Source: Bacteroidaceae bacterium
GTDB lineage: Bacteria; Bacteroidota; Bacteroidia; Bacteroidales; Bacteroidaceae
Direction: 5' to 3'
Assembly: GCA_045659645.1 (NCBI GenBank)
Contig: JAZRCG010000010.1
Span: 57,391-121,390, forward strand
DNA: 64,000 nucleotides
In this document: positions 1 through 64,000 of the stretch, one piece after another
Layout of the letters: each line of letters opens with the position of its first letter
Numbering within the stretch: the stretch's first letter is position 1
Notes under the pieces: model-generated
The model's database searches: none
Told to the model about the DNA's origin: nothing
What the model saw: only the letters and a program-made list of their open reading frames with translations
Position numbers and translations under genes: made by a program

Positions 1-1089
1 GGCGAAACCACCGGCAACCATCCAGAGCACGCTCCAGTTGATCTGCTCCAGGTCGCGACGGTCAATGATACCAGTAGCGCAGAATACAGCTACGGGGAAC
101 ATGGCCACAGCATTGGTCTTCACACCCAGGTACTTGTCAAACATCCACATGAGTATGGTGGCAAAGAAGGTGATGTACACCAATGTAGTGCGCCAGCTCT
201 TCTGTGAATTGTCGGGAATCTCCAGGTTGATGGTCTTCTGCTTGAAGGGGAACATCTTCAGCAGGATAATCCATGAGAGGAACAGAAGCAGTACGGTGAG
301 GGGGAACATGAAGGCTGTCCAGTCGCCGAAACCGATGTTCAGATTCATGCCGGCAGGATCGTTCAGATACTTCAGCACGATACCGTTGGGAGGTGTGCCG
401 ATAGGAGTGGCCATACCGCCGATGTTGGCAGCTACGGGAATGGACAGAGCCAAACCAATCTTACCCTTGCCGTCGGCAGGCAGAGCCTTCAGTACGGGAG
501 CAAGGAAAGCCAGCATCATGGCTGCGGTGGCGGTGTTGCTGACGAACATGGAGAACAGACCTGTTACCATGATGAAGCCCAGCATAACGAAACGTGACTG
601 AGTACCGAAGGGCTTGAGCAGTACACGTGCGATGGTAGCGTCCAGACCATACTTTGTAGCAGCAATGGCCAGGATGAAGCCACCGATGAAGAGCATGATG
701 ATGGGGTCGGCAAAGCAGTGCAGAATGTCCTCGTACTTGAGGATTACGCCCAGCTGCTCGGCATCATAGCCATCAACAAAGGGCTTCAGCGCGCTGGTGG
801 AAACCATGAACAGAAGCATAACCACGGCAATAAGCGAGGTGGTCCATGCAGGGATGGCCTCCATAATCCACATCAAGGTGGCAAACACGAATACACCGAT
901 GATACGCTGCTCTACAACGGTGAGATTGGCAATGCCGAAGGAATCGGCAGGCAGCAGCCAGATGGTGAGAGTGGCGGCAATGGCCAGCAGGAGCTTGAAG
1001 AACTTGCTGTTCAGTCGCTTGGCAGCTCTCTCCAGATTGCTTTTGTGGAGTTCCTCAACGAGATGGAATCCATGGAAATTGTTAAACAT
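1..1089 (-). CDS. DASS (SLC13/CitT-like) sodium-coupled anion symporter; C-terminal part lies outside the window
   Basis: Not in the ORF track because it runs off the left edge. Manual minus-strand translation from the ATG at 1089-1087 gives MFNNFHGFHLVEELHK.... It is polytopic and carries the hairpin-tip motifs FVSNTATAAMM and PIGTPPN typical of DASS carriers. Plus-strand ORFs 38-601 and 718-1305 are antisense shadows. Confidence 0.75.
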   Translation of the reverse strand, partial: MFNNFHGFHLVEELHKSNLERAAKRLNSKFFKLLLAIAATLTIWLLPADSFGIANLTVVEQRIIGVFVFATLMWIMEAIPAWTTSLIAVVMLLFMVSTSALKPFVDGYDAEQLGVILKYEDILHCFADPIIMLFIGGFILAIAATKYGLDATIARVLLKPFGTQSRFVMLGFIMVTGLFSMFVSNTATAAMMLAFLAPVLKALPADGKGKIGLALSIPVAANIGGMATPIGTPPNGIVLKYLNDPAGMNLNIGFGDWTAFMFPLTVLLLFLSWIILLKMFPFKQKTINLEIPDNSQKSWRTTLVYITFFATILMWMFDKYLGVKTNAVAMFPVAVFCATGIIDRRDLEQINWSVLWMVAGGFA

Positions 1090-1175
1090 ACGTTATTATA
1101 TTATTTAGGGTTTATGTATATCCCAAAAGGAAGGCGAGTGCTCCGTCTGTCGGGCACTCGCCTGATAGTCTTCTT

Positions 1176-2453
1176 TTACATCTTGTCCATTGCCTGCTGG
1201 AGGTCGGCGATGATATCGTCCACGTTCTCAATGCCAACGGAGAGACGGACGAGGTCGGGAGAGATTCCTGCCTCGCGCAGTTGTTCTTCTGTAAGCTGGC
1301 GATGAGTGTGGCTGGCGGGATGGAGCACGCAGGTGCGGGCATCAGCCACGTGGGTAACGATGGAAATGAAGTCCAGATTGTCCATGAAGCGGATGGCCTC
1401 TTCCCGACTGCCCTTCAGACCGAAGGCAATGACGCCACAGGTGCCAGTGGGCAGATACTTCTGTGCCAGGGCATAGTCCTGGTTGCTGGGCAGGCTGGCA
1501 TAGCTTACCCAACCCACCTTCTCGTTCTTCTCCAACCACTCTGCCACCTTCAGTGCATTGGCACAGTGCTGGCGCATGCGCAGTGCCAGAGTCTCCAGAC
1601 CGATGTTCAGCAGGAAGGAGTTCTGGGGAGCAGGGATGCTGCCCAGGTCGCGCATGAGCTGTACCACCATCTTTGTGATGTATGCCATGTTGCCGAAGGA
1701 GGTGGTGTAGGTAAGTCCGTGATAACTCTCGTCGGGTTCGGTCAGGCATGTAAACTTGTCGTGCTGGGCCTCCCAGTCGAAGTTGCCGCTATCCACAACG
1801 CAACCGCCCACCTGGCTGGCATGTCCGTCCATATACTTTGTAGTAGAGTGTGTAACGATGTCGGCACCCCACTCGAAGGGACGGCAGTTGATGGGAGTGG
1901 CAAAGGTGTTGTCCACGATGAGGGGCACACCATGCTTGTGTGCTATGCGTGCAAAGCGCTCTATGTCAAAGATGCGGCAACCGGGGTTGCTGATGGTCTC
2001 GCCGAAGAAACACTTTGTGTTGGGACGGAACTCGGCCTCGATGCGCTCGTCGTCCCAGTCCTGGTCGACGAATGTGCATTCAATGCCCAGTTTCTTCAGC
2101 GTTACGCCGAAGAGGTTGAACGTGCCTCCATAGATGTTGTTGGAGGTGATGAAGTGGTCGCCAGCCTGGCAGATATTGAAGATGGCGTAGAAGTTGGCAG
2201 CCTGACCGGATGAGGTGAGCACTGCGCCCACACCGCCTTCCAGAGCGGCAATCTTCTTTGCCACGGCATCGTTGGTGGGGTTTGCCAGTCGTGTATAGAA
2301 ATAGCCAGTGTCCTCCAGGTCGAAGAGCTTGGCCATCTGGTCGCTGGTCTCATAACGGAAGGTTGTGCTCTGGTATATGGGCAACTGCTGAGGTTCGCCC
2401 TTGCTGGCTTTCCAACCGCCATGGATGCAGATAGTTTCGAGGTTCTTTTTCAT
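1176..2453 (-). CDS. metY: O-acetylhomoserine aminocarboxypropyltransferase / sulfhydrylase (PLP-dependent, Cys/Met metabolism family)
   Basis: 425 aa. Motifs seen: N-terminal IHGG...QSTTF, SSGQAA, and the PLP-lysine context HSTTKYMDGH. Length and overall pattern match MetY/OAH sulfhydrylase. Confidence 0.85.
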   Translation of the reverse strand: MKKNLETICIHGGWKASKGEPQQLPIYQSTTFRYETSDQMAKLFDLEDTGYFYTRLANPTNDAVAKKIAALEGGVGAVLTSSGQAANFYAIFNICQAGDHFITSNNIYGGTFNLFGVTLKKLGIECTFVDQDWDDERIEAEFRPNTKCFFGETISNPGCRIFDIERFARIAHKHGVPLIVDNTFATPINCRPFEWGADIVTHSTTKYMDGHASQVGGCVVDSGNFDWEAQHDKFTCLTEPDESYHGLTYTTSFGNMAYITKMVVQLMRDLGSIPAPQNSFLLNIGLETLALRMRQHCANALKVAEWLEKNEKVGWVSYASLPSNQDYALAQKYLPTGTCGVIAFGLKGSREEAIRFMDNLDFISIVTHVADARTCVLHPASHTHRQLTEEQLREAGISPDLVRLSVGIENVDDIIADLQQAMDKM

Positions 2454-2520
2454 TGCTTTGCTTGATGTTTTAGGTTTTATGTTTTCCTATGATAGCCTAA
2501 GGGGGCCTGAGGCTTCATGG

Positions 2521-3099
2521 TTATTTTTCTCTTCCAAAGAGTTTAGAGAACTCCATTTCGAAGTTGGGGGTCAGTATGCCCTGGCCAATGGCGTCTTGAA
2601 TCTCCTGCAACGACCAGAAGCGCCCGCCGTCGGTCTCCTCGCTGGGAGTTATGTCCTTGTCGTAGACAATCTTGTAGGCATAGATGAGTTCGTGCTCGCG
2701 GTCGGAGTGGAACTCATACATCTGCATCAGTTCGCAACCCTCGGCATTGATGCCCAGTTCTTCGCGAGTCTCGCGCAGAAGGGCGGTGGGGATTTCCTCG
2801 CCGAAGTCCACATGGCCGCCCACGGCTGTGTCCCACTTGCCGGGTTGTATGTCCTTCCACATGGGGCGCTTCTGCAGGTAGAGTTCGCCCTTGCTGTTGA
2901 ACACATGCAGGTGCACTACGGGATGCAGGAGCATGGAACCATTGTGGCACTCGGTGCGTGTGGCCTTGCCGATGACATTGCCGGCAGGGTCAACGAGGGG
3001 GAGGATAGTTTCACCTTCAGCGGACCCACCCCCAACCCCTCCACAAGGGAGGGGAGTGGAATGTTCTGTATGGTGTGTATTATTTTGTTCGTTTGCCAT
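2521..3099 (-). CDS. NUDIX hydrolase
   Basis: 192 aa with the Nudix box GGHVDFGEEIPTALLRETREELGI. Roughly the first 27 codons are encoded by a repeat unit plus spacer (see repeat 3022-3157). Confidence 0.85.
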   Translation of the reverse strand: MANEQNNTHHTEHSTPLPCGGVGGGSAEGETILPLVDPAGNVIGKATRTECHNGSMLLHPVVHLHVFNSKGELYLQKRPMWKDIQPGKWDTAVGGHVDFGEEIPTALLRETREELGINAEGCELMQMYEFHSDREHELIYAYKIVYDKDITPSEETDGGRFWSLQEIQDAIGQGILTPNFEMEFSKLFGREK

Positions 3100-3157
3100 T
3101 TATTTTAGTCTTTAGTAACTACTCCCCTCCATTCAGGGAGGGGATGGGGGTGGGTCC
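3022..3157. repeat. Inverted pair of GC-rich hairpin modules (GGACCCACCCCC-AACCCCTCC-loop-GGAGGGGAGT)
   Basis: Unit at 3022-3059 and its reverse complement at 3121-3157. Each contains an internal CCCCTCC/GGAGGGG stem-loop. The pair brackets the queA stop and the NUDIX start. Confidence 0.85.
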
Positions 3158-4456
3158 AGTCAACAAACTGCTATCTCCATAGGAGAGGAAACGGAAGTCG
3201 TTCTCCAGGGCGTAGTCGTAGATGCTTCGCCAGTTGCCGTTTACGAAGGCGCTGACGAGGAGCAGGAGCGTGCTTTGGGGCTGGTGGAAGTTGGTTACCA
3301 TCATCTTGACGATGTGGAACTTGTAACCCGGCGCTATGATTATCTGTGTGGAGGAGTGCAGGATATCCAGCGCTCTCTCGTCCATGTATTTCAGCAGGGC
3401 TTGCAGAGCCTGGCTGGTGTCGGGCAGAGTCTCGGTGTGCTCGGCGTATGGCATCCATTGCTCCACATGGAGGTCTTCCTTGCCCTGCATGGCCAAAAGT
3501 CCCATGTAGTAGAGGCTCTCCAGGGTGCGCACGCTGGTGGTGCCAACGGCAATGGCAGAGCCTTCGTGTGCTATGAGCCTTTCTATGGTTGTGCGGTTCA
3601 CGGCAATGTGCTCGGTGTGCATGTCGTGGTCGCCGATCTCTTCGCTCTTCACAGGTTTGAAGGTGCCGGCACCAACATGCAGGGTAACCTCCTCGCGCTC
3701 AATTCCATGGCTGTCCAGTTCTGCCAGCACCTCGGGGGTGAAGTGCAGACCTGCCGTGGGGGCAGCCACACTGCCCTTTACCTTGGAGTAGACGGTCTGG
3801 TAGGTGGTGAGGTCGCTCTGCTCCGTCTTTCTGTTCAGGTAGGGAGGAATGGGCAGTTCGCCTGTTGCCTCGAGGATTTCTGCCCAAGTATGGTCAGTGT
3901 CCCAGGTGAAGTCTATCTGATGACTGGTGCCGTGTGTCTCGCCACGTGTGGCAGAGAGGGTAACGGTTTCCTCGCCAATCTGTATCTGCTGGTGCAGGGA
4001 ACCGGTCTTCCACTTCTTCAGGTTGCCCACCAGACAGTACCATGAGCATCTGCCTCTGCTGAGGAAGTTTTCCTGATACTCGGCAGGCAGGGCAGGCTCC
4101 AGAATGAATATCTCTATGAGTGCACCCAAGGACTTGCCGGAAGTGTCTCCCGAGGCGATGGCCATCGCATCGTGTTGCGATGGCTCTCGCGTCCCGATGC
4201 GTTGCCCCTCGGAACACGGAGCGGTGGACTTCCTGAAATGAAGCCTTGCCCTCACCACACGGGTGTTGTTGAAAATCATCAGCGCCCCCTTGGGCAGATA
4301 CTCGGGCAGATGGCAGAAAGTATCCTGGCTGATGTCTCCGTGACGGTACACAAGCAACTTGCTCTTGTCGCGCTGGGCAAGGGGGAATTTCGCTATACGC
4401 TCCTCCGGCAGAGGGTAATTATAGTCCTTGATTTGTATGTGCTTAGGCTCCATCAT
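3119..4456 (-). CDS. queA: S-adenosylmethionine:tRNA ribosyltransferase-isomerase
   Basis: 445 aa. Motifs FNNTRV, PPYL, YQTVY, AAPTAGLHFT, VGTTSVR(T)LES and VTNFHQPQSTLLLLVSAF match QueA. The protein is longer than canonical because of an internal insertion and a repeat-encoded C-terminus. Confidence 0.9.
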   Translation of the reverse strand: MMEPKHIQIKDYNYPLPEERIAKFPLAQRDKSKLLVYRHGDISQDTFCHLPEYLPKGALMIFNNTRVVRARLHFRKSTAPCSEGQRIGTREPSQHDAMAIASGDTSGKSLGALIEIFILEPALPAEYQENFLSRGRCSWYCLVGNLKKWKTGSLHQQIQIGEETVTLSATRGETHGTSHQIDFTWDTDHTWAEILEATGELPIPPYLNRKTEQSDLTTYQTVYSKVKGSVAAPTAGLHFTPEVLAELDSHGIEREEVTLHVGAGTFKPVKSEEIGDHDMHTEHIAVNRTTIERLIAHEGSAIAVGTTSVRTLESLYYMGLLAMQGKEDLHVEQWMPYAEHTETLPDTSQALQALLKYMDERALDILHSSTQIIIAPGYKFHIVKMMVTNFHQPQSTLLLLVSAFVNGNWRSIYDYALENDFRFLSYGDSSLLTGPTPIPSLNGGE

Positions 4457-4470
4457 ACTGAATTTGCGTG

Positions 4471-4478
4471 CAAAGGTA
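4471..4478 (-). promoter_or_regulatory. Bacteroidota -7 box (TACCTTTG) upstream of queA
   Basis: Minus strand reads GCGTACCTTTGCACG about 15 nt upstream of the queA ATG. It matches the TAnnTTTG consensus of Bacteroidetes sigma-A promoters. Confidence 0.55.
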
Positions 4479-4593
4479 CGCTTTTTTGACGACTAATCTG
4501 CCTAAGGCAAGGAAAAATACAACAATTTATACATATTGTATATATAAGGAAGTTAAAGTTTGTTTTTTGCTTTTGTAGTTACTATAAAATACA

Positions 4594-4601
4594 TACATTT
4601 G
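4594..4601 (+). promoter_or_regulatory. Bacteroidota -7 box (TACATTTG)
   Basis: TACATTTGCA lies 64 nt upstream of the 4665 ATG in an AT-rich leader. Confidence 0.5.
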
Positions 4602-4664
4602 CATAGCGTAACTGCGTATATCAAGTAAGAAACACTAATCAAATCTAATCTAAAAACCTAAATT

Positions 4665-7600
4665 ATGAGGAAATTTACACTATGTATGTTGGCCTGCTGC
4701 TCGGTGGCGGCAAGCCTGTATGCACAGGACGTTCCTGTTAATCGCGAGAAGTATCCCGATTACGTCGATCCACAGAAGGCATATCCTGCCGAACCTCGCC
4801 TGATGAAATTCGTTCCAGTAGAGGGCGAATCGCAGAGCAGAAAGGCAGCACTGGCAAAGGCTGCCAGCGAGTTGCCCGAGTATTGGAACAATGCCGACAC
4901 CAAGTACTTCCCCCCTGTGTTCAACCAGGATGGCGGTTCCTGTGGTAGTGCAAGCCGTATCGGTTACATGTTTACCCACGAGATCAATGCCTTGCGCGAC
5001 CGCGATGCCAGTTTGCCCGAGAACCAGTATCCCTCGCACTTCGTATGGCTGCTTACCAACGGTAACTCTGGCAAGGATGCTTTCGTGGAATACGTAGGTG
5101 TGCCTAATGTTGCAGTATATGGCGGCCGCACATACAGTTCTCTCTTTGGTTATCAGGAGGAGACATATAACAACTTCGGTTGGATGACCGGTTACGACAA
5201 GTGGATGAATGCCATAGGCAACCGTATGCTTCGCCCCACATCCAACCCATTGACTGTAGACACCGAGGAAGGTCGTCTGGCAGCCAAGGCATGGCTCTAC
5301 AACCATGCCGGCGACACCGACTTCAAGGCCGGTGGCCTTATCGGTCTTGGTGTGGCTTCTGGTGGTCAGTGGCACAACATACCTTCAACCCCTGCCAACG
5401 ATGCAGCTGGTGTTACCGGCAAGTATTTCGTCCATCGTTGGGGTACTCAGGTGGACCATGCCGTAACTATGGTTGGTTGGGACGACCGTATCGAGTTCGA
5501 CCTGGACGGCAATGGCATTGCCGGTGAGGTGGACAAGGATGAGAAGGGCGCCTGGATTATAGTAAACAGTTGGGGATATTGGTGCAACCAAGGTTTCATC
5601 TACTGCCCCTACAAGTATGCTGGTCCTGTGAGCGACCCTGAAACCGGTGCAATGAGGAGTGGCTATTGGAGCGGTGAGCTCTATCATGCCCGCAAGAACT
5701 TCCGTCCCACTCGCGTTATAAAGTTGAAGATGGATTATACCCATCGTAGCGAACTTCTCCTGCAGGTGGGCATCAGTTCTGATGTCAATGCTACAGAACC
5801 CGAGGCTGTAATGGACATGCACCACTTCCGCTACGCCGGTGATGGTGCCAATGGTGATGCCAACCCTGTACCTGCAACTCCCATGCTTGGTAACTGGAAT
5901 GGCAAGATGAACCATGCTCCCATGGAGTTCTGTTACGACCTGACTGATTTAAGCGCAAACTTTGATACCAATAAGCCCTTGAAGTACTTCTTCATCATCA
6001 ACAGAAAGAAGGACACCAGCAATGGTAGCGGTAACATCTACGAGGCAAGCATCATGGACATGGAGTATGACCAGGAAGGTATTGAGTCTCCATTCGATCT
6101 GGGTGGCGAGAAGTTCCAGATTACCACCAAGGGTAAGAAGACCATGATAACCTCCGTTGTATATGGCATGGGTTACCAGCCCGTCACCAACCTTGTCCTC
6201 AGCGATGGCACCCTTTCATGGAATGCTCCTGTAGCAAGCAGCTTCAAGGTGAATTCATATAATGTATATAAAGATGGTGTACTGTTGGGCAAAACCACCG
6301 ACAGAAGCATGACCGTGACCGAAGGCAAGGAGTATTCTGTTAGCGTTGTTTACGAGGGTGGTATAGAAAGTGCCAAGGTAACATGCAAGACAGCTATAGA
6401 ACAGAACGGCAAGGTGCTCAACTTTGACCGTGCTGGCTTTACCATCCCCAATGTCTTCGCCAATCATTACAACGAGTGCACAATCGAGTTCTTTATCAAA
6501 CCCACTGTTTTCCAGAATTGGAACTGTGCAGCAGGTCCTGGTTGGGGCACATACATGCACCACTTGGATGCAAGTGGCTATTTTACATGCGGTTGGAATA
6601 CCAATGCCCGTATGACCACAAATGCAACCCTTTCAAAGTCGGTAAGAAATCACATTGCCATCGTGGTTAAGGGCAACAGGATGTCTGTCTACAAGGATGG
6701 TACTGCCGTAGGTTCCTTCACAAGCACCTCGTACAGTGGTCTTGGTGGTTTCGGTGATCTGGTATTCCGTTCCGATAATGGCAACAATTCATGGCAGCAG
6801 GCCCAGTACGATGAGATTCGTATATGGAACTATGCACGTTCTGCCGAAGAGATAAAGGGTGGCTCATCGGCCAAGAAGGTAGAGTTCTTTGGTGAAGTTA
6901 TGCCCAAGGGCCTGCTCGTCTACTACAAGGGTGATACCTTTATGGGTGCAGATGGCAAGTACTACATGCGTGATTGCGTAGGCAACAACCATGCCACCGT
7001 ACAGGCTTCTGGCGACCCCAGCCAGGAGACAGGTCAGAAATCAAGCACTACTGGTTTGACTCCCACCTTGACACTTGACACTCCTCAGAACGTGTACGTT
7101 GGTGTGCCTGTTTCTCTTGAAGCAAATTACAACGACGCTATCAACAAGCTCACCTGGTCAGTGCCCTCTTGCAATATATCAGAGATGAACATCAAGTCTC
7201 CCACCGTTGTCTTCAGTCAGGCTGGCGAGCACAAGGTAACTGTAAAGGGTACTGCTTATGACGGCACCGAGCTTTTGGCAGAAATTACCATAGACGTGAA
7301 GGCTGCTCCCGAGTTGGATGCCTCATTCTCTATGAATACCGAGAGATTACCCATGGGCGAGCACTTGAGCGTATGGGCAAACACATATGTGGACGGATGC
7401 AGCTATGAGTGGCTTATGCCAGGAGCCGAAACAGAGAAGGCATACGGCGTCAAGGCCGGAGCTACCTATCAGGAAGGCGGCAAACACTATATTACGCTGA
7501 AGGTTACATCGGCAGACGGACGTAGCGTAGAGACAACTCAGGAGATAATTGTTACATCAATACCTCCTGTAGCCGACTTCCGCGTTTCCAACGCATTTGT

Positions 7601-8645
7601 ACTTAAGGAGACTCCCATCACCCTGGAAAGCACCTCCAAGTATTCTCCCACTTCCTATGAATGGACAATTGCAGGTCAGGCTCGTAAGACAACCATCACC
7701 AATGCAGCTCCTCAGCAGACCTGGACACCAATGTATCCAGGCAAGTACAACATCACATTGAAGGCAGCCAACCATATGGGTTCTCACTCTGTTACCAAGG
7801 AGAAGGCTCTGGTTGTACTGAACGATGATTCCAAGAATGGATTGTCTTTCTCACAGAGTTCTGCCAAGGTGTCTGTGCCCAATTCTTCTACCTTGCTTGC
7901 CTTCACTATAGAGTTCTGGGCAAATCCCTCAAGCCTGTCAGACTTCTGCTGGGGTATGGGAGACAAGGCAGAGAATCTGTTGCTGAAGGTAAATGCATCC
8001 GGCGCTTTAGTTACTACTATCAAGGGTAAGGTCTTTACCTCCAACGATGGTTTCTTCAAGGCTGGCGAATGGAATCACTATGCTATACGCAGAACCCTGA
8101 CAGGTCAGATATTCCTGTACAGGAACGGTGTGGAATTCCAGAACAGAAAGGCTAACGTAGATAAGACAGCCATAACAGATTTGACAACATTCACTTTGGG
8201 TGTAGATGGCATGCCCATGAATGGTTCTATAGACGAATTCCGTATCTGGGGTTCCAATTATACAGGCATAGCCAAGACCTGTAACCAGCATCTGGAGAAT
8301 CCCGAGTCATATGTTGGAACTAACAATTTGCTTGTCTACTACGATTTCAACCAGAGTGGTGGTGATGTCATTGACCGTTCTGGAAATGGCAAGGATGGTG
8401 TCCGCTCGGGCTTTGGTCCTGATGGCGACGCATGGGGCTTGTCAACAGGTGTCTTCTCGCTATATTTAGGCGATGTGCTTCCCGATGAAACCATTACTGC
8501 AATAGACGAGGTATGGCAGGACGAAAGTGTTACAGCCGGCAGAGCAGGCGTCTACACTCTGTCAGGTCAGTACGTAGGAAAGACTATTGAAGGTCTGCCC
8601 GCAGGTATATACATTGTAGATGGCAAGAAAGTGGTTGTGAAGTAA
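4665..8645 (+). CDS. Secreted multidomain C1 (papain-like) cysteine peptidase with LamG/ConA-like and PKD-like domains and a T9SS C-terminal sorting domain
   Basis: 1326 aa with a signal peptide. C1 triad contexts: NQDGGSCGSAS (Cys), HAVTMVGWDD (His), NSWGYWCNQGFIY (Asn). Two LamG-like signatures (DEIRIWNYARSAEEI, IDEFRIWGS) and repeated Ig/PKD-like segments are present. The C-terminus GVYTLSGQYV...GIYIVDGKKVVVK is typical of a Por/T9SS CTD. Confidence 0.8.
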   Translation: MRKFTLCMLACCSVAASLYAQDVPVNREKYPDYVDPQKAYPAEPRLMKFVPVEGESQSRKAALAKAASELPEYWNNADTKYFPPVFNQDGGSCGSASRIGYMFTHEINALRDRDASLPENQYPSHFVWLLTNGNSGKDAFVEYVGVPNVAVYGGRTYSSLFGYQEETYNNFGWMTGYDKWMNAIGNRMLRPTSNPLTVDTEEGRLAAKAWLYNHAGDTDFKAGGLIGLGVASGGQWHNIPSTPANDAAGVTGKYFVHRWGTQVDHAVTMVGWDDRIEFDLDGNGIAGEVDKDEKGAWIIVNSWGYWCNQGFIYCPYKYAGPVSDPETGAMRSGYWSGELYHARKNFRPTRVIKLKMDYTHRSELLLQVGISSDVNATEPEAVMDMHHFRYAGDGANGDANPVPATPMLGNWNGKMNHAPMEFCYDLTDLSANFDTNKPLKYFFIINRKKDTSNGSGNIYEASIMDMEYDQEGIESPFDLGGEKFQITTKGKKTMITSVVYGMGYQPVTNLVLSDGTLSWNAPVASSFKVNSYNVYKDGVLLGKTTDRSMTVTEGKEYSVSVVYEGGIESAKVTCKTAIEQNGKVLNFDRAGFTIPNVFANHYNECTIEFFIKPTVFQNWNCAAGPGWGTYMHHLDASGYFTCGWNTNARMTTNATLSKSVRNHIAIVVKGNRMSVYKDGTAVGSFTSTSYSGLGGFGDLVFRSDNGNNSWQQAQYDEIRIWNYARSAEEIKGGSSAKKVEFFGEVMPKGLLVYYKGDTFMGADGKYYMRDCVGNNHATVQASGDPSQETGQKSSTTGLTPTLTLDTPQNVYVGVPVSLEANYNDAINKLTWSVPSCNISEMNIKSPTVVFSQAGEHKVTVKGTAYDGTELLAEITIDVKAAPELDASFSMNTERLPMGEHLSVWANTYVDGCSYEWLMPGAETEKAYGVKAGATYQEGGKHYITLKVTSADGRSVETTQEIIVTSIPPVADFRVSNAFVLKETPITLESTSKYSPTSYEWTIAGQARKTTITNAAPQQTWTPMYPGKYNITLKAANHMGSHSVTKEKALVVLNDDSKNGLSFSQSSAKVSVPNSSTLLAFTIEFWANPSSLSDFCWGMGDKAENLLLKVNASGALVTTIKGKVFTSNDGFFKAGEWNHYAIRRTLTGQIFLYRNGVEFQNRKANVDKTAITDLTTFTLGVDGMPMNGSIDEFRIWGSNYTGIAKTCNQHLENPESYVGTNNLLVYYDFNQSGGDVIDRSGNGKDGVRSGFGPDGDAWGLSTGVFSLYLGDVLPDETITAIDEVWQDESVTAGRAGVYTLSGQYVGKTIEGLPAGIYIVDGKKVVVK

Positions 8646-8665
8646 TCATAGTTCATTAGACATAA

Positions 8666-8710
8666 GAAAAACAGCCTCTGTCCCCAACCGCCGGACAGAG
8701 GCTGTTTTTT
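8666..8710. terminator. Bidirectional rho-independent terminator between convergent genes
   Basis: AAAAACAGCCTCTGTCC-loop-GGACAGAGGCTGTTTTTT: a perfect 13-bp stem flanked by an A-run and a T-run. Confidence 0.8.
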
Positions 8711-8733
8711 GTATTGTTTTGTGTCTTCTTTGA

Positions 8734-9486
8734 TTACTTCAGCACCAGTCCCACGGGGCAATGGTCGCTGCCGAAGATGTCGGTGTGTATGCTTGCCTCT
8801 TCTATTCTTTCTTGCAGGCGGTTGGACGTGATGAAGTAGTCGATACGCCAGCCCGTGTTCTTTTCCCTTGCCTTGAAGCGGTAACTCCACCATGAGTAGA
8901 TATCCTTTTCGTCGGGATGCAGGAAACGGAAGGTGTCGGTAAAGCCAGTGTCAAGCAGTGTGGTCATCTTCTCGCGCTCCTCGTCGGTAAAGCCCGGGTT
9001 CATGCGGTTCGTCTTCGGGTTCTTCAGGTCTATCTCCTGGTGTGCCACGTTCAGGTCACCACAATATACGACGGGTTTCTTGGCGTCCAGCTGCATGAGG
9101 TAGGCACGAAGGTCCACTTCCCACTGCATACGGTAGTCCAGGCGCTTCAGTCCGTCCTGGGAGTTTGGCGTATAGCAGCATACAAGGTAGAAATCCTCCA
9201 TCTCCAAGGTGATAAGCCTGCCCTCGTGGTCGTGCTCCTCTATGCCCATGCCATATGATACGGACAGGGGGGTATGCCGTGTGAAGATAGCAGTTCCGCT
9301 GTACCCTTTCTTTTCGGCATAGTTCCAATAGGATTGATAACCGGGTATATCCAAGTCTATCTGCCCCTCCTGAAGTTTTGTTTCCTGAAGGCAGAAGAAG
9401 TCGGCATTCAGGGCATTGAAAGCCTCCAGGAAGTTCTTGCCGACAACGGCGCGCAGGCCGTTAACGTTCCAACTTATGAATTTCAT
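8734..9486 (-). CDS. xth: Exodeoxyribonuclease III (AP endonuclease)
   Basis: 250 aa. MKFISWNVNGLRA...FCLQETK...SDHCPV is the EEP-fold Xth signature. Confidence 0.9.
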   Translation of the reverse strand: MKFISWNVNGLRAVVGKNFLEAFNALNADFFCLQETKLQEGQIDLDIPGYQSYWNYAEKKGYSGTAIFTRHTPLSVSYGMGIEEHDHEGRLITLEMEDFYLVCCYTPNSQDGLKRLDYRMQWEVDLRAYLMQLDAKKPVVYCGDLNVAHQEIDLKNPKTNRMNPGFTDEEREKMTTLLDTGFTDTFRFLHPDEKDIYSWWSYRFKAREKNTGWRIDYFITSNRLQERIEEASIHTDIFGSDHCPVGLVLK

Positions 9487-9497
9487 GTCTTTTATAT

Positions 9498-10079
9498 CTA
9501 TTCTTTAAATGTTGCTATGGATAGGACGTAGCCCTTGTCGGCATGCTCCTCGGTGTGGAAGGCAATGTCTGCCGTGTTCTGTGGCAGAAGCAGGTCGTGC
9601 AGGTTGTCCTGAAGTCCCGTGCCACGTAGTTTTACCAATGCCTCCTTTTGTGTCCAGAAACGGAAGAAACGTATGGGGTCGCCTGCTATTTCCTCCTGTT
9701 CCTGGGGGCTCATTGTGTGCCTGATCAGGGCATCGCTGATTTTGCGTTCAGTACTCTCCGCATCAATGCCTATGGGCTTGTCTCCCACGGCACAGGCAAT
9801 GGCGTTTGCGCAATGGCTTAGATTGAAGTGGATGCTGGGGTATTCCTGCAACGAGGGCTTACCGTGCTCGCCTATAAGGAAGGTTGGATTGTCCGCTATG
9901 CCAAATTCGTCTTCTAATGCCTGGCAAAGAAGCAGGTACGAGAGCGTGCAGTCCCTTTGTCCTTGGAAATGCCTGTATTTCAAGGCCTGCTCTCTCCTCC
10001 AGGAGGGGAGCTGGGATATGTCCCGTTCTAAATCCTCCGGCAAGTATCCGTCAAGATTGTCCTTTACAATCAGTTTCAT
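9498..10079 (-). CDS. 4'-phosphopantetheinyl transferase (Sfp-type)
   Basis: GKP...FNLSH, IGIDAE and FWTQKEALVKLRGTG motifs. I chose the start at MKLIVKD (10079), whose ATGA overlaps the MATE stop. The upstream 34 codons of the track ORF overlap the MATE gene. Confidence 0.8.
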   Translation of the reverse strand: MKLIVKDNLDGYLPEDLERDISQLPSWRREQALKYRHFQGQRDCTLSYLLLCQALEDEFGIADNPTFLIGEHGKPSLQEYPSIHFNLSHCANAIACAVGDKPIGIDAESTERKISDALIRHTMSPQEQEEIAGDPIRFFRFWTQKEALVKLRGTGLQDNLHDLLLPQNTADIAFHTEEHADKGYVLSIATFKE

Positions 10080-11434
10080 GCTTTTTGAACCTCCTTGGCA
10101 CGTATATGCCTTACCTGCCACCAAAGCATGGTCAAGGTAAAGATGCAACTCATGGTGTCGGCAAAAGGCAGGCTGTACCACACACCGTCCAAACCGAGGA
10201 AGTTGGGCAGGATGAGCATGCCTGGTATCAGGAAAATCAATTGTCGTGACAGGCTCAGGAAGATGCTCTTTCCAGCATGTCCTATGCTTTGGAAGAAGTG
10301 GCTCACCACTATCTGTCCGCCCACCAGCGGGAATATCATCACACAGATGCGGAACCCTCGTGCCGCCATGGATATGATATGTTCGTCCTTGGTGAACACC
10401 ATAGCTGGTATTTCCGGTATGAACATGCCTATGAGGAAACCCAGCGTAGTTACCACCGTGCCTGCCGCCATGGTGTAGCGTAGTGCTAGCCAGACGCGGT
10501 CGTTGCGATGTGCTCCCCAGTTGTAGCCGACTATAGGTTGCATGCCCTGGTTCAGGCCCATTACGACCATGAAGAACACGAATGCCACGCTGTTCACAAT
10601 GCCATAAGCCGCCAGAGCGTCATCACCCCCATACTCCTGCATGCTGCGGTTCAGTAGCAGTACCACCAGACACGAACAGGCATTCATCAGGAAGGGCGAC
10701 ATGCCTATGGCCAGCGTCTGCCTCACGATGTTTGCCTTCAGTTTGTATATGCCGCGCCTCAGATGGAGCAGTTCGCTCTTGCGGCAGAATAGCAGAAGCA
10801 CTGCCGCAAGACCCAGACTTTGGGAAATCACCGTGGCAATGGCAGCTCCCCGTATGCCCATGTCAAGGACAATGATAAACAATGGGTCCAAAGCAGCATT
10901 CACCAGCACACCGCACAGGGTCAGTATCATGGCGGTAATGGGATGACCCGCCGCACGCATTATGGCGTTGAGCCCGAGATAACTGTGCGAGATAACGTTG
11001 AACAGCAGTATTATCTGCATATATTCCCTCGCATATGGCAGAGTAATGTCCGATGCGCCGAAGAGTAGCAGTATGGGGTCCAGGAACATCATGCACACGA
11101 TGGTGAACAAGGTGCCAAGGATGATGTTCAGCGTGATAGTGTTGCCCAGTACGTTCTGTGCCGTGGCATAGTCCTTCTGCCCTAGTCGGACGCTGATAAC
11201 AGTACATGCACCCACTCCCACCATGGCGCCGAAAGCGGCTCCAAGGTTCATGAAAGGGAATGTGGCGGTGAGTCCGCCCAATGCCAACTTGCCGACAAAG
11301 TGTCCGATAAACGCTCTGTCCACCATATTATACAATGAACTTGCTATCATAGCCATGATGGCTGGCAAAGCATAGTTCAGCAATAGTCTTCCAACGGGCT
11401 TCTCGCCCAATTCTGTAGGTACTCTCTGTGCCAT
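10076..11434 (-). CDS. MATE family efflux transporter
   Basis: About 452 aa with 12 predicted TM helices. The N-terminus LLNYALPAIMAMIASSLYNMVDRAFIG is typical of MATE/NorM-like proteins. Start taken at MAQRVPTEL; the alternative ATG at 11473 is less likely. Confidence 0.85.
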   Translation of the reverse strand: MAQRVPTELGEKPVGRLLLNYALPAIMAMIASSLYNMVDRAFIGHFVGKLALGGLTATFPFMNLGAAFGAMVGVGACTVISVRLGQKDYATAQNVLGNTITLNIILGTLFTIVCMMFLDPILLLFGASDITLPYAREYMQIILLFNVISHSYLGLNAIMRAAGHPITAMILTLCGVLVNAALDPLFIIVLDMGIRGAAIATVISQSLGLAAVLLLFCRKSELLHLRRGIYKLKANIVRQTLAIGMSPFLMNACSCLVVLLLNRSMQEYGGDDALAAYGIVNSVAFVFFMVVMGLNQGMQPIVGYNWGAHRNDRVWLALRYTMAAGTVVTTLGFLIGMFIPEIPAMVFTKDEHIISMAARGFRICVMIFPLVGGQIVVSHFFQSIGHAGKSIFLSLSRQLIFLIPGMLILPNFLGLDGVWYSLPFADTMSCIFTLTMLWWQVRHIRAKEVQKA

Positions 11435-11628
11435 ATCAAGGTCCTGCTTACGGTTAAGTGAATGAAAAAGCAAATCGATTTGATTTTTCCGAGCGTAAGA
11501 CTAAGACTGGAAGTCAAAGTTATAAAAAAAAGAGCAAACTTGCATGCACCGATGCGAATATTTGGGAAAAACATGCCTGGCAGAGTAATTTAGCGTCACT
11601 ATGTCGGCAGACATTCGTTATTTATTGT

Positions 11629-11636
11629 TAACTTTG
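11629..11636 (+). promoter_or_regulatory. Bacteroidota -7 box (TAACTTTG) upstream of the mmd operon
   Basis: GTTAACTTTGCAAAC lies 91 nt upstream of the 11727 ATG. Confidence 0.5.
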
Positions 11637-11726
11637 CAAACGATTGTGCGTATTTAATAAATAAGTACGCGCGATTGTTGTTATTAGACAGGAAAGAAGT
11701 AATAACATATATCATTAAAACTCAAA

Positions 11727-13298
11727 ATGAGCAATCAAACAGAAAAGATCAAGGAGTTGATGGAACTCCGCGAGAAGGCTCGCATCGGTGGTGGCGAGAA
11801 AGCCATTGCCAAGCAGCATGAGAAGGGCAAGTTGACAGCACGTGAGCGTATTGCCATGCTGCTGGATGAAGGCAGCTTCGAGGAAATGGACATGTTCGTC
11901 GAGCACCGTTGCTACAACTTCGGCATGGAGAAGAAGCACTATCTGGGCGATGGTGTGGTAACCGGTAGCGGTACCATAGACGGCCGTCTGGTTTATGTCT
12001 TCGCACAGGACTTTACCGTTAGCGCCGGTTCTCTGTCAGAGATGCTGGCCAGCAAGATTTGCAAGGTTATGGACATGGCCATGAAGGTAGGTGCTCCAGT
12101 TATTGGTCTGAACGACTCTGGCGGTGCCCGTCTGCAGGAGGGTATCAACTCTCTGGCAGGTTATGCCGAGATTTTCCAGCGCAACATCATGGCTTCCGGT
12201 GTGGTTCCCCAGATTAGCGCCATCATGGGCCCCTGCGCAGGTGGTGCCGTATACAGCCCTGCACTGACCGACTTCACCCTGATGGTGGAGAACACCTCTT
12301 ATATGTTCCTCACAGGGCCCGGTCCCGTTAAGGCTGTTCTTGGCGAGGTTGTTACTCAGGAACAACTGGGTGGCGCCAGCGTTCATGCCACAAAGAGCGG
12401 TGTAACCCACTTTACCGCCAGCAACGAGGAAGAGGCAATCGCTATGCTCAAGAAGCTGATGAGCTACATTCCCCAGAACAACATGGAGAAGACTCCTCGC
12501 AAGGCTTGCACCGACCCCATTGGCCGTATGGAGGACTACCTGAACGACATCATCCCCGACAATCCCAACATGCCCTACGACATGTATCAGGTTATTGCCG
12601 GTATCGTGGACGATGGAGAGTTCTTTGAGGTTCAGCCCAACTATGCAAAGAATCTGATTATCGGTTTCGCACGCTTCAACGGTCAGTCTGTAGGTATCGT
12701 TGCCAACCAGCCCAAGCAGTTGGCAGGTGTACTGGACTGCAACAGCAGCCGCAAGGGTGCACGCTTCGTTCGTTTCTGCGATGCCTTCAATATTCCCATC
12801 GTTACCCTCGTGGACGTTCCCGGCTTCCTGCCCGGTACTGCACAGGAGTACAATGCCGTTATCCTGCATGGTGCCAAGTTGCTCTACGCTTACGGCGAGG
12901 CTACTGTGCCCAAGGTTACCGTTACCCTGCGCAAGAGCTATGGCGGCAGCCACATCGTGATGAGCTGTAAGCAGTTGCGTGGCGACATTAACTACGCATG
13001 GCCCTCTTCCGAGATTGCCGTTATGGGTGCCAGCGGTGCTGCCAGCGTGCTCTACGCCAAGGATGCCAAGGCCCTGAAGGACGAAGGCAAGGTGGAGGAA
13101 GCAAAGGCTTACATCAAGGAGAAGGAAGACGAGTACACCAAGCTCTTTGCCAACCCCTATCAGGCTGCCAAGTTCGGTTATATCGACGATGTTATCGAAC
13201 CTCGCAACACTCGCTTCCGCGTGATTCGCGCTCTGGCTCAACTGGAGAACAAGAAACTTACCAACCCTGCCAAGAAGCATGGCAACATACCCCTGTAA
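11727..13298 (+). CDS. mmdA: Methylmalonyl-CoA decarboxylase alpha subunit (acyl-CoA carboxyltransferase)
   Basis: 523 aa carboxyltransferase-family protein ([34 protein letters not shown]). It is followed by OadG-like, biotin-carrier and OadB-like genes. Confidence 0.85.
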
Positions 13299-13301
13299 CC
13301 T

Positions 13302-13631
13302 ATGAATATTCTTGCAGTAACACCTGAAACATGGGGATTGGCACTGGTCAGCATTGCCGTAGTCTTCGTCATTCTTTTGGTTCTGGTATGGATATTGGGC
13401 ATCTTCAGTTTTGTGGCTCGTAAGACAGCCAACAAGGCCAGCAATGTGAAGGTGGCATACAACCAGCAGAAGCAGGCCAAGACCTTTGCCAATGCCAGCG
13501 ATGAGGACAAGGCAGCAGTTGCTGTGGCTCTCTATCTGTACGAACAGGAGGAGAAGAGACAGGAAAGCCGTGTGCTCACCATCACCCATAACAACCAGAA
13601 CTGGACTTCCCAGTTGAACCCCAGGCTCTAA
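13302..13631 (+). CDS. OadG-family small membrane subunit of the Na+-translocating decarboxylase (delta-like)
   Basis: 109 aa with a single N-terminal TM helix (LALVSIAVVFVILLVLVWILGIF). Call rests on that and on its position between the alpha and biotin-carrier genes. Confidence 0.6.
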   Translation: MNILAVTPETWGLALVSIAVVFVILLVLVWILGIFSFVARKTANKASNVKVAYNQQKQAKTFANASDEDKAAVAVALYLYEQEEKRQESRVLTITHNNQNWTSQLNPRL

Positions 13632-13659
13632 GTCGTGTAACACATTAAATAACGTACAA

Positions 13660-14367
13660 ATGAAAGAATTCAAATTCAAGATAGGTGGCACCGACTATCT
13701 GGCCACCGTGGAAGACCTCAAAGGCGGCAACATGCAGGTAACTGTGAATGGCCAGACCTATCAGGTGGAGATTCCCCAAAACAAGGCTCAGGGTCCCCGT
13801 CCTGCAGCTTCTGCCCCAGTGGCAAGCCAGGCTGGCGGTCCCAAGAACGTGGTAAGCGAACTGCCCGGCACCGTTACCGAGGTGAAGGTGGCTGCCGGCC
13901 AGCACGTGAAGCGTGGCGAAGTGCTGCTCGTTATTGAAGCCATGAAGATGGCCAACGATATCGTATCCGAGGTGGATGGCACCGTACAGCGCGTAGCCGT
14001 GAGCAACGGTCAGAGCGTCAACCAGGGCGACCTGCTCGTGGAAATGGTGGCTGACTTCGTTGCTGCCAAGGCTCCTGCCCTGGAGCCCAAGCCTGCTCCT
14101 GCAACACCCGCCGGAGTGAGCGCTGCACCTGCCATGTCTGCACCTGCTGCAGGCAGCAAGACCGTTACCGCACCCCTGCCTGGTGCTATCACCAAGATCA
14201 GCGTCAAGGTGGGCGACCGCGTTTCCACCGGCGACACTGTTCTGATGATGGAAGCCATGAAGATGGAGAACAGTATTACCAGCGAGGCCAGCGGTATCGT
14301 GAAGGCTATCCTCTGCAAGGAGGGCGACCAGGTACAGAGCGGTCAGGCACTTGTTGAACTGGATTAA
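13660..14367 (+). CDS. mmdC: Biotin carboxyl-carrier subunit of the decarboxylase, with two tandem biotinyl domains
   Basis: 235 aa containing two complete biotinyl-domain signatures, each with E-A-M-K-M (Lys codons at 13945-13947 and 14260-14262), separated by an Ala/Pro-rich linker. Confidence 0.8.
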   Translation: MKEFKFKIGGTDYLATVEDLKGGNMQVTVNGQTYQVEIPQNKAQGPRPAASAPVASQAGGPKNVVSELPGTVTEVKVAAGQHVKRGEVLLVIEAMKMANDIVSEVDGTVQRVAVSNGQSVNQGDLLVEMVADFVAAKAPALEPKPAPATPAGVSAAPAMSAPAAGSKTVTAPLPGAITKISVKVGDRVSTGDTVLMMEAMKMENSITSEASGIVKAILCKEGDQVQSGQALVELD

Positions 14368-14385
14368 CAAGGGAACCATTCTATT

Positions 14386-15666
14386 ATGAAGAAATTTATC
14401 AAGTATCTCTCCCTGTTGGCCGTCATGTTGCTTGCGGCAACACCTGCCATGGCATTCAGTCTGGAGGAAGGAATGGTCGATTTTGTAAAGGAGATGGGGT
14501 TCGTGAGTTTTGCATCACTTGATGGCTTGAAGAACCTTCTCATGATTGCCGTAGCCTGCTATCTCCTTTATAGGGCTATAGTCAAGAACAACGAACCCTT
14601 GTTGCTCCTTCCCATTGCCTTTGGTATGATTCTGTCCAACTTGCCGGGTGCCGGCATGTACAGTAGCGAATTGTGGGCCGAGTTCATCAATCCTGCAAGT
14701 CCCCACTACCACAGCTATGGCCATATCCTGGCACATGGCGGTCTGCTGGACATCCTCTACATTGGCGTCAAGGCTGGTATCTATCCCTGTCTGATATTCT
14801 TGGGTGTGGGTGCAATGACCGACTTTGGTCCGCTGATTGCCAACCCCAAGAGCCTGCTCCTCGGTGCAGCCGCTCAGATCGGTATCTTCGCAACTTTCAT
14901 CGTTACCCAGATAGACATCCCTGGACTGGGCTTTACCCCCGAGCAGGCTGCATCTATCGGTATCATTGGTGGTGCTGATGGTCCCACGGCCATTTTCCTG
15001 ACCTCTAAGCTGGCACCCGAACTGCTTGGTCCCATTGCCGTAGCCGCATACAGTTACATGGCACTGGTACCCGTTATCCAGCCTCCCATCATGAAGGCCC
15101 TCACTACCAAGAAGGAGCGTCTCATCCGCATGTCTCAGTTGCGCACCGTCAGCAAGAAGGAGAAGATTATCTTCCCCATCGTCGTTGCCATCATCGTAAC
15201 TTTGATTGTCCCCAGCTCAGGCACCCTTATCGGCAGCCTTATGCTTGGCAACCTGATGAAGGAGTGTGGCGTTGTTGACCGTCTGAGCAAGACCGCCCAG
15301 AACGAGTTGAACAACATTGTGGTCATCTTCCTTGGTATCACCGTGGGTGCCACAGCCACAGCCCAGTCGTTCCTCAACCTGCAGACCATCGGTATCCTTG
15401 CCGTAGGTATCGTTGCCTTCGGTGTAGGTTCTGCCTCTGGTGTGCTTATGGCCAAGTTCATGAACCTCTTCCTGAAGGAGAAGATCAACCCCCTCATCGG
15501 TTCTGCCGGTGTTAGCGCCGTACCTATGGCAGCTCGCGTTTCCCAGCAGGAAGGCCAGAAGGAGGACCGCCGCAACTTCCTCCTGATGCACGCCATGGGT
15601 CCCAACGTGGCCGGTGTCATCGGTTCTGCCGTAGCAGCAGGTATCCTGCTCAGCTTCCTGGGATAA
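14386..15666 (+). CDS. mmdB: Sodium ion-translocating decarboxylase beta subunit
   Basis: 426-aa polytopic membrane protein of OadB/MmdB/GcdB type ([23 protein letters not shown]). Confidence 0.9.
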
Positions 15667-15704
15667 TCCTATGTTCAAATAGATTATACCTTATATATAA
15701 TATA

Positions 15705-15747
15705 ATACAGGCTCGGTCTCATCACGACCGAGCCTGTATTTCTTTTT
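15705..15747 (+). terminator. Rho-independent terminator of the mmd operon
   Basis: ATACAGGCTCGGTC-TCATCAC-GACCGAGCCTGTAT followed by TTCTTTTT. Confidence 0.8.
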
Positions 15748-15752
15748 GGGAT

Positions 15753-15904
15753 GAGGGGAGGCGGATTAGCGGTGAGGTTTTTCGTTTTGTTTTATTCATC
15801 CCCTCCGCTTCGCTTGTCCCGCCTATCTTAGAGGGACAAAGGGAGCGGAACACTGAAATTTGAAAATGGAAAAATGAAACCGCTCATCCGCTCCATGCTC
15901 ACCG
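15753..15904. repeat. Composite intergenic repeat (GCGGATNAGCGGTGAG arms plus an ATCC/ATCAxCCCCTCC...GTCCC...GGGACAAAG module)
   Basis: The core 15794-15843 resembles 31223-31278 and 25843-25900, and 31047-31098 in reverse. The flanking GCGGTGAG-type words recur at 31021-31042. Confidence 0.6.
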
Positions 15905-15919
15905 TTCTAAAATCTCCGC

Positions 15920-17236
15920 TCATCTCGTCTTTCTCAGGTAGTCGGCACGTTTGACCATGTATGTGGCTTGTGCCTGTGCCAGGCGGTTTAGACTTTCTCT
16001 AAGGAGGGTCTCGCTTTCCAACAGGTCGGAAAGGATTTCAGTACCGGAGCGGTATTTGTCCATGGACATGCGCATGTTTTCGGTGGCTTCTGCCACACTG
16101 GTGCGGGCGATGTCTATCTGCTTGTAGGCCTCCACGAGCGAGGACCAGGAGGACTCTATGTCGATGATGAGCTGCTCGCGGGCATCCTGCAACTGGTTCT
16201 GCGACTGCTGGAGGGCAAGTTTCTCGCGACGTATGGCATGCGAGCCTCCCCACCACGAGGTGATGGGCACGCTGACGGTGCCGAAGACCATGCCGTTGGT
16301 GGTGTTGGTCTCCATCATGGACTTTGCCCCTTCGGAGAGTCCGCCAAGGCCCACGTTGCTGATGGTAAGCCCCACAGCCACGGTGGGCAGATGCTTGCCA
16401 CTCTCCATGCGCACCTTCAGCTTGCCTGCTTCCACGCCCTTCTGTGCCAAGGCAAGTTCCTGGCGGGCGGCCACGGCCTCGTCGGGTGCGATGTAGTAGT
16501 TCAAGGGACTTTCTATGTCGGCGAGCGCCATGTCCTGCACATCTATCTTCTCGCCAGCCATGCCCGTCTGCTGTGCCAGGAGCAGGCACATGACGTGGTG
16601 CGCATTGCTGACGGTGAGGCTGTCGGAGGAGAGGCGCTGGAGTTCCAGGCGCACACGAAGCAGGTCGTTGCGAGTCGTCACCCCTGCATCCACATAGGAC
16701 TGCACCTCGCGATAGATGGCATGCAGCTGTTCCTGAGCCGAGTGTATGGTGGCAAGGTTGAGTTTCAGTTTCACTATCTGGTAGTAGTTCTCGGTCACCT
16801 TCTGCAGGAGGTCCTTTGTCTGTAGCTCTGCCTGTAGTTCCGCCACCTGCTTGCCAATGTCGGCCAGTCGGTTGCCGTTCACTATCTGCCCGCCGGCAAA
16901 TAGCGGTTGCGTGAGTGTACCCATCACGGCATAGGCCTCATCCAACTCGCGCACGGAGAAGGGCTGTCCTGCCAATGCAGCCAGTTGTGGGTTAATCTGC
17001 CCTAATGCCATCAGTTCCTGAGGATAGTATCCGTCAGCCTTTAGCATCTTGTCGAAGGCATGGAAAGCCAGCAGGTTGGCAGAGATTTCGGGGAAGTACT
17101 TGGTGAAGGCCTCCCTTTTCTGCTCGCCAGCCATCTGTATCTGCAGGGTGGCATTCAGCAGGGTGCGGTTCTGTGTGGCAGCACTTTGCAGGCACTCCTG
17201 AAGGGAAACGGTGCGAGGCTGAGCCTGCATGGCCAT
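15920..17236 (-). CDS. TolC-family outer-membrane efflux protein (start uncertain)
   Basis: The C-terminal ~439 aa of the 1505-aa track ORF is TolC-like, with alpha-helical coiled repeats and LLNA...L...A motifs. The first ATG is at 17236 (MAMQAQP). The hydrophobic stretch LFFCCMAMQA just upstream looks like the remnant of a signal peptide that is interrupted by a repeat unit. Confidence 0.75.
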   Translation of the reverse strand: MAMQAQPRTVSLQECLQSAATQNRTLLNATLQIQMAGEQKREAFTKYFPEISANLLAFHAFDKMLKADGYYPQELMALGQINPQLAALAGQPFSVRELDEAYAVMGTLTQPLFAGGQIVNGNRLADIGKQVAELQAELQTKDLLQKVTENYYQIVKLKLNLATIHSAQEQLHAIYREVQSYVDAGVTTRNDLLRVRLELQRLSSDSLTVSNAHHVMCLLLAQQTGMAGEKIDVQDMALADIESPLNYYIAPDEAVAARQELALAQKGVEAGKLKVRMESGKHLPTVAVGLTISNVGLGGLSEGAKSMMETNTTNGMVFGTVSVPITSWWGGSHAIRREKLALQQSQNQLQDAREQLIIDIESSWSSLVEAYKQIDIARTSVAEATENMRMSMDKYRSGTEILSDLLESETLLRESLNRLAQAQATYMVKRADYLRKTR

Positions 17237-17250
17237 GCAGCAGAAGAAAA

Positions 17251-17362
17251 GACCCACCCCCAAACCCCTCCCTCTATGGAGGGGAGTAGAATGTACTGCT
17301 GATGGGGCTCCGAGTCGGTTGTTACCACTCCCCTCCCTTGTGGAGGGGCTGGGGGAGGGTCC
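17251..17362. repeat. Inverted pair of GC-rich hairpin modules at the RND|TolC junction
   Basis: 17251-17288 (GACCCACCCCCAAACCCCTCCCTCTATGGAGGGGAGTAG) and 17327-17362 (its reverse complement). The spacer begins AATGTACTG, like the 3060 spacer (AATGTTCTG). Confidence 0.85.
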
Positions 17363-17370
17363 GCTGGATC

Positions 17371-20300
17371 CTTTCTCGTACAGCTTCCAGTACACCACTG
17401 GCAGTACCGTGGTGACGAGCAGGAGCATGCCTATGCCGCCGGCAAAGATGGTTATGCCCACTGGCATCCAGAAACTGCTGCCAGCCAGTATCATGGGCAC
17501 TACGCCCACGGCCGTGGTGGCGGTGGTGAGGAAGATGGGCACCATGCGGCGCTTGCCGGCATCCAGGGCAGCCTCCCTGGCCGACATGCCCTCGGACATC
17601 TTCTCGTTGGCATGCTCGAAGATGAGTATCTCGTTGCGCATAATCATGCCCATGAGGGTGATGAAGCCGAACATGCCCGTGAGGCCCAGCACCTTGTTGG
17701 CAATGAGCAGGCCTATGATGGCACCCGGCATGCCCAGGCTGATGGCCACGATGCACACGATGGCTATGGAGAACTTGCGGAAGTTGAACAGCAGGAAGAA
17801 GAATATAACCACCACAGACATGCCTATGCCGGCCATGATGTCGGGGGTGATGTCGTTGTTATGCTCCGTCTCGCCTCCCACCTCGGCACGCACTCCCTGA
17901 GGCAGGTTCATGTGGCTGATGTGGTCGATAATGCGGTTCTGTATGTCCAGGGCGAAGGTGCCACGCTTGCCCTCGGCGGTGACCGAGATGCAGCGCTCGC
18001 CATTGCGGTGCACTATCTTGGTGTGCCCCCATCGGGGATAAACGTCTGCCACCTGGCGCAAGGGCACGGAAGCCCCCATGGGAGTACTCAGGTAGGTGTC
18101 CCCCACGTCGCCGACCGTAAGAGATTCGGTGGCACGGTCCTTAAGCACCAGAGGCACTTCGTAGGTACGGCTCTTGCCGTCCACGCTGCCCGATTCCCAT
18201 ATGGACCCTATCTGTGTCTTGCCCGTCTGGAGCATGAGCTGCAGTTCTGCCGAGGTGCGGCTTATGCCCAGTTGGCTAGATGCCACGGGATCCAGGCATA
18301 CCTCCACTAAGGGCGACGGGCGGTCGTAGTCGGTATGCACCCACTCCAGTTCCGGGAAGGTGCGCATTTCCTGTATGAGCATGTCGGCGGTCCTTTGTAT
18401 GGAATCTATGTTGTTGCCATAGAAACGGTATTCATAGGTGGGCACGGGCAGGTAGTCCATCTGTTTCCAGCGCACGTAGGCATTGGGCCAGTGGTTGGAG
18501 TATTTCGGTGCCAGCTGGTCGAGAAGTTCCAGCGAAGCCTCGTTGCTCTCGGTGTTCACTATGAGCTGGGCAAAGTTCTTGCCGGCAATCACAGGAGCAT
18601 AGGTGGTATGGAAGCGAGGCGAAGAACATCCCACGAAACTCGTCACACCGGTCACCTTCTCGTTGGCATTCAGTATTGCGTTCAATTCGTCAGCTATCTT
18701 CTTGGTCTCCTCCAGGCCACTGCCCTCGGGCAGGTATATCTCCACGGCAAACTGGTTGCGGTCGGCAAAGGGGAACTGGCGCATCTTGAGCAAGGGGAAC
18801 AAGGCACCTGTGGCAACGACCAGCACTATGCTGCCCACGATGGTGAGCCAGGGGTGGCGGAAGTTCCACTCCAGAGTCTTGTCGTACCAGTGCTGCACCC
18901 AGTCGGTTATGTCACGCTTGCCAGGCTTCTTTTCCTTCACCCGGCGTATGATGGCAGCATTGAGCAGAGGGATGATGACGGCCGCCACAACGAGCGAAAC
19001 CATCAGGTTGATGGTGATGGTCAGGGGGAAGAGGCGGAGAACATCCGCAGCCTCGCCCTTGATGGTGATGAGCAGGGGATAGAAGATGGCACAGATGCAC
19101 ACCGTGGCCAGAAGCATGGGCCAGAAATACTGCTGCACGCTCTTCACCGCCGCCTCGCGACGGCCCATACCCTTGCCCAGGTACTCGAGATAGCCGTCGA
19201 TGACCACAATGCTGTTGTCCACTATCATGCCCAGCACCACTATGAGGCAGGCCAGGGTGATGATGTTCAGTTCTATGCCCAAGGCATACATTATGCCCGT
19301 GCTGACGAAGGTGGACAGGGGTATGGTGAGAGCCGCCACGATGGCACTCTTCAGGGGGAAGAGCACTATCATCACCGCCACGATGATGAGCATGGAGATG
19401 ATGAGGTCGCGCAGGAAGTCGCTCACGCTGGTACCCACCACCTGGGGCTGGTCGGTGATGCGGCGCATGTGCACATCGTCGGGCAGGCATTCATGGCGGA
19501 ACTGGTTCAGTATCTCGTCCACATCCTCGCCGAACATGACTATGTTGTTGCCCTTCAGCATTTCCAGGGACAGGATTACGCAACGCTTGCCGTTTGACTC
19601 AATGTAGCTGTCGCTCAGGTCATATTCCCTCTGCACGGTGGCAATGTCACGCACGCGCACAGTCTTGCCGTCAGGAGTGGCAAGGATGATGCGGTCGCCT
19701 ATCTCCTGTTCGGAATTGACGCTGGGCGCCACGTGTATGTTCAGATTCTGCTTGGGAGTTGACACCATGCCGCTCATTGTGGTGAGGCCCTGGCTTGTCA
19801 GCGCCTGTATCAGTGCCGTTTGGCCTATGCCATAGGCAGCCAGACGCTCTCTGTCCACGCAGATGGTCAGCTGTTCCTTCTTCTCGCCCAGCTGCTGCAC
19901 CTTGCTCACGCTGGGCAGGCGGCGCAGGCGGTCGGCCAGCTCGTCGCTATAGCCCTGCAGTTCCCGATAGGAGCGCTGGTCGCTCTCCACGGTGATGAGC
20001 AAGGCGCTGGTGTCGCCAAAGTCGTCCTGGGCCACCAGTGCCAGCACACCCTGAGGCAGGGAGGACTTGAACTGGTTCAATCCATGCTTCATCTTGCTCC
20101 ACACGGGGGTGAGGTTGTTCTGGTCCTGCTGGAACTGCACCATCACTATGCACATGCCGTTCTGGCTGGTGGAGTAGGTCTTGCTGCGGTCCACCTCCTT
20201 GTAGGTGAAGATGTAGCGCTCCAGAGGCCGTGCCACCTGCTCTTCTATCTCCTCGGCCGTGGCCCCAGGCATTACGGCAATCACCACACCCTGGCGTATG

Positions 20301-20437
20301 GTGAAGGGCGGAAACTCGTCCTTGGGCATCACATATATCGCCCACAGGCCAAAGGCCAGAAGCAGTGCCGTGAGAAAGGCCGTTATCTTATAGTTGTTGA
20401 TAGGCCATGCTATCCAACTGCTGTTCTTGAAAGTCAT
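17371..20437 (-). CDS. RND efflux permease (AcrB/HAE1-like); 3' boundary undefined because no in-frame stop precedes the TolC gene
   Basis: About 1020 aa with the typical AcrB N-terminus (ITAFLTALLLAFGLWAIYVMPKDEFPPF) and 12-TM architecture. The native sequence appears to end near ...VVYWKLYEK. The reading frame then runs through the repeat pair (GSSGPSPSPSTREGSG...) into the TolC gene. Confidence 0.8.
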
Positions 20438-20444
20438 AATGATA

Positions 20445-20658
20445 GGACCCCTCCCCGTACCCTCCCCTGTATGGGAGGGAGTATATACTACAGGGGAATG
20501 AATGGGGTGGACCCTCCCCCTTGCCCCTCCACAAGGGAGGGGAGTATATACTACAGGGGAATAGAGGGATTATTTTTGATGTTAATAATAAATTAGGTTA
20601 GTATGATAGTCAGTTGTACCTACCCCCTCCCATACAGGGGAGGGCTGGGGAGGGGTCC
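20445..20658. repeat. Cluster of three GC-rich hairpin modules (two direct, one inverted) filling the MFP|RND intergenic gap
   Basis: Units at 20445-20500 and 20509-20565 are both extended by GTATATACTACAGGGGAAT. A third unit at 20621-20658 is inverted. The cluster starts 8 nt from the RND ATG and ends 2 nt from the MFP stop. Confidence 0.85.
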
Positions 20659-20659
20659 G

Positions 20660-21691
20660 TCACTCCACCTCTGTTCCCTCGCTCACCTTCTGGTAGCCGT
20701 TTGTTATCACACGGTCGTCCTTGTCAAGGCCGGAGAGTACCTCTATGCGGTTGCCTAGGGTCTTGCCCATGGTGATGACTTTTCTGTGCGCCTTGCCGCC
20801 TTTCACCACCCACACGAAGTGCTTGCCGTCGGCAGATTGCTGTATGCTGCGCACGGGAAGGGTCATGCCATGGATGCTGTCATTGGTATGCAGATACACC
20901 TTTGCCACCATGCCGGGCAGGATGTCGCCCTCGGGGTTGGGCAGGGCAATGCGTATGTCGTAGGTATGTGTCAGCGCATCTGCCACCACACCTTTCTCTA
21001 TTGCACCGCCCTCCAGGGGCTTGTCTCCGATGGCCTCAATGCTGATGCTCGATGTAGTGCCGGACTTGATGGAGGAAATCTCCTTCTCGGGGATGCTGAC
21101 CTTCACCTTCAGGGTCTTGATGTCCAGGATGGTAAGCACTGGCTGGCTGGGCAGGGCGGTTTCTCCTGCACTAACCCACTTCTTGCCCACCACACCGTCT
21201 ATGGGAGCGTATATGCTGCAATCCTCCAGCATCTTCCTGGCGGCAGAGAGAGAGGCCTCGGCCTGTTCCACCTTGCTCTGCACCTCCACCCACTTCATGT
21301 CGGCCAAGGATTTGTTCTCGTGCAACTGGCGCATGCGCTCCAGGGCATCGGTGGCCTGCTTGTGCGACGCTTCTGCCATGGCCAGGGTGTTCTGTGCCTG
21401 GGTCTTGTCCATCTCGGCAACGAGCTGACCCTTGCGCACGCGCTGCCCCTCGCCAACGCATATCTGCTTCACCATGCCCATGCCGGTGAAACTCACCGCC
21501 ACGGAGGTTGACTCCTCCACCATGCCCACATAGGCGGTACCTGTCTCCCGAGGCTGGGCGGCAACGCTTTCGGTTGTCACCTTCAGTGGAGCGGTGCCAT
21601 GCTGCACCTTCTCTTGCGAGCATGCCACTAGGCAAACTGCCATCAGCATCATTTGCCATAGGTGTAACGCCTTCATTGTCTTCTTTTTCAT
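20660..21691 (-). CDS. RND efflux periplasmic adaptor (membrane fusion protein), lipoprotein
   Basis: 343 aa with lipoprotein signal ...AVCLVAC|S, a biotinyl-like hairpin and coiled-coil segment, and its position upstream of the RND permease. Confidence 0.85.
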   Translation of the reverse strand: MKKKTMKALHLWQMMLMAVCLVACSQEKVQHGTAPLKVTTESVAAQPRETGTAYVGMVEESTSVAVSFTGMGMVKQICVGEGQRVRKGQLVAEMDKTQAQNTLAMAEASHKQATDALERMRQLHENKSLADMKWVEVQSKVEQAEASLSAARKMLEDCSIYAPIDGVVGKKWVSAGETALPSQPVLTILDIKTLKVKVSIPEKEISSIKSGTTSSISIEAIGDKPLEGGAIEKGVVADALTHTYDIRIALPNPEGDILPGMVAKVYLHTNDSIHGMTLPVRSIQQSADGKHFVWVVKGGKAHRKVITMGKTLGNRIEVLSGLDKDDRVITNGYQKVSEGTEVE

Positions 21692-21722
21692 ATGTTCGTG
21701 ATACTGTTTTGTTTTTCGGGTG

Positions 21723-21730
21723 CAAAGGTA
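21723..21730 (-). promoter_or_regulatory. Bacteroidota -7 box (TACCTTTG) for the efflux operon
   Basis: Minus strand reads GCGTACCTTTGCACC about 32 nt upstream of the MFP ATG (21691). Confidence 0.55.
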
Positions 21731-21868
21731 CGCATATAATGTTTATATTGCCTCAGACTTTTAACGCAAATAATGTTCTAATGGGAATATTCTGCAAAGA
21801 TTAACATTACGTGTGGTGGGGTTTTGCGATTTGTCGCGGTGTTTTTTGCATGGCGACGGAAAAAAACG

Positions 21869-21876
21869 TACCTTTG
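21869..21876 (+). promoter_or_regulatory. Bacteroidota -7 box (TACCTTTG) for xseA
   Basis: AACGTACCTTTGTATTC lies 34 nt upstream of the 21910 ATG and is divergent from the efflux promoter. Confidence 0.55.
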
Positions 21877-21909
21877 TATTCACTACCCTGGTATAAAACC
21901 TAACAACTT

Positions 21910-23157
21910 ATGCAGGCACTATCTCTCTTCGAACTCAATGCCATGGTGCGCTCCTTCATCGAGGGGTGTGCCGAGGATGCCTATTGGGTGCATGGCGAAC
22001 TGCTGGAAGGCCGTGCCGGATATGGCGGGCATTTCTATGGCGAACTGGTGGAGAAGGACGCACACACCGGTGCCATAGTGGCAAAGGCACGCATAACCAT
22101 CTGGGCACGTACATATAATATATTGGCGTTGCGTTTCCGAGAGGAGACGGGGCAGAGTCTTCGTTCAGGGTTGAAAGTGCTCATGCAGGTACGCCTCACC
22201 TTCAGCGAACTCTACGGCTATGCCCTCAATGTTCTGGACATAGACGGCACCTACACACTGGGCGACATGGCACGCCGCCGACAGGAGATATTGAACCAGC
22301 TGGAGAAGGACGGTATCATCAACGACAACAAGGACCTGCCTATGCCCGCCTTGCTCAAGCGCATTGCCGTGGTGTCCAGTGCCACAGCGGCAGGTTATGG
22401 CGACTTCTGCCGTCAGTTGCTGGAGAACGAGTGGGGGCTGGCATTCCGCGTGCAGCTCTTTCCTGCCGTAATGCAGGGGCAGCATGTGCCAGAGAGCATC
22501 TCTGCCGCACTGATGCAGATAGCCGACGAGGCCGACCGATGGGATGCTGTGGTGATAATTCGTGGAGGCGGTGCCACGAGCGACCTTTCCGACTACGACT
22601 CCTATGAACTGGCTGCCTGTATAGCCCAGCATCCTCTGCCTATTATAATAGGTGTGGGTCACGACCGCGACGAGACGGTGCTCGACCATGTGGCGCATAC
22701 CTCCGTCAAGACCCCCACGGCAGCTGCTGCCTTCATCCTGGAGCATCAGTTGGAGCAGCTTTCTCGCCTTCAGGACCTGCAACAACGTATTCCTCTTACC
22801 GCCTCCAGCAAGATGCAGCGCGAGGAGCAACGACTGGCTCTCCTCCGTCAGCGCCTTCCCTCGGTGGTGACGCTGCGTTTGCAAAGGGAGCATCAGCGTC
22901 TCGAACGCTCATCGCTACTCCTGCCCATCTCTGCCACTCGTGTGCTGACCCAGGAGAAGCACCACCTGGAACTCCTTTCCCAACGCCTCGAAAGCCTCAA
23001 TCCCGAACTGCTCCTCCGCCGTGGATACTCCATCACCATGCTCAATGGCAAGATAGTGACCGACATCTCGGACATCCCTCCAGGTTCCCAAATAGAAACC
23101 CGCCTGCAAGGCGGCACCGTGCTCTCACAGGTGGTGGGAGTGGAAACGGAAAACTGA
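21910..23157 (+). CDS. xseA: Exodeoxyribonuclease VII large subunit
   Basis: 415 aa: an N-terminal OB-fold (LSLFELNAMVRSFIE...WVHGEL), the catalytic region (RGGGATSDL) and a C-terminal coiled coil. Confidence 0.9.
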   Translation: MQALSLFELNAMVRSFIEGCAEDAYWVHGELLEGRAGYGGHFYGELVEKDAHTGAIVAKARITIWARTYNILALRFREETGQSLRSGLKVLMQVRLTFSELYGYALNVLDIDGTYTLGDMARRRQEILNQLEKDGIINDNKDLPMPALLKRIAVVSSATAAGYGDFCRQLLENEWGLAFRVQLFPAVMQGQHVPESISAALMQIADEADRWDAVVIIRGGGATSDLSDYDSYELAACIAQHPLPIIIGVGHDRDETVLDHVAHTSVKTPTAAAAFILEHQLEQLSRLQDLQQRIPLTASSKMQREEQRLALLRQRLPSVVTLRLQREHQRLERSSLLLPISATRVLTQEKHHLELLSQRLESLNPELLLRRGYSITMLNGKIVTDISDIPPGSQIETRLQGGTVLSQVVGVETEN

Positions 23158-23159
23158 CC

Positions 23160-23275
23160 AGACCCTCCCCCTCACCCCTCCACAATGGGCGAACAAGGTC
23201 TTTAGAAGATGGACTGATGTCCATCTGTGCCTTGTGAGGGGAGCACTCCCCAGTGCGACGCGCGGACGGAGTGGT
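23160..23275 (+). repeat. Long variant of the GC-rich element (left arm GACCCTCCCCC plus a structured core)
   Basis: The core GGTCTTTAGAAGATGGACTGATGTCCATCTGTGCCTTGTGAGGGGAGCACTCCCCAGTGCGACGCGCGGAC is shared with 23352-23466 and 25885-25975. Confidence 0.75.
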
Positions 23276-23351
23276 TACAACCGACTATTGAATATTAACT
23301 TTTAACAAATCTGTTAACCCTTTAACAAAATCCCTAACTCCCAGTACTATA

Positions 23352-23466
23352 TACTCCCCTCCCTTATGGCGAATGGAGTCCTTGGAGGATTGACTGAATG
23401 TCAATCTGTGCTCCATGAGGGGAGCAATATCCATTGCGACGCGAGGACCGGGCTGGGGGTGGGTCC
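23352..23466 (+). repeat. Long variant of the GC-rich element (core plus right arm GGGGGTGGGTCC)
   Basis: The core is in the same orientation as 23160-23275, but this copy carries the opposite terminal arm. Together the outer ends read GACCC.../...GGGTCC. Confidence 0.75.
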
Positions 23467-23499
23467 GCTAGGTCCGCCGGTACGGGGAGGGGTCTTTAT

Positions 23500-23688
23500 A
23501 TGAAATACGAAGAAGCCATTGCCAAGCTCGAACAGATAGCACGTCAGCTTGAGCAGAACCAGTTGCCCATCGACCAGATTGCCGCTCAATTGCGCGAGGC
23601 GCAGGAGCTGGTGAAGTTTTGCCGCGAACAGCTCACCTCGGTGGACGAGGAAATAAAGAAGATAGTGGGAGAGGAAACGCCAGAGTGA
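23500..23688 (+). CDS. xseB: Exodeoxyribonuclease VII small subunit
   Basis: 62 aa, MKYEEAIAKLEQIARQLEQNQLPIDQ..., the typical XseB helical hairpin. The 22 extra N-terminal codons of the track ORF are repeat-derived. Confidence 0.85.
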   Translation: MKYEEAIAKLEQIARQLEQNQLPIDQIAAQLREAQELVKFCREQLTSVDEEIKKIVGEETPE

Positions 23689-23751
23689 CAAAAATCCACC
23701 AGTTTTCCTAAATTTCCCATACGTTTGTATTGACTTTATGGGAGAATTGTG

Positions 23752-23759
23752 TAATTTTG
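23752..23759 (+). promoter_or_regulatory. Bacteroidota -7 box (TAATTTTG) for ilvE
   Basis: GTGTAATTTTGTGAAC lies 22 nt upstream of the 23781 ATG. Confidence 0.5.
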
Positions 23760-23780
23760 TGAACAAAACCTCAAAGAACT

Positions 23781-24803
23781 ATGAACGAAATAGATTGGAG
23801 TAGCCTTTCCTTTGGCTACATGAAAACGGATTACAACGTGCGTTGCTACTATCGCAACGGCGCTTGGGGCGAGATAGAGAACTGCAGCGAGGAGACCATA
23901 CCCATGCACATGGCAGCCACTTGTCTGCACTATGGTCAGGAGGCTTTCGAGGGTCTGAAGGCATACCGTTGTCCCGATGGCAAGGTGCGTGTGTTCCGCT
24001 CTGACGAGAATGCTGCCCGTCTGCAGAGCACATGCCGTGGCATACTGATGCCCGAACTGCCCACGGAGAAGTTCAACGAGATGGTGGACCGTGTGGTGCG
24101 CCTCAACGAGCGCTTCATCCCTCCCTACGAGAGCGGTGCCAGCCTCTACATCCGTCCCCTCATGATAGGTACCAGCGCTCAGGTGGGCGTGCATCCTTCC
24201 GAGGAATACCTGTTCCTGATCTTCGTAACCCCCGTAGGTCCTTACTTCAAGGGCGGTTTCTCCACCAATCCCTATGTTATCATTCGTGAGTTTGACCGCT
24301 CTGCACCCCTGGGCACCGGTGTCTACAAGGTGGGTGGCAACTATGCCGCTTCCCTGCGTGCCAATAAGATGGCGCACGACCTGGGCTACTCCTGCGAGTT
24401 CTATCTTGATGCCAAGGAGAAGAAGTACATCGACGAGTGCGGTGCCGCCAACTTCTTCGGTATCAAGGACAATACCTACGTTACCCCCAAGTCTACTAGC
24501 ATCCTGCCCTCCATCACCAACAAGAGCCTGATGCAACTGGCACAGGACCTTGGCCTCAATGTTGAGCGTCGCCCCATCCCAGTGGAGGAACTCTCCACCT
24601 TCGAGGAGGCAGGTGCATGCGGCACGGCAGCCGTCATTTCGCCCATACAGCGCATCGACGACCTGGAGAACGAGGTCAGCTATGTCATCTCCAAGGATGG
24701 CAAGCCCGGTCCCGTTTCCACCCAGCTCTACAACAAGCTCCGTGGCATCCAGTATGGCACCGAACCCGACATCCACGGATGGACACGTGTAGTAATAGAA
24801 TAA
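23781..24803 (+). CDS. ilvE: Branched-chain amino acid aminotransferase (class IV)
   Basis: 340 aa. YGQEAFEGLKAY, the GNYAASL region with PLP-Lys context YKVGGNY, and GTAAVI match IlvE type II. Confidence 0.9.
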   Translation: MNEIDWSSLSFGYMKTDYNVRCYYRNGAWGEIENCSEETIPMHMAATCLHYGQEAFEGLKAYRCPDGKVRVFRSDENAARLQSTCRGILMPELPTEKFNEMVDRVVRLNERFIPPYESGASLYIRPLMIGTSAQVGVHPSEEYLFLIFVTPVGPYFKGGFSTNPYVIIREFDRSAPLGTGVYKVGGNYAASLRANKMAHDLGYSCEFYLDAKEKKYIDECGAANFFGIKDNTYVTPKSTSILPSITNKSLMQLAQDLGLNVERRPIPVEELSTFEEAGACGTAAVISPIQRIDDLENEVSYVISKDGKPGPVSTQLYNKLRGIQYGTEPDIHGWTRVVIE

Positions 24804-24828
24804 GGAGAAGAAAAACACGATATGTATC

Positions 24829-24857
24829 AAAGGCGTTGCGTAAAGTGACGCCTTTTT
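24829..24857 (+). terminator. Probable ilvE terminator
   Basis: AGGCGT-11 nt-ACGCCT followed by TTTTT. The stem is short, so confidence is moderate. Confidence 0.55.
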
Positions 24858-25050
24858 AACGTTTATCGTTTAACGTTTAACGTTTAACGTTTGTCGTTTA
24901 TCGTTGTGCGGTGTGCCGTTGTGACGGTAGGGACGCTGCGTGCAGCGTCCGCAAAAGAATAGGGTGGGGTGATTCGGGCGCAGCACGCTGCGTCCCTACT
25001 TTCACTGATTGCTTTCAACTTTCAACGTTAATCGTTAATCGTTAATCGTC
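24858..25050. repeat. Mosaic: AACGTTT-type heptamer array / GTAGGGACGC...GCGTCCCTAC inverted-repeat element / TCAAC-TTAATCG array
   Basis: Heptamer array 24858-24905, TIR element 24927-24999, second array 25012-25050. The second array supplies the TAA stop of the amidase gene on the minus strand. The same three-part mosaic recurs at 26222-26362 and 37505-37637. Confidence 0.8.
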
Positions 25051-25458
25051 TCTACCCCCATATTCTGCCTTGGCGTCGAAGCAGGGGCAGGGCTTGTAGC
25101 GGTTCAGGTCGTGGTGTCCAAGCACCAGGGCACGGGGGTAGCGCTGTTTCAGTTCTTCAAGCAGTTTCTTCAGGGTCTGTTTCTGGGCATCGGTTCGCGT
25201 GTCGGCAGGATGTCCCTGTGCATCCAGGCCGCCCTCGTAGCATACCCCTATGGAATGCTTGTTGTGCTCGCGGCAGTGTGCACCGGCAATGCTCTCGGGA
25301 CGTCCCTTCTCTATCGTGCCGTCCCGTCGCACCACATAGTGGTAGCCTATACCGTTCCATCCCAGTTTTCTGTGCCAGGCATCTATCTGCTTGGCGGACG
25401 AGCGTTGCCCGGGTCTTATGCCCGAGCAATGCAAGATGATAAGTGATATTGTTCTCAT
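25042..25458 (-). CDS. N-acetylmuramoyl-L-alanine amidase (Amidase_2 / AmpD-PGRP fold)
   Basis: 138 aa: ILHCSG...AWHRKLGWNGIGYHYVV...GAHCREHNKHSIGVCYEGG, with Zn-ligand His/Cys contexts. Confidence 0.85.
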   Translation of the reverse strand: MRTISLIILHCSGIRPGQRSSAKQIDAWHRKLGWNGIGYHYVVRRDGTIEKGRPESIAGAHCREHNKHSIGVCYEGGLDAQGHPADTRTDAQKQTLKKLLEELKQRYPRALVLGHHDLNRYKPCPCFDAKAEYGGRDD

Positions 25459-25496
25459 TCCAGTCAGTCTTGTGTGTGGATGTGCTTGCGTGCACT

Positions 25497-25595
25497 TTAC
25501 ATGCAGGAGGTCATGCCAAAGGTGGTGGCAATGGCGGTAAGTACAGTGATTACGATGTTGATTACTTTACTCCAGATGTTGTTCTTGTTGTTCAT
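25497..25595 (-). CDS. Tiny single-TM peptide (32 aa), resembles the Bacteroidales 'smalltalk protein' family
   Basis: MNNKNNIWSKVINIVITVLTAIATTFGMTSCM ends 38 nt upstream of the amidase ATG. The track ORF 25497-25742 extends the N-terminus through a repeat. Family name is recalled from RefSeq annotations and has not been verified. Confidence 0.6.
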   Translation of the reverse strand: MNNKNNIWSKVINIVITVLTAIATTFGMTSCM

Positions 25596-25629
25596 TGTTA
25601 TTAGTTTTTTAGTGTGTGTTAAATTTAGG

Positions 25630-25794
25630 GCGACTACTCCAGCGGCAGCGCTGTTTGCTCTGTCCCTCTGCGTCCTTTGCGTCCTTTGCGTCCTTTGCGT
25701 CCTTTGCGTGAGATAAATGATAAGGACGTTTTTGTTTTGCACGCGGAGAGCGCAAAGAGCGCAGAGAATTATTGCCTTTCGTGTTTCTCGCTTG
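25630..25794 (+). repeat. ~150-bp direct repeat, copy 1 (contains a GCGTCCTTT x4 array and a CTCTGCG..CGCAGAG hairpin)
   Basis: Near-identical to 26076-26222 apart from the number of 9-mer units. The internal inverted repeat is CTCTGCGTCCTTTGCG / CGCAAAGAGCGCAGAG. Confidence 0.85.
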
Positions 25795-25842
25795 CGCTGG
25801 AGAGGTCGCGAACTTCGTTACGACAAGAGTGCGCAGAGATTT

Positions 25843-26033
25843 TATCCACCCCCCTCCCCCCTTGCGGGGTACTCGCCCCTGTCTCAGGGGGCGAAGAGGG
25901 TCTTTAGAAGAAGCTGTAAATCTGCTTCTGTACCCTCTGAGGGTCGCACTCCCTCAGTGCGACCCTGGGCAGGGTGATAGCGTTAGCTGTTGTAACTACT
26001 CCCTCCCCTTGTGGGAGGGTTGGGGAGGGGTCC
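25843..26033. repeat. Composite GC-rich element (ATCCACCCCCCTCC module, long structured core, terminal hairpin module)
   Basis: 25885-25975 is homologous to the cores at 23160-23275 and 23352-23466. 25996-26033 (ACTACTCCCTCCCCTTGTGGGAGGGTTGGGGAGGGGTCC) is a hairpin module in minus orientation. Confidence 0.75.
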
Positions 26034-26075
26034 ATCCTTCCTCCTCCCTCTGCGTTCTCCTGTCGCGCGTAGCCT

Positions 26076-26222
26076 GCGACTACTCCAGCGGCAGCGCTGT
26101 TTGCTCTGTCCCTCTGCGTCCTTTGCGGTCTTTGCGTGAGGTAAAAGATAAGAGCGCTTTTGTTTTGCACGCGGAGAGCGCAAAGAGCGCAGAGATTTAT
26201 TGCCATTCGTGTTTCTTGCTTG
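26076..26222 (+). repeat. ~150-bp direct repeat, copy 2
   Basis: Same sequence as 25630-25794 but with 2 instead of 4 GCGTCCTTT units. A third, inverted and shorter copy lies at 31101-31182. Confidence 0.85.
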
Positions 26223-26362
26223 TAGGGACGCCCGTATACCACGAGGAACTTGTTCCCGGACGCTGCACGCAGTGTCCCTACTTTCTTCTCATCGTTCAAC
26301 GTTCAACATTAATCGTTAATCTTTCAACGTTAATCGTTAATCTTTCAACATTAATCGTTATT
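26222..26362. repeat. Mosaic: GTAGGGAC...GTCCCTAC element (26222-26281) plus a TCAACG/TTAATCG array (26291-26362)
   Basis: The element is the reverse complement of 37562-37637 (shared GGGAACAAGTTCCTCGTGGTATA core). The array resembles 25012-25050. Confidence 0.8.
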
Positions 26363-26393
26363 CGCAAGCTCATCAAGCTTCGCAAGTCAACGT

Positions 26394-26912
26394 TCAGTCT
26401 CCCAGGTTGGAGCCGCCCTCTTCGTCGTTGCTGTCTTCGGGCTGTTCTGTGCCAGGCTGTATGGTAGCGAGGGCGTTCAGTCGTTCACGCTCTGTCTTGC
26501 GTGCCTCGCTCTGCGCCTCGCGGGTGCCAACGAAGGTGAACTGTGCCTCCTTTATCAAGTCGCGGAGTTCAGGGCTGGGTTCCCATTTCACCTTCACCTG
26601 CTTTATCAGGCTTGTGTGGAACTCCTCAGCGTTTGGAGCAGCCTTGCTGACCAGAGAAACCGAGAAAGCACCCAAGTCGCCCAGTGCCACCTTGTTGCCC
26701 AGCAGAAGCTGTTCGCGTATGCAGCTGCTCAGTTGTGTTGCCACTGCCATCACGTCGCCCTTGTCGTACTTGCTGCCGTGGCTGGTCATGTGCTTTGCCA
26801 TGGCGTTCAGGTCCATCACCCTGTTGTACTGTGCCATGGGGAAGGTCTTGTTGCCCTGTTCGGGTTCGCCGGGCTGGTTGTGTCTCAGAACCAAAGAATA
26901 AGGTATTGCCAT
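26394..26912 (-). CDS. HU-family (Bacteroidales HU_HIG-like) DNA-binding protein with an acidic C-terminal tail
   Basis: 172 aa starting at MAIPYSLV. The N-terminal ~125 aa have the Bacteroides histone-like pattern (GNKVALGDLGAFSVSL). The upstream 45 codons of the track ORF are untranslated leader. Confidence 0.75.
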   Translation of the reverse strand: MAIPYSLVLRHNQPGEPEQGNKTFPMAQYNRVMDLNAMAKHMTSHGSKYDKGDVMAVATQLSSCIREQLLLGNKVALGDLGAFSVSLVSKAAPNAEEFHTSLIKQVKVKWEPSPELRDLIKEAQFTFVGTREAQSEARKTERERLNALATIQPGTEQPEDSNDEEGGSNLGD

Positions 26913-27049
26913 AATATGATCTGTTCCGCTCCCCTGTGAATGTTTGTTAGTGTCTGCCGGAGGTGGGGAGTGGAACCGAGATTTACTCCGGCAGGGGTTG
27001 ATGAATGTTTTGTTGCTTGGTTGGGTAGGCCTGTTCCCTTTTCGCACTG

Positions 27050-27057
27050 CAAAGATA
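27050..27057 (-). promoter_or_regulatory. Bacteroidota -7 box (TATCTTTG) for the HU-like gene
   Basis: Minus strand reads CCGTATCTTTGCAGTG, about 138 nt upstream of the chosen ATG, which implies a long leader. Confidence 0.45.
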
Positions 27058-27472
27058 CGGCAGGACAGGGGGCGAAATCAAGTATATTTTTGTGCGCGTT
27101 GCGTTTGCGTCGTGTATACGTCGGAAAGTAATGTGTAGTGTTCATCCGAGGTGCTTTTTCGTCCTCTTTGTGTCGTGTTTTGGACGTCTTTTATTGGTCG
27201 TTGGGCAGGGCATTCGGCACGGATTTAGGAAAAATACGGCAGTTAAGCATAAAAAACACGTTAAATAGTTGGCGGTTAGGCGAAAAATCTCTAATTTTGT
27301 CCCGACTAAAGCATAGTGTGGTAGCGACTGCACGTCATTGTGCCCTCTCCTATACCTTATTATATATATAAGGGGTGAACAGCGGAGCATTCCGCATGTG
27401 CCAGGGGGCAGGTTCAGGCAACATGCACTGATACAAAGAACTAAATACTATAAACTAAAACTAAATTTTTTT

Positions 27473-30400
27473 ATGAGAAAACTTTTACTTACGCTTGCCG
27501 TACTGTGTGGTACGGTGAGTGGTTGGGGTACCCCAACAGAGTCTTTTAAGGCTTCAACGATTTTGCCCTCATTGGGTATCCCTGAACACCAGTATTATGT
27601 CAGAGGAACTTACAATAACAAGTATTGGACCAGTTCTACTGATGATACGGATAACATCGCTGATGCAGGTAAATTTGCACTTTATGCAGTTCCTGGACTT
27701 CAGGATTGCTATTACATCTATAGCATAACTGACAAGAAGTGGCTTTCTTATCCCAATGATAATCGTAACAATCGTCATGATTTCATACAGAGTGTAGACA
27801 ACTTTGATGCTAATGCGTATTGGAAAATAACAGGGGTCGCAAATAAAAAATGTTATCAGATGCAACCCACGAATCTTGACAAAGATTACCATGGGGAAAC
27901 GCGAATCCAATCAGATAGATATGCCAACTGGTTTGAAGGGCCAGGTTTATGTAAAAGTATAGGTCTTTGGCAGACTGGAGCTTCTGGTGATGATGGTAGC
28001 TGTTGGTCATTTATTTCAGTAGATGTTGAAGAACAGTTAGATGTACTTCTCTCCCAAAGACTTGCCATAGCAAATGAGATTCTTGCTGCCAAATTAGCCT
28101 ATACCAAGGCTGATGACATACTTACTGCAGAAAATGTGTCTAATATCTTTTCAAGTCCTTTTTCAGATAGCGCTGAAGGCGTGATCGCCAATTTGGTGGA
28201 TAAGGATGCTTCTACATGCTGGCATAGTGATTGGCACAGTGGTGCTACATTAGGAGGTTCACACTATTTTGAAATAAATTTGGCTGACATTACACCAGAG
28301 CTGTTGTCTCTCTCATATTCTCGTAGAACAGCTGCAGATAATGACCATACTGTTCGTTGGGCAGTATATGGCGTTCCTGCCGATGAGACTGGTATTAAAA
28401 ACGATTCTCGTAACGGCCTCACCTTGTTGGCCTGGCTTTCTACTCCTTGGGGAAATAAGAATCAGGTTTTCAACAATCTTCCTCCTTTCAAGACACAGGG
28501 TTTTAAGAAATTCCGTATTTATAGCGAGGCGACAGAGCAGAATCGTGGTTACTTCCACATAGGAGAACTTCAGTTGAATGCCAATACTATTGCAGAAAGC
28601 AATACTGATGATATCAAGGCATTGGTTGCCGCAGTAGCTGAAGCAGAGGCTTTGGAAACTGTTACTCAGCAAGACATTGATGTACTTAACGATAAAATAG
28701 CACCGTTCGTACTCACCGAAGAACAGAAAACACTTGCCCAAGATTTGTTGAATCTCACGGGTATCGGTTATCCTACTCCAAATAGCGCTGCTCGTATTGC
28801 TCTTCAAAATTTACTGGATAATCCAGCGTCATTTAGGGAGGATTTTGAACCGGCTATCGCTGCTTACAAGACTTCTACCGAAGTGAATATCCCTATATCT
28901 GGTCGTGCTTATCAGTTTGCTTTTGTTGCAAACAATGCAGAAAAGACAGAGTACAAACTTACTGCAAATGGCACAACTTTGACGGCATCGAATGATGCTG
29001 TAGCATCAACATTCTATTGTGTGGAATACACTAATGTGGATGGTCATAAACGTTTTGCATTCATTTCAGAGGAAGGTAAGTTCCTTGGCTATCACGCTTT
29101 GACAGATAGTTATATGACACATGTTGGTGCTGACAAGCGTCTTCAGAATGATATTTCATTCGGTGCTATGACAGGTGTAGTCTCTAATGTAACAAGCAAA
29201 TCTGAGGACAGATTTGGCACAGTTACAATGAAGGTGGATAACCGTGTATTGGAAAGCCAGGATAAAGATGGATATTTTATCCTAAAATGGGGAGCCAAAT
29301 CATTCGACAAGTCCTCTGCTCCTTTCCACAATGGAACATATACCTCGGCTATTAAAGTAACAGAAGTAGCAGAGTACACTCCAACTAATGCCGCTATGAT
29401 TGCTGCCAGCACAATTGCTCCTTTGGTTCATGGCTATATTAGAATTGGTGAGGGCATTGGTAAGTATAGTTACACTTATGGCGAACATTCTGGAGATGTA
29501 TTTACCGACTTTGAAGAATTGGTTAAAGCAACCTCAAAAGAACTTACCAGTGCAGATTATGTATTCACAATTAATCAGCCAACATCTGGTTTTTATCGCA
29601 TTAAGAGTTTGAATGGCAATGATGCGAATAAGAGAAATAAGTATATCCAGACAGCAGACAATGTACTTGCCCTTACAACTACTAAGGATGTGAATAGTAT
29701 TGTTTATCTTGATGAGGACAACATGATTATTAGTTATGCGATGGGGGTATATCTTAATACTTATAAAGATGTTGCAGATAAAGGCAGTGAGGGTTCGGCA
29801 TGGACTTTTTTAGAGAACAGAGACGTTATTGGAGCCTATGCATTTGATAATCCTGCAGATAAACAGGGTGGTGAACAATACTTCTTGTCTGACTGGACAG
29901 GTGGTGTGACTTTTGGTGGTAATGATGCTAATGCCGCCTGGACATTTGAACCAGTAGAGTCACTTCCCGTTACAATCACCTCTGCCGGTTACGCTACATT
30001 CTACTCTCCCGTTGCAGTCACACTGCCCGTAGAAGGTTTGAAAGCATACTATGTTTCAAGCACAGAAAATGGAAAGGCTCAGATGACTCCGATTAGTGGA
30101 GTGATTCCAGCAAACACCGGTGTTATCCTGCAGGGTGAGGCTAAAACATACGACCTGACTATCGCTGGCGAGGCCGAAAGTGTAACCAATAAGTTGAGCG
30201 GTACTGTAGCATCTGAGTACATCAGCACACCATCTTACGTTCTCTCTGCACAAGGAACTCCCGCAGTCGTAGGTTTCTATCAAGCTAAGTTGAACTTTAC
30301 CGTAGCAGATAATGGAACAGGCACAAAGGTTGAAGAAGGCGCTACAGGTACACACTTCCTCAACAACGGTTTCAGAGCCTACCTGCCCGCAGGTCAGAAC

Positions 30401-30568
30401 AATGCCCGTTCACTTGTCTTCGACTTCGGTGGCACAGAAACCGGCATAGACGAACTGAAAGGTGAAAACGGAAATGTGAAAGCTGAGGTTTACGACCTGG
30501 CAGGCCGCCGTGTGCTGAATGCAAAGAAGGGAGTCTTCGTTGTGAATGGTAAGGTGATTGTGAAGTAA
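27473..30568 (+). CDS. T9SS-secreted lectin-like / adhesin-like protein with an F5/8 type C (discoidin)-like domain; function unknown
   Basis: 1031 aa from MRKLLLTLAVLCG (signal peptide). Contains DKDASTCWHSDWHSG...HYFEINL (discoidin-like). The pre-CTD module is homologous to that of the 2029-aa protein. The C-terminus VYDLAGRRVLNAKKGVFVVNGKVIVK is a T9SS CTD. The gene is visibly more AT-rich than its flanks. Confidence 0.7.
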   Translation: MRKLLLTLAVLCGTVSGWGTPTESFKASTILPSLGIPEHQYYVRGTYNNKYWTSSTDDTDNIADAGKFALYAVPGLQDCYYIYSITDKKWLSYPNDNRNNRHDFIQSVDNFDANAYWKITGVANKKCYQMQPTNLDKDYHGETRIQSDRYANWFEGPGLCKSIGLWQTGASGDDGSCWSFISVDVEEQLDVLLSQRLAIANEILAAKLAYTKADDILTAENVSNIFSSPFSDSAEGVIANLVDKDASTCWHSDWHSGATLGGSHYFEINLADITPELLSLSYSRRTAADNDHTVRWAVYGVPADETGIKNDSRNGLTLLAWLSTPWGNKNQVFNNLPPFKTQGFKKFRIYSEATEQNRGYFHIGELQLNANTIAESNTDDIKALVAAVAEAEALETVTQQDIDVLNDKIAPFVLTEEQKTLAQDLLNLTGIGYPTPNSAARIALQNLLDNPASFREDFEPAIAAYKTSTEVNIPISGRAYQFAFVANNAEKTEYKLTANGTTLTASNDAVASTFYCVEYTNVDGHKRFAFISEEGKFLGYHALTDSYMTHVGADKRLQNDISFGAMTGVVSNVTSKSEDRFGTVTMKVDNRVLESQDKDGYFILKWGAKSFDKSSAPFHNGTYTSAIKVTEVAEYTPTNAAMIAASTIAPLVHGYIRIGEGIGKYSYTYGEHSGDVFTDFEELVKATSKELTSADYVFTINQPTSGFYRIKSLNGNDANKRNKYIQTADNVLALTTTKDVNSIVYLDEDNMIISYAMGVYLNTYKDVADKGSEGSAWTFLENRDVIGAYAFDNPADKQGGEQYFLSDWTGGVTFGGNDANAAWTFEPVESLPVTITSAGYATFYSPVAVTLPVEGLKAYYVSSTENGKAQMTPISGVIPANTGVILQGEAKTYDLTIAGEAESVTNKLSGTVASEYISTPSYVLSAQGTPAVVGFYQAKLNFTVADNGTGTKVEEGATGTHFLNNGFRAYLPAGQNNARSLVFDFGGTETGIDELKGENGNVKAEVYDLAGRRVLNAKKGVFVVNGKVIVK

Positions 30569-30589
30569 TATTAAAATAAAGCATTAGCA

Positions 30590-30769
30590 ATGAAAAAGAC
30601 ATATATCGCTCCCTCAGTGGAGGTAATAAAGGTTGGTGCCATCAGCATGCTGGCAGCAAGCATGGGAATTAACGATACCACAGAAGTTGACACCAGTGTA
30701 GAAGGTGGTCAGCTTGGCCGTGAGGACAACACCCCTCATTCTCCCAACCTGTGGGAACAGGGCTGGTAA
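30590..30769 (+). CDS. Unannotated 59-aa small ORF (hypothetical peptide)
   Basis: Shorter than any ORF in the track. MKKTYIAPSVEVIKVGAISMLAASMGINDTTEVDTSVEGGQLGREDNTPHSPNLWEQGW starts 22 nt after the upstream stop and is followed by a strong terminator. I recognise no family with certainty. Confidence 0.4.
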   Translation: MKKTYIAPSVEVIKVGAISMLAASMGINDTTEVDTSVEGGQLGREDNTPHSPNLWEQGW

Positions 30770-30825
30770 GAAGAACAGATTCTTCCTCAGTTCCTTTGTA
30801 AGAAGACAACACACTATATGCACAT

Positions 30826-30866
30826 ACAACCGCCGTGGCATTGCGCCATGGCGGTTGTTGTTTTTG
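30826..30866 (+). terminator. Rho-independent terminator
   Basis: ACAACCGCCGTGGC-ATTGC-GCCATGGCGGTTGT followed by TGTTTTTG. Confidence 0.8.
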
Positions 30867-30869
30867 CCG

Positions 30870-31366
30870 GTGGGGTGTTTGGGCCTCCCGAGGCCGGATC
30901 TTGGTCCTCCCGAGGACCGAGGCGAAAGAACGGGGACCTCTGGGGTCGCCCCTGGGGAGTACGATTTGAGGGGGGCGGAAAAGTGAAAGGTGAAAGGTGA
31001 AAACGGAAAACTATCTACCGTTCACCGCTCACCGCTATCACCCACTTTCTCCCCCTGTCACAGGGGGAGTACCCCGCAGGGGGGAGGGGGTGGATAAACT
31101 CTCTGTGCTCTCTGCGCTCTTTGCGTGAAAAACAAAAACGCTCTTATCTTTATCTCATGCAAAGGGCGCAAAGGACGCAGAGGAACAAAGTGAACGGAAA
31201 ACGGAAAACTGAAAGGTGAAAACTATCCACCCCCTCCGTCGCTTTGCTCCTCGTCCCACCTGTCTCAGGGGGACAAAGTAAACGGGAAACTGGTTCAAGG
31301 CGGAGTGGTGAGTAGTGAGTGGTGAGTAGTGGGGAGTGAGAAATGAGTAGTGAGTAGTGAGTAAAT
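30870..31366. repeat. ~500-bp repeat patchwork with no credible coding
   Basis: Contents: small palindromes GGCCTCCCGAGGCC and GGTCCTCCCGAGGACC; GTGAAAGGTGAAAACGGAAAAC words at 30983-31010 and 31190-31225; an ATCCACCCCC module at 31047-31098 (minus orientation) and 31223-31278 (plus); a CTCTGCG hairpin element at 31101-31182; a GTGAGTA heptamer array at 31296-31366. Confidence 0.8.
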
Positions 31367-31429
31367 GGAGAGGGGAGAAGGGTGGGGAGTTTTGTGGGGG
31401 AAAGGTTTTGGAGTGTGGGAATAAAAGGG

Positions 31430-31437
31430 TATATTTG
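31430..31437 (+). promoter_or_regulatory. Bacteroidota -7 box (TATATTTG)
   Basis: GGGTATATTTGTGG lies 67 nt upstream of the 31504 ATG. Confidence 0.45.
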
Positions 31438-31503
31438 TGGGGAGAATTGGAACTTTCGGGTCCTTTTGGGACGTTAGTGTCTTGGGGCCCGACAAATACA
31501 GAA

Positions 31504-32361
31504 ATGACTATGAACAAAGAGGAACAAAAAGAATTGCTTGACCTGTTGGAGCAGGCTGGGTGGCAACCAATGCCGTGCGATACGCTGGTACCTTGTTTTG
31601 AGAACGAGGTGTTGGCCGGTATCCCTACAATGCCTGGCGATATAGCCTGGGATGAGAATGTAATGATGTCCAGTGAACTTGCAGAACTGGAAAGGGTGTA
31701 CTACGTCAGGGTGAAGGGCGATTCCATGAAGGATGCCGGCATACTGGCAGGCGACAGGGTGCAGCTGTGTATGGACGGTATCTTTGGGGATGGCGACATA
31801 GTGGTGGCTTCCATAGACGGCGAGATGACCCTGAAAACCTTTTATCGCGACGAACAGGGACGCTCGTGGCTTGTGCCTTTCAACGAGAACTATTCCCCCA
31901 TCCTGCTGCAGGAGGATATGGGAGTGAAGATTGTGGGCAAGGTGGATGCCCTGATGCGCAAGACTCCACGCCGTCCGCATGCCGAGGTGGAGCGTATCAT
32001 GCGCAAGGCTCGCGAAGAGGGCGCCATGGCAGAACTGCGAGACCCGGCAGACATCATAGCAGACGTGGCGCCCATGGTAAAGTGCAGGCGCCAGTGGTAT
32101 GCCGTGTACAGGGCATTGGTGGATATGGAACTGATAGGGTGGGAGATGTTTGGCACTTTTGTGGAAATGGTGGCAGAGTCTGTGCCCCAGCATCCTCATC
32201 TGCCATCGCTGGATTCCATGCGCCGCTCTGCCGTGCAGAGCTTCTGCCGCCCCGTGAGCAAGTGGGATGCAAACTATGCTCCGGTGGCAGGAAAGAGATT
32301 TGAGGAGTATGTGAGGATAGCGAAGAGGACGGAGGAAGTGGGAAGAGCTAGGAGGAGCTAG
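31504..32361 (+). CDS. S24 (LexA/UmuD-like) peptidase-domain protein with a ~140-aa C-terminal domain of unknown function
   Basis: Start taken at MTMNKEEQ; upstream codons of the track ORF are heptamer-array sequence. A VLAGIP cleavage-site-like motif is followed by VKGDSMKDAGI (Ser) and DGEMTLKTF (Lys). There is no N-terminal HTH. The stop TAG lies inside the CCTAGG array. Confidence 0.7.
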   Translation: MTMNKEEQKELLDLLEQAGWQPMPCDTLVPCFENEVLAGIPTMPGDIAWDENVMMSSELAELERVYYVRVKGDSMKDAGILAGDRVQLCMDGIFGDGDIVVASIDGEMTLKTFYRDEQGRSWLVPFNENYSPILLQEDMGVKIVGKVDALMRKTPRRPHAEVERIMRKAREEGAMAELRDPADIIADVAPMVKCRRQWYAVYRALVDMELIGWEMFGTFVEMVAESVPQHPHLPSLDSMRRSAVQSFCRPVSKWDANYAPVAGKRFEEYVRIAKRTEEVGRARRS

Positions 32362-32450
32362 GAAACCCTAGGAAGCCCTATGAGGCCCTATGAGGCCCTA
32401 TGAGGCCCTAGGAAGACCTAGGAAGTCCTAGGAAGAGATAGGAGATAGGA
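32341..32450. repeat. 10-bp-period degenerate array, ~11 units (NCCTAGGARN / CCTATGAGGC)
   Basis: The units align exactly with the 10-nt print blocks (…gcta ggaggagcta ggaaacccta ggaagcccta tgaggcccta …). Related arrays lie at 33131-33220 and 46741-46840. Confidence 0.9.
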
Positions 32451-32476
32451 TTTTTGCTTTTAAAAAACAGTTTGTT

Positions 32477-33166
32477 ATGGAATACAACACGAAGGGGACG
32501 GTGCTGAAGAAGCCGGTGGTTTGGAAAAACCTCTACTTCTACCGCAAGAGCGATGCGATATATCAGCTTACGGTGGATTTCTGCAGGCGTTTTCTCCCTG
32601 CCCACGGAGACCGTACTGTGGATCAGATGGTACAGGCTGCCCGTTCGGGGAAACAGAATATTATAGAGGGCAGCGAGGATGGCATGACCAGTTCCGAGAT
32701 GGAGATAAAGCTGCTGAATGTGGCTCGTGGCAGTTTGCAGGAGCTTAGGGAGGATTATCTGGATTACATAAATACCCGCCATTTGTGCCTTTGGCCTGCC
32801 GACAGCGAAAGGCAGATACGCCTGAGGGACTTCTGCCATTCGCACAATGATTTCCAGGATTATGCTCCACTGGCAGAGAGGATGAGCGACGAGGAGTTTG
32901 CCAACCTGCTGCTGACGCTGTGCCACCAGACGGACAGGATGATGTGCGCCTACGTGGAGAAGCTGGAGCAGCGCTTTGTTACCGAAGGTGGCATAAAAGA
33001 GCGCATGCATGCCGCACGCACCGGATACCGCAAGTCGCAGGACGAGCATATGGCCCGACTGGAGGAAGAGAACAGCAGACTCAAAGCCGAGGTGGAGAGG
33101 CTGAGGAGGAGGGTGGAGGAGCTGGAAGGAGATAGGAAGGAGCTAGGAAAACCTAGGAAGCCCTAG
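32477..33166 (+). CDS. Four-helix-bundle protein (23S rRNA intervening-sequence protein family) with a coiled-coil C-terminal extension
   Basis: 229 aa. VWKNLYFYRKSDAIYQLTVDFCRRF...QMVQAARSGKQNIIEGS...LLNVARGSLQELREDYLDY matches the family pattern. The C-terminus (RLEEENSRLKAEVERLRRRVEELE) is coiled-coil. The stop TAG lies inside the CCTAGG array. Confidence 0.7.
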   Translation: MEYNTKGTVLKKPVVWKNLYFYRKSDAIYQLTVDFCRRFLPAHGDRTVDQMVQAARSGKQNIIEGSEDGMTSSEMEIKLLNVARGSLQELREDYLDYINTRHLCLWPADSERQIRLRDFCHSHNDFQDYAPLAERMSDEEFANLLLTLCHQTDRMMCAYVEKLEQRFVTEGGIKERMHAARTGYRKSQDEHMARLEEENSRLKAEVERLRRRVEELEGDRKELGKPRKP

Positions 33167-33220
33167 GAAGCCCTAGGAAAACCTAGGAGGACCTAGGAGA
33201 GCCTAGGAGGTCCTATAAAA
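33131..33220. repeat. 10-bp-period CCTAGGAAR array, ~9 units
   Basis: gataggaagg agctaggaaa acctaggaag ccctaggaag ccctaggaaa acctaggagg acctaggaga gcctaggagg tcctataaaa. Confidence 0.9.
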
Positions 33221-33344
33221 AAAGGCTGGGATTATTTTGCTTTTCGCTCGCTTAATCGTGCCCTTGAGGCGATGCCTCTAAGGTACTCATGCTTTGAAAA
33301 TCAAAATTAAGTGCACTTTATTTTGAATTTCGCTCGCTTAATCG

Positions 33345-33352
33345 TACCTTTG
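33345..33352 (+). promoter_or_regulatory. Bacteroidota -7 box (TACCTTTG) for proS
   Basis: TTTCGCTCGCTTAATCGTACCTTTGCAAG lies 26 nt upstream of the ATG. A degenerate duplicate of the same 27-mer (…CGTGCCCTTGAGG) lies at 33243-33270. Confidence 0.6.
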
Positions 33353-33377
33353 CAAGCAAAACAACATTTTATTATAT

Positions 33378-34856
33378 ATGGCAAAAGAATTGGATTTCCT
33401 CACCAAGAGAAGTGAGGACTACTCTAAATGGTATAACGAACTGGTGGTGAAGGCCGACCTGGCCGAACAGAGCGACGTGCGTGGCTGTATGGTGATAAAG
33501 CCTTACGGTTATGCTATCTGGGAGAAGATGCAGCGTGTGCTGGACGATAAGTTCAAGGAGACTGGCGTGCAGAATGCTTATTTCCCCTTGCTTATCCCCA
33601 AGAGTTTCCTGTCGCGCGAGGCAGAGCACGTGGAGGGCTTCGCCAAGGAGTGCGCCGTGGTGACTCACTACCGCTTGAAGACCAACGAAACAAAGGACGG
33701 CGTGGTGGTGGACCCCTCTGCAAAGCTGGAGGAGGAACTTATCATCCGTCCCACTTCTGAGACAATAATCTGGAATACCTTCAAGAACTGGATACAGTCC
33801 TACCGCGACCTGCCCCTGCTGGTGAACCAGTGGTGCAACGTGATGCGCTGGGAGATGCGTACGCGCCTGTTCCTGCGTACTGCTGAATTCCTGTGGCAGG
33901 AGGGACATACCGCCCATGCTACACGCGAGGAGGCCGAGGAGCGTGCCCGCCAGATGCTGAAGGTGTATGCCGACTTTGCAGAGAACTACATGGCAGTGCC
34001 CGTGGTGCAGGGCGTGAAGAGCGAGACCGAGCGCTTTGCCGGTGCTCTGGATACCTATACCATAGAGGCTATGATGCAGGACGGCAAGGCTCTGCAGAGC
34101 GGTACAAGCCACTTCCTGGGCCAGAACTTCGGCAAGGCTTTCGACGTGCAGTTCCTGAACAAGGAGAACAAGCCTGAATATGCATGGGCTACCAGTTGGG
34201 GTGTGAGCACACGTCTGATGGGTGCCCTGATAATGACTCACTCGGACGACAACGGTCTGGTGCTGCCTCCTGCCCTGGCTCCCATTCAGGTGGTGATAAT
34301 CCCCATAGGCAAGCCTGCACAGATGGAGCAGCTGGATGCCAAGGCTACAGAGATAATGAACAACCTGAAGGCTATGGGCGTGAGCGTGAAGTACGACAAT
34401 GCCGACAACAAGCGTCCCGGTTTCAAGTTTGCTGACTATGAGCTGAAGGGTGTGCCCGTGCGTCTGGTACTGGGTGCCCGCGACCTGGAACAGGGTCTGG
34501 TAGAGGTAATGCGCCGCGACACTCTGGAGAAGGAGAATGTTGCCGTAGAGGGCATAGAGCAGTACATCAAGAACCTGCTGGACGAGATTCAGCAGAATAT
34601 ATTCAAGAAGGCCAAGGATGCCCGCGATGCCCGCATCTACGAGTGCGACAACTACGAGGAGTTCAAGGAGCGTGTGAAGAACGGCGGATTCTTCCTGTGC
34701 CACTGGGACGGTACTGCCGAGACTGAGGCTAAGATCAAGGAGGAGACACAGGCTACCATCCGTTGTGTGCCCTTCGGCGTGGAGCAGACTCCCGGCGTGG
34801 ATATGGTAAGCGGCAAGCCTTCTGTGGCTCGCGTGCTGATAGCGAGATCGTATTAG
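33378..34856 (+). CDS. proS: Proline--tRNA ligase (archaeal/eukaryote-like type, as usual in Bacteroidota)
   Basis: 492 aa with class II aaRS motifs ([31 protein letters not shown]) and the C-terminal Zn-binding-type domain (CVPFG). Confidence 0.95.
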
Positions 34857-34947
34857 AACGGAAAGGTGAAAACGGAAAGGTGAAAACTCCGAAAACTCTG
34901 AATACTCTGAGTACTCTGAATATTCCGAGAACTCTGGAAACTCTGAA
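34857..34947. repeat. 14-mer x2 (AACGGAAAGGTGAA) immediately followed by 9-mer x7 (AACTCTGAA-like) arrays
   Basis: Starts 1 nt after the proS stop and ends 30 nt before the next ATG. Confidence 0.9.
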
Positions 34948-34977
34948 AAGCCATTATACCTTTCCCTATAAGGAATA

Positions 34978-52731: not shown

Positions 52732-53847
52732 TCAAATATTGTCCGTTATGGAGCGGAACAGTCTGTAGTCTACTTTTGACAAGGATCTGCCTGCGCATTT
52801 CAGTAGAAGCGGAAGGCTGGTGTCGCTGCTATTGTCATTTACATATCCCGCAAAATATTTATGAAATATATCGCAGTGAATGGCGAAAAGTGCCTGCATG
52901 GCTTGCTCGTTTTTAAGAGTATGGAAATGCGAGGCTGTGGAAAGTATGTCCTGCAGGTAGAAGCGAAGAAGCATAGGTTTTGCCTTGTGCCCAAGTGAGA
53001 AGTAGTCGGAAAGAACACGGCGGCTTGCCCATAGAGAGTCCACGACACGCGCGTTGCCTTGGAAGGAATGCATGATGGAATTGGGGGTTGGCCGGTAGTA
53101 GTAGTGTGTGCCTGGAACATGAACAATCCTGTGGCTGAGAGGGTAGAGATAAAAAACATTCAGAGTATCCTCGAACCAATATCCCGGTGGGAAGTGGACG
53201 TTGCGGAATAGTTCCGAACGGTACACCTTGCCCCAGGCGAAACCATGTGCAGCACCATTATCGTAGTTGCCTTCGGAAATATCTGCCCCAGAGAGGGTAG
53301 CAACTTTCATAAGTGATTGGATGGCCCCAGGCATAAGTGCATCGTCGCTGTCAACAAACATTATGTATTTGCCCCGTATGTTTTTGAGGGCACTGTTTCT
53401 GGCACCGGACGGTCCTTGGTTGACCTGATGTATGATTTCTGTGGTAGAGTAGTGTGGACTCCCTTGTAAGGACGAATGATATTCTTCAAGTAGGGCAGGA
53501 CTGTTGTCTGTACTTCCGTCATTCACAATGGAAACGAAGAAAGAAAACTCAGTCTCTTGCTGAAAAATGGAGTCAAGGCATTGCTTTATGTATAGTGCGG
53601 TATTGTAGACGGGTACAATGATGTGAAGATCGTAAACAGCTTCTATGCTGTTATTGCACAAGCAGGTCTGACCTTTGTCTGGGTATATGGCAGAAAGCAT
53701 TTCTTCGGCTTCTATTGCTGTTATGTGCAGATGTTTTGGGAAGCGTGTGCAGTAGGCTGCATACCGCAGTGGCATGAGGAATAGACTGATGATATGCCAA
53801 ATATTCCGGATGAATTTCTTTATATGCTTCATGGCAAATGTGGGCAT
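52732..53847 (-). CDS. Glycosyltransferase family 2
   Basis: 371 aa. IIVPVYNTALYIKQCLDSI...IVNDGSTDNS...FVDSDD is the GT-A DxD pattern. Confidence 0.8.
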   Translation of the reverse strand: MPTFAMKHIKKFIRNIWHIISLFLMPLRYAAYCTRFPKHLHITAIEAEEMLSAIYPDKGQTCLCNNSIEAVYDLHIIVPVYNTALYIKQCLDSIFQQETEFSFFVSIVNDGSTDNSPALLEEYHSSLQGSPHYSTTEIIHQVNQGPSGARNSALKNIRGKYIMFVDSDDALMPGAIQSLMKVATLSGADISEGNYDNGAAHGFAWGKVYRSELFRNVHFPPGYWFEDTLNVFYLYPLSHRIVHVPGTHYYYRPTPNSIMHSFQGNARVVDSLWASRRVLSDYFSLGHKAKPMLLRFYLQDILSTASHFHTLKNEQAMQALFAIHCDIFHKYFAGYVNDNSSDTSLPLLLKCAGRSLSKVDYRLFRSITDNI

Positions 53848-54857
53848 TACTCCATAGTGTGACTGTCTTTTTTGATTAACCGCCTAAGCATAAAGTAGAC
53901 CTCTTCCTGTAATCTGAACAGATACCATGAAGGCATTTTCCAGTAGCCAGGTCGCCATTGCGTTGAAGGTGATAGCAGAGTGGTGTCTATCTGTTGCCTC
54001 ATATATTTAATAAGGTATAGGGCTTCCTGTTGCTCTTTTTGAGAAAAACGGTGGCGGTAGCAGTGGTAGTAATAGTAGGAGCTGATTATGCTTCCCCAGA
54101 AAGCAGTTTCATTCATTCTGAGAACCTCATTGCTATAGCCATGTTTCCTGAGCTGTCGTTTCATGTTGATATACCGGATATTGCCACGAATGTTGTTAAG
54201 GCTGACCTTGTGTGAAAGCGATGTGTCCAGCAACCTATGGTAATATGTGCCCTGACAGCTTGCCACCAATGGCGAGGCAAGAAATTGCAACTGTGCGGTA
54301 TTGTCTTCGCCGTACACCCGTTCGCAATTGTCAAAAGGATACTGCACCTGCAGTTCTCTAGTGACAATCATCCTGCCGGTAATTCCTGTCCAGCCAATAC
54401 TTCTGCGATATGCCTCTTCACCGCTGATAAGGCCAAAGGAGTTCTTTTCCTTGTGTTCAAGAAGAGTACCGTCAGGCAGAACTCTAACTTCTCTAAAGCA
54501 GATACATTGTATCCCCTTGTGTTTGCGGAACGTGTCCACGGCACAGGCTAAAGCATTTGAACTTAAAAAATCGTCGTGGTCCAGTGTGGTTATATATTGG
54601 CCCGACGATATGGCTACTCCGGCATTTCGTGCCAATTGTGCTCCGCCATTCTCGTCTCTCCATACCAGGTGTATGCGCTTGTCCATGTTGGCGTATTCTC
54701 GTAAAATGTCGGCAGTACCATCGGTAGAAACATCATCTACGAGAATCAGTTCCAAATCGGTCATGCTCTGTCTGAGTACCGATTCTATGCACTGCCGTAT
54801 ATGTTCCTTCATGTTGTATACGGCAACGATGACACTAACCAATGGATTATGCTTCAT
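53847..54857 (-). CDS. Glycosyltransferase family 2
   Basis: 336 aa. VSVIVAVYNMKEHIRQCIESV...LVDDVSTDGT...TLDHDD. Confidence 0.85.
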   Translation of the reverse strand: MKHNPLVSVIVAVYNMKEHIRQCIESVLRQSMTDLELILVDDVSTDGTADILREYANMDKRIHLVWRDENGGAQLARNAGVAISSGQYITTLDHDDFLSSNALACAVDTFRKHKGIQCICFREVRVLPDGTLLEHKEKNSFGLISGEEAYRRSIGWTGITGRMIVTRELQVQYPFDNCERVYGEDNTAQLQFLASPLVASCQGTYYHRLLDTSLSHKVSLNNIRGNIRYINMKRQLRKHGYSNEVLRMNETAFWGSIISSYYYYHCYRHRFSQKEQQEALYLIKYMRQQIDTTLLSPSTQWRPGYWKMPSWYLFRLQEEVYFMLRRLIKKDSHTME

Positions 54858-56295
54858 CCTTTATGCCTTGACTGAGTGTCCTGTAGCTATATATTGCCGA
54901 CAATATGGTGAGGGGAATGCCTATGCCGAGTCGTAAGACGAGGTTGTTGTTCATGCACAGGACAATTATGGCAAGCACCATGCATGAGCCTATGATGATG
55001 TTACCCCAGTTTTTACCAGAGACGTTAATGTAGTAGAAGTATTTGTTTACGATGGCCAGTATTATGGTGTTGGCAATACCTACTGCAGATAGTGCCATTC
55101 CTATACCGTTGAGCCCGAATGATTTGTACATTGCATATACAAGAGCAATCGTAAGTGTATTATATATTGCTTCCAAAATCATGAACATCCATGAATGTCC
55201 GTGTGCGAGGGAGACGTATTCCAATGGAAGTGCAACAGAGCGGTGCAGTTGGAACAGTCCGGCCATTACACATATTCCTGCCATGGGAAGAAACTCGTCG
55301 GTGTAGAGTATAATGATAATAACCGGCATGCACAGAAGGAAGAGCATGACCAGTGGTGTAGTCAGAGTGAAACTGACATGAATCTGCTTGTTTACGGTCT
55401 CGGACTTTTTTTCTATGTCGTGGCACACACTTGTCAGACGTGGGAAATAGTCGGTGGCATTGGAACTGAAGACGATGCCAATATAATACATAACCAGTGC
55501 ATATCCGGTTCGATACAGGCCTATTTCACTCTCGTCTGCTATTATCTTATATAGAATGGTTGTGGTTATGGCTCCCATAATGGCTGTTATTGCATATGGT
55601 ATGCCGAACTTGAGCAGAGGAATTCCTTTTCTCCATATTTCCTTAGATATGAAATCTATACGGTATGGTATAACCTGTGAGCAGAAGTAGAGGTGAGTTG
55701 TGGCACTAATAGCGATGCAGATGTTCAGTGCCGGTATTATGCCATTGAAGCCGAGCAAGTAGTATATGCACAACACGCTGATAACGGCAGCAATGGCAGT
55801 TATCAGTTCCACGATTGCCACACGCTTCAGTTTATGTGTACCTTTCAGAATTGCACATTCGCCAACGGAAATAGGAGTGAGGAATGCTGCTGGCATCAGT
55901 AAAAGAACATCCAGATGATGCACAGGGTCGGCAAAAAAAACAGGTGATAACAATGTGGCGAAAACAAAGCAGATGAGGGCAGCCAGCAAGGCTGCTGTCA
56001 TGGACCATGTGCGAATAACCTTTGCCATGAGATGGGCCTCCTGCTGCTGTGTCTCAGTGTCAATGCCGCTCATTTGTTGTATGCTGGCGGTTTCCAGACC
56101 AATGTTCGTGCAGGAACTGATAACATCCAGAATATTCTGGTAGATGGCAATAAGTCCCATGCCAAACGGCCCGAGAAAGGAAGCCGTAATCTTGCTTCTT
56201 GACAGATTAGCCAATATCTTTAGTGCTTCTACGCAGCCAAAGATGCCAATGTATTTGAGTATATGGTGGATAGATGTATATTCTCTGTTTTTCAT
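54847..56295 (-). CDS. Oligosaccharide flippase (Wzx-like, MOP/PST superfamily)
   Basis: 482 aa with about 12-14 TM helices and a typical PST N-terminus (…ALKILANLSRSKITASFLGPFGMGLIAIYQN…). It overlaps the downstream GT2 gene by 11 nt. Confidence 0.8.
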   Translation of the reverse strand: MKNREYTSIHHILKYIGIFGCVEALKILANLSRSKITASFLGPFGMGLIAIYQNILDVISSCTNIGLETASIQQMSGIDTETQQQEAHLMAKVIRTWSMTAALLAALICFVFATLLSPVFFADPVHHLDVLLLMPAAFLTPISVGECAILKGTHKLKRVAIVELITAIAAVISVLCIYYLLGFNGIIPALNICIAISATTHLYFCSQVIPYRIDFISKEIWRKGIPLLKFGIPYAITAIMGAITTTILYKIIADESEIGLYRTGYALVMYYIGIVFSSNATDYFPRLTSVCHDIEKKSETVNKQIHVSFTLTTPLVMLFLLCMPVIIIILYTDEFLPMAGICVMAGLFQLHRSVALPLEYVSLAHGHSWMFMILEAIYNTLTIALVYAMYKSFGLNGIGMALSAVGIANTIILAIVNKYFYYINVSGKNWGNIIIGSCMVLAIIVLCMNNNLVLRLGIGIPLTILSAIYSYRTLSQGIKDEA

Positions 56296-56331
56296 CTGTA
56301 TGTCTGGGTCAGGAACGGGCTGAGCATAGGA

Positions 56332-57558
56332 TTAGAAACGAGTGTTAACCCTCGTGTATCCCACAATCCTGTCGTACCTGCCTCCGATTTCCTTATAATA
56401 AATGAATGCCTGGTATTCGTTTTCTGTTTGCCAGAAATCTCCCATTGTGAGCATTGTAGCCCCGTCTTCGGTAATGTACTGGTAATCGTAGTAACCTTGT
56501 TTCATCAGAACTGATGCTTCATAAAGTTCGTACTCATCGTTGTACTGCATTTGATACTCTTCGTTGAATTCTCCGTTGCTCCAGAGGCCATTGACATAGA
56601 CCTTCTGTTGTAGGCGTGGTGATTGAAGGGTGAAATGCACGATGACGTATTCCGATTGTGTGTCGTTGTTTTCCTGATCGTCTGTTCTTGGAAAGAAAGA
56701 ACCATTGCGATCCTCAGTGGTAGTGTAGGTGAGAGGGACTTTATCTTCCCACAATATGGCATGGTGGAATGGTTCGAACCATCTCATTCGGTCTACATTC
56801 ATTCCTGACAGGTTTACATCCAGTATTTCAAACTTATAGTATTCATTGCCGGCAGGGAATATAAGTTTGCTGCAATGCTTCCATTCCAATCCATTGGATT
56901 TGTTTATGTCTGGACGTATTCCTGTTACGGTTCGGGAGGGGCGACGGTTCTGTGTCACTACGGCGCTTATCTGAGTGTATGGGTCGCTGACCCTTATTGC
57001 ACCATAGTTTAGGTTCAGTGCGACTTGTTGATGGGAGTTGTTGAAGTCAATGTCGGTGTTTGAGGATACCTGCATGGAAAGTCCCATAGCTTCCTCTACA
57101 ACATGGAAGCGAACTTCTATCACAGGTCCGTCGTCCATGTTGTCTTCTTCAAAGACAAGTAATTTGTAGTTTCCGCTAACCAAGACATTTGTGTCCCTGT
57201 TTGGGAAGGTCATGGCATAGTGAGTGTAGATCTGTGTGGTGTTGAAACTGTACTCGTAATCCTCTATAGGGCAATCGTTGTTGCCGTGCAGAAAGTCGCT
57301 CTCAAACAGCTCTGTCGTTTCCTCCCATTCTTGATTGCAATGCTGGATGCGATAGATATACCGGTGGTATTCGTGAGACATCTCGTCCCAGGAAATGTTT
57401 AGGTATGATGATTTGCCCAGACTGAGTATAGGGGGAAGGAGCGGGTTGTCATTGAGTGTGACTTGAAGGGTATGTATGTTCTTGTCAAAAACCTGATGCT
57501 GACCATATGTAAGGTTGGTCAGCATACAAGCCATCATGATAGGGAACATACGTTTCAT
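56332..57558 (-). CDS. DUF5103-like secreted beta-rich protein (family reported as the T9SS 'plug' protein)
   Basis: 408 aa with a signal peptide. The pattern NIHTLQV...NDNPLLPPILSLG...L.ISWDEMSHEYHRYIYRIQHCN..W matches my recollection of DUF5103. The family assignment has not been verified. Confidence 0.5.
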   Translation of the reverse strand: MKRMFPIMMACMLTNLTYGQHQVFDKNIHTLQVTLNDNPLLPPILSLGKSSYLNISWDEMSHEYHRYIYRIQHCNQEWEETTELFESDFLHGNNDCPIEDYEYSFNTTQIYTHYAMTFPNRDTNVLVSGNYKLLVFEEDNMDDGPVIEVRFHVVEEAMGLSMQVSSNTDIDFNNSHQQVALNLNYGAIRVSDPYTQISAVVTQNRRPSRTVTGIRPDINKSNGLEWKHCSKLIFPAGNEYYKFEILDVNLSGMNVDRMRWFEPFHHAILWEDKVPLTYTTTEDRNGSFFPRTDDQENNDTQSEYVIVHFTLQSPRLQQKVYVNGLWSNGEFNEEYQMQYNDEYELYEASVLMKQGYYDYQYITEDGATMLTMGDFWQTENEYQAFIYYKEIGGRYDRIVGYTRVNTRF

Positions 57559-57565
57559 AGTGTCG

Positions 57566-58234
57566 CTACTCGCCTTTTACGATGGGTAGATGCCAATGGA
57601 ATTTCACGGCAAAGCATCTTACTGCTATAACCACTATGCTTGAGAACAGTGCACTGATGTTGGGATTGAATTCCAGGAGGTGCAGTGCGGAATATACGAT
57701 GCCGCCTGCTACACATGCCAAGGCATAGATTTCCTTGCGGAAGATCAGAGGGACTTCGTTGATGAGTACGTCACGGATTACACCGCCGGCAGCACCGGTA
57801 ACGGAGCCCATAGTTATGGCCGTCCACATTGGAAATCCCATCTGCAGTGTCTTTTCTATGCCTACGACGTTGAAGAGAGCCAACCCCACGGTGTCAAAGA
57901 TGAACCATGTGTTCTTTTGTTTTACCAGGTATTTGGCAAAGATGTGTACGAACAGAACGGCCAGTGCGCACCAGATGAAATAAATCTCGTTTGTCATCCA
58001 GAATGGATTGACACCCAACATGACATCACGGAATGTACCGCCTCCGATGGCTGTGGCCATACCCACAATCCATGCTCCGAATATGTCAAATTGCTTGGCA
58101 CTGGCCAGGCGTATGCCGGAGAGGGCAAAGGCGAATGTTCCAATGAACTCTATGAAAAGGAATGAGGTTGGAATGCGCAGGGTTTGTGCCAGCAGATTTA
58201 TCCATTCTGCGGCGTCTTGCCATAGTTGTTCCAT
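57566..58234 (-). CDS. Trimeric intracellular cation channel-like membrane protein (UPF0126/YadS family)
   Basis: 222 aa with two UPF0126 repeats (FIGTFAFALSGIRLA...GGGTFRDV and ...VTGAAGGVIRDV). Confidence 0.8.
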   Translation of the reverse strand: MEQLWQDAAEWINLLAQTLRIPTSFLFIEFIGTFAFALSGIRLASAKQFDIFGAWIVGMATAIGGGTFRDVMLGVNPFWMTNEIYFIWCALAVLFVHIFAKYLVKQKNTWFIFDTVGLALFNVVGIEKTLQMGFPMWTAITMGSVTGAAGGVIRDVLINEVPLIFRKEIYALACVAGGIVYSALHLLEFNPNISALFSSIVVIAVRCFAVKFHWHLPIVKGE

Positions 58235-58270
58235 AATAAGGGGATGCTGTGCTTGTGTGTTGTGATATTA

Positions 58271-58537
58271 TTATTCTGCCAACCCTATTTCTGTCCATTC
58301 AGCCATGATGCGTGCCGCATCGGTGCGTGCAGTGCTTTCCTCCACGTCGTAATTCTCTAACAGGATGGCAGCGAGTGTGTCTGAATCAAATTCCTTGCCA
58401 ACGACAGCTTTCCACATTGTGGCTGCCGATTCGTTCAGGTTGATTACTTTTGAGAAGTCGATATTCTTGTCGCCATGTGCTACGACTATGTGTTCTCCGC
58501 ATACTTCTCGCAGTTCAAAGCCTTCTTTGATTTTCAT
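58271..58537 (-). CDS. PqqD-family (RiPP-recognition-element-like) small protein
   Basis: 88 aa from MKIKEGFELREVCGEHIVV...VINLNESAATMWKAV...LAAILLENYDV....A..D...... The size and the beta-strand/winged-helix pattern are typical of PqqD-like proteins. The upstream 41 codons of the track ORF are discounted. Confidence 0.6.
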   Translation of the reverse strand: MKIKEGFELREVCGEHIVVAHGDKNIDFSKVINLNESAATMWKAVVGKEFDSDTLAAILLENYDVEESTARTDAARIMAEWTEIGLAE

Positions 58538-58562
58538 TGTTGTGTGTGTGTTATATGTTGTA

Positions 58563-59015
58563 TTATATGATTGCTCTGTATATGAATAGCAGGTATCTTC
58601 TAATGGGCAGCAGTTTGTTCCATCGTCTGATGTTCCTGACGAGGTTGGGGTCTGTGGCATGGATGGTTCTGCCTGGCCGGATGTATTGTGTCACCTTGCC
58701 ACAGAGGTCTTTTCTTTGGCATTGTTCGGTGCCTTGGACGTTGCCATCGCCCATCAGGGTTATTGTGTCCAGTTCTGTGTTGCTGGGATGTGGCGTAATG
58801 TCTATTATTCTGTGCAGGACATATTTCCCTGGTGCTATTTCTGCCAATACGGCATCGTATTCTGATGCTCCCACGGGGGTGTCAAGCAGTACTCTGTCTC
58901 GCTGGTGTTCCAGAAATGGCCGCATGCTCCATCCTTTAACCACGATGGTTGCCGTGTGTCCCTCTTTTATGGCATTCCTTACGGCTCCCAGTAGTATGTG
59001 GTTAGGGAGTTCCAT
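58563..59015 (-). CDS. S24/S26-family peptidase-like protein
   Basis: 150 aa from MELPNHILL; alternative starts at 59123 or 59177 would overlap the upstream gene. The Ser motif is KGWSMRPFL. The position normally holding the general-base Lys appears to read VLHRI (His). Confidence 0.55.
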   Translation of the reverse strand: MELPNHILLGAVRNAIKEGHTATIVVKGWSMRPFLEHQRDRVLLDTPVGASEYDAVLAEIAPGKYVLHRIIDITPHPSNTELDTITLMGDGNVQGTEQCQRKDLCGKVTQYIRPGRTIHATDPNLVRNIRRWNKLLPIRRYLLFIYRAII

Positions 59016-59091
59016 GCGTGGCGCTTTGGTTTCTTGTCCGTTTCGGTTTACATAGAGATTGTGTAAGGGATGCAGGATGAACCGCAGCGCT

Positions 59092-59973
59092 TTAAGTATG
59101 AATTTCTTTGCTGATTGTGTCATGGCATAGTATTGCCGCTTCGCTGTTGGGTAGGCATCCAAGTTCCCAGATGCCACATGTCTGTATGAATTTGGTTATG
59201 CTGTCGCATATGCCGTTGTATATCCTTGCGTCCCATTTCATGTTGCTGCATGCGGGCAGTAGCATGACAAATGCTTCCAGAGGTTTGAGCCTGCGTATGG
59301 TGTTCTCTGGGCTTTGCTGTATTCTGACTATTCCTCCGATTGGCGCTTGTATGTTGCGGTAGCATGGTGTCTTTCCGCTCCATGGAGAGCCATAGACGAT
59401 GGGGCTGCCGTCTACGATGCGGATGATGGGGTTGTCATCATTCATCAGGTCGCACCCTGGGATGGTGGTGTACCATAGGTGTGTGTGTGTGCTCTTGCCT
59501 GTGCCACTGGGGGCGGTCATCAGGTAGCCTTTCCCATTGCACCGTATTACGCTGGAGTGTATGAGCACGGTGTCCATGGCAACTGTTGCGAAGGCATAGG
59601 CCATCATCATGCAGTTGTTCAATCCGTAGTGCTGTTGGTTGTGTGTGCCCTCGTGCAGGGTAACGGTGCATTGGCAGAAGTCGGCCGATGTGTGCATTGT
59701 GGCACAGAGGTGTTCGCTGATGTCGTAGATTTTGAACATGTACCCGCCTTCCTTGGTGCGGTACACACCGTGGTTGCTTCCGCCAACGTCGAACTGCCCA
59801 ACTTCCGTGCTGTTTGTTTCTTCTTGTAGATGACTGGTTACCATTACTGTGAGTAGTGGGGGCTGTGAGTTATCGCACAGGAATGGTTCGAAGTTGTGTA
59901 ATAGTGCAGAGTCGGCGTTAATGTCTTGAAAACATATGCTCACTCTATGTCCTGCAATGCTATAGTGTTTCAT
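59092..59973 (-). CDS. HprK-related kinase-like P-loop protein
   Basis: 293 aa from MKHYSIAG. The P-loop LMTAPSGTGKSTHTHLW is followed by NDDNPIIRI.DG, which resembles the C-terminal catalytic half of HPr kinase and HprK-related proteins. The N-terminal half is unrecognised. Confidence 0.5.
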   Translation of the reverse strand: MKHYSIAGHRVSICFQDINADSALLHNFEPFLCDNSQPPLLTVMVTSHLQEETNSTEVGQFDVGGSNHGVYRTKEGGYMFKIYDISEHLCATMHTSADFCQCTVTLHEGTHNQQHYGLNNCMMMAYAFATVAMDTVLIHSSVIRCNGKGYLMTAPSGTGKSTHTHLWYTTIPGCDLMNDDNPIIRIVDGSPIVYGSPWSGKTPCYRNIQAPIGGIVRIQQSPENTIRRLKPLEAFVMLLPACSNMKWDARIYNGICDSITKFIQTCGIWELGCLPNSEAAILCHDTISKEIHT

Positions 59974-60388
59974 GCTCGCTCCATTCTTGTGGTATAAACT
60001 TGAATTCTCCGGCATCCAGACTTTTTAGTCTTGTGGATGGGTCTTTGCTGTGTTTCTTGCGTATATTGACGTACTTTTTCTCCAGCTTGGATTTGTTGGT
60101 ATGGAAAAACACTGCGCATGTGGTGTTGGGTCTGCCTTTGGCATACTCTACCCAGATTTGCAATTGTTGAGAGTATATGCTACGGTCGTAGAGGAAACCG
60201 GTTTTGGTGTCAATGTAGGCTGTATCAAACGTCTGGATGTCGGTCAGATATGTTGTGGAATCGGTTAGGCTGATGCTTATTCCAAAGATGTAGACTTTGC
60301 TTGCTTTTGGTTTTGCTTCTGCCTTTGCTACGCATAGTGTCATCAGAGCTGCAATGGCAAGGATGAGTATGTTGTGTGAGTTCTTCAT
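59960..60388 (-). CDS. Secreted hypothetical protein (142 aa)
   Basis: Start at MKNSHNILILAIAALMTLCVAKA (signal peptide). It overlaps the next gene by 14 nt. I recognise no family. Confidence 0.5.
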   Translation of the reverse strand: MKNSHNILILAIAALMTLCVAKAEAKPKASKVYIFGISISLTDSTTYLTDIQTFDTAYIDTKTGFLYDRSIYSQQLQIWVEYAKGRPNTTCAVFFHTNKSKLEKKYVNIRKKHSKDPSTRLKSLDAGEFKFIPQEWSEHETL

Positions 60389-60410
60389 ATATGTGTGTAA
60401 TAAATCCATG

Positions 60411-60418
60411 CAAAGATA
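60411..60418 (-). promoter_or_regulatory. Bacteroidota -7 box (TATCTTTG)
   Basis: Minus strand reads TTCGTATCTTTGCATGG, 22 nt upstream of the 60388 ATG. It could drive the whole minus-strand gene string down to 52732. Confidence 0.55.
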
Positions 60419-60785
60419 CGAAGAAGCGAGCGAAATATCAAATTTATTTGGATATTTTCGAGTGTGAGTATTCAAGACGGCAATCTATGGCCGTGAACAA
60501 AGTGATACGAGATGAGAAGAAGAAGAACTCCTGATGGTTTGGAAAAGGGTTGCTGCTTTCAAAATCCGGCATTCCAGTACCGGTTTTAAAAACAGTATTT
60601 CGGTACTGGAGTACCTTCGTGATGGTACTGCAGTCCTCTCGTGTCGGTACTGTAGTACTTCCACGAGAGGACTGCCTTGTCATCACGATGTCCTAACTGA
60701 CTGTTTGCAGCTGGTAGTTTTACGAATCTGGTGGGCTGCTGCTTATAAAGGTTTGCCTTGTGGTAAAACTTAATGTTGTGTAAAA

Positions 60786-62249
60786 CTATTCATTCAGGTC
60801 AATGACGAAGCCTTGTTTGCGTCCGCTTGGGGCAACTGCCTTTATCCAGATGGTCCGGTCGGGGCTTTGGTTGGCTTGCTTCACGGCATTCTCCCAATCT
60901 TGTGGGGTTTCCATTTGCATATCGTTCACGGCAAGGATAATTGTCCCCTTAGTCACTCCTGCCTTCTGCATTTTGCCATTGCGTATGGCCTTGACCGTCA
61001 GGCCGTAAGGGATACCCAGACGTGCTTTCTCGTCTGCCGATAGAGGTTCTAATGCCACTCCCATCTCGTCCACATCCACCTCTTGCAGAATCTTGGTGGA
61101 ACCCTGGCTGTTTTTCAAGGTAACACTCTCGGTATGTTTCTTCTTGTCTCTGATCCATGTCAACTTTACCTTGTCACCAGGCCGGTACTGCGACAGGGCC
61201 TCTTGCAACTCCGACATCTTGTGTATCTCCTTGTCGTTGAGACTCACTATGGCATCGCCCTTCTGCAAACCAGCCTCGGCGGCGGTGGAACCTTCGGCAA
61301 CACTATTCACCCATACGCCAGTTAGAGTGCCAAGGTCGGGAGTTTTGCCTTGAGCCTTTTCGGCATCTATATAGTTGGTAACGTCAATACCCGTTACGCC
61401 CAGCACGGCACGCTGAACCGTACCATAAGCCTTGAGGTCGGCCACCACCTTATTCATTATAGAGGTTGGAATAGCAAATCCGTAACCACTATAACTGCCC
61501 GTTTGCGAGTATAGCATGGCATTGATGCCCACAAGTTCGCCCTGTGCATTTACCAAGGCACCGCCCGAGTTGCCCTGATTGATGGCAGCGTCAGTTTGTA
61601 TGAAACTCTCTATGCCGTTGGCTCCCAAACTTCTTGCCTTGGCAGAAACGATACCCGCCGTGACAGTACTTGTGAGATTGAACGGATTGCCTACGGCCAG
61701 AACCCACTGGCCAATCTTCAATTCATCGCTGTTGCCAATGGGCAGAGTCGGAAGATTTTTGCCCTCAATCTTGATGAGTGCCAGGTCCGTATTGGCATCC
61801 AAGCCTACAATGCGCCCAGAGAACTCCCTGTTGTCATTCAGTTTTACGAGAATCTCGTCGGCACCAGCCACAACGTGATTGTTGGTGACGATATATCCAT
61901 CCTGCGAGATAATTACGCCAGAACCGGCACCTCGGCGATCGGGTTCCTTGTATTCCCGCTGCTGGGGAGAAATGCCCCTATGACCAAACATGTCGCCAAA
62001 GAATTCGGCGAACGGGTCGTGATAAGTGACCTTGTGTGTCTTGCCCATCTGCGTGACTTTTATGTAAACTACAGCATTCACGCTTTGTTCGGCAGCATAG
62101 GTAAGATCTACATACCCGACCAGAGGCACTGCATTTGCCTCTGTTTGCAACTCTGCTGGTGTAATGACTTCCTTGTCGGAAGGTGTCTCGGCATTGCCAG
62201 AACAGGCAATAAATGTGGAACCGATGATAATGAACAATGCTTTCTTCAT
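60786..62249 (-). CDS. htrA: Do/HtrA-family periplasmic serine endopeptidase with two PDZ domains
   Basis: 487 aa from MKKALFIIIGSTFIACSG (lipoprotein-like signal). Catalytic contexts: TNNHVV, D..LALIKI, GNSGGALVN. Confidence 0.9.
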   Translation of the reverse strand: MKKALFIIIGSTFIACSGNAETPSDKEVITPAELQTEANAVPLVGYVDLTYAAEQSVNAVVYIKVTQMGKTHKVTYHDPFAEFFGDMFGHRGISPQQREYKEPDRRGAGSGVIISQDGYIVTNNHVVAGADEILVKLNDNREFSGRIVGLDANTDLALIKIEGKNLPTLPIGNSDELKIGQWVLAVGNPFNLTSTVTAGIVSAKARSLGANGIESFIQTDAAINQGNSGGALVNAQGELVGINAMLYSQTGSYSGYGFAIPTSIMNKVVADLKAYGTVQRAVLGVTGIDVTNYIDAEKAQGKTPDLGTLTGVWVNSVAEGSTAAEAGLQKGDAIVSLNDKEIHKMSELQEALSQYRPGDKVKLTWIRDKKKHTESVTLKNSQGSTKILQEVDVDEMGVALEPLSADEKARLGIPYGLTVKAIRNGKMQKAGVTKGTIILAVNDMQMETPQDWENAVKQANQSPDRTIWIKAVAPSGRKQGFVIDLNE

Positions 62250-62307
62250 GTTCTTGTTCTTATGTAATGGATTATTAAATGTTTGAGCACTTGTATATTT
62301 CTGTTTG

Positions 62308-62315
62308 CAAAAGTA
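62308..62315 (-). promoter_or_regulatory. Bacteroidota -7 box (TACTTTTG) for htrA
   Basis: Minus strand reads CTAACTACTTTTGCAAAC, about 58 nt upstream of the chosen ATG. Confidence 0.5.
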
Positions 62316-62399
62316 GTTAGAAAAGAAGTACATTGTCACTTTCCTTGTCTTATTTTAACCTTTTAGTCATGTTGGTTTTGCCATTTTAAGGAATATTCG

Positions 62400-62407
62400 T
62401 AAATTTG
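62400..62407 (+). promoter_or_regulatory. Bacteroidota -7 box (TAAATTTG) for RNase P RNA
   Basis: CGTAAATTTGCACAC ends about 8 nt before the predicted 5' end of rnpB. Confidence 0.55.
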
Positions 62408-62415
62408 CACACAAA

Positions 62416-62831
62416 GAAACAGTGGTTCGGCTTGTCGCTGGTCTTTCTATGAATATGGAAAGACGAGAGGAAAGTCCGGGCAACACAGGACAATCCGCTA
62501 CCTAACGGGTAGGAGTCAGTAATGGCTGGTCAGTGCAGAAGAAAATAACCGCCAGCATCTATGCCGGCAAGGGTGAGAAGGTGGGGCAAGAGCCCACCAG
62601 GCGTATGGCAACATGCGTGCTGTGCACTCCGGATGTTGAAAGTTCGCGTATACCGGCGAGATTCCCGCAACATTAGTGGGGTGGGAGTGTGAGGGCTGTC
62701 CGTCCAAGCTGGAGGGTAGAACGATAGAGGCCGGTGGTGACACCGGCAGTGGATAAATGACAAGCGGCGGAAGGTATCATCTCTTTATGGTCCTGCCGTG
62801 CACAGAACCCGGCTTACAGAGCCTCTGTTTC
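62416..62831 (+). ncRNA. rnpB: RNase P RNA (bacterial type A)
   Basis: The universal GAGGAAAGUCCGGGC is at 62467-62481 and ACAGAACCCGGCUUA at 62802-62816. The 5' GAAACAGUGGUUC pairs with the 3' GAGCCUCUGUUUC (P1). The ends are approximate. Confidence 0.85.
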
Positions 62832-62867
62832 TTCTTTTTTTAGAAAGTGCCTAATAGACATAAGCAT

Positions 62868-64000
62868 ATGACATTTGCAGAAAAAATGGAATCGTGGTGG
62901 AACATGGACGAGGGACAATGCAATGCCCTTGGAAAATGGTCTTTGCGCTTATTCAAACGCATATATATAACGGTTGACCATTTCATCAACAACAATCTGG
63001 GTTCCTATGCATCAGCCCTGACCTACAATACCACATTGGCTGTGGTACCCGTACTTGCCATTATATTTGCCATAGCACGAGGATTTGGATTTGACAATAT
63101 AATAGAATCACGCATGCGTCTGGCACTGGATTCCTTCAATCCGGAAATAACCGCCACGGTGCTTAACTTCGTGGAGAGTTATCTTCAACATACCAAAAGT
63201 GGAGTGTTCTTGGGCGTTGGTATACTATTGCTGTTCTATACATTGGTAAACCTGACCATGAACATAGAAACAGCCTTCAATACCGTGTGGCAGGTAACGA
63301 ATACACGAAACATATACCGACGCATAACTGACTATATTTCGGTATTCCTGCTGCTCCCTATTCTGATGATTATCACCAATGGTCTCAATGTTATAATGCT
63401 TGCCCTGGAATCATGGTTCGAGATGTACTTATCCATGGGAAATACCATTCATGTCATTGTGGTGATGCTTCCCTTCTTCATCAGTTCAATGGTATTTGTG
63501 CTGCTGTATAAACTCATGCCCAATACCCATGTACGTTGGAGTGCGTGCGTAGGCCCTGGTATCATTGCTGGTTTGCTGTTCCAGGGAATGGAGTACTTCT
63601 ATATTCATTACCAGATAAAACTGTCAGCATACAATGCTATTTATGGTTCGTTTGCAGCCATACCTTTGCTTTTGATATTCTTGCAATTCACATGGTATAT
63701 ATGCCTTATCGGTTGTCAATTGTGCTATGCCAACCAAATGGTGCAGGAATATGCCTTTGAGAGATCAATGCAAGGAATGAGCCGTAGATTTAGAGATACC
63801 TTGTCACTATTGCTGGTTAACAATATAGCGAAGGCATTTGCAGAAGGAGACCGTCCTCATAGCCAGCATTCATTGTCTCGTGCGACCCATTTGCCGGATG
63901 CCTTGGTGAATGTGCTCCTGGATGAACTTGTGGACGTAGGTGTGCTTGCCGTAACACACAACAATTCTGGTACAGAAATGCTGTATATTCCTGCCATAGA
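62868..64000 (+). CDS. YihY/BrkB-family membrane protein, 3' end outside the window
   Basis: Not in the track because there is no stop in the window. Manual translation gives MTFAEKMESWW...GSYASALTYNTTLAVVPVLAIIFAI...YGSFAAIPLLLIFLQFTWYICLIG, the typical YihY pattern. Confidence 0.75.
   Translation, partial: MTFAEKMESWWNMDEGQCNALGKWSLRLFKRIYITVDHFINNNLGSYASALTYNTTLAVVPVLAIIFAIARGFGFDNIIESRMRLALDSFNPEITATVLNFVESYLQHTKSGVFLGVGILLLFYTLVNLTMNIETAFNTVWQVTNTRNIYRRITDYISVFLLLPILMIITNGLNVIMLALESWFEMYLSMGNTIHVIVVMLPFFISSMVFVLLYKLMPNTHVRWSACVGPGIIAGLLFQGMEYFYIHYQIKLSAYNAIYGSFAAIPLLLIFLQFTWYICLIGCQLCYANQMVQEYAFERSMQGMSRRFRDTLSLLLVNNIAKAFAEGDRPHSQHSLSRATHLPDALVNVLLDELVDVGVLAVTHNNSGTEMLYIPAI

Follow-up and report, generated by a model that had tools for sequence, protein, structure and literature searches.

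The window, the whole 64,000-nt stretch of Bacteroidaceae DNA analysed here, carries queA, NUDIX, HlyD/MFP, ACR_tran/RND, OEP/TolC, xseA and xseB genes, all of which the initial annotation had named correctly. Short GC-rich hairpin modules are found between or within these genes; an nhmmer profile matched nine of them, and the pattern CCCTCC-N4-8-GGAGGG occurs 8 times, against 0.04 expected from shuffles. Each module reported earlier is present at, or a few bases from, the place given for it. Their arrangement as inverted pairs is borne out, with whole units folding at −69 kcal/mol (z = −5.6 to −6.3), and so is a structured core said to be shared by some copies, for which a covariance model found exactly three copies (23190-23267, 23370-23448 and 25892-25971). 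The features are as follows.

3018..3158, no strand: inverted module pair with an AT-rich spacer between (folding and filled/empty comparison)
3022..3057, + strand: triplex-motif module, C-rich strand on + (GGACCCACCCCC-AAC-CCCTCC-loop-GGAGGGGAGT; profile match)
3121..3157, − strand: triplex-motif module, G-rich strand on + (profile match)
15920..20437, − strand: single RND-TolC ORF of 1505 codons (ACR_tran, element-encoded linker, signal-peptide remainder, OEP/TolC)
17245..17368, no strand: compact composite of ~120 nt, RND/TolC; modules 17251-17288 (+) and 17327-17362 (−), 38-nt conserved spacer
20441..20663, no strand: composite, MFP/RND; tandem + modules 20445-20482 and 20509-20545, AT-rich spacer, − module 20621-20658
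23160..23466, no strand: composite, xseA/xseB; core A interrupts the + module and core B the − module
23190..23267, + strand: core A, nested 79-nt structured element, subtype a (covariance model 98 bits, E 4.6e-24)
23370..23448, + strand: core B, nested structured element, subtype b (covariance model 98.9 bits, E 2.6e-24)
25844..25891, + strand: second kind of C-rich hairpin block (ATCCACCCCCCTCCCCCC-TTGC-GGGG..CGCCCCTGTCTCAGGGG), hosting core C
25892..25971, + strand: core C, divergent nested element (covariance model 75.9 bits, E 3.5e-18)
25996..26033, − strand: triplex-motif module, subtype CCCTCCCC, right end of the composite starting at 25844

The 20441..20663 composite occupies the entire gap from the MFP stop codon (20660-20662) to the RND ATG (20437), and the 23160..23466 composite, with a conserved AT-rich 'type 2' spacer at 23278-23345, sits between the xseA stop codon (23155-23157) and the xseB ATG (23500). 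The 25996..26033 module lies within a 935-nt repeat-filled gap flanked by two minus-strand genes. The second-kind hairpin block has a reverse-complement copy at 31040-31097.

Modules resemble intrastrand triplex motif repeats

Each module consists of a C-arm, a loop, a G-arm, a 3-nt loop and a mirror-repeat G block; that is, on the G-rich strand, CCCCTCC, a loop of about 5 nt, GGAGGGG, 3 nt and GGGG(A/T)GGG-TCC. Among 374 distinct modules parsed, the odd base of the third block moves with the T of the C-arm: concordant (b,c) combinations numbered 211 for (5,4) and 98 for (4,3), and discordant ones were rare (8 for (5,3) and 4 for (4,4)). On the G-rich strand this base was A in 281 modules and T in 92, both being allowed triads. 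By these counts, the mirror symmetry of the module covaries and obeys the purine-motif triplex rule.

Judged by its sequence, the module is a new, lineage-specific version of the BoxC/PIT/TM_ECO intrastrand triplex motif repeats already described (Hoyne et al. 2000; Holder et al. 2015, PMC4666352; consensus and properties of TM_ECO from PMC4666352). The earlier statement that no description of the family was known holds for the exact sequence family, of which we found none in the literature searched, but not for the kind of repeat. The likeness covers the order of parts (C-arm, 3-6-nt loop, complementary G-arm, 3-nt loop, mirror-repeat G block), the A or T of the mirror block opposite an A-T pair, many dispersed copies that are frequently in inverted pairs and show no strand bias, and loci that are hypervariable among close relatives, with partial deletions that leave hairpins. 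The window family differs from TM_ECO in its arms (7-8 nt, CCCCTCC/GGAGGGG, versus 9 nt, CCCTCNCCC/GGGNGAGGG), its added outer stretch GGAYCYAGC-GGACCC, the conservation of its inner tails and spacers, its nested 79-nt element and its host, which belongs to the Bacteroidota rather than the Proteobacteria or Cyanobacteria; moreover, it is not only intergenic, being translated at gene ends and in frame within genes. The purine-motif triplex is a fold of DNA, excluded from RNA, and its formation in vivo is unsupported by footprinting, even for E. coli TM_ECO (PMC4666352). Within the host clade the motif has multiplied in the form of ~55-nt units, which often join into inverted pairs spanning 120-215 nt. 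These pairs, whose inner tails and spacers are conserved, resemble MITEs or REPINs.

Copies form gene ends and a fused reading frame

At the queA|Nudix unit, the module copies supply the queA stop codon and part of the Nudix N-terminus. The 3121..3157 module encodes the final 12 queA codons (GPTPIPSLNGGE), and the stop codon (CTA at 3119-3121) lies within its AGTAG tail; the QueA Pfam match extends to residue 432 of the 445. The Nudix ATG (3097-3099) is in the AT-rich spacer between the two modules, and the 3022..3057 module lies inside the 5′ coding end of this minus-strand gene, where it is translated as ..HSTPLPCGGVGGGS... Nudix relatives exist with and without the module-encoded N-terminal segment. 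The recurring peptides that had been ascribed to module translation are real.

At the RND|TolC junction, the 17245..17368 unit is in frame and stop-free within the minus-strand 15920-20437 ORF, where it replaces the RND stop codon plus the TolC start and n-region. At this site, element-free relatives carry a stop codon and ATGAAA. The element-encoded linker (GPSPSPSTREGSGNNRLGAPSAVHSTPLHRGRGLGVG) is followed by a remnant of the TolC signal peptide, its h- and c-regions (LFFCCMAMQAQ). RND and TolC form one open frame in all nine complete related loci, the window included, and the linker lengths in the eight measurable loci (166, 247, 166, 193, 211, 247, 250 and 196) are all 1 mod 3; the alternative frames carry stops in most of these eight. 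Since the unit was inserted, at least five independent indels have all preserved one open frame. TolC would now be produced by reading through from RND; its n-region would be the Arg-rich stretch that the element encodes, and signal peptidase would free the protein after the retained ..QAQ site. The description of the window's modules as sitting at junctions is therefore half true: the units lie there, but the queA stop codon, the Nudix ATG and the RND-TolC ORF overlap them.

Palindromic repeats tolerated in frame or over gene 3′ ends, and hence translated, are also known in the form of Rickettsia RPE and Coxiella QMITEs, and QMITE2 is likewise a preferred target of another element, IS1111 (PMC5896051). 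The window family is unrelated to these in sequence and lacks the CGTC tag; it also donates start regions, one copy fuses two genes of one tripartite efflux pump, and its nested element is itself tiny and non-coding.

Modules show no preference for operon junctions

The initial annotation had placed the modules almost exclusively at operon junctions and from this had proposed a role in RNA structure. In the window, all five loci do lie between co-directional genes, which has a chance of about 8% under a 60% background. Across about 1.6 Mb of related MAG loci with crude longest-ORF gene calls, 69 of 114 intergenic copies (60.5%) were between co-directional genes, compared with 399 of 675 gene gaps (59.1%) in the background, so the claim fails for the family. 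Further copies in these loci are at divergent or convergent junctions or in frame within genes, including inside one helicase domain and one peptidase domain, and no fixed position relative to genes was found. Within this clade of gut Bacteroidaceae, the modules do not favour operon junctions.

An RNA-structure role is unsupported because copies are not enriched at co-directional junctions. Hairpins kept as RNA could stabilize upstream mRNA, serve as RNase III/E sites or tune downstream translation, as REP and Correia elements can, and the stability of whole units as RNA (−69 kcal/mol, z about −6), the location of copies within transcripts and the five window loci are consistent with this. However, divergent and convergent junctions carry copies too, as do protein domains, where they are in frame, and between sister species the units at a given junction are very dissimilar or are replaced by repeats of another type. 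Such a role would also leave the mirror-repeat third block, whose purine motif is excluded from RNA (PMC4666352), unexplained, and E. coli PIT elements showed neither terminator nor promoter activity (PMC4666352, citing Hoyne & Maher 2002). We consider this explanation quite unlikely.

Loci turn over among close relatives

The host clade comprises uncultured Bacteroidaceae of the ruminant, horse and human gut, and all relatives compared are MAGs. Orthologous junctions differ between species with 87-92% RND identity; filled and empty pairs were found, among them the queA|Nudix unit (3018..3158), which is missing from the orthologous site in locus L126. Copies have been gained, lost, partly deleted, rebuilt and exchanged between sister species. 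This presence/absence polymorphism supports the earlier view of a dispersed, non-autonomous REP/MITE-like family. The suggested search for target-site duplications at orthologous junctions revealed none, and that for a RAYT/IS200-like mobilizing transposase was also negative: no transposase or recombinase was found in 1.6 Mb of partial genomes, where an HUH/Y1 motif scan was empty.

REP/BIME/REPIN elements with RAYT (TnpA_REP) are similar in their short GC-rich palindromes, inverted doublets folding as long hairpins, lineage-restricted and mostly vertical distribution, and the GTAG tetranucleotide that often adjoins the hairpin (..GGAGGGGAGTAG..). In the window family, by contrast, GTAG is 3′ rather than 5′ of the hairpin on the GTAG-reading strand, many copies have GTGG or GTAT, a third, mirror block absent from REP is present, and no RAYT-like gene was seen in the 1.6 Mb. 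Neisseria Correia/NEMIS and enterobacterial ERIC MITEs are likewise 100-200-nt units with inverted ends in transcribed gaps that can supply regulatory or coding signals to neighbours. The window family differs in having triplex motifs as ends, with no TA or other target duplication seen and no evidence of promoter activity or RNase III processing.

The module pattern was found not only in the host clade but also in other Bacteroidaceae MAGs and unrelated phyla, where the near-identical motif GACCC[A/T]CCCCC-N3-CCCC(C)TCC-loop-GGAGGGG recurs; neither it nor the core pattern was present in IMG/VR. This breadth, together with the maintained mirror symmetry and the hypervariability of TM loci here and in E. 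coli (PMC4666352), could point to DNA structures that are selected for their use to the host rather than selfish, such as sites for nucleoid, gyrase or recombination proteins or hot spots of programmed variation. Yet the closest element-free relatives (L128-L134) lack modules at the same junctions, copies disrupt gene ends, no conserved position relative to genes was found, and BoxC/PIT has no known function in E. coli (PMC4666352). We judge such a host function unlikely, although it is compatible with selfish-like repeats. Mis-assembled metagenomic reads as the source of the repeats and the RND-TolC fusion have a vanishingly small probability: related sequences are all MAGs and some copies are at contig ends, but at least nine independent assemblies from different animals and studies share the junction structures, with substitutions and indels that are specific to the species.

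A structured 79-nt element is nested in the hairpins

Core A is inserted after GGG in the G-arm of its + module and core B after GG in that of its − module. All three window cores are on the + strand regardless of host-module orientation, which had gone unnoticed. The core pattern was matched in exactly 100 stretches, every one of them from a set of about 15 related MAGs of one clade. Left flanks end in GG in 105 of 105 cases, the GG being in a hairpin G-arm, also of the second hairpin type, or in another core; the G-rich strand carries 65 copies and the C-rich strand 26, while 13 are nested or elsewhere. With 2-3 nt of the target lost or altered, the ends of the core can be placed only approximately.

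The core has three covarying helices on one strand only. In the alignment, paired cells make up 97%, and changes on both sides are seen in 13 of the 24 pairs, a level that 0 of 500 shuffles reached; core C has compensatory changes in every helix. Wobbles are asymmetric (68 G·T versus 3 A·C), and GGCGAA, YTTWGAR, CTGTG, TGAGGGGAGCA and TGCGACGCG are conserved unpaired stretches. These helices, unpaired stretches and G·U over A·C asymmetry would suit a functional RNA riding in the repeats (a small ribozyme, riboregulator or protein-binding RNA), as would the sense orientation of all three window cores to local genes. Against this, cores at co-directional junctions are unbiased (22 sense, 21 antisense) and lie in frame within ORFs in both orientations, no Rfam match was found even at E<=10, and the element is limited to one clade. 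It also nests in itself, and its apical loop accepts a 33-nt insert; mobile DNA typically behaves in this way. A functional RNA thus seems rather improbable.

The core is instead best read as a second-tier non-autonomous element nested in these hairpins, probably working as single-stranded DNA, not RNA: a recombination or transposition intermediate for an enzyme encoded elsewhere. Like the hairpin-targeting ISs IS1397/ISKpn1 (REP/PU loops), IS621 and IS1111 (IS110 family, REP-like hairpins) and the IS200/IS605 PATEs, it inserts at a single defined position of a repeated hairpin, its sub-terminal hairpins are conserved on one of the strands, and it lacks terminal inverted repeats and evident target duplication. 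It differs in its 79-nt length without coding capacity and in having no identified parent IS; its two hairpins are dissimilar, whereas IS608 ends are alike. Also unlike those ISs, its orientation showed no bias by GC skew, a weak proxy for replication direction in 8-kb loci. In three of the four filled/empty pairs for the core, the loop differs as well, which fits gene conversion as well as transposition, and part of the spread probably occurred by copying of whole module-plus-core units.

Discussion

The earlier observation is partly confirmed: modules, pairs and core stand, but operon-junction placement does not. We favour, with moderate confidence, the explanation that these BoxC-like triplex repeats are unstable, selfish-like DNA with a second-tier mobile insert and no operon-junction preference. 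Copies would insert into gene ends or next to them and be kept where harmless; module sequence, stop-free in several frames, could then contribute a stop codon, a linker or an extended N-terminus. 'Harmless passenger' is nevertheless not valid for every copy, because the conserved RND|TolC frame shows that this copy, at least, is now under selection.

A family of triplex-motif-like repeats

The ~38-nt GC-rich hairpin module was recovered where the initial annotation had placed it, as GGACCC(N)CCCCC-N3-CCCCTCC-loop-GGAGGGGAGT and its reverse complement. The pattern CCCTCC-N4-8-GGAGGG is present eight times in the 64 kb, where dinucleotide shuffles predict 0.04, and a profile built from related copies identifies nine modules in the window, all at 3-26 kb. 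Modules paired in inverted orientation, which together with their spacer form a unit, fold along their full length with an energy of about −69 kcal/mol (z = −5.6 to −6.3).

Within each module the C-arm and the G-arm are Watson–Crick complementary, either as CCCCTCC/GGAGGGG or as CCCTCCC/GGGAGGG, with loops of 4-6 nt. Across 374 distinct modules, a second G block located about 3 nt beyond the G-arm is a mirror repeat of that arm. The position of the odd base in this third block follows that of the T in the C-arm, with 211 (5,4) and 98 (4,3) concordant combinations versus 8 (5,3) and 4 (4,4) discordant ones, counts that represent essentially two subfamilies and hence few independent events. Read on the G-rich strand, 281 modules have A as the odd base, 92 have T and 1 has C (the regular expression is blind to G there); opposite the A-T pair, A and T both give allowed triads (A·A-T and T·A-T).

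The block order on the G-rich strand (CCCCTCC, loop, GGAGGGG, 3 nt, GGGG(A/T)GGG) is the same as that of TM_ECO, the E. coli representative of the G/C-rich intrastrand triplex motifs earlier named BoxC and PIT elements (Holder et al. 2015; PMC4666352). The window modules, with arms CCCCTCC/GGAGGGG, nevertheless fail the TM_ECO consensus, CCCTCNCCC-N3-6-GGGNGAGGG-N3-GGGNGAGGG. With the layout shared and the sequence not, the module is a family of its own within the same kind of repeat. The E. coli motifs are intergenic, show no strand bias and form inverted pairs at 5 of 18 sites; they arrest polymerases in vitro, have no promoter or terminator activity and vary strongly and locally among strains, their palindromic pairs showing partial deletions (PMC4666352). 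Most of these reported properties are matched by the module of the window clade. Folding of the isolated strand into a triplex, followed by CD, NMR and UV melting, has been demonstrated for TM_ECO only, and RNA forms no purine-motif triplexes (PMC4666352). Beyond that study, the present family is new in its sequence, its host phylum, the conservation of its tails and spacers, its overlap with coding sequence and the nested element that it carries.

In a pattern scan the motif also appears far beyond the clade, in other Bacteroidaceae, three Helicobacter and MAGs of Oscillospiraceae, Planctomycetota, Rickettsiales and Chloroflexi. Seven loci of Helicobacter sp. MAGs (L289, L295, L332, L334, L326, L350 and L354) carry a near-identical triplex-type motif, GACCCACCCCCTGCCCCCTCCGCAAGGGAGGGGG, which adjoins a second repeat (..CTCGCTCGCAATGA) and mostly lies no more than 250 nt from one end of the locus as retrieved, in some cases also a contig end, as would be expected for a high-copy repeat. 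A minimal element in another locus (L121, 1649-1696) has both long arms fused as a perfect 22-bp hairpin, GACCCTCCCCCTGACCCCTCC-CTGTAT-GGAGGGGTCAGGGGGAGGGTC, without a spacer.

Distribution in the clade and relation to known repeats

A protein search with the RND transporter returned 62 loci, all from uncultured Bacteroidaceae or Prevotellaceae MAGs of ruminant, horse and similar guts; the best match was 92% identical and none was identical. Modules are confined to relatives with 87-92% RND identity and are absent from one 87% relative and from all more distant ones. Flank mapping yielded filled and empty pairs of sites, so that presence–absence variation between relatives is confirmed. Two 'empty' sites, in L123 and L205, retain 7-11 nt of the element end, and the MFP–RND gap (MFP being the HlyD-type partner gene) holds differing units across species or a quite different AAACGGA-array repeat.

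The initial annotation had likened the family to REP elements and MITEs. REP/REPIN–RAYT palindromes carry GTAG at their 5′ end (PMC3733652), whereas the modules have it 3′ of the hairpin (..GGAGGGGAGTAG), with GTGG or GTAT in its place in many copies; the inverted doublets of REP/REPIN that form a long hairpin are present in the modules too. In 1.6 Mb of loci, which cover parts of genomes only, no ORF contained the HUH and Y(I/V)xxNP motif pair of a RAYT-like enzyme. Nor did these loci show a parent IS with matching ends and a transposase, or any enzyme that moves the modules or the core. MITEs have terminal inverted repeats and lengths of 50-800 bp, and the units match with ~38-nt inverted ends and lengths of 112-307 nt, but the target-site duplication that is a MITE hallmark, and that the initial annotation had proposed to look for, is lacking at the clean filled/empty pair L266/L238. 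Like Rickettsia-type RPEs, units occur in frame within conserved protein-coding genes. At the gathering score, the only Rfam match in the whole window was the RNase P RNA, with none for module or core; at E ≤ 10, the region 23100-26100 gave no credible match, and viral contigs contained neither the module nor the core pattern. The units belong to an already known kind of repeat DNA, of which they form a lineage-specific family.

Position relative to genes

Pfam bore out the gene names of the initial annotation (queA, NUDIX, HlyD, ACR_tran, OEP, XseA and XseB). Its claim that the modules sit at operon junctions holds in the window in part: units 20441-20663 and 23160-23466 occupy the MFP–RND and xseA–xseB gaps nearly from stop to start, but three of the five loci are not purely intergenic. 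About 1.6 Mb of related loci contain 290 modules, which together with cores form 210 clusters. Under crude longest-ORF gene calling, co-directional gaps hold 69 clusters, divergent gaps 24 and convergent gaps 21, compared with 399, 136 and 140 for all gaps of the same loci. Co-directional gaps thus account for 60.5% of clusters versus 59.1% of gaps, and the family has no preference for operon junctions. The repeat family is real; the headline given to it, placement almost exclusively at operon junctions, is not. The modules have no special tie to such junctions or to RNA structure.

Translated copies

At the queA–Nudix locus, queA extends by 12 codons into module 3121-3157 and ends at the TAG of the module's AGTAG tail. 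The Nudix ORF has its ATG between the two modules and then reads through module 3022-3057 as HSTPLPCGGVGGGS, giving the leader peptide MANEQNNTHHTEHSTPLPCGGVGGGS. Nudix forms with a leader of the type M..H.TPLPCGGVGGGS.. are present in public protein sets, one cluster having 195 members. Relative L126 is without the queA–Nudix unit of the window, and its queA and Nudix form one uninterrupted ORF. An ancestral QueA–Nudix fusion split by the element was rejected, because the more distant Nudix relatives are plain stand-alone proteins of 166 residues that start M..DN.QELLPLVD. Given a stand-alone ancestral Nudix, the single ORF of L126 is more likely to be a secondary in-frame deletion.

Units also lie in frame in the AAA_12 domain of an SF1 helicase (L220 and L192, two species) and in Peptidase_M16_C (L231), each interruption adding ~57-70 unit-encoded residues. 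Leaders of the form M..H.TPLPCGGVGGGS.. begin a 2-isopropylmalate-synthase-like protein, an NAD(P)H-hydrate dehydratase and several FtsX-type permeases.

Two further observations concern the same genes. QueA of the window is longer by ~34 residues (APCSEGQRIGTREPSQHDAMAIASGDTSGKS), whose coding stretch at ~4120-4215 on the minus strand is strongly palindromic (−50 kcal/mol); no second copy was found among the loci examined, and the stretch may be an old in-frame insertion. In four database Nudix relatives (P0004, P0005, P0007 and P0022), stretches of 25-45 residues of the Nudix fold are duplicated in tandem within the protein; these duplications are either real or assembly artefacts.

The RND–TolC reading frame

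Unit 17245-17368 lies within an ORF of 1505 codons (15920-20437, minus strand) that has no stop past the RND transporter and no ATG ahead of the TolC signal-peptide core. In element-free relatives these genes are separated by a stop codon, 60-100 nt and an ATGAAA that begins a normal signal peptide. In the window and eight relatives, a unit replaces stop codon, gap and start, and the RND frame is open into TolC. The linkers, measurable in eight of the nine loci, are 166, 247, 166, 193, 211, 247, 250 and 196 nt long, all 1 mod 3; they contain no in-frame stops, and in most loci the other frames do. At least five separate events lie behind these lengths.

Events that changed the RND–TolC linker
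Event 1: core in the left module
Event 2: core in the right module
Event 3: left half replaced by an AAACGGA array
Event 4: 18-nt duplication
Event 5: a different unit, in L135

Chance alone would keep the frame in only ~(1/3)^5 of such histories, from which we infer selection for RND–TolC read-through. The RND C-terminus of AcrB-type pumps is cytoplasmic, the linker supplies Arg residues and the LFFCCMAMQAQ left in place is similar to the native signal peptide in its h- and c-regions, so that the predicted topology allows a working product. Signal peptidase would later cleave the chain at its retained site. With the RND–linker–TolC junction as protein query, only three fragments matched, and exact look-ups of the proteins from the window's RND–TolC ORF and MFP matched no record.

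A structured core nested in the modules

The shared insert of the 'long variants' in the initial annotation is a 79-nt structured core, for which a covariance model finds exactly three window copies: 23190-23267, 23370-23448 and 25892-25971 (core C). In a species-representative genome set, the pattern TGAGGGGAGCA-N4-C-N3-TGCGACGCG has exactly 100 matching stretches, all in ~15 related MAGs, which give 107 distinct contexts. A 15-base core pattern was discarded as too unspecific, all its 120 matches being chance.

Alignment of 54 distinct cores was straightforward and supports a 7-bp stem, an 8-bp stem over an 8/2 internal loop and a 5-bp 3′ hairpin. Paired bases occupy 97% of cells and both sides have changed in 13 of 24 pairs, a result reached by none of 500 shuffles. 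Mismatches comprise 68 G·T versus 3 A·C, so that the core fold is selected on one strand.

The left flank ends in GG in 105 of 105 cores. Hosts are the G-rich strand of the module (65), its C-rich strand (26) and other hairpins or other cores (13), core-in-core nesting occurring at GTGAGGGG^AGCA. A third nesting level comes from a 33-nt insert (GAAACAACGTTCGACGCCCGAAGGGGCTKAAGTCAAT), itself containing a GCCC-GAA-GGGC hairpin, that recurs unchanged in the apical loops of three different core subtypes.

Positions of the 33-nt insert in related loci
L193, ~5740-5800
L209, ~4700-4760
L221, ~3930-3990
L264, minus strand, ~80 nt upstream of the core match at offset 927

Like IS200/IS605-type miniatures, the core lacks inverted ends, carries sub-terminal hairpins conserved on a single strand and sits 3′ of a short fixed target; no target duplication was seen at the core in filled/empty pairs. 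Relative to co-directional neighbours, 22 cores are sense and 21 antisense; the core strand agrees with the sign of the locus GC skew in 37 cases and opposes it in 50, with no evident link by what is a weak proxy for replication direction in 8-kb MAG pieces. Core subtype correlates with host context and the loop also differs in three of four filled/empty pairs, and much of the spread of the core may thus be copying of whole module-plus-core units. In the mechanism that we propose, the core would home as single-stranded DNA to the G-arm of triplex-motif hairpins, served by a putative recombinase.

Other identities of the core were rejected. Sequence inspection found a misfit with the conserved cores of hammerhead, twister, pistol, hatchet and HDV-like ribozymes, and the flanks fit neither a K-turn in the internal loop nor an IS110-type bridge RNA whose core dinucleotide is duplicated.

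Other repeats and RNA features

Further features of the window
15850-15882: AAACGGA-type repeat
30452-30484: AAACGGA-type repeat
30980-31012: AAACGGA-type repeat
31192-31224: AAACGGA-type repeat
34856-34888: AAACGGA-type repeat
24921-25005: long hairpin GTAGGGACGCTGCGTGCAGCGTCCG...
26257-26285: long hairpin GTAGGGACGCTGCGTGCAGCGTCCG...
37612-37641: long hairpin GTAGGGACGCTGCGTGCAGCGTCCG...
62419-62832, plus strand: RNase P RNA, bacterial class A, full length, 221 bits

Relative to the model, the RNase P RNA has two large insertions. Among the related loci, AAACGGA heptamers form inverted arrays separated by TCCGAGT-rich spacers at the MFP–RND and RND–TolC junctions of L123, L125, L135 and L128 (~5830-6000 and 9070-9160 in locus coordinates); in L123 and L125 the array is also read in frame from RND to TolC. 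Seven-nucleotide tandem arrays (AACGTTT/AATCGTT) at 24830-24917, 26284-26371 and 37484-37557 adjoin the conserved long hairpin and with it constitute a further dispersed element family, which includes a 124-nt inverted copy pair (26229-26352 and 37491-37614). Tandem arrays of 10 nt (TAGGAAGCCC and variants) fill three separate gaps (32319-32463, 33124-33228 and 46734-46847), and a 9-nt array at 36804-36902 (CTCTAAGGT) is palindromic as well. A ~165-nt block of CTTTGCGTC 9-mers plus a hairpin occurs at 25630-25794 and 26076-26222, 446 nt apart and flanking the core C composite, with a third, inverted copy 5 kb away at 31097-31195.

Implications

What rises above the ordinary in this repeat family is a structure-conserved core aimed at the G-arm, the frequent translation of the repeats and a frame-conserved RND–TolC joint. 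We consider it possible, though on balance doubtful, that two readings hold jointly: that the core represents a new miniature, structure-defined mobile class (or, less likely, a new structured RNA), and that the RND and its outer-membrane factor are fused, cut by signal peptidase and kept so by selection. If true, RND and TolC made as one chain would bear on the assembly of tripartite efflux pumps. For the annotation of gut Bacteroidaceae MAGs, the units yield false or extended ORFs, odd N-termini and apparent gene fusions.

Thirty years after BoxC/triplex-motif repeats became known, they have, to our knowledge, neither a mechanism of spread nor a function. The clade offers a natural experiment, with hundreds of copies, gain and loss between sister species, conserved composites and a second element recognizing the G-arm, through which both the movement of the repeats and a reader of the triplex motif become testable.

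Follow-up and report, generated by a model that had tools for sequence, protein, structure and literature searches.

The locus described here raises the question of what three small, consecutive genes, encoding a kinase-like protein (g2), a signal-peptidase-like protein (g3) and a PqqD-like protein (g4), might accomplish together. They lie in a window of 64,000 nucleotides (the whole stretch of DNA that was analysed) from a Bacteroidaceae bacterium, and the original prediction was that they form a RiPP-style maturation cassette.

Organization of the locus

All four genes of the cassette, including the upstream, overlapping gene for a secreted protein (g1), were found on the minus strand exactly where they had been placed originally (Table 1). 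They overlap or almost abut one another, and the start of g2 overlaps the stop of g1 by 14 nt. The genes for the small secreted protein and for the kinase-like, signal-peptidase-like and PqqD proteins constitute one conserved unit of gut and rumen Bacteroidales. The pattern TTTG-N17-22-TAnnTTTG, which we take to be the sigma-A consensus of Bacteroidetes, occurs eight times in the window, against 0.75 copies expected, and one of these copies is located upstream of g1.

Table 1. Predicted features of the cassette (positions are those of the window)
Feature	Position	Strand	Basis or remark
Promoter motif, Bacteroidetes-type: TTTG, 20-nt spacer, TATCTTTG	60411..60442	-	Predicted; ends 22 nt before the g1 start codon
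g1, 142 aa, secreted protein	59960..60388	-	ORF and sequence
g2, 293 aa, PEPCK/HprK-fold P-loop phosphotransferase (ScmC / HprK-related-kinase-like)	59092..59973	-	Profiles, fold, invariant residues
g2 Walker A / P-loop SGTGKST, residues 156-162	59488..59508	-	Sequence reading
g2 NDDNP motif, residues 178-182	59428..59442	-	Sequence and conservation
g3, 186 aa, S24/S26-clan peptidase-like, Ser/His(/Asp) type	58563..59123	-	150 aa if the start is at 59015
g4, 88 aa, PqqD family (RiPP-recognition-element type)	58271..58537	-	PF05402 match

The three core proteins

The identity of g4 was the clearest. As had been predicted, it is a PqqD-family protein; it matched PF05402 above the gathering score (E=2.8e-12, 47.2 bits versus a cutoff of 23.4) over essentially the full domain (profile positions 1-66 of 67), and is a putative RiPP recognition element (RRE). 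Matches to PqqD models of the lasso B1 type were weak (18.9 and 18.5 bits versus cutoffs of 80 and 70). Every PqqD-type domain characterised to date is a peptide-binding RRE (PMC7533575).

The P-loop and NDDNP motifs that had led to g2 being called HprK-like are present, and profile searches did not negate its relatedness to HprK. The matches to HprK_rel_A (TIGR04352; E 5.4e-6, 25.7 bits versus a cutoff of 200) and to SynChlorMet ScmC (TIGR04249; E 2.9e-4, 20.3 bits versus a cutoff of 125) were weak, but both families were matched, weakly and consistently, by 16 of 18 members of the g2 family. Since 20-26 bits compare with cutoffs of 125-200, g2 belongs to neither equivalog. The precomputed Pfam label of g2 is PF27840 'ScmC', which carries a 'weak' flag in most loci and none for the P0216 fusion. 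The curated score of the HPr kinase/phosphorylase family (TIGR00679) was not reached (10.8 bits versus a cutoff of 240), and among the 18 homologues PF07475 (Hpr_kinase_C) and PEPCK_ATP were weakly matched by five (best E 0.0059) and eight, respectively.

Structural comparison of an AF2 model of g2 (pLDDT 91.5) using Foldseek retrieved ATP-PEPCK with an E-value of 8e-8 and HprK/P with E-values of 5e-5 to 3e-4. The former match extends across the whole protein (TMq about 0.5), the latter over the C-domain. Based on this model, g2 is predicted to have a P-loop kinase fold of the HprK C-domain/PEPCK type and to be at least as close structurally to ATP-PEPCK as to HprK/P. It shares with both the P-loop phosphotransferase fold and the HxS...GxSGxGKS/T arrangement, but identity is ~10%, PEPCK is about twice as large as g2, and nothing in the genomic context of g2 relates to the PTS or gluconeogenesis.

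Residues H139, S156, G157, G159, K160, S161, N178, D179, D180 and P182 of g2 are invariant in 18 diverse homologues, and T158, T162 and N181 are at least 90% conserved. In the lasso-peptide kinases PadeK and ThcoK, a His-Lys-Asp-Asp motif has been reported to be essential (PMC9266682), and a D158A/D159A mutant of PsmK is inactive (PMC6993621). Judged by motif context, H139, K160, D179 and D180 of g2 appear to be the equivalent set, and the Asp-Asp of NDDNP is probably the counterpart of the metal-binding or catalytic Asp-Asp of these kinases and of the ADD of HprK.

The third protein, g3, was originally sized at ~150 aa (58563-59015), which is probably an under-call; the 186-aa form is more likely, because close relatives carry the longer call and the N-terminal extension is conserved. 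The protein contains the motifs GWSMRPFL, VLHRI and LMGDGN. S66 (58926-58928), H104 (58812-58814), D126 (58746-58748) and a C-terminal W..LLP.RRYLL helix are invariant. S66 lies in the stretch G64-x-S66-M67-R68-P69-F70 and aligned with the catalytic Ser of both Sec11 and LexA. In hhalign, S66, H104 and D126 fell on S44, H83 and D103 of Sec11 (E 0.017, 80 columns), an alignment that is indicative only. The general-base Lys of S24 and S26A types is missing, and the invariant His104 is found in VLHRI. The LexA alignment ends before this site; by motif context, VLHRI matches TVKRL of LexA, which we take to be the general-base Lys site of S24/S26A enzymes.

No Pfam family matched the g3 of the window at E<=0.1, and sigpep_I_arch (TIGR02228) was matched at E 6.5e-4 (19.6 bits versus a cutoff of 51.85). 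Among 25 close homologues (56-75% identity), 19 matched Peptidase_S24 (PF00717, best 2.4e-6) and six matched Peptidase_S26 (PF10502, best 7.5e-5), while the orthologue at locus L082 matched sigpep_I_bact, LexA, sigpep_I_arch and UmuD at about 1e-4 to 1e-3. We detected no transmembrane segment (maximum KD19 0.92) and no signal peptide in g3, and profile searches revealed no DNA-binding or other regulatory domain. By these sequence criteria g3 appears to be a divergent S24/S26 protein that lacks a transmembrane segment and has the Ser/His/Asp residues of an ER-type signal peptidase, which agrees with the Ser/His type assigned to it in the original prediction. With the S26B signal peptidases (Sec11, SPC18/21, B. 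subtilis SipW and archaeal SPase I; TIGR02228) it shares GxSMxPF, xHR(I/V) and GDxN, and a Ser/His(/Asp) rather than a Ser/Lys arrangement. We know of no S26B enzyme with the W..LLP.RRYLL C-terminal helix.

Conservation, gene fusions and partner genes

The g2-g3-g4 order recurred in 84 and 80 of 86 related loci (g4 follows g3 in 80), with the gaps located at contig ends. Carriers include Prevotella, Hoylesella, Paraprevotella, Alloprevotella, Palleniella, Prevotellamassilia, Muribaculaceae, Paludibacteraceae, Alistipes and Bacteroides MAGs, and the cassette occurs in about 600 or more species-level genomes and in thousands of protein clusters from metagenomes. Natural g2-g3 fusions recur across many lineages (nine among the top 150 representatives); one fusion cluster has 779 members, and the 15 listed are each 491 aa long. 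In addition, locus L078 encodes a fusion of g3 with a nucleotidyltransferase. The adjacency of the three genes is far beyond chance, and functional coupling between them is supported. The trio is found together well outside this genome, and we found neither a curated family nor a paper covering it.

These fusions also bear on where g3 might act. One could imagine that g3 serves g1 at the membrane as its own signal peptidase of the ER type, as in the B. subtilis tapA-sipW-tasA operon, with g2 and g4 as accessories. Its Ser/His/Asp motifs align with those of Sec11, it weakly matches sigpep_I_arch, the operon also encodes a secreted protein, and the Trp/Arg-rich C-terminal helix could bind the membrane interface. 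However, S26B signal peptidases are membrane-anchored with a trans-side catalytic domain. Because g3 lacks a transmembrane segment and many lineages have it fused to the ATP-dependent g2, it is probably cytoplasmic. Having neither an anchor nor a signal peptide, and with cytoplasmic fusion partners (g2 and, once, the nucleotidyltransferase), its catalytic domain would be on the wrong side of the membrane for Sec substrates. Furthermore, g3 is conserved even where g1 is missing. We regard a signal peptidase role as very unlikely.

Outside the Prevotellaceae, the trio has further partners. A gene for an ABC exporter directly follows the PqqD gene in ten surveyed loci and in L089-L091, and an NTP_transf_5 nucleotidyltransferase is encoded in L078, L081-L083, L085 and L090/L091. 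The last pair represents a compact four-gene version, comprising a kinase-peptidase fusion, RRE, ABC exporter and nucleotidyltransferase. Neither exporter nor nucleotidyltransferase is encoded in the cassette of the window. The originally noted absence of an ABC exporter thus holds for the window, but it is a lineage-specific reduction and not a property of the cassette in other Bacteroidales. Since the trio is followed there by an exporter, and often accompanied by NTP_transf_5, the RiPP-style reading and the analogy to lasso-peptide tailoring are strengthened. Lasso cyclases and radical-SAM enzymes, both reported missing in the original prediction, were indeed not found among the conserved neighbours in the 86 loci, and nor were B2 proteases.

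The search for a substrate

A conserved precursor gene was not found near the cassette, which is what had been reported for the window itself. Within 1.5 kb of the cassette in the 86 loci, no small ORF (12 aa or longer) other than g4 and the shadow ORFs out of frame with it was conserved beyond three closely related loci (L001-L003). Nor was any other small ORF conserved within several kb of the cassette in 18 distant loci. The sORF at 30590-30769, once proposed as a candidate substrate, is unlinked to the cassette, as homologues lie within 10 kb of it in only 2 of 91 other loci. With no conserved small ORF near it, the cassette lacks what defines a RiPP cluster.

Another candidate put forward originally was g1. 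Its N-terminus is hydrophobic (KD19 2.11) and is followed by an AKA-EA cleavage-type site, as in a Sec-type signal peptide. Beyond this lies a conserved alpha/beta domain with the motif VYxFGxSxSFxDSxxYxTxIQ. We found no Pfam or NCBIfam family for g1, its homologues are all labelled 'hypothetical', and its AF2 model (pLDDT 84.9) had no match in the PDB (best E 0.77).

In the Prevotellaceae, the cassette could mature g1 in cis: g4 would bind it, g2 would phosphorylate it (for example, at the D-S of SFxDS) and g3 would process it before or during export. No gene but g1 is conserved alongside the trio; g1 is present in 68 of the 86 loci, always directly upstream of g2 and always in loci of the Prevotellaceae type; its stop overlaps the g2 start in the window, and no rival candidate is encoded nearby. 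Among homologues, D43 is invariant and S44 near-invariant. In addition, g1 and an adjacent ABC exporter are mutually exclusive (68 loci versus ten surveyed loci and L089-L091, with zero overlap), although this exclusivity may stem from a single evolutionary event. On the other hand, loci of Muribaculaceae, Paludibacteraceae, Alistipes and the Bacteroides type carry the trio but no g1, so that g1 is not the ancestral substrate. Nor can it be the universal one, because it is limited to Prevotellaceae-type loci and its N-termini are ordinary, variable and poorly conserved Sec-type signal peptides and not a conserved leader for RRE recognition. Moreover, a cytoplasmic location is predicted for g2, g3 and g4 while g1 is exported, and the C-terminus of g1 is not Ser, unlike that of lasso kinase substrates. 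We consider it unlikely that g1 is the substrate in the Prevotellaceae.

A putative RRE-guided maturation module

The explanation that we favour, with a probability of roughly 45%, is that g2, g3 and g4 form a cytoplasmic, RRE-guided module for maturing a peptide or protein by phosphorylation and leader cleavage. In this scheme, g4 would bind the recognition segment of a ribosomally made substrate encoded away from the cassette, and g2 would use ATP to phosphorylate a hydroxyl group of it, that of a Ser, possibly C-terminal, by analogy with PadeK, ThcoK and PsmK. The soluble, S26B-like g3, probably in complex with g2, would then cut off the recognition or leader segment. Where other Bacteroidales have the fuller cassette, the NTP_transf_5 enzyme may decorate the phosphate further and the dedicated ABC exporter may secrete the product. 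The window would carry the reduced Prevotellaceae form, in which nucleotidyltransferase and exporter were lost and the translationally coupled, secreted g1 was gained. Judged by the sequences, a RiPP-type set of RRE, modifying enzyme and protease is present in the window, with the exporter found only in its non-Prevotellaceae relatives.

The closest parallel is provided by the lasso-peptide clusters of Firmicutes, in which the roles of the HprK-like kinase, the B1 RRE and the ABC exporter D have been demonstrated and the PsmN nucleotidyltransferase is uncharacterised (PMC6993621, PMC9266682). The tailoring and export set of those clusters (PadeK/ThcoK/PsmK, PsmN, B1 and D) consists of the same types of parts, namely an HprK/PEPCK-fold kinase with His-Lys-Asp-Asp and a stand-alone PqqD RRE, as well as the NTP_transf_5 protein and TMD-NBD ABC exporter of the non-Prevotellaceae relatives. 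In contrast, the lasso cyclase (C) and the transglutaminase-like B2 protease are absent from every surveyed cassette neighbourhood. The cassette has instead the S24/S26 Ser/His peptidase, often fused to the kinase, and the precursor gene, whose product in the lasso clusters ends in Ser, has no counterpart beside it. The original suggestion that g3 is a candidate replacement for the B2 leader peptidase fits all of these data.

By sequence, the nearest families to g2 are those of HPr-rel-A (TIGR04352) and SynChlorMet ScmC (TIGR04249 / PF27840). These systems and GeoRSP (TIGR04355, TIGR04302) each pair an HprK-related kinase with a PqqD-family protein and are likewise uncharacterised, but the cassette differs from them in having no radical-SAM/SPASM partners. 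To our knowledge, neither an S24/S26 partner nor g1 belongs to the definition of any of the three.

Several observations do not sit easily with a maturation module. No precursor ORF was found, the form in the window has no exporter, and the g2 and g3 family matches are all far below curated cutoffs. In many Prevotella the cassette lies directly downstream of rpoD and htrA and appears core-like in Prevotellaceae, a housekeeping setting atypical of an accessory natural-product cluster. This setting, together with the missing precursor and exporter and the HprK/PEPCK-type fold of g2, would suit a regulatory protein-kinase module in which g2 acts on a housekeeping protein, much as HprK/P acts on HPr, with g4 as an adaptor, g3 as a regulatory protease or autoprotease, and g1 as a periplasmic effector. 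However, g3 carries no DNA-binding or other regulatory domain, and the PqqD-type domains that have been characterised bind peptides as RREs (PMC7533575). Furthermore, the dedicated exporter and PsmN-like nucleotidyltransferase of other lineages indicate an exported, modified product. We therefore judge a purely regulatory role to be improbable.

The maturation reading can be drawn more sharply, as a very widespread, undescribed Bacteroidales pathway whose RRE-guided leader peptidase is a soluble, cytoplasmic Ser/His/Asp enzyme of the ER signal-peptidase type, physically coupled to a PEPCK/HprK-fold kinase. It would yield a linear peptide or small protein carrying a phosphate, which would also be glycosylated or nucleotidylated in lineages that have the nucleotidyltransferase; the precursor gene would lie at another place in the genome, and the exporter would have been swapped for the fold-orphan, Sec-exported g1 in Prevotellaceae. 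In this full form we hold the proposal to be possible, if somewhat doubtful. Few bacteria are more abundant in the human gut, mouth and rumen than Prevotella and their relatives, and very little is known of their ribosomal peptide chemistry. If the maturation model is right, RiPP enzymology would gain a novel kind of leader peptidase that is soluble, S26B-like and fused to a kinase, HprK-type peptide phosphorylation would extend beyond lasso peptides, and a dominant microbiome group would possess a conserved phosphopeptide or phosphoprotein.

Genes downstream of the cassette

Two further genes, g5 (Gly_transporter/UPF0126, a TRIC-like channel) and g6 (T9SS_plug_1st), follow downstream on the same strand, with a 36-nt gap and a 9-nt overlap, and are also present in the closest relatives. 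Such an arrangement might suggest mere local synteny, or a functional link of the cassette to these two genes, an idea to which we attach hardly any weight. We found no paper linking PqqD to T9SS, and g5 and g6 adjoin the cassette in only ~15-18 of the 86 loci, all close relatives, where they are sometimes inverted. For the core trio, synteny alone is contradicted by a gene order that is kept across families and by genes that fuse.

Organization of the locus

The cassette comprises four co-directional genes, which encode a secreted protein (g1), a kinase-like protein of the HprK/PEPCK fold (g2), an S24/S26-type peptidase-like protein (g3), and a PqqD-like RiPP recognition element, or RRE (g4). 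The start of g2 lies 14 nt ahead of the g1 stop. Two starts are possible for g3, and the 186-aa form, which overlaps g2 by 32 nt, is the more likely, since it is the one called in close relatives and its extra N-terminal segment is conserved. The original prediction of a 150-aa protein corresponds to the later start, at 59015. Every peptide motif quoted in that prediction was found in the translated genes, which confirms the observation.

Features of the window discussed in the text
Feature	Positions	Strand	Description
Four co-directional genes	58271-60388	(-)	ORF reading of the window
g1	59960-60388	(-)	142 aa; N-terminus MKNSHNILILAIAALMTLCVAKAEA
g2	59092-59973	(-)	293 aa; contains SGTGKST and NDDNP
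g3	58563-59123 or 58563-59015	(-)	186 aa or 150 aa; two possible starts
g3 C-terminal helix	58563-58640	(-)	W..LLP.RRYLL.IY
g4	58271-58537	(-)	88 aa; 25 nt after g3
Promoter motif, Bacteroidetes-type	60411-60442	(-)	TTTG, 20 nt, TATCTTTG; ends 22 nt upstream of g1 start
Second promoter match	33322-33352	(+)	Spacer nearly identical to that upstream of g1
RNase P RNA	62419-62832	(+)	Class A, bacterial (RF00010, 221.5 bits)
TRIC-like channel gene	57566-58234	(-)	Gly_transporter/UPF0126
T9SS plug gene	56332-57558	(-)	T9SS_plug_1st
Small ORF (sORF)	30590-30769	(+)	Directly after a 1076-aa ORF
Second S24-type protein	31357-32361	(+)	334 aa

The promoter pattern, which we take to be the sigma-A consensus of Bacteroidetes, occurs in eight copies in the window, compared to 0.75 expected. 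Two of the eight have a nearly identical spacer (TTTCGCTCGCTT), which may point to a common regulatory element. An Rfam scan of the window matched RNase P alone, just upstream of an opposite-strand htrA-like protease gene, and gave no match in the 400-nt gap upstream of g1.

Identity of the RRE and the kinase-like protein

In a profile search, g4 scored 47.2 bits against PqqD (PF05402; gathering score 23.4), and by its sequence it is clearly a bona fide PqqD-family protein. None of the other parts of the cassette reaches a curated family cutoff. Profile matches of g2 are weak (HprK_rel_A, 5.4e-6; ScmC, 2.9e-4), and both of these models were matched by 16 of 18 diverse g2 homologues, with the PEP carboxykinase model matched by eight and Pfam Hpr_kinase_C by five. 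The public database label for the family is PF27840 "ScmC".

AlphaFold2 modelled g2 with high confidence (pLDDT 91.5, pTM 0.90). Among PDB structures, the model fits ATP-dependent PEP carboxykinases best (E 8e-8, with a TM of ~0.5 across the entire chain) and the catalytic domains of HprK/P next (E 5e-5 to 3e-4). A PDB sequence search with the g2 profile returned these same two classes and nothing else (PEPCK, 0.074; HprK, 1.1). Residues invariant across the 18 homologues (31-52% identity) include H139, the Walker A residues S156, G157, G159, K160, and S161, and N178-D179-D180. In the lasso-peptide kinase PsmK, an Asp-Asp double mutant is inactive (PMC6993621). Based on the fold, the invariant residues, and the PsmK mutant, g2 looks to be an HprK/PEPCK-class phosphotransferase competent for catalysis, one that lies outside every curated family: it shares its fold and catalytic residues with HprK/P, HprK_rel_A, HprK_rel_B, and ScmC, but falls below the curated cutoff for each.

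A soluble peptidase-like partner

The window's own g3 gave no Pfam match and is below the S24 and S26 cutoffs. Among 25 homologues (56-75% identity), Peptidase_S24 was matched in 19 and Peptidase_S26 in six, and a distant orthologue matched bacterial and archaeal signal peptidase I, LexA, and UmuD at ~1e-4 to 1e-3; the LexA alignment with g3 is limited to the region around the Ser. S66, H104, and D126 are invariant (motifs GxSMRPF, VLHR, and LMGDGN). In an indicative profile comparison with yeast Sec11, they fall on S44, H83, and D103 over 80 columns (E 0.017). A PDB sequence search with the g3 profile found no meaningful match. The invariant residues, together with the Sec11 alignment, support the Ser/His-type peptidase originally proposed. 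Judged by sequence, the closest class is the ER/archaeal-type signal peptidases (S26B), which have the catalytic residues in common with g3; the membrane anchor, however, belongs to S26B only, for the hydropathy of g3 peaks at 0.92 and indicates no transmembrane segment.

All g3 homologues, fusions to g2 included, end in a strongly conserved basic/aromatic helix, which is Trp/Arg-rich in Prevotella. We know of no such helix in other S24/S26 enzymes, and it might serve in docking or at a membrane interface. The window also encodes a second S24-type protein, different from g3, with a classical Ser/Lys (LexA/UmuD-type) motif, VKGDSMKDAG...GEMTLKTF, in mid-protein and a long C-terminal extension.

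Conservation and gene fusions

When one genome per species was scanned by pattern, at least 595 relatives of g2 were found. We examined 86 loci, consisting of the best 80 of these relatives with 10-kb flanks and six metagenomic loci. In iterated searches, g3 adjoined g2 in 84 of the 86 and g4 in 80, the gaps being contig ends. The order g2-g3-g4 is kept in nearly all of them; g4 precedes g2 in L066, and g3 lies upstream on the opposite strand in L070, L079, and L085. The cassette occurs in Prevotella, Hoylesella, Paraprevotella, Alloprevotella, Palleniella, and Prevotellamassilia, amongst others, as well as in Muribaculaceae, Paludibacteraceae, Alistipes, and Bacteroides MAGs. Cultured carriers include Hoylesella shahii DSM 15611, H. 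marshii DSM 16973, Prevotella ihumii, and Palleniella intestinalis.

Of the proteins that represent clusters at 50% identity, the top 150 include nine in-frame g2-g3 fusions of 433-491 aa. One fusion cluster has 779 members from many independent assemblies (the 15 listed are all 491 aa) and a second has 27, nearly all of 433 aa, from which we conclude that the fusions are real. A single Paludibacteraceae locus joins the g3 domain to a nucleotidyltransferase rather than to g2. The original interpretation is partly supported, in that the identities and the coupling of the three genes are borne out. It has to be considered whether g3 is instead a SipW-like signal peptidase dedicated to g1, but the missing membrane anchor and the cytoplasmic fusions contradict such a role, which we regard as very improbable.

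Two types of neighbourhood

In 68 of the 86 loci, which are of the Prevotellaceae type, g1 is directly upstream of g2 and there is no exporter. Genes for an rpoD-type sigma factor and htrA often precede g1 at these loci. A regulatory role for the module, as a protein kinase amid housekeeping genes, is a reading that we consider unlikely. The arrangement htrA-rpoD-g1-g2-g3-g4 is found in many Prevotella-type genomes, with rpoD-adjacent cassettes in L016-L064 (e.g., L018, 8672-9529) and L087 (5591-6424); the window and its closest relatives differ in having no rpoD at that place, and in them a gap of ~400 nt separates htrA from g1. A 286-aa gene that clustered with g1 is this rpoD-type housekeeping sigma factor, joined by a single-linkage artefact.

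The other Bacteroidales loci lack g1, and in 10 surveyed loci, as well as L089-L091, a 532-549-aa TMD-NBD ABC exporter directly follows PqqD. Several g1-less loci also encode an NTP_transf_5 (PF14907) protein, and L090 and L091 carry a compact set of kinase-peptidase fusion, PqqD, ABC exporter, and nucleotidyltransferase. L049, L057, and L060, which have the three genes without g1 or an adjacent exporter, belong to neither main type. Never did g1 and an adjacent exporter occur together among the surveyed loci, and a scan of the window found neither this type of exporter nor the nucleotidyltransferase. The window has a reduced form of the cassette, with no further decoration, no dedicated exporter, and g1 added. 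The absence of an exporter noted earlier is lineage-specific.

Some 2.6 kb downstream of the compact cassette, past an oppositely oriented porin-like gene, L090 (9269-10861, +) and L091 (6222-7814, +) encode a 54-aa ORF (MNNYSSSAADKQPYSAPVCETHSICPEGIILSGSGWENGGAGNYNDWSNDLGNF) and a 471-aa protein, neither of which matches a Pfam family.

Search for a substrate

Small ORFs were sought within 1.5 kb at the 86 loci (12-90 aa; starts ATG, GTG, or TTG) and within several kb at 18 distant loci (12-110 aa; starts ATG). Neither search found a broadly conserved small ORF; they yielded g4, its out-of-frame shadows, and short ORFs common to three near-identical loci (L001-L003), in agreement with the original view that no convincing precursor lies nearby.

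The sORF that had been suggested as a substrate is unsupported, as homologues within 10 kb of a cassette occur only in the closely related L014 and L010; it has no family match, and its exact-match context is uninformative. Proteins of this family (L014, 7266-7448, +; L010, 9603-9770, -) are 55-60 aa long, with conservation at the N-terminus (M-K/E-K-x-Y-x-x-P...V..V.....LA.S) and at the C-terminal end (W-(D/E)-x-x-W), and have no NCBIfam match. The window's sORF has a precursor-like look and no linkage to the cassette.

Also suggested as a substrate was g1, for which we found no family assignment. Its top 19-residue hydrophobic stretch (Kyte-Doolittle 2.11) is signal-peptide-like. The structure model, built on a comparatively shallow alignment, is confident (pLDDT 84.9) and has no match in the PDB (best E 0.77). 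As the sole extra gene conserved with the other three, g1 could be a protein substrate acting in cis, although we think this improbable. It is lineage-specific, its N-termini across loci are ordinary, variable signal peptides, and it is exported while g2, g3, and g4 are predicted to be cytoplasmic, all of which argue against a general-substrate role.

Proposed pathway and comparison with known systems

We favour, with a probability of about 0.45, a model in which the cassette specifies a cytoplasmic, RRE-guided pathway of phosphorylation and leader cleavage. In it, g4 would guide the handling of a ribosomal peptide or small protein encoded away from the cassette, g2 would phosphorylate this substrate, and g3 would cleave its leader. 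What the genes encode, which residues they conserve, and their synteny, fusions, and partners are observed, while each activity, the order of the steps, and the substrate are inferred by analogy.

The lasso-peptide clusters of Firmicutes provide the comparison. There, the precursor carries a C-terminal Ser that a kinase phosphorylates, the nucleotidyltransferase PsmN puts a hexose on the phosphate, the RRE protein B1 presents the leader, and D is annotated as an ABC-type exporter (PMC6993621, PMC9266682, PMC7533575). These tailoring and export genes correspond to the fuller form of the cassette, with its HprK-type kinase, uncharacterised nucleotidyltransferase, stand-alone PqqD RRE, and ABC exporter. 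Here, in contrast, neither cyclase nor B2 leader protease occurs, and the cassette has a soluble peptidase of S26B-like type that in many cases is fused to the kinase. These two absences and that of a precursor mean that it is not a lasso cluster. It also does not reach the equivalog scores of HPr-rel-A, SynChlorMet, or GeoRSP, and a PADLOC scan for anti-phage defence gave zero matches. Literature searches on PqqD with HPr kinase and Bacteroidetes, on SynChlorMet, and on RRE-Finder, one of which was obscured by unrelated uses of "SCMC", found no description of the cassette. We would file it among the peptide-maturation cassettes that combine an RRE with an HprK-like kinase. It is distinguished by a partner peptidase that is soluble and of the Ser/His type, by kinase-peptidase fusions that recur, by the lack of a nearby precursor, and by the replacement, specific to Prevotellaceae, of the exporter with g1, a secreted protein of orphan fold. 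The cassette occurs widely in a dominant microbiome clade and can be tested directly, its mechanism being proposed by analogy.

Downstream TRIC-like and T9SS-plug genes

Neither the TRIC-like gene nor the T9SS-plug gene belongs to the cassette. They accompany it only in the closest clade (~15-18 of the 86 loci) and are sometimes inverted, and we found no paper connecting PqqD with T9SS. That a T9SS link, or mere synteny, explains the adjacency of the genes is extremely unlikely. The two genes have a 9-nt overlap in the window and form one 626-643-aa ORF in several related rumen genomes (L004, 9747-11663; L010-L015; L017), called as a single 638-aa gene with both Pfam domains, which suggests a cation-channel-like membrane protein functionally tied to the T9SS plug.
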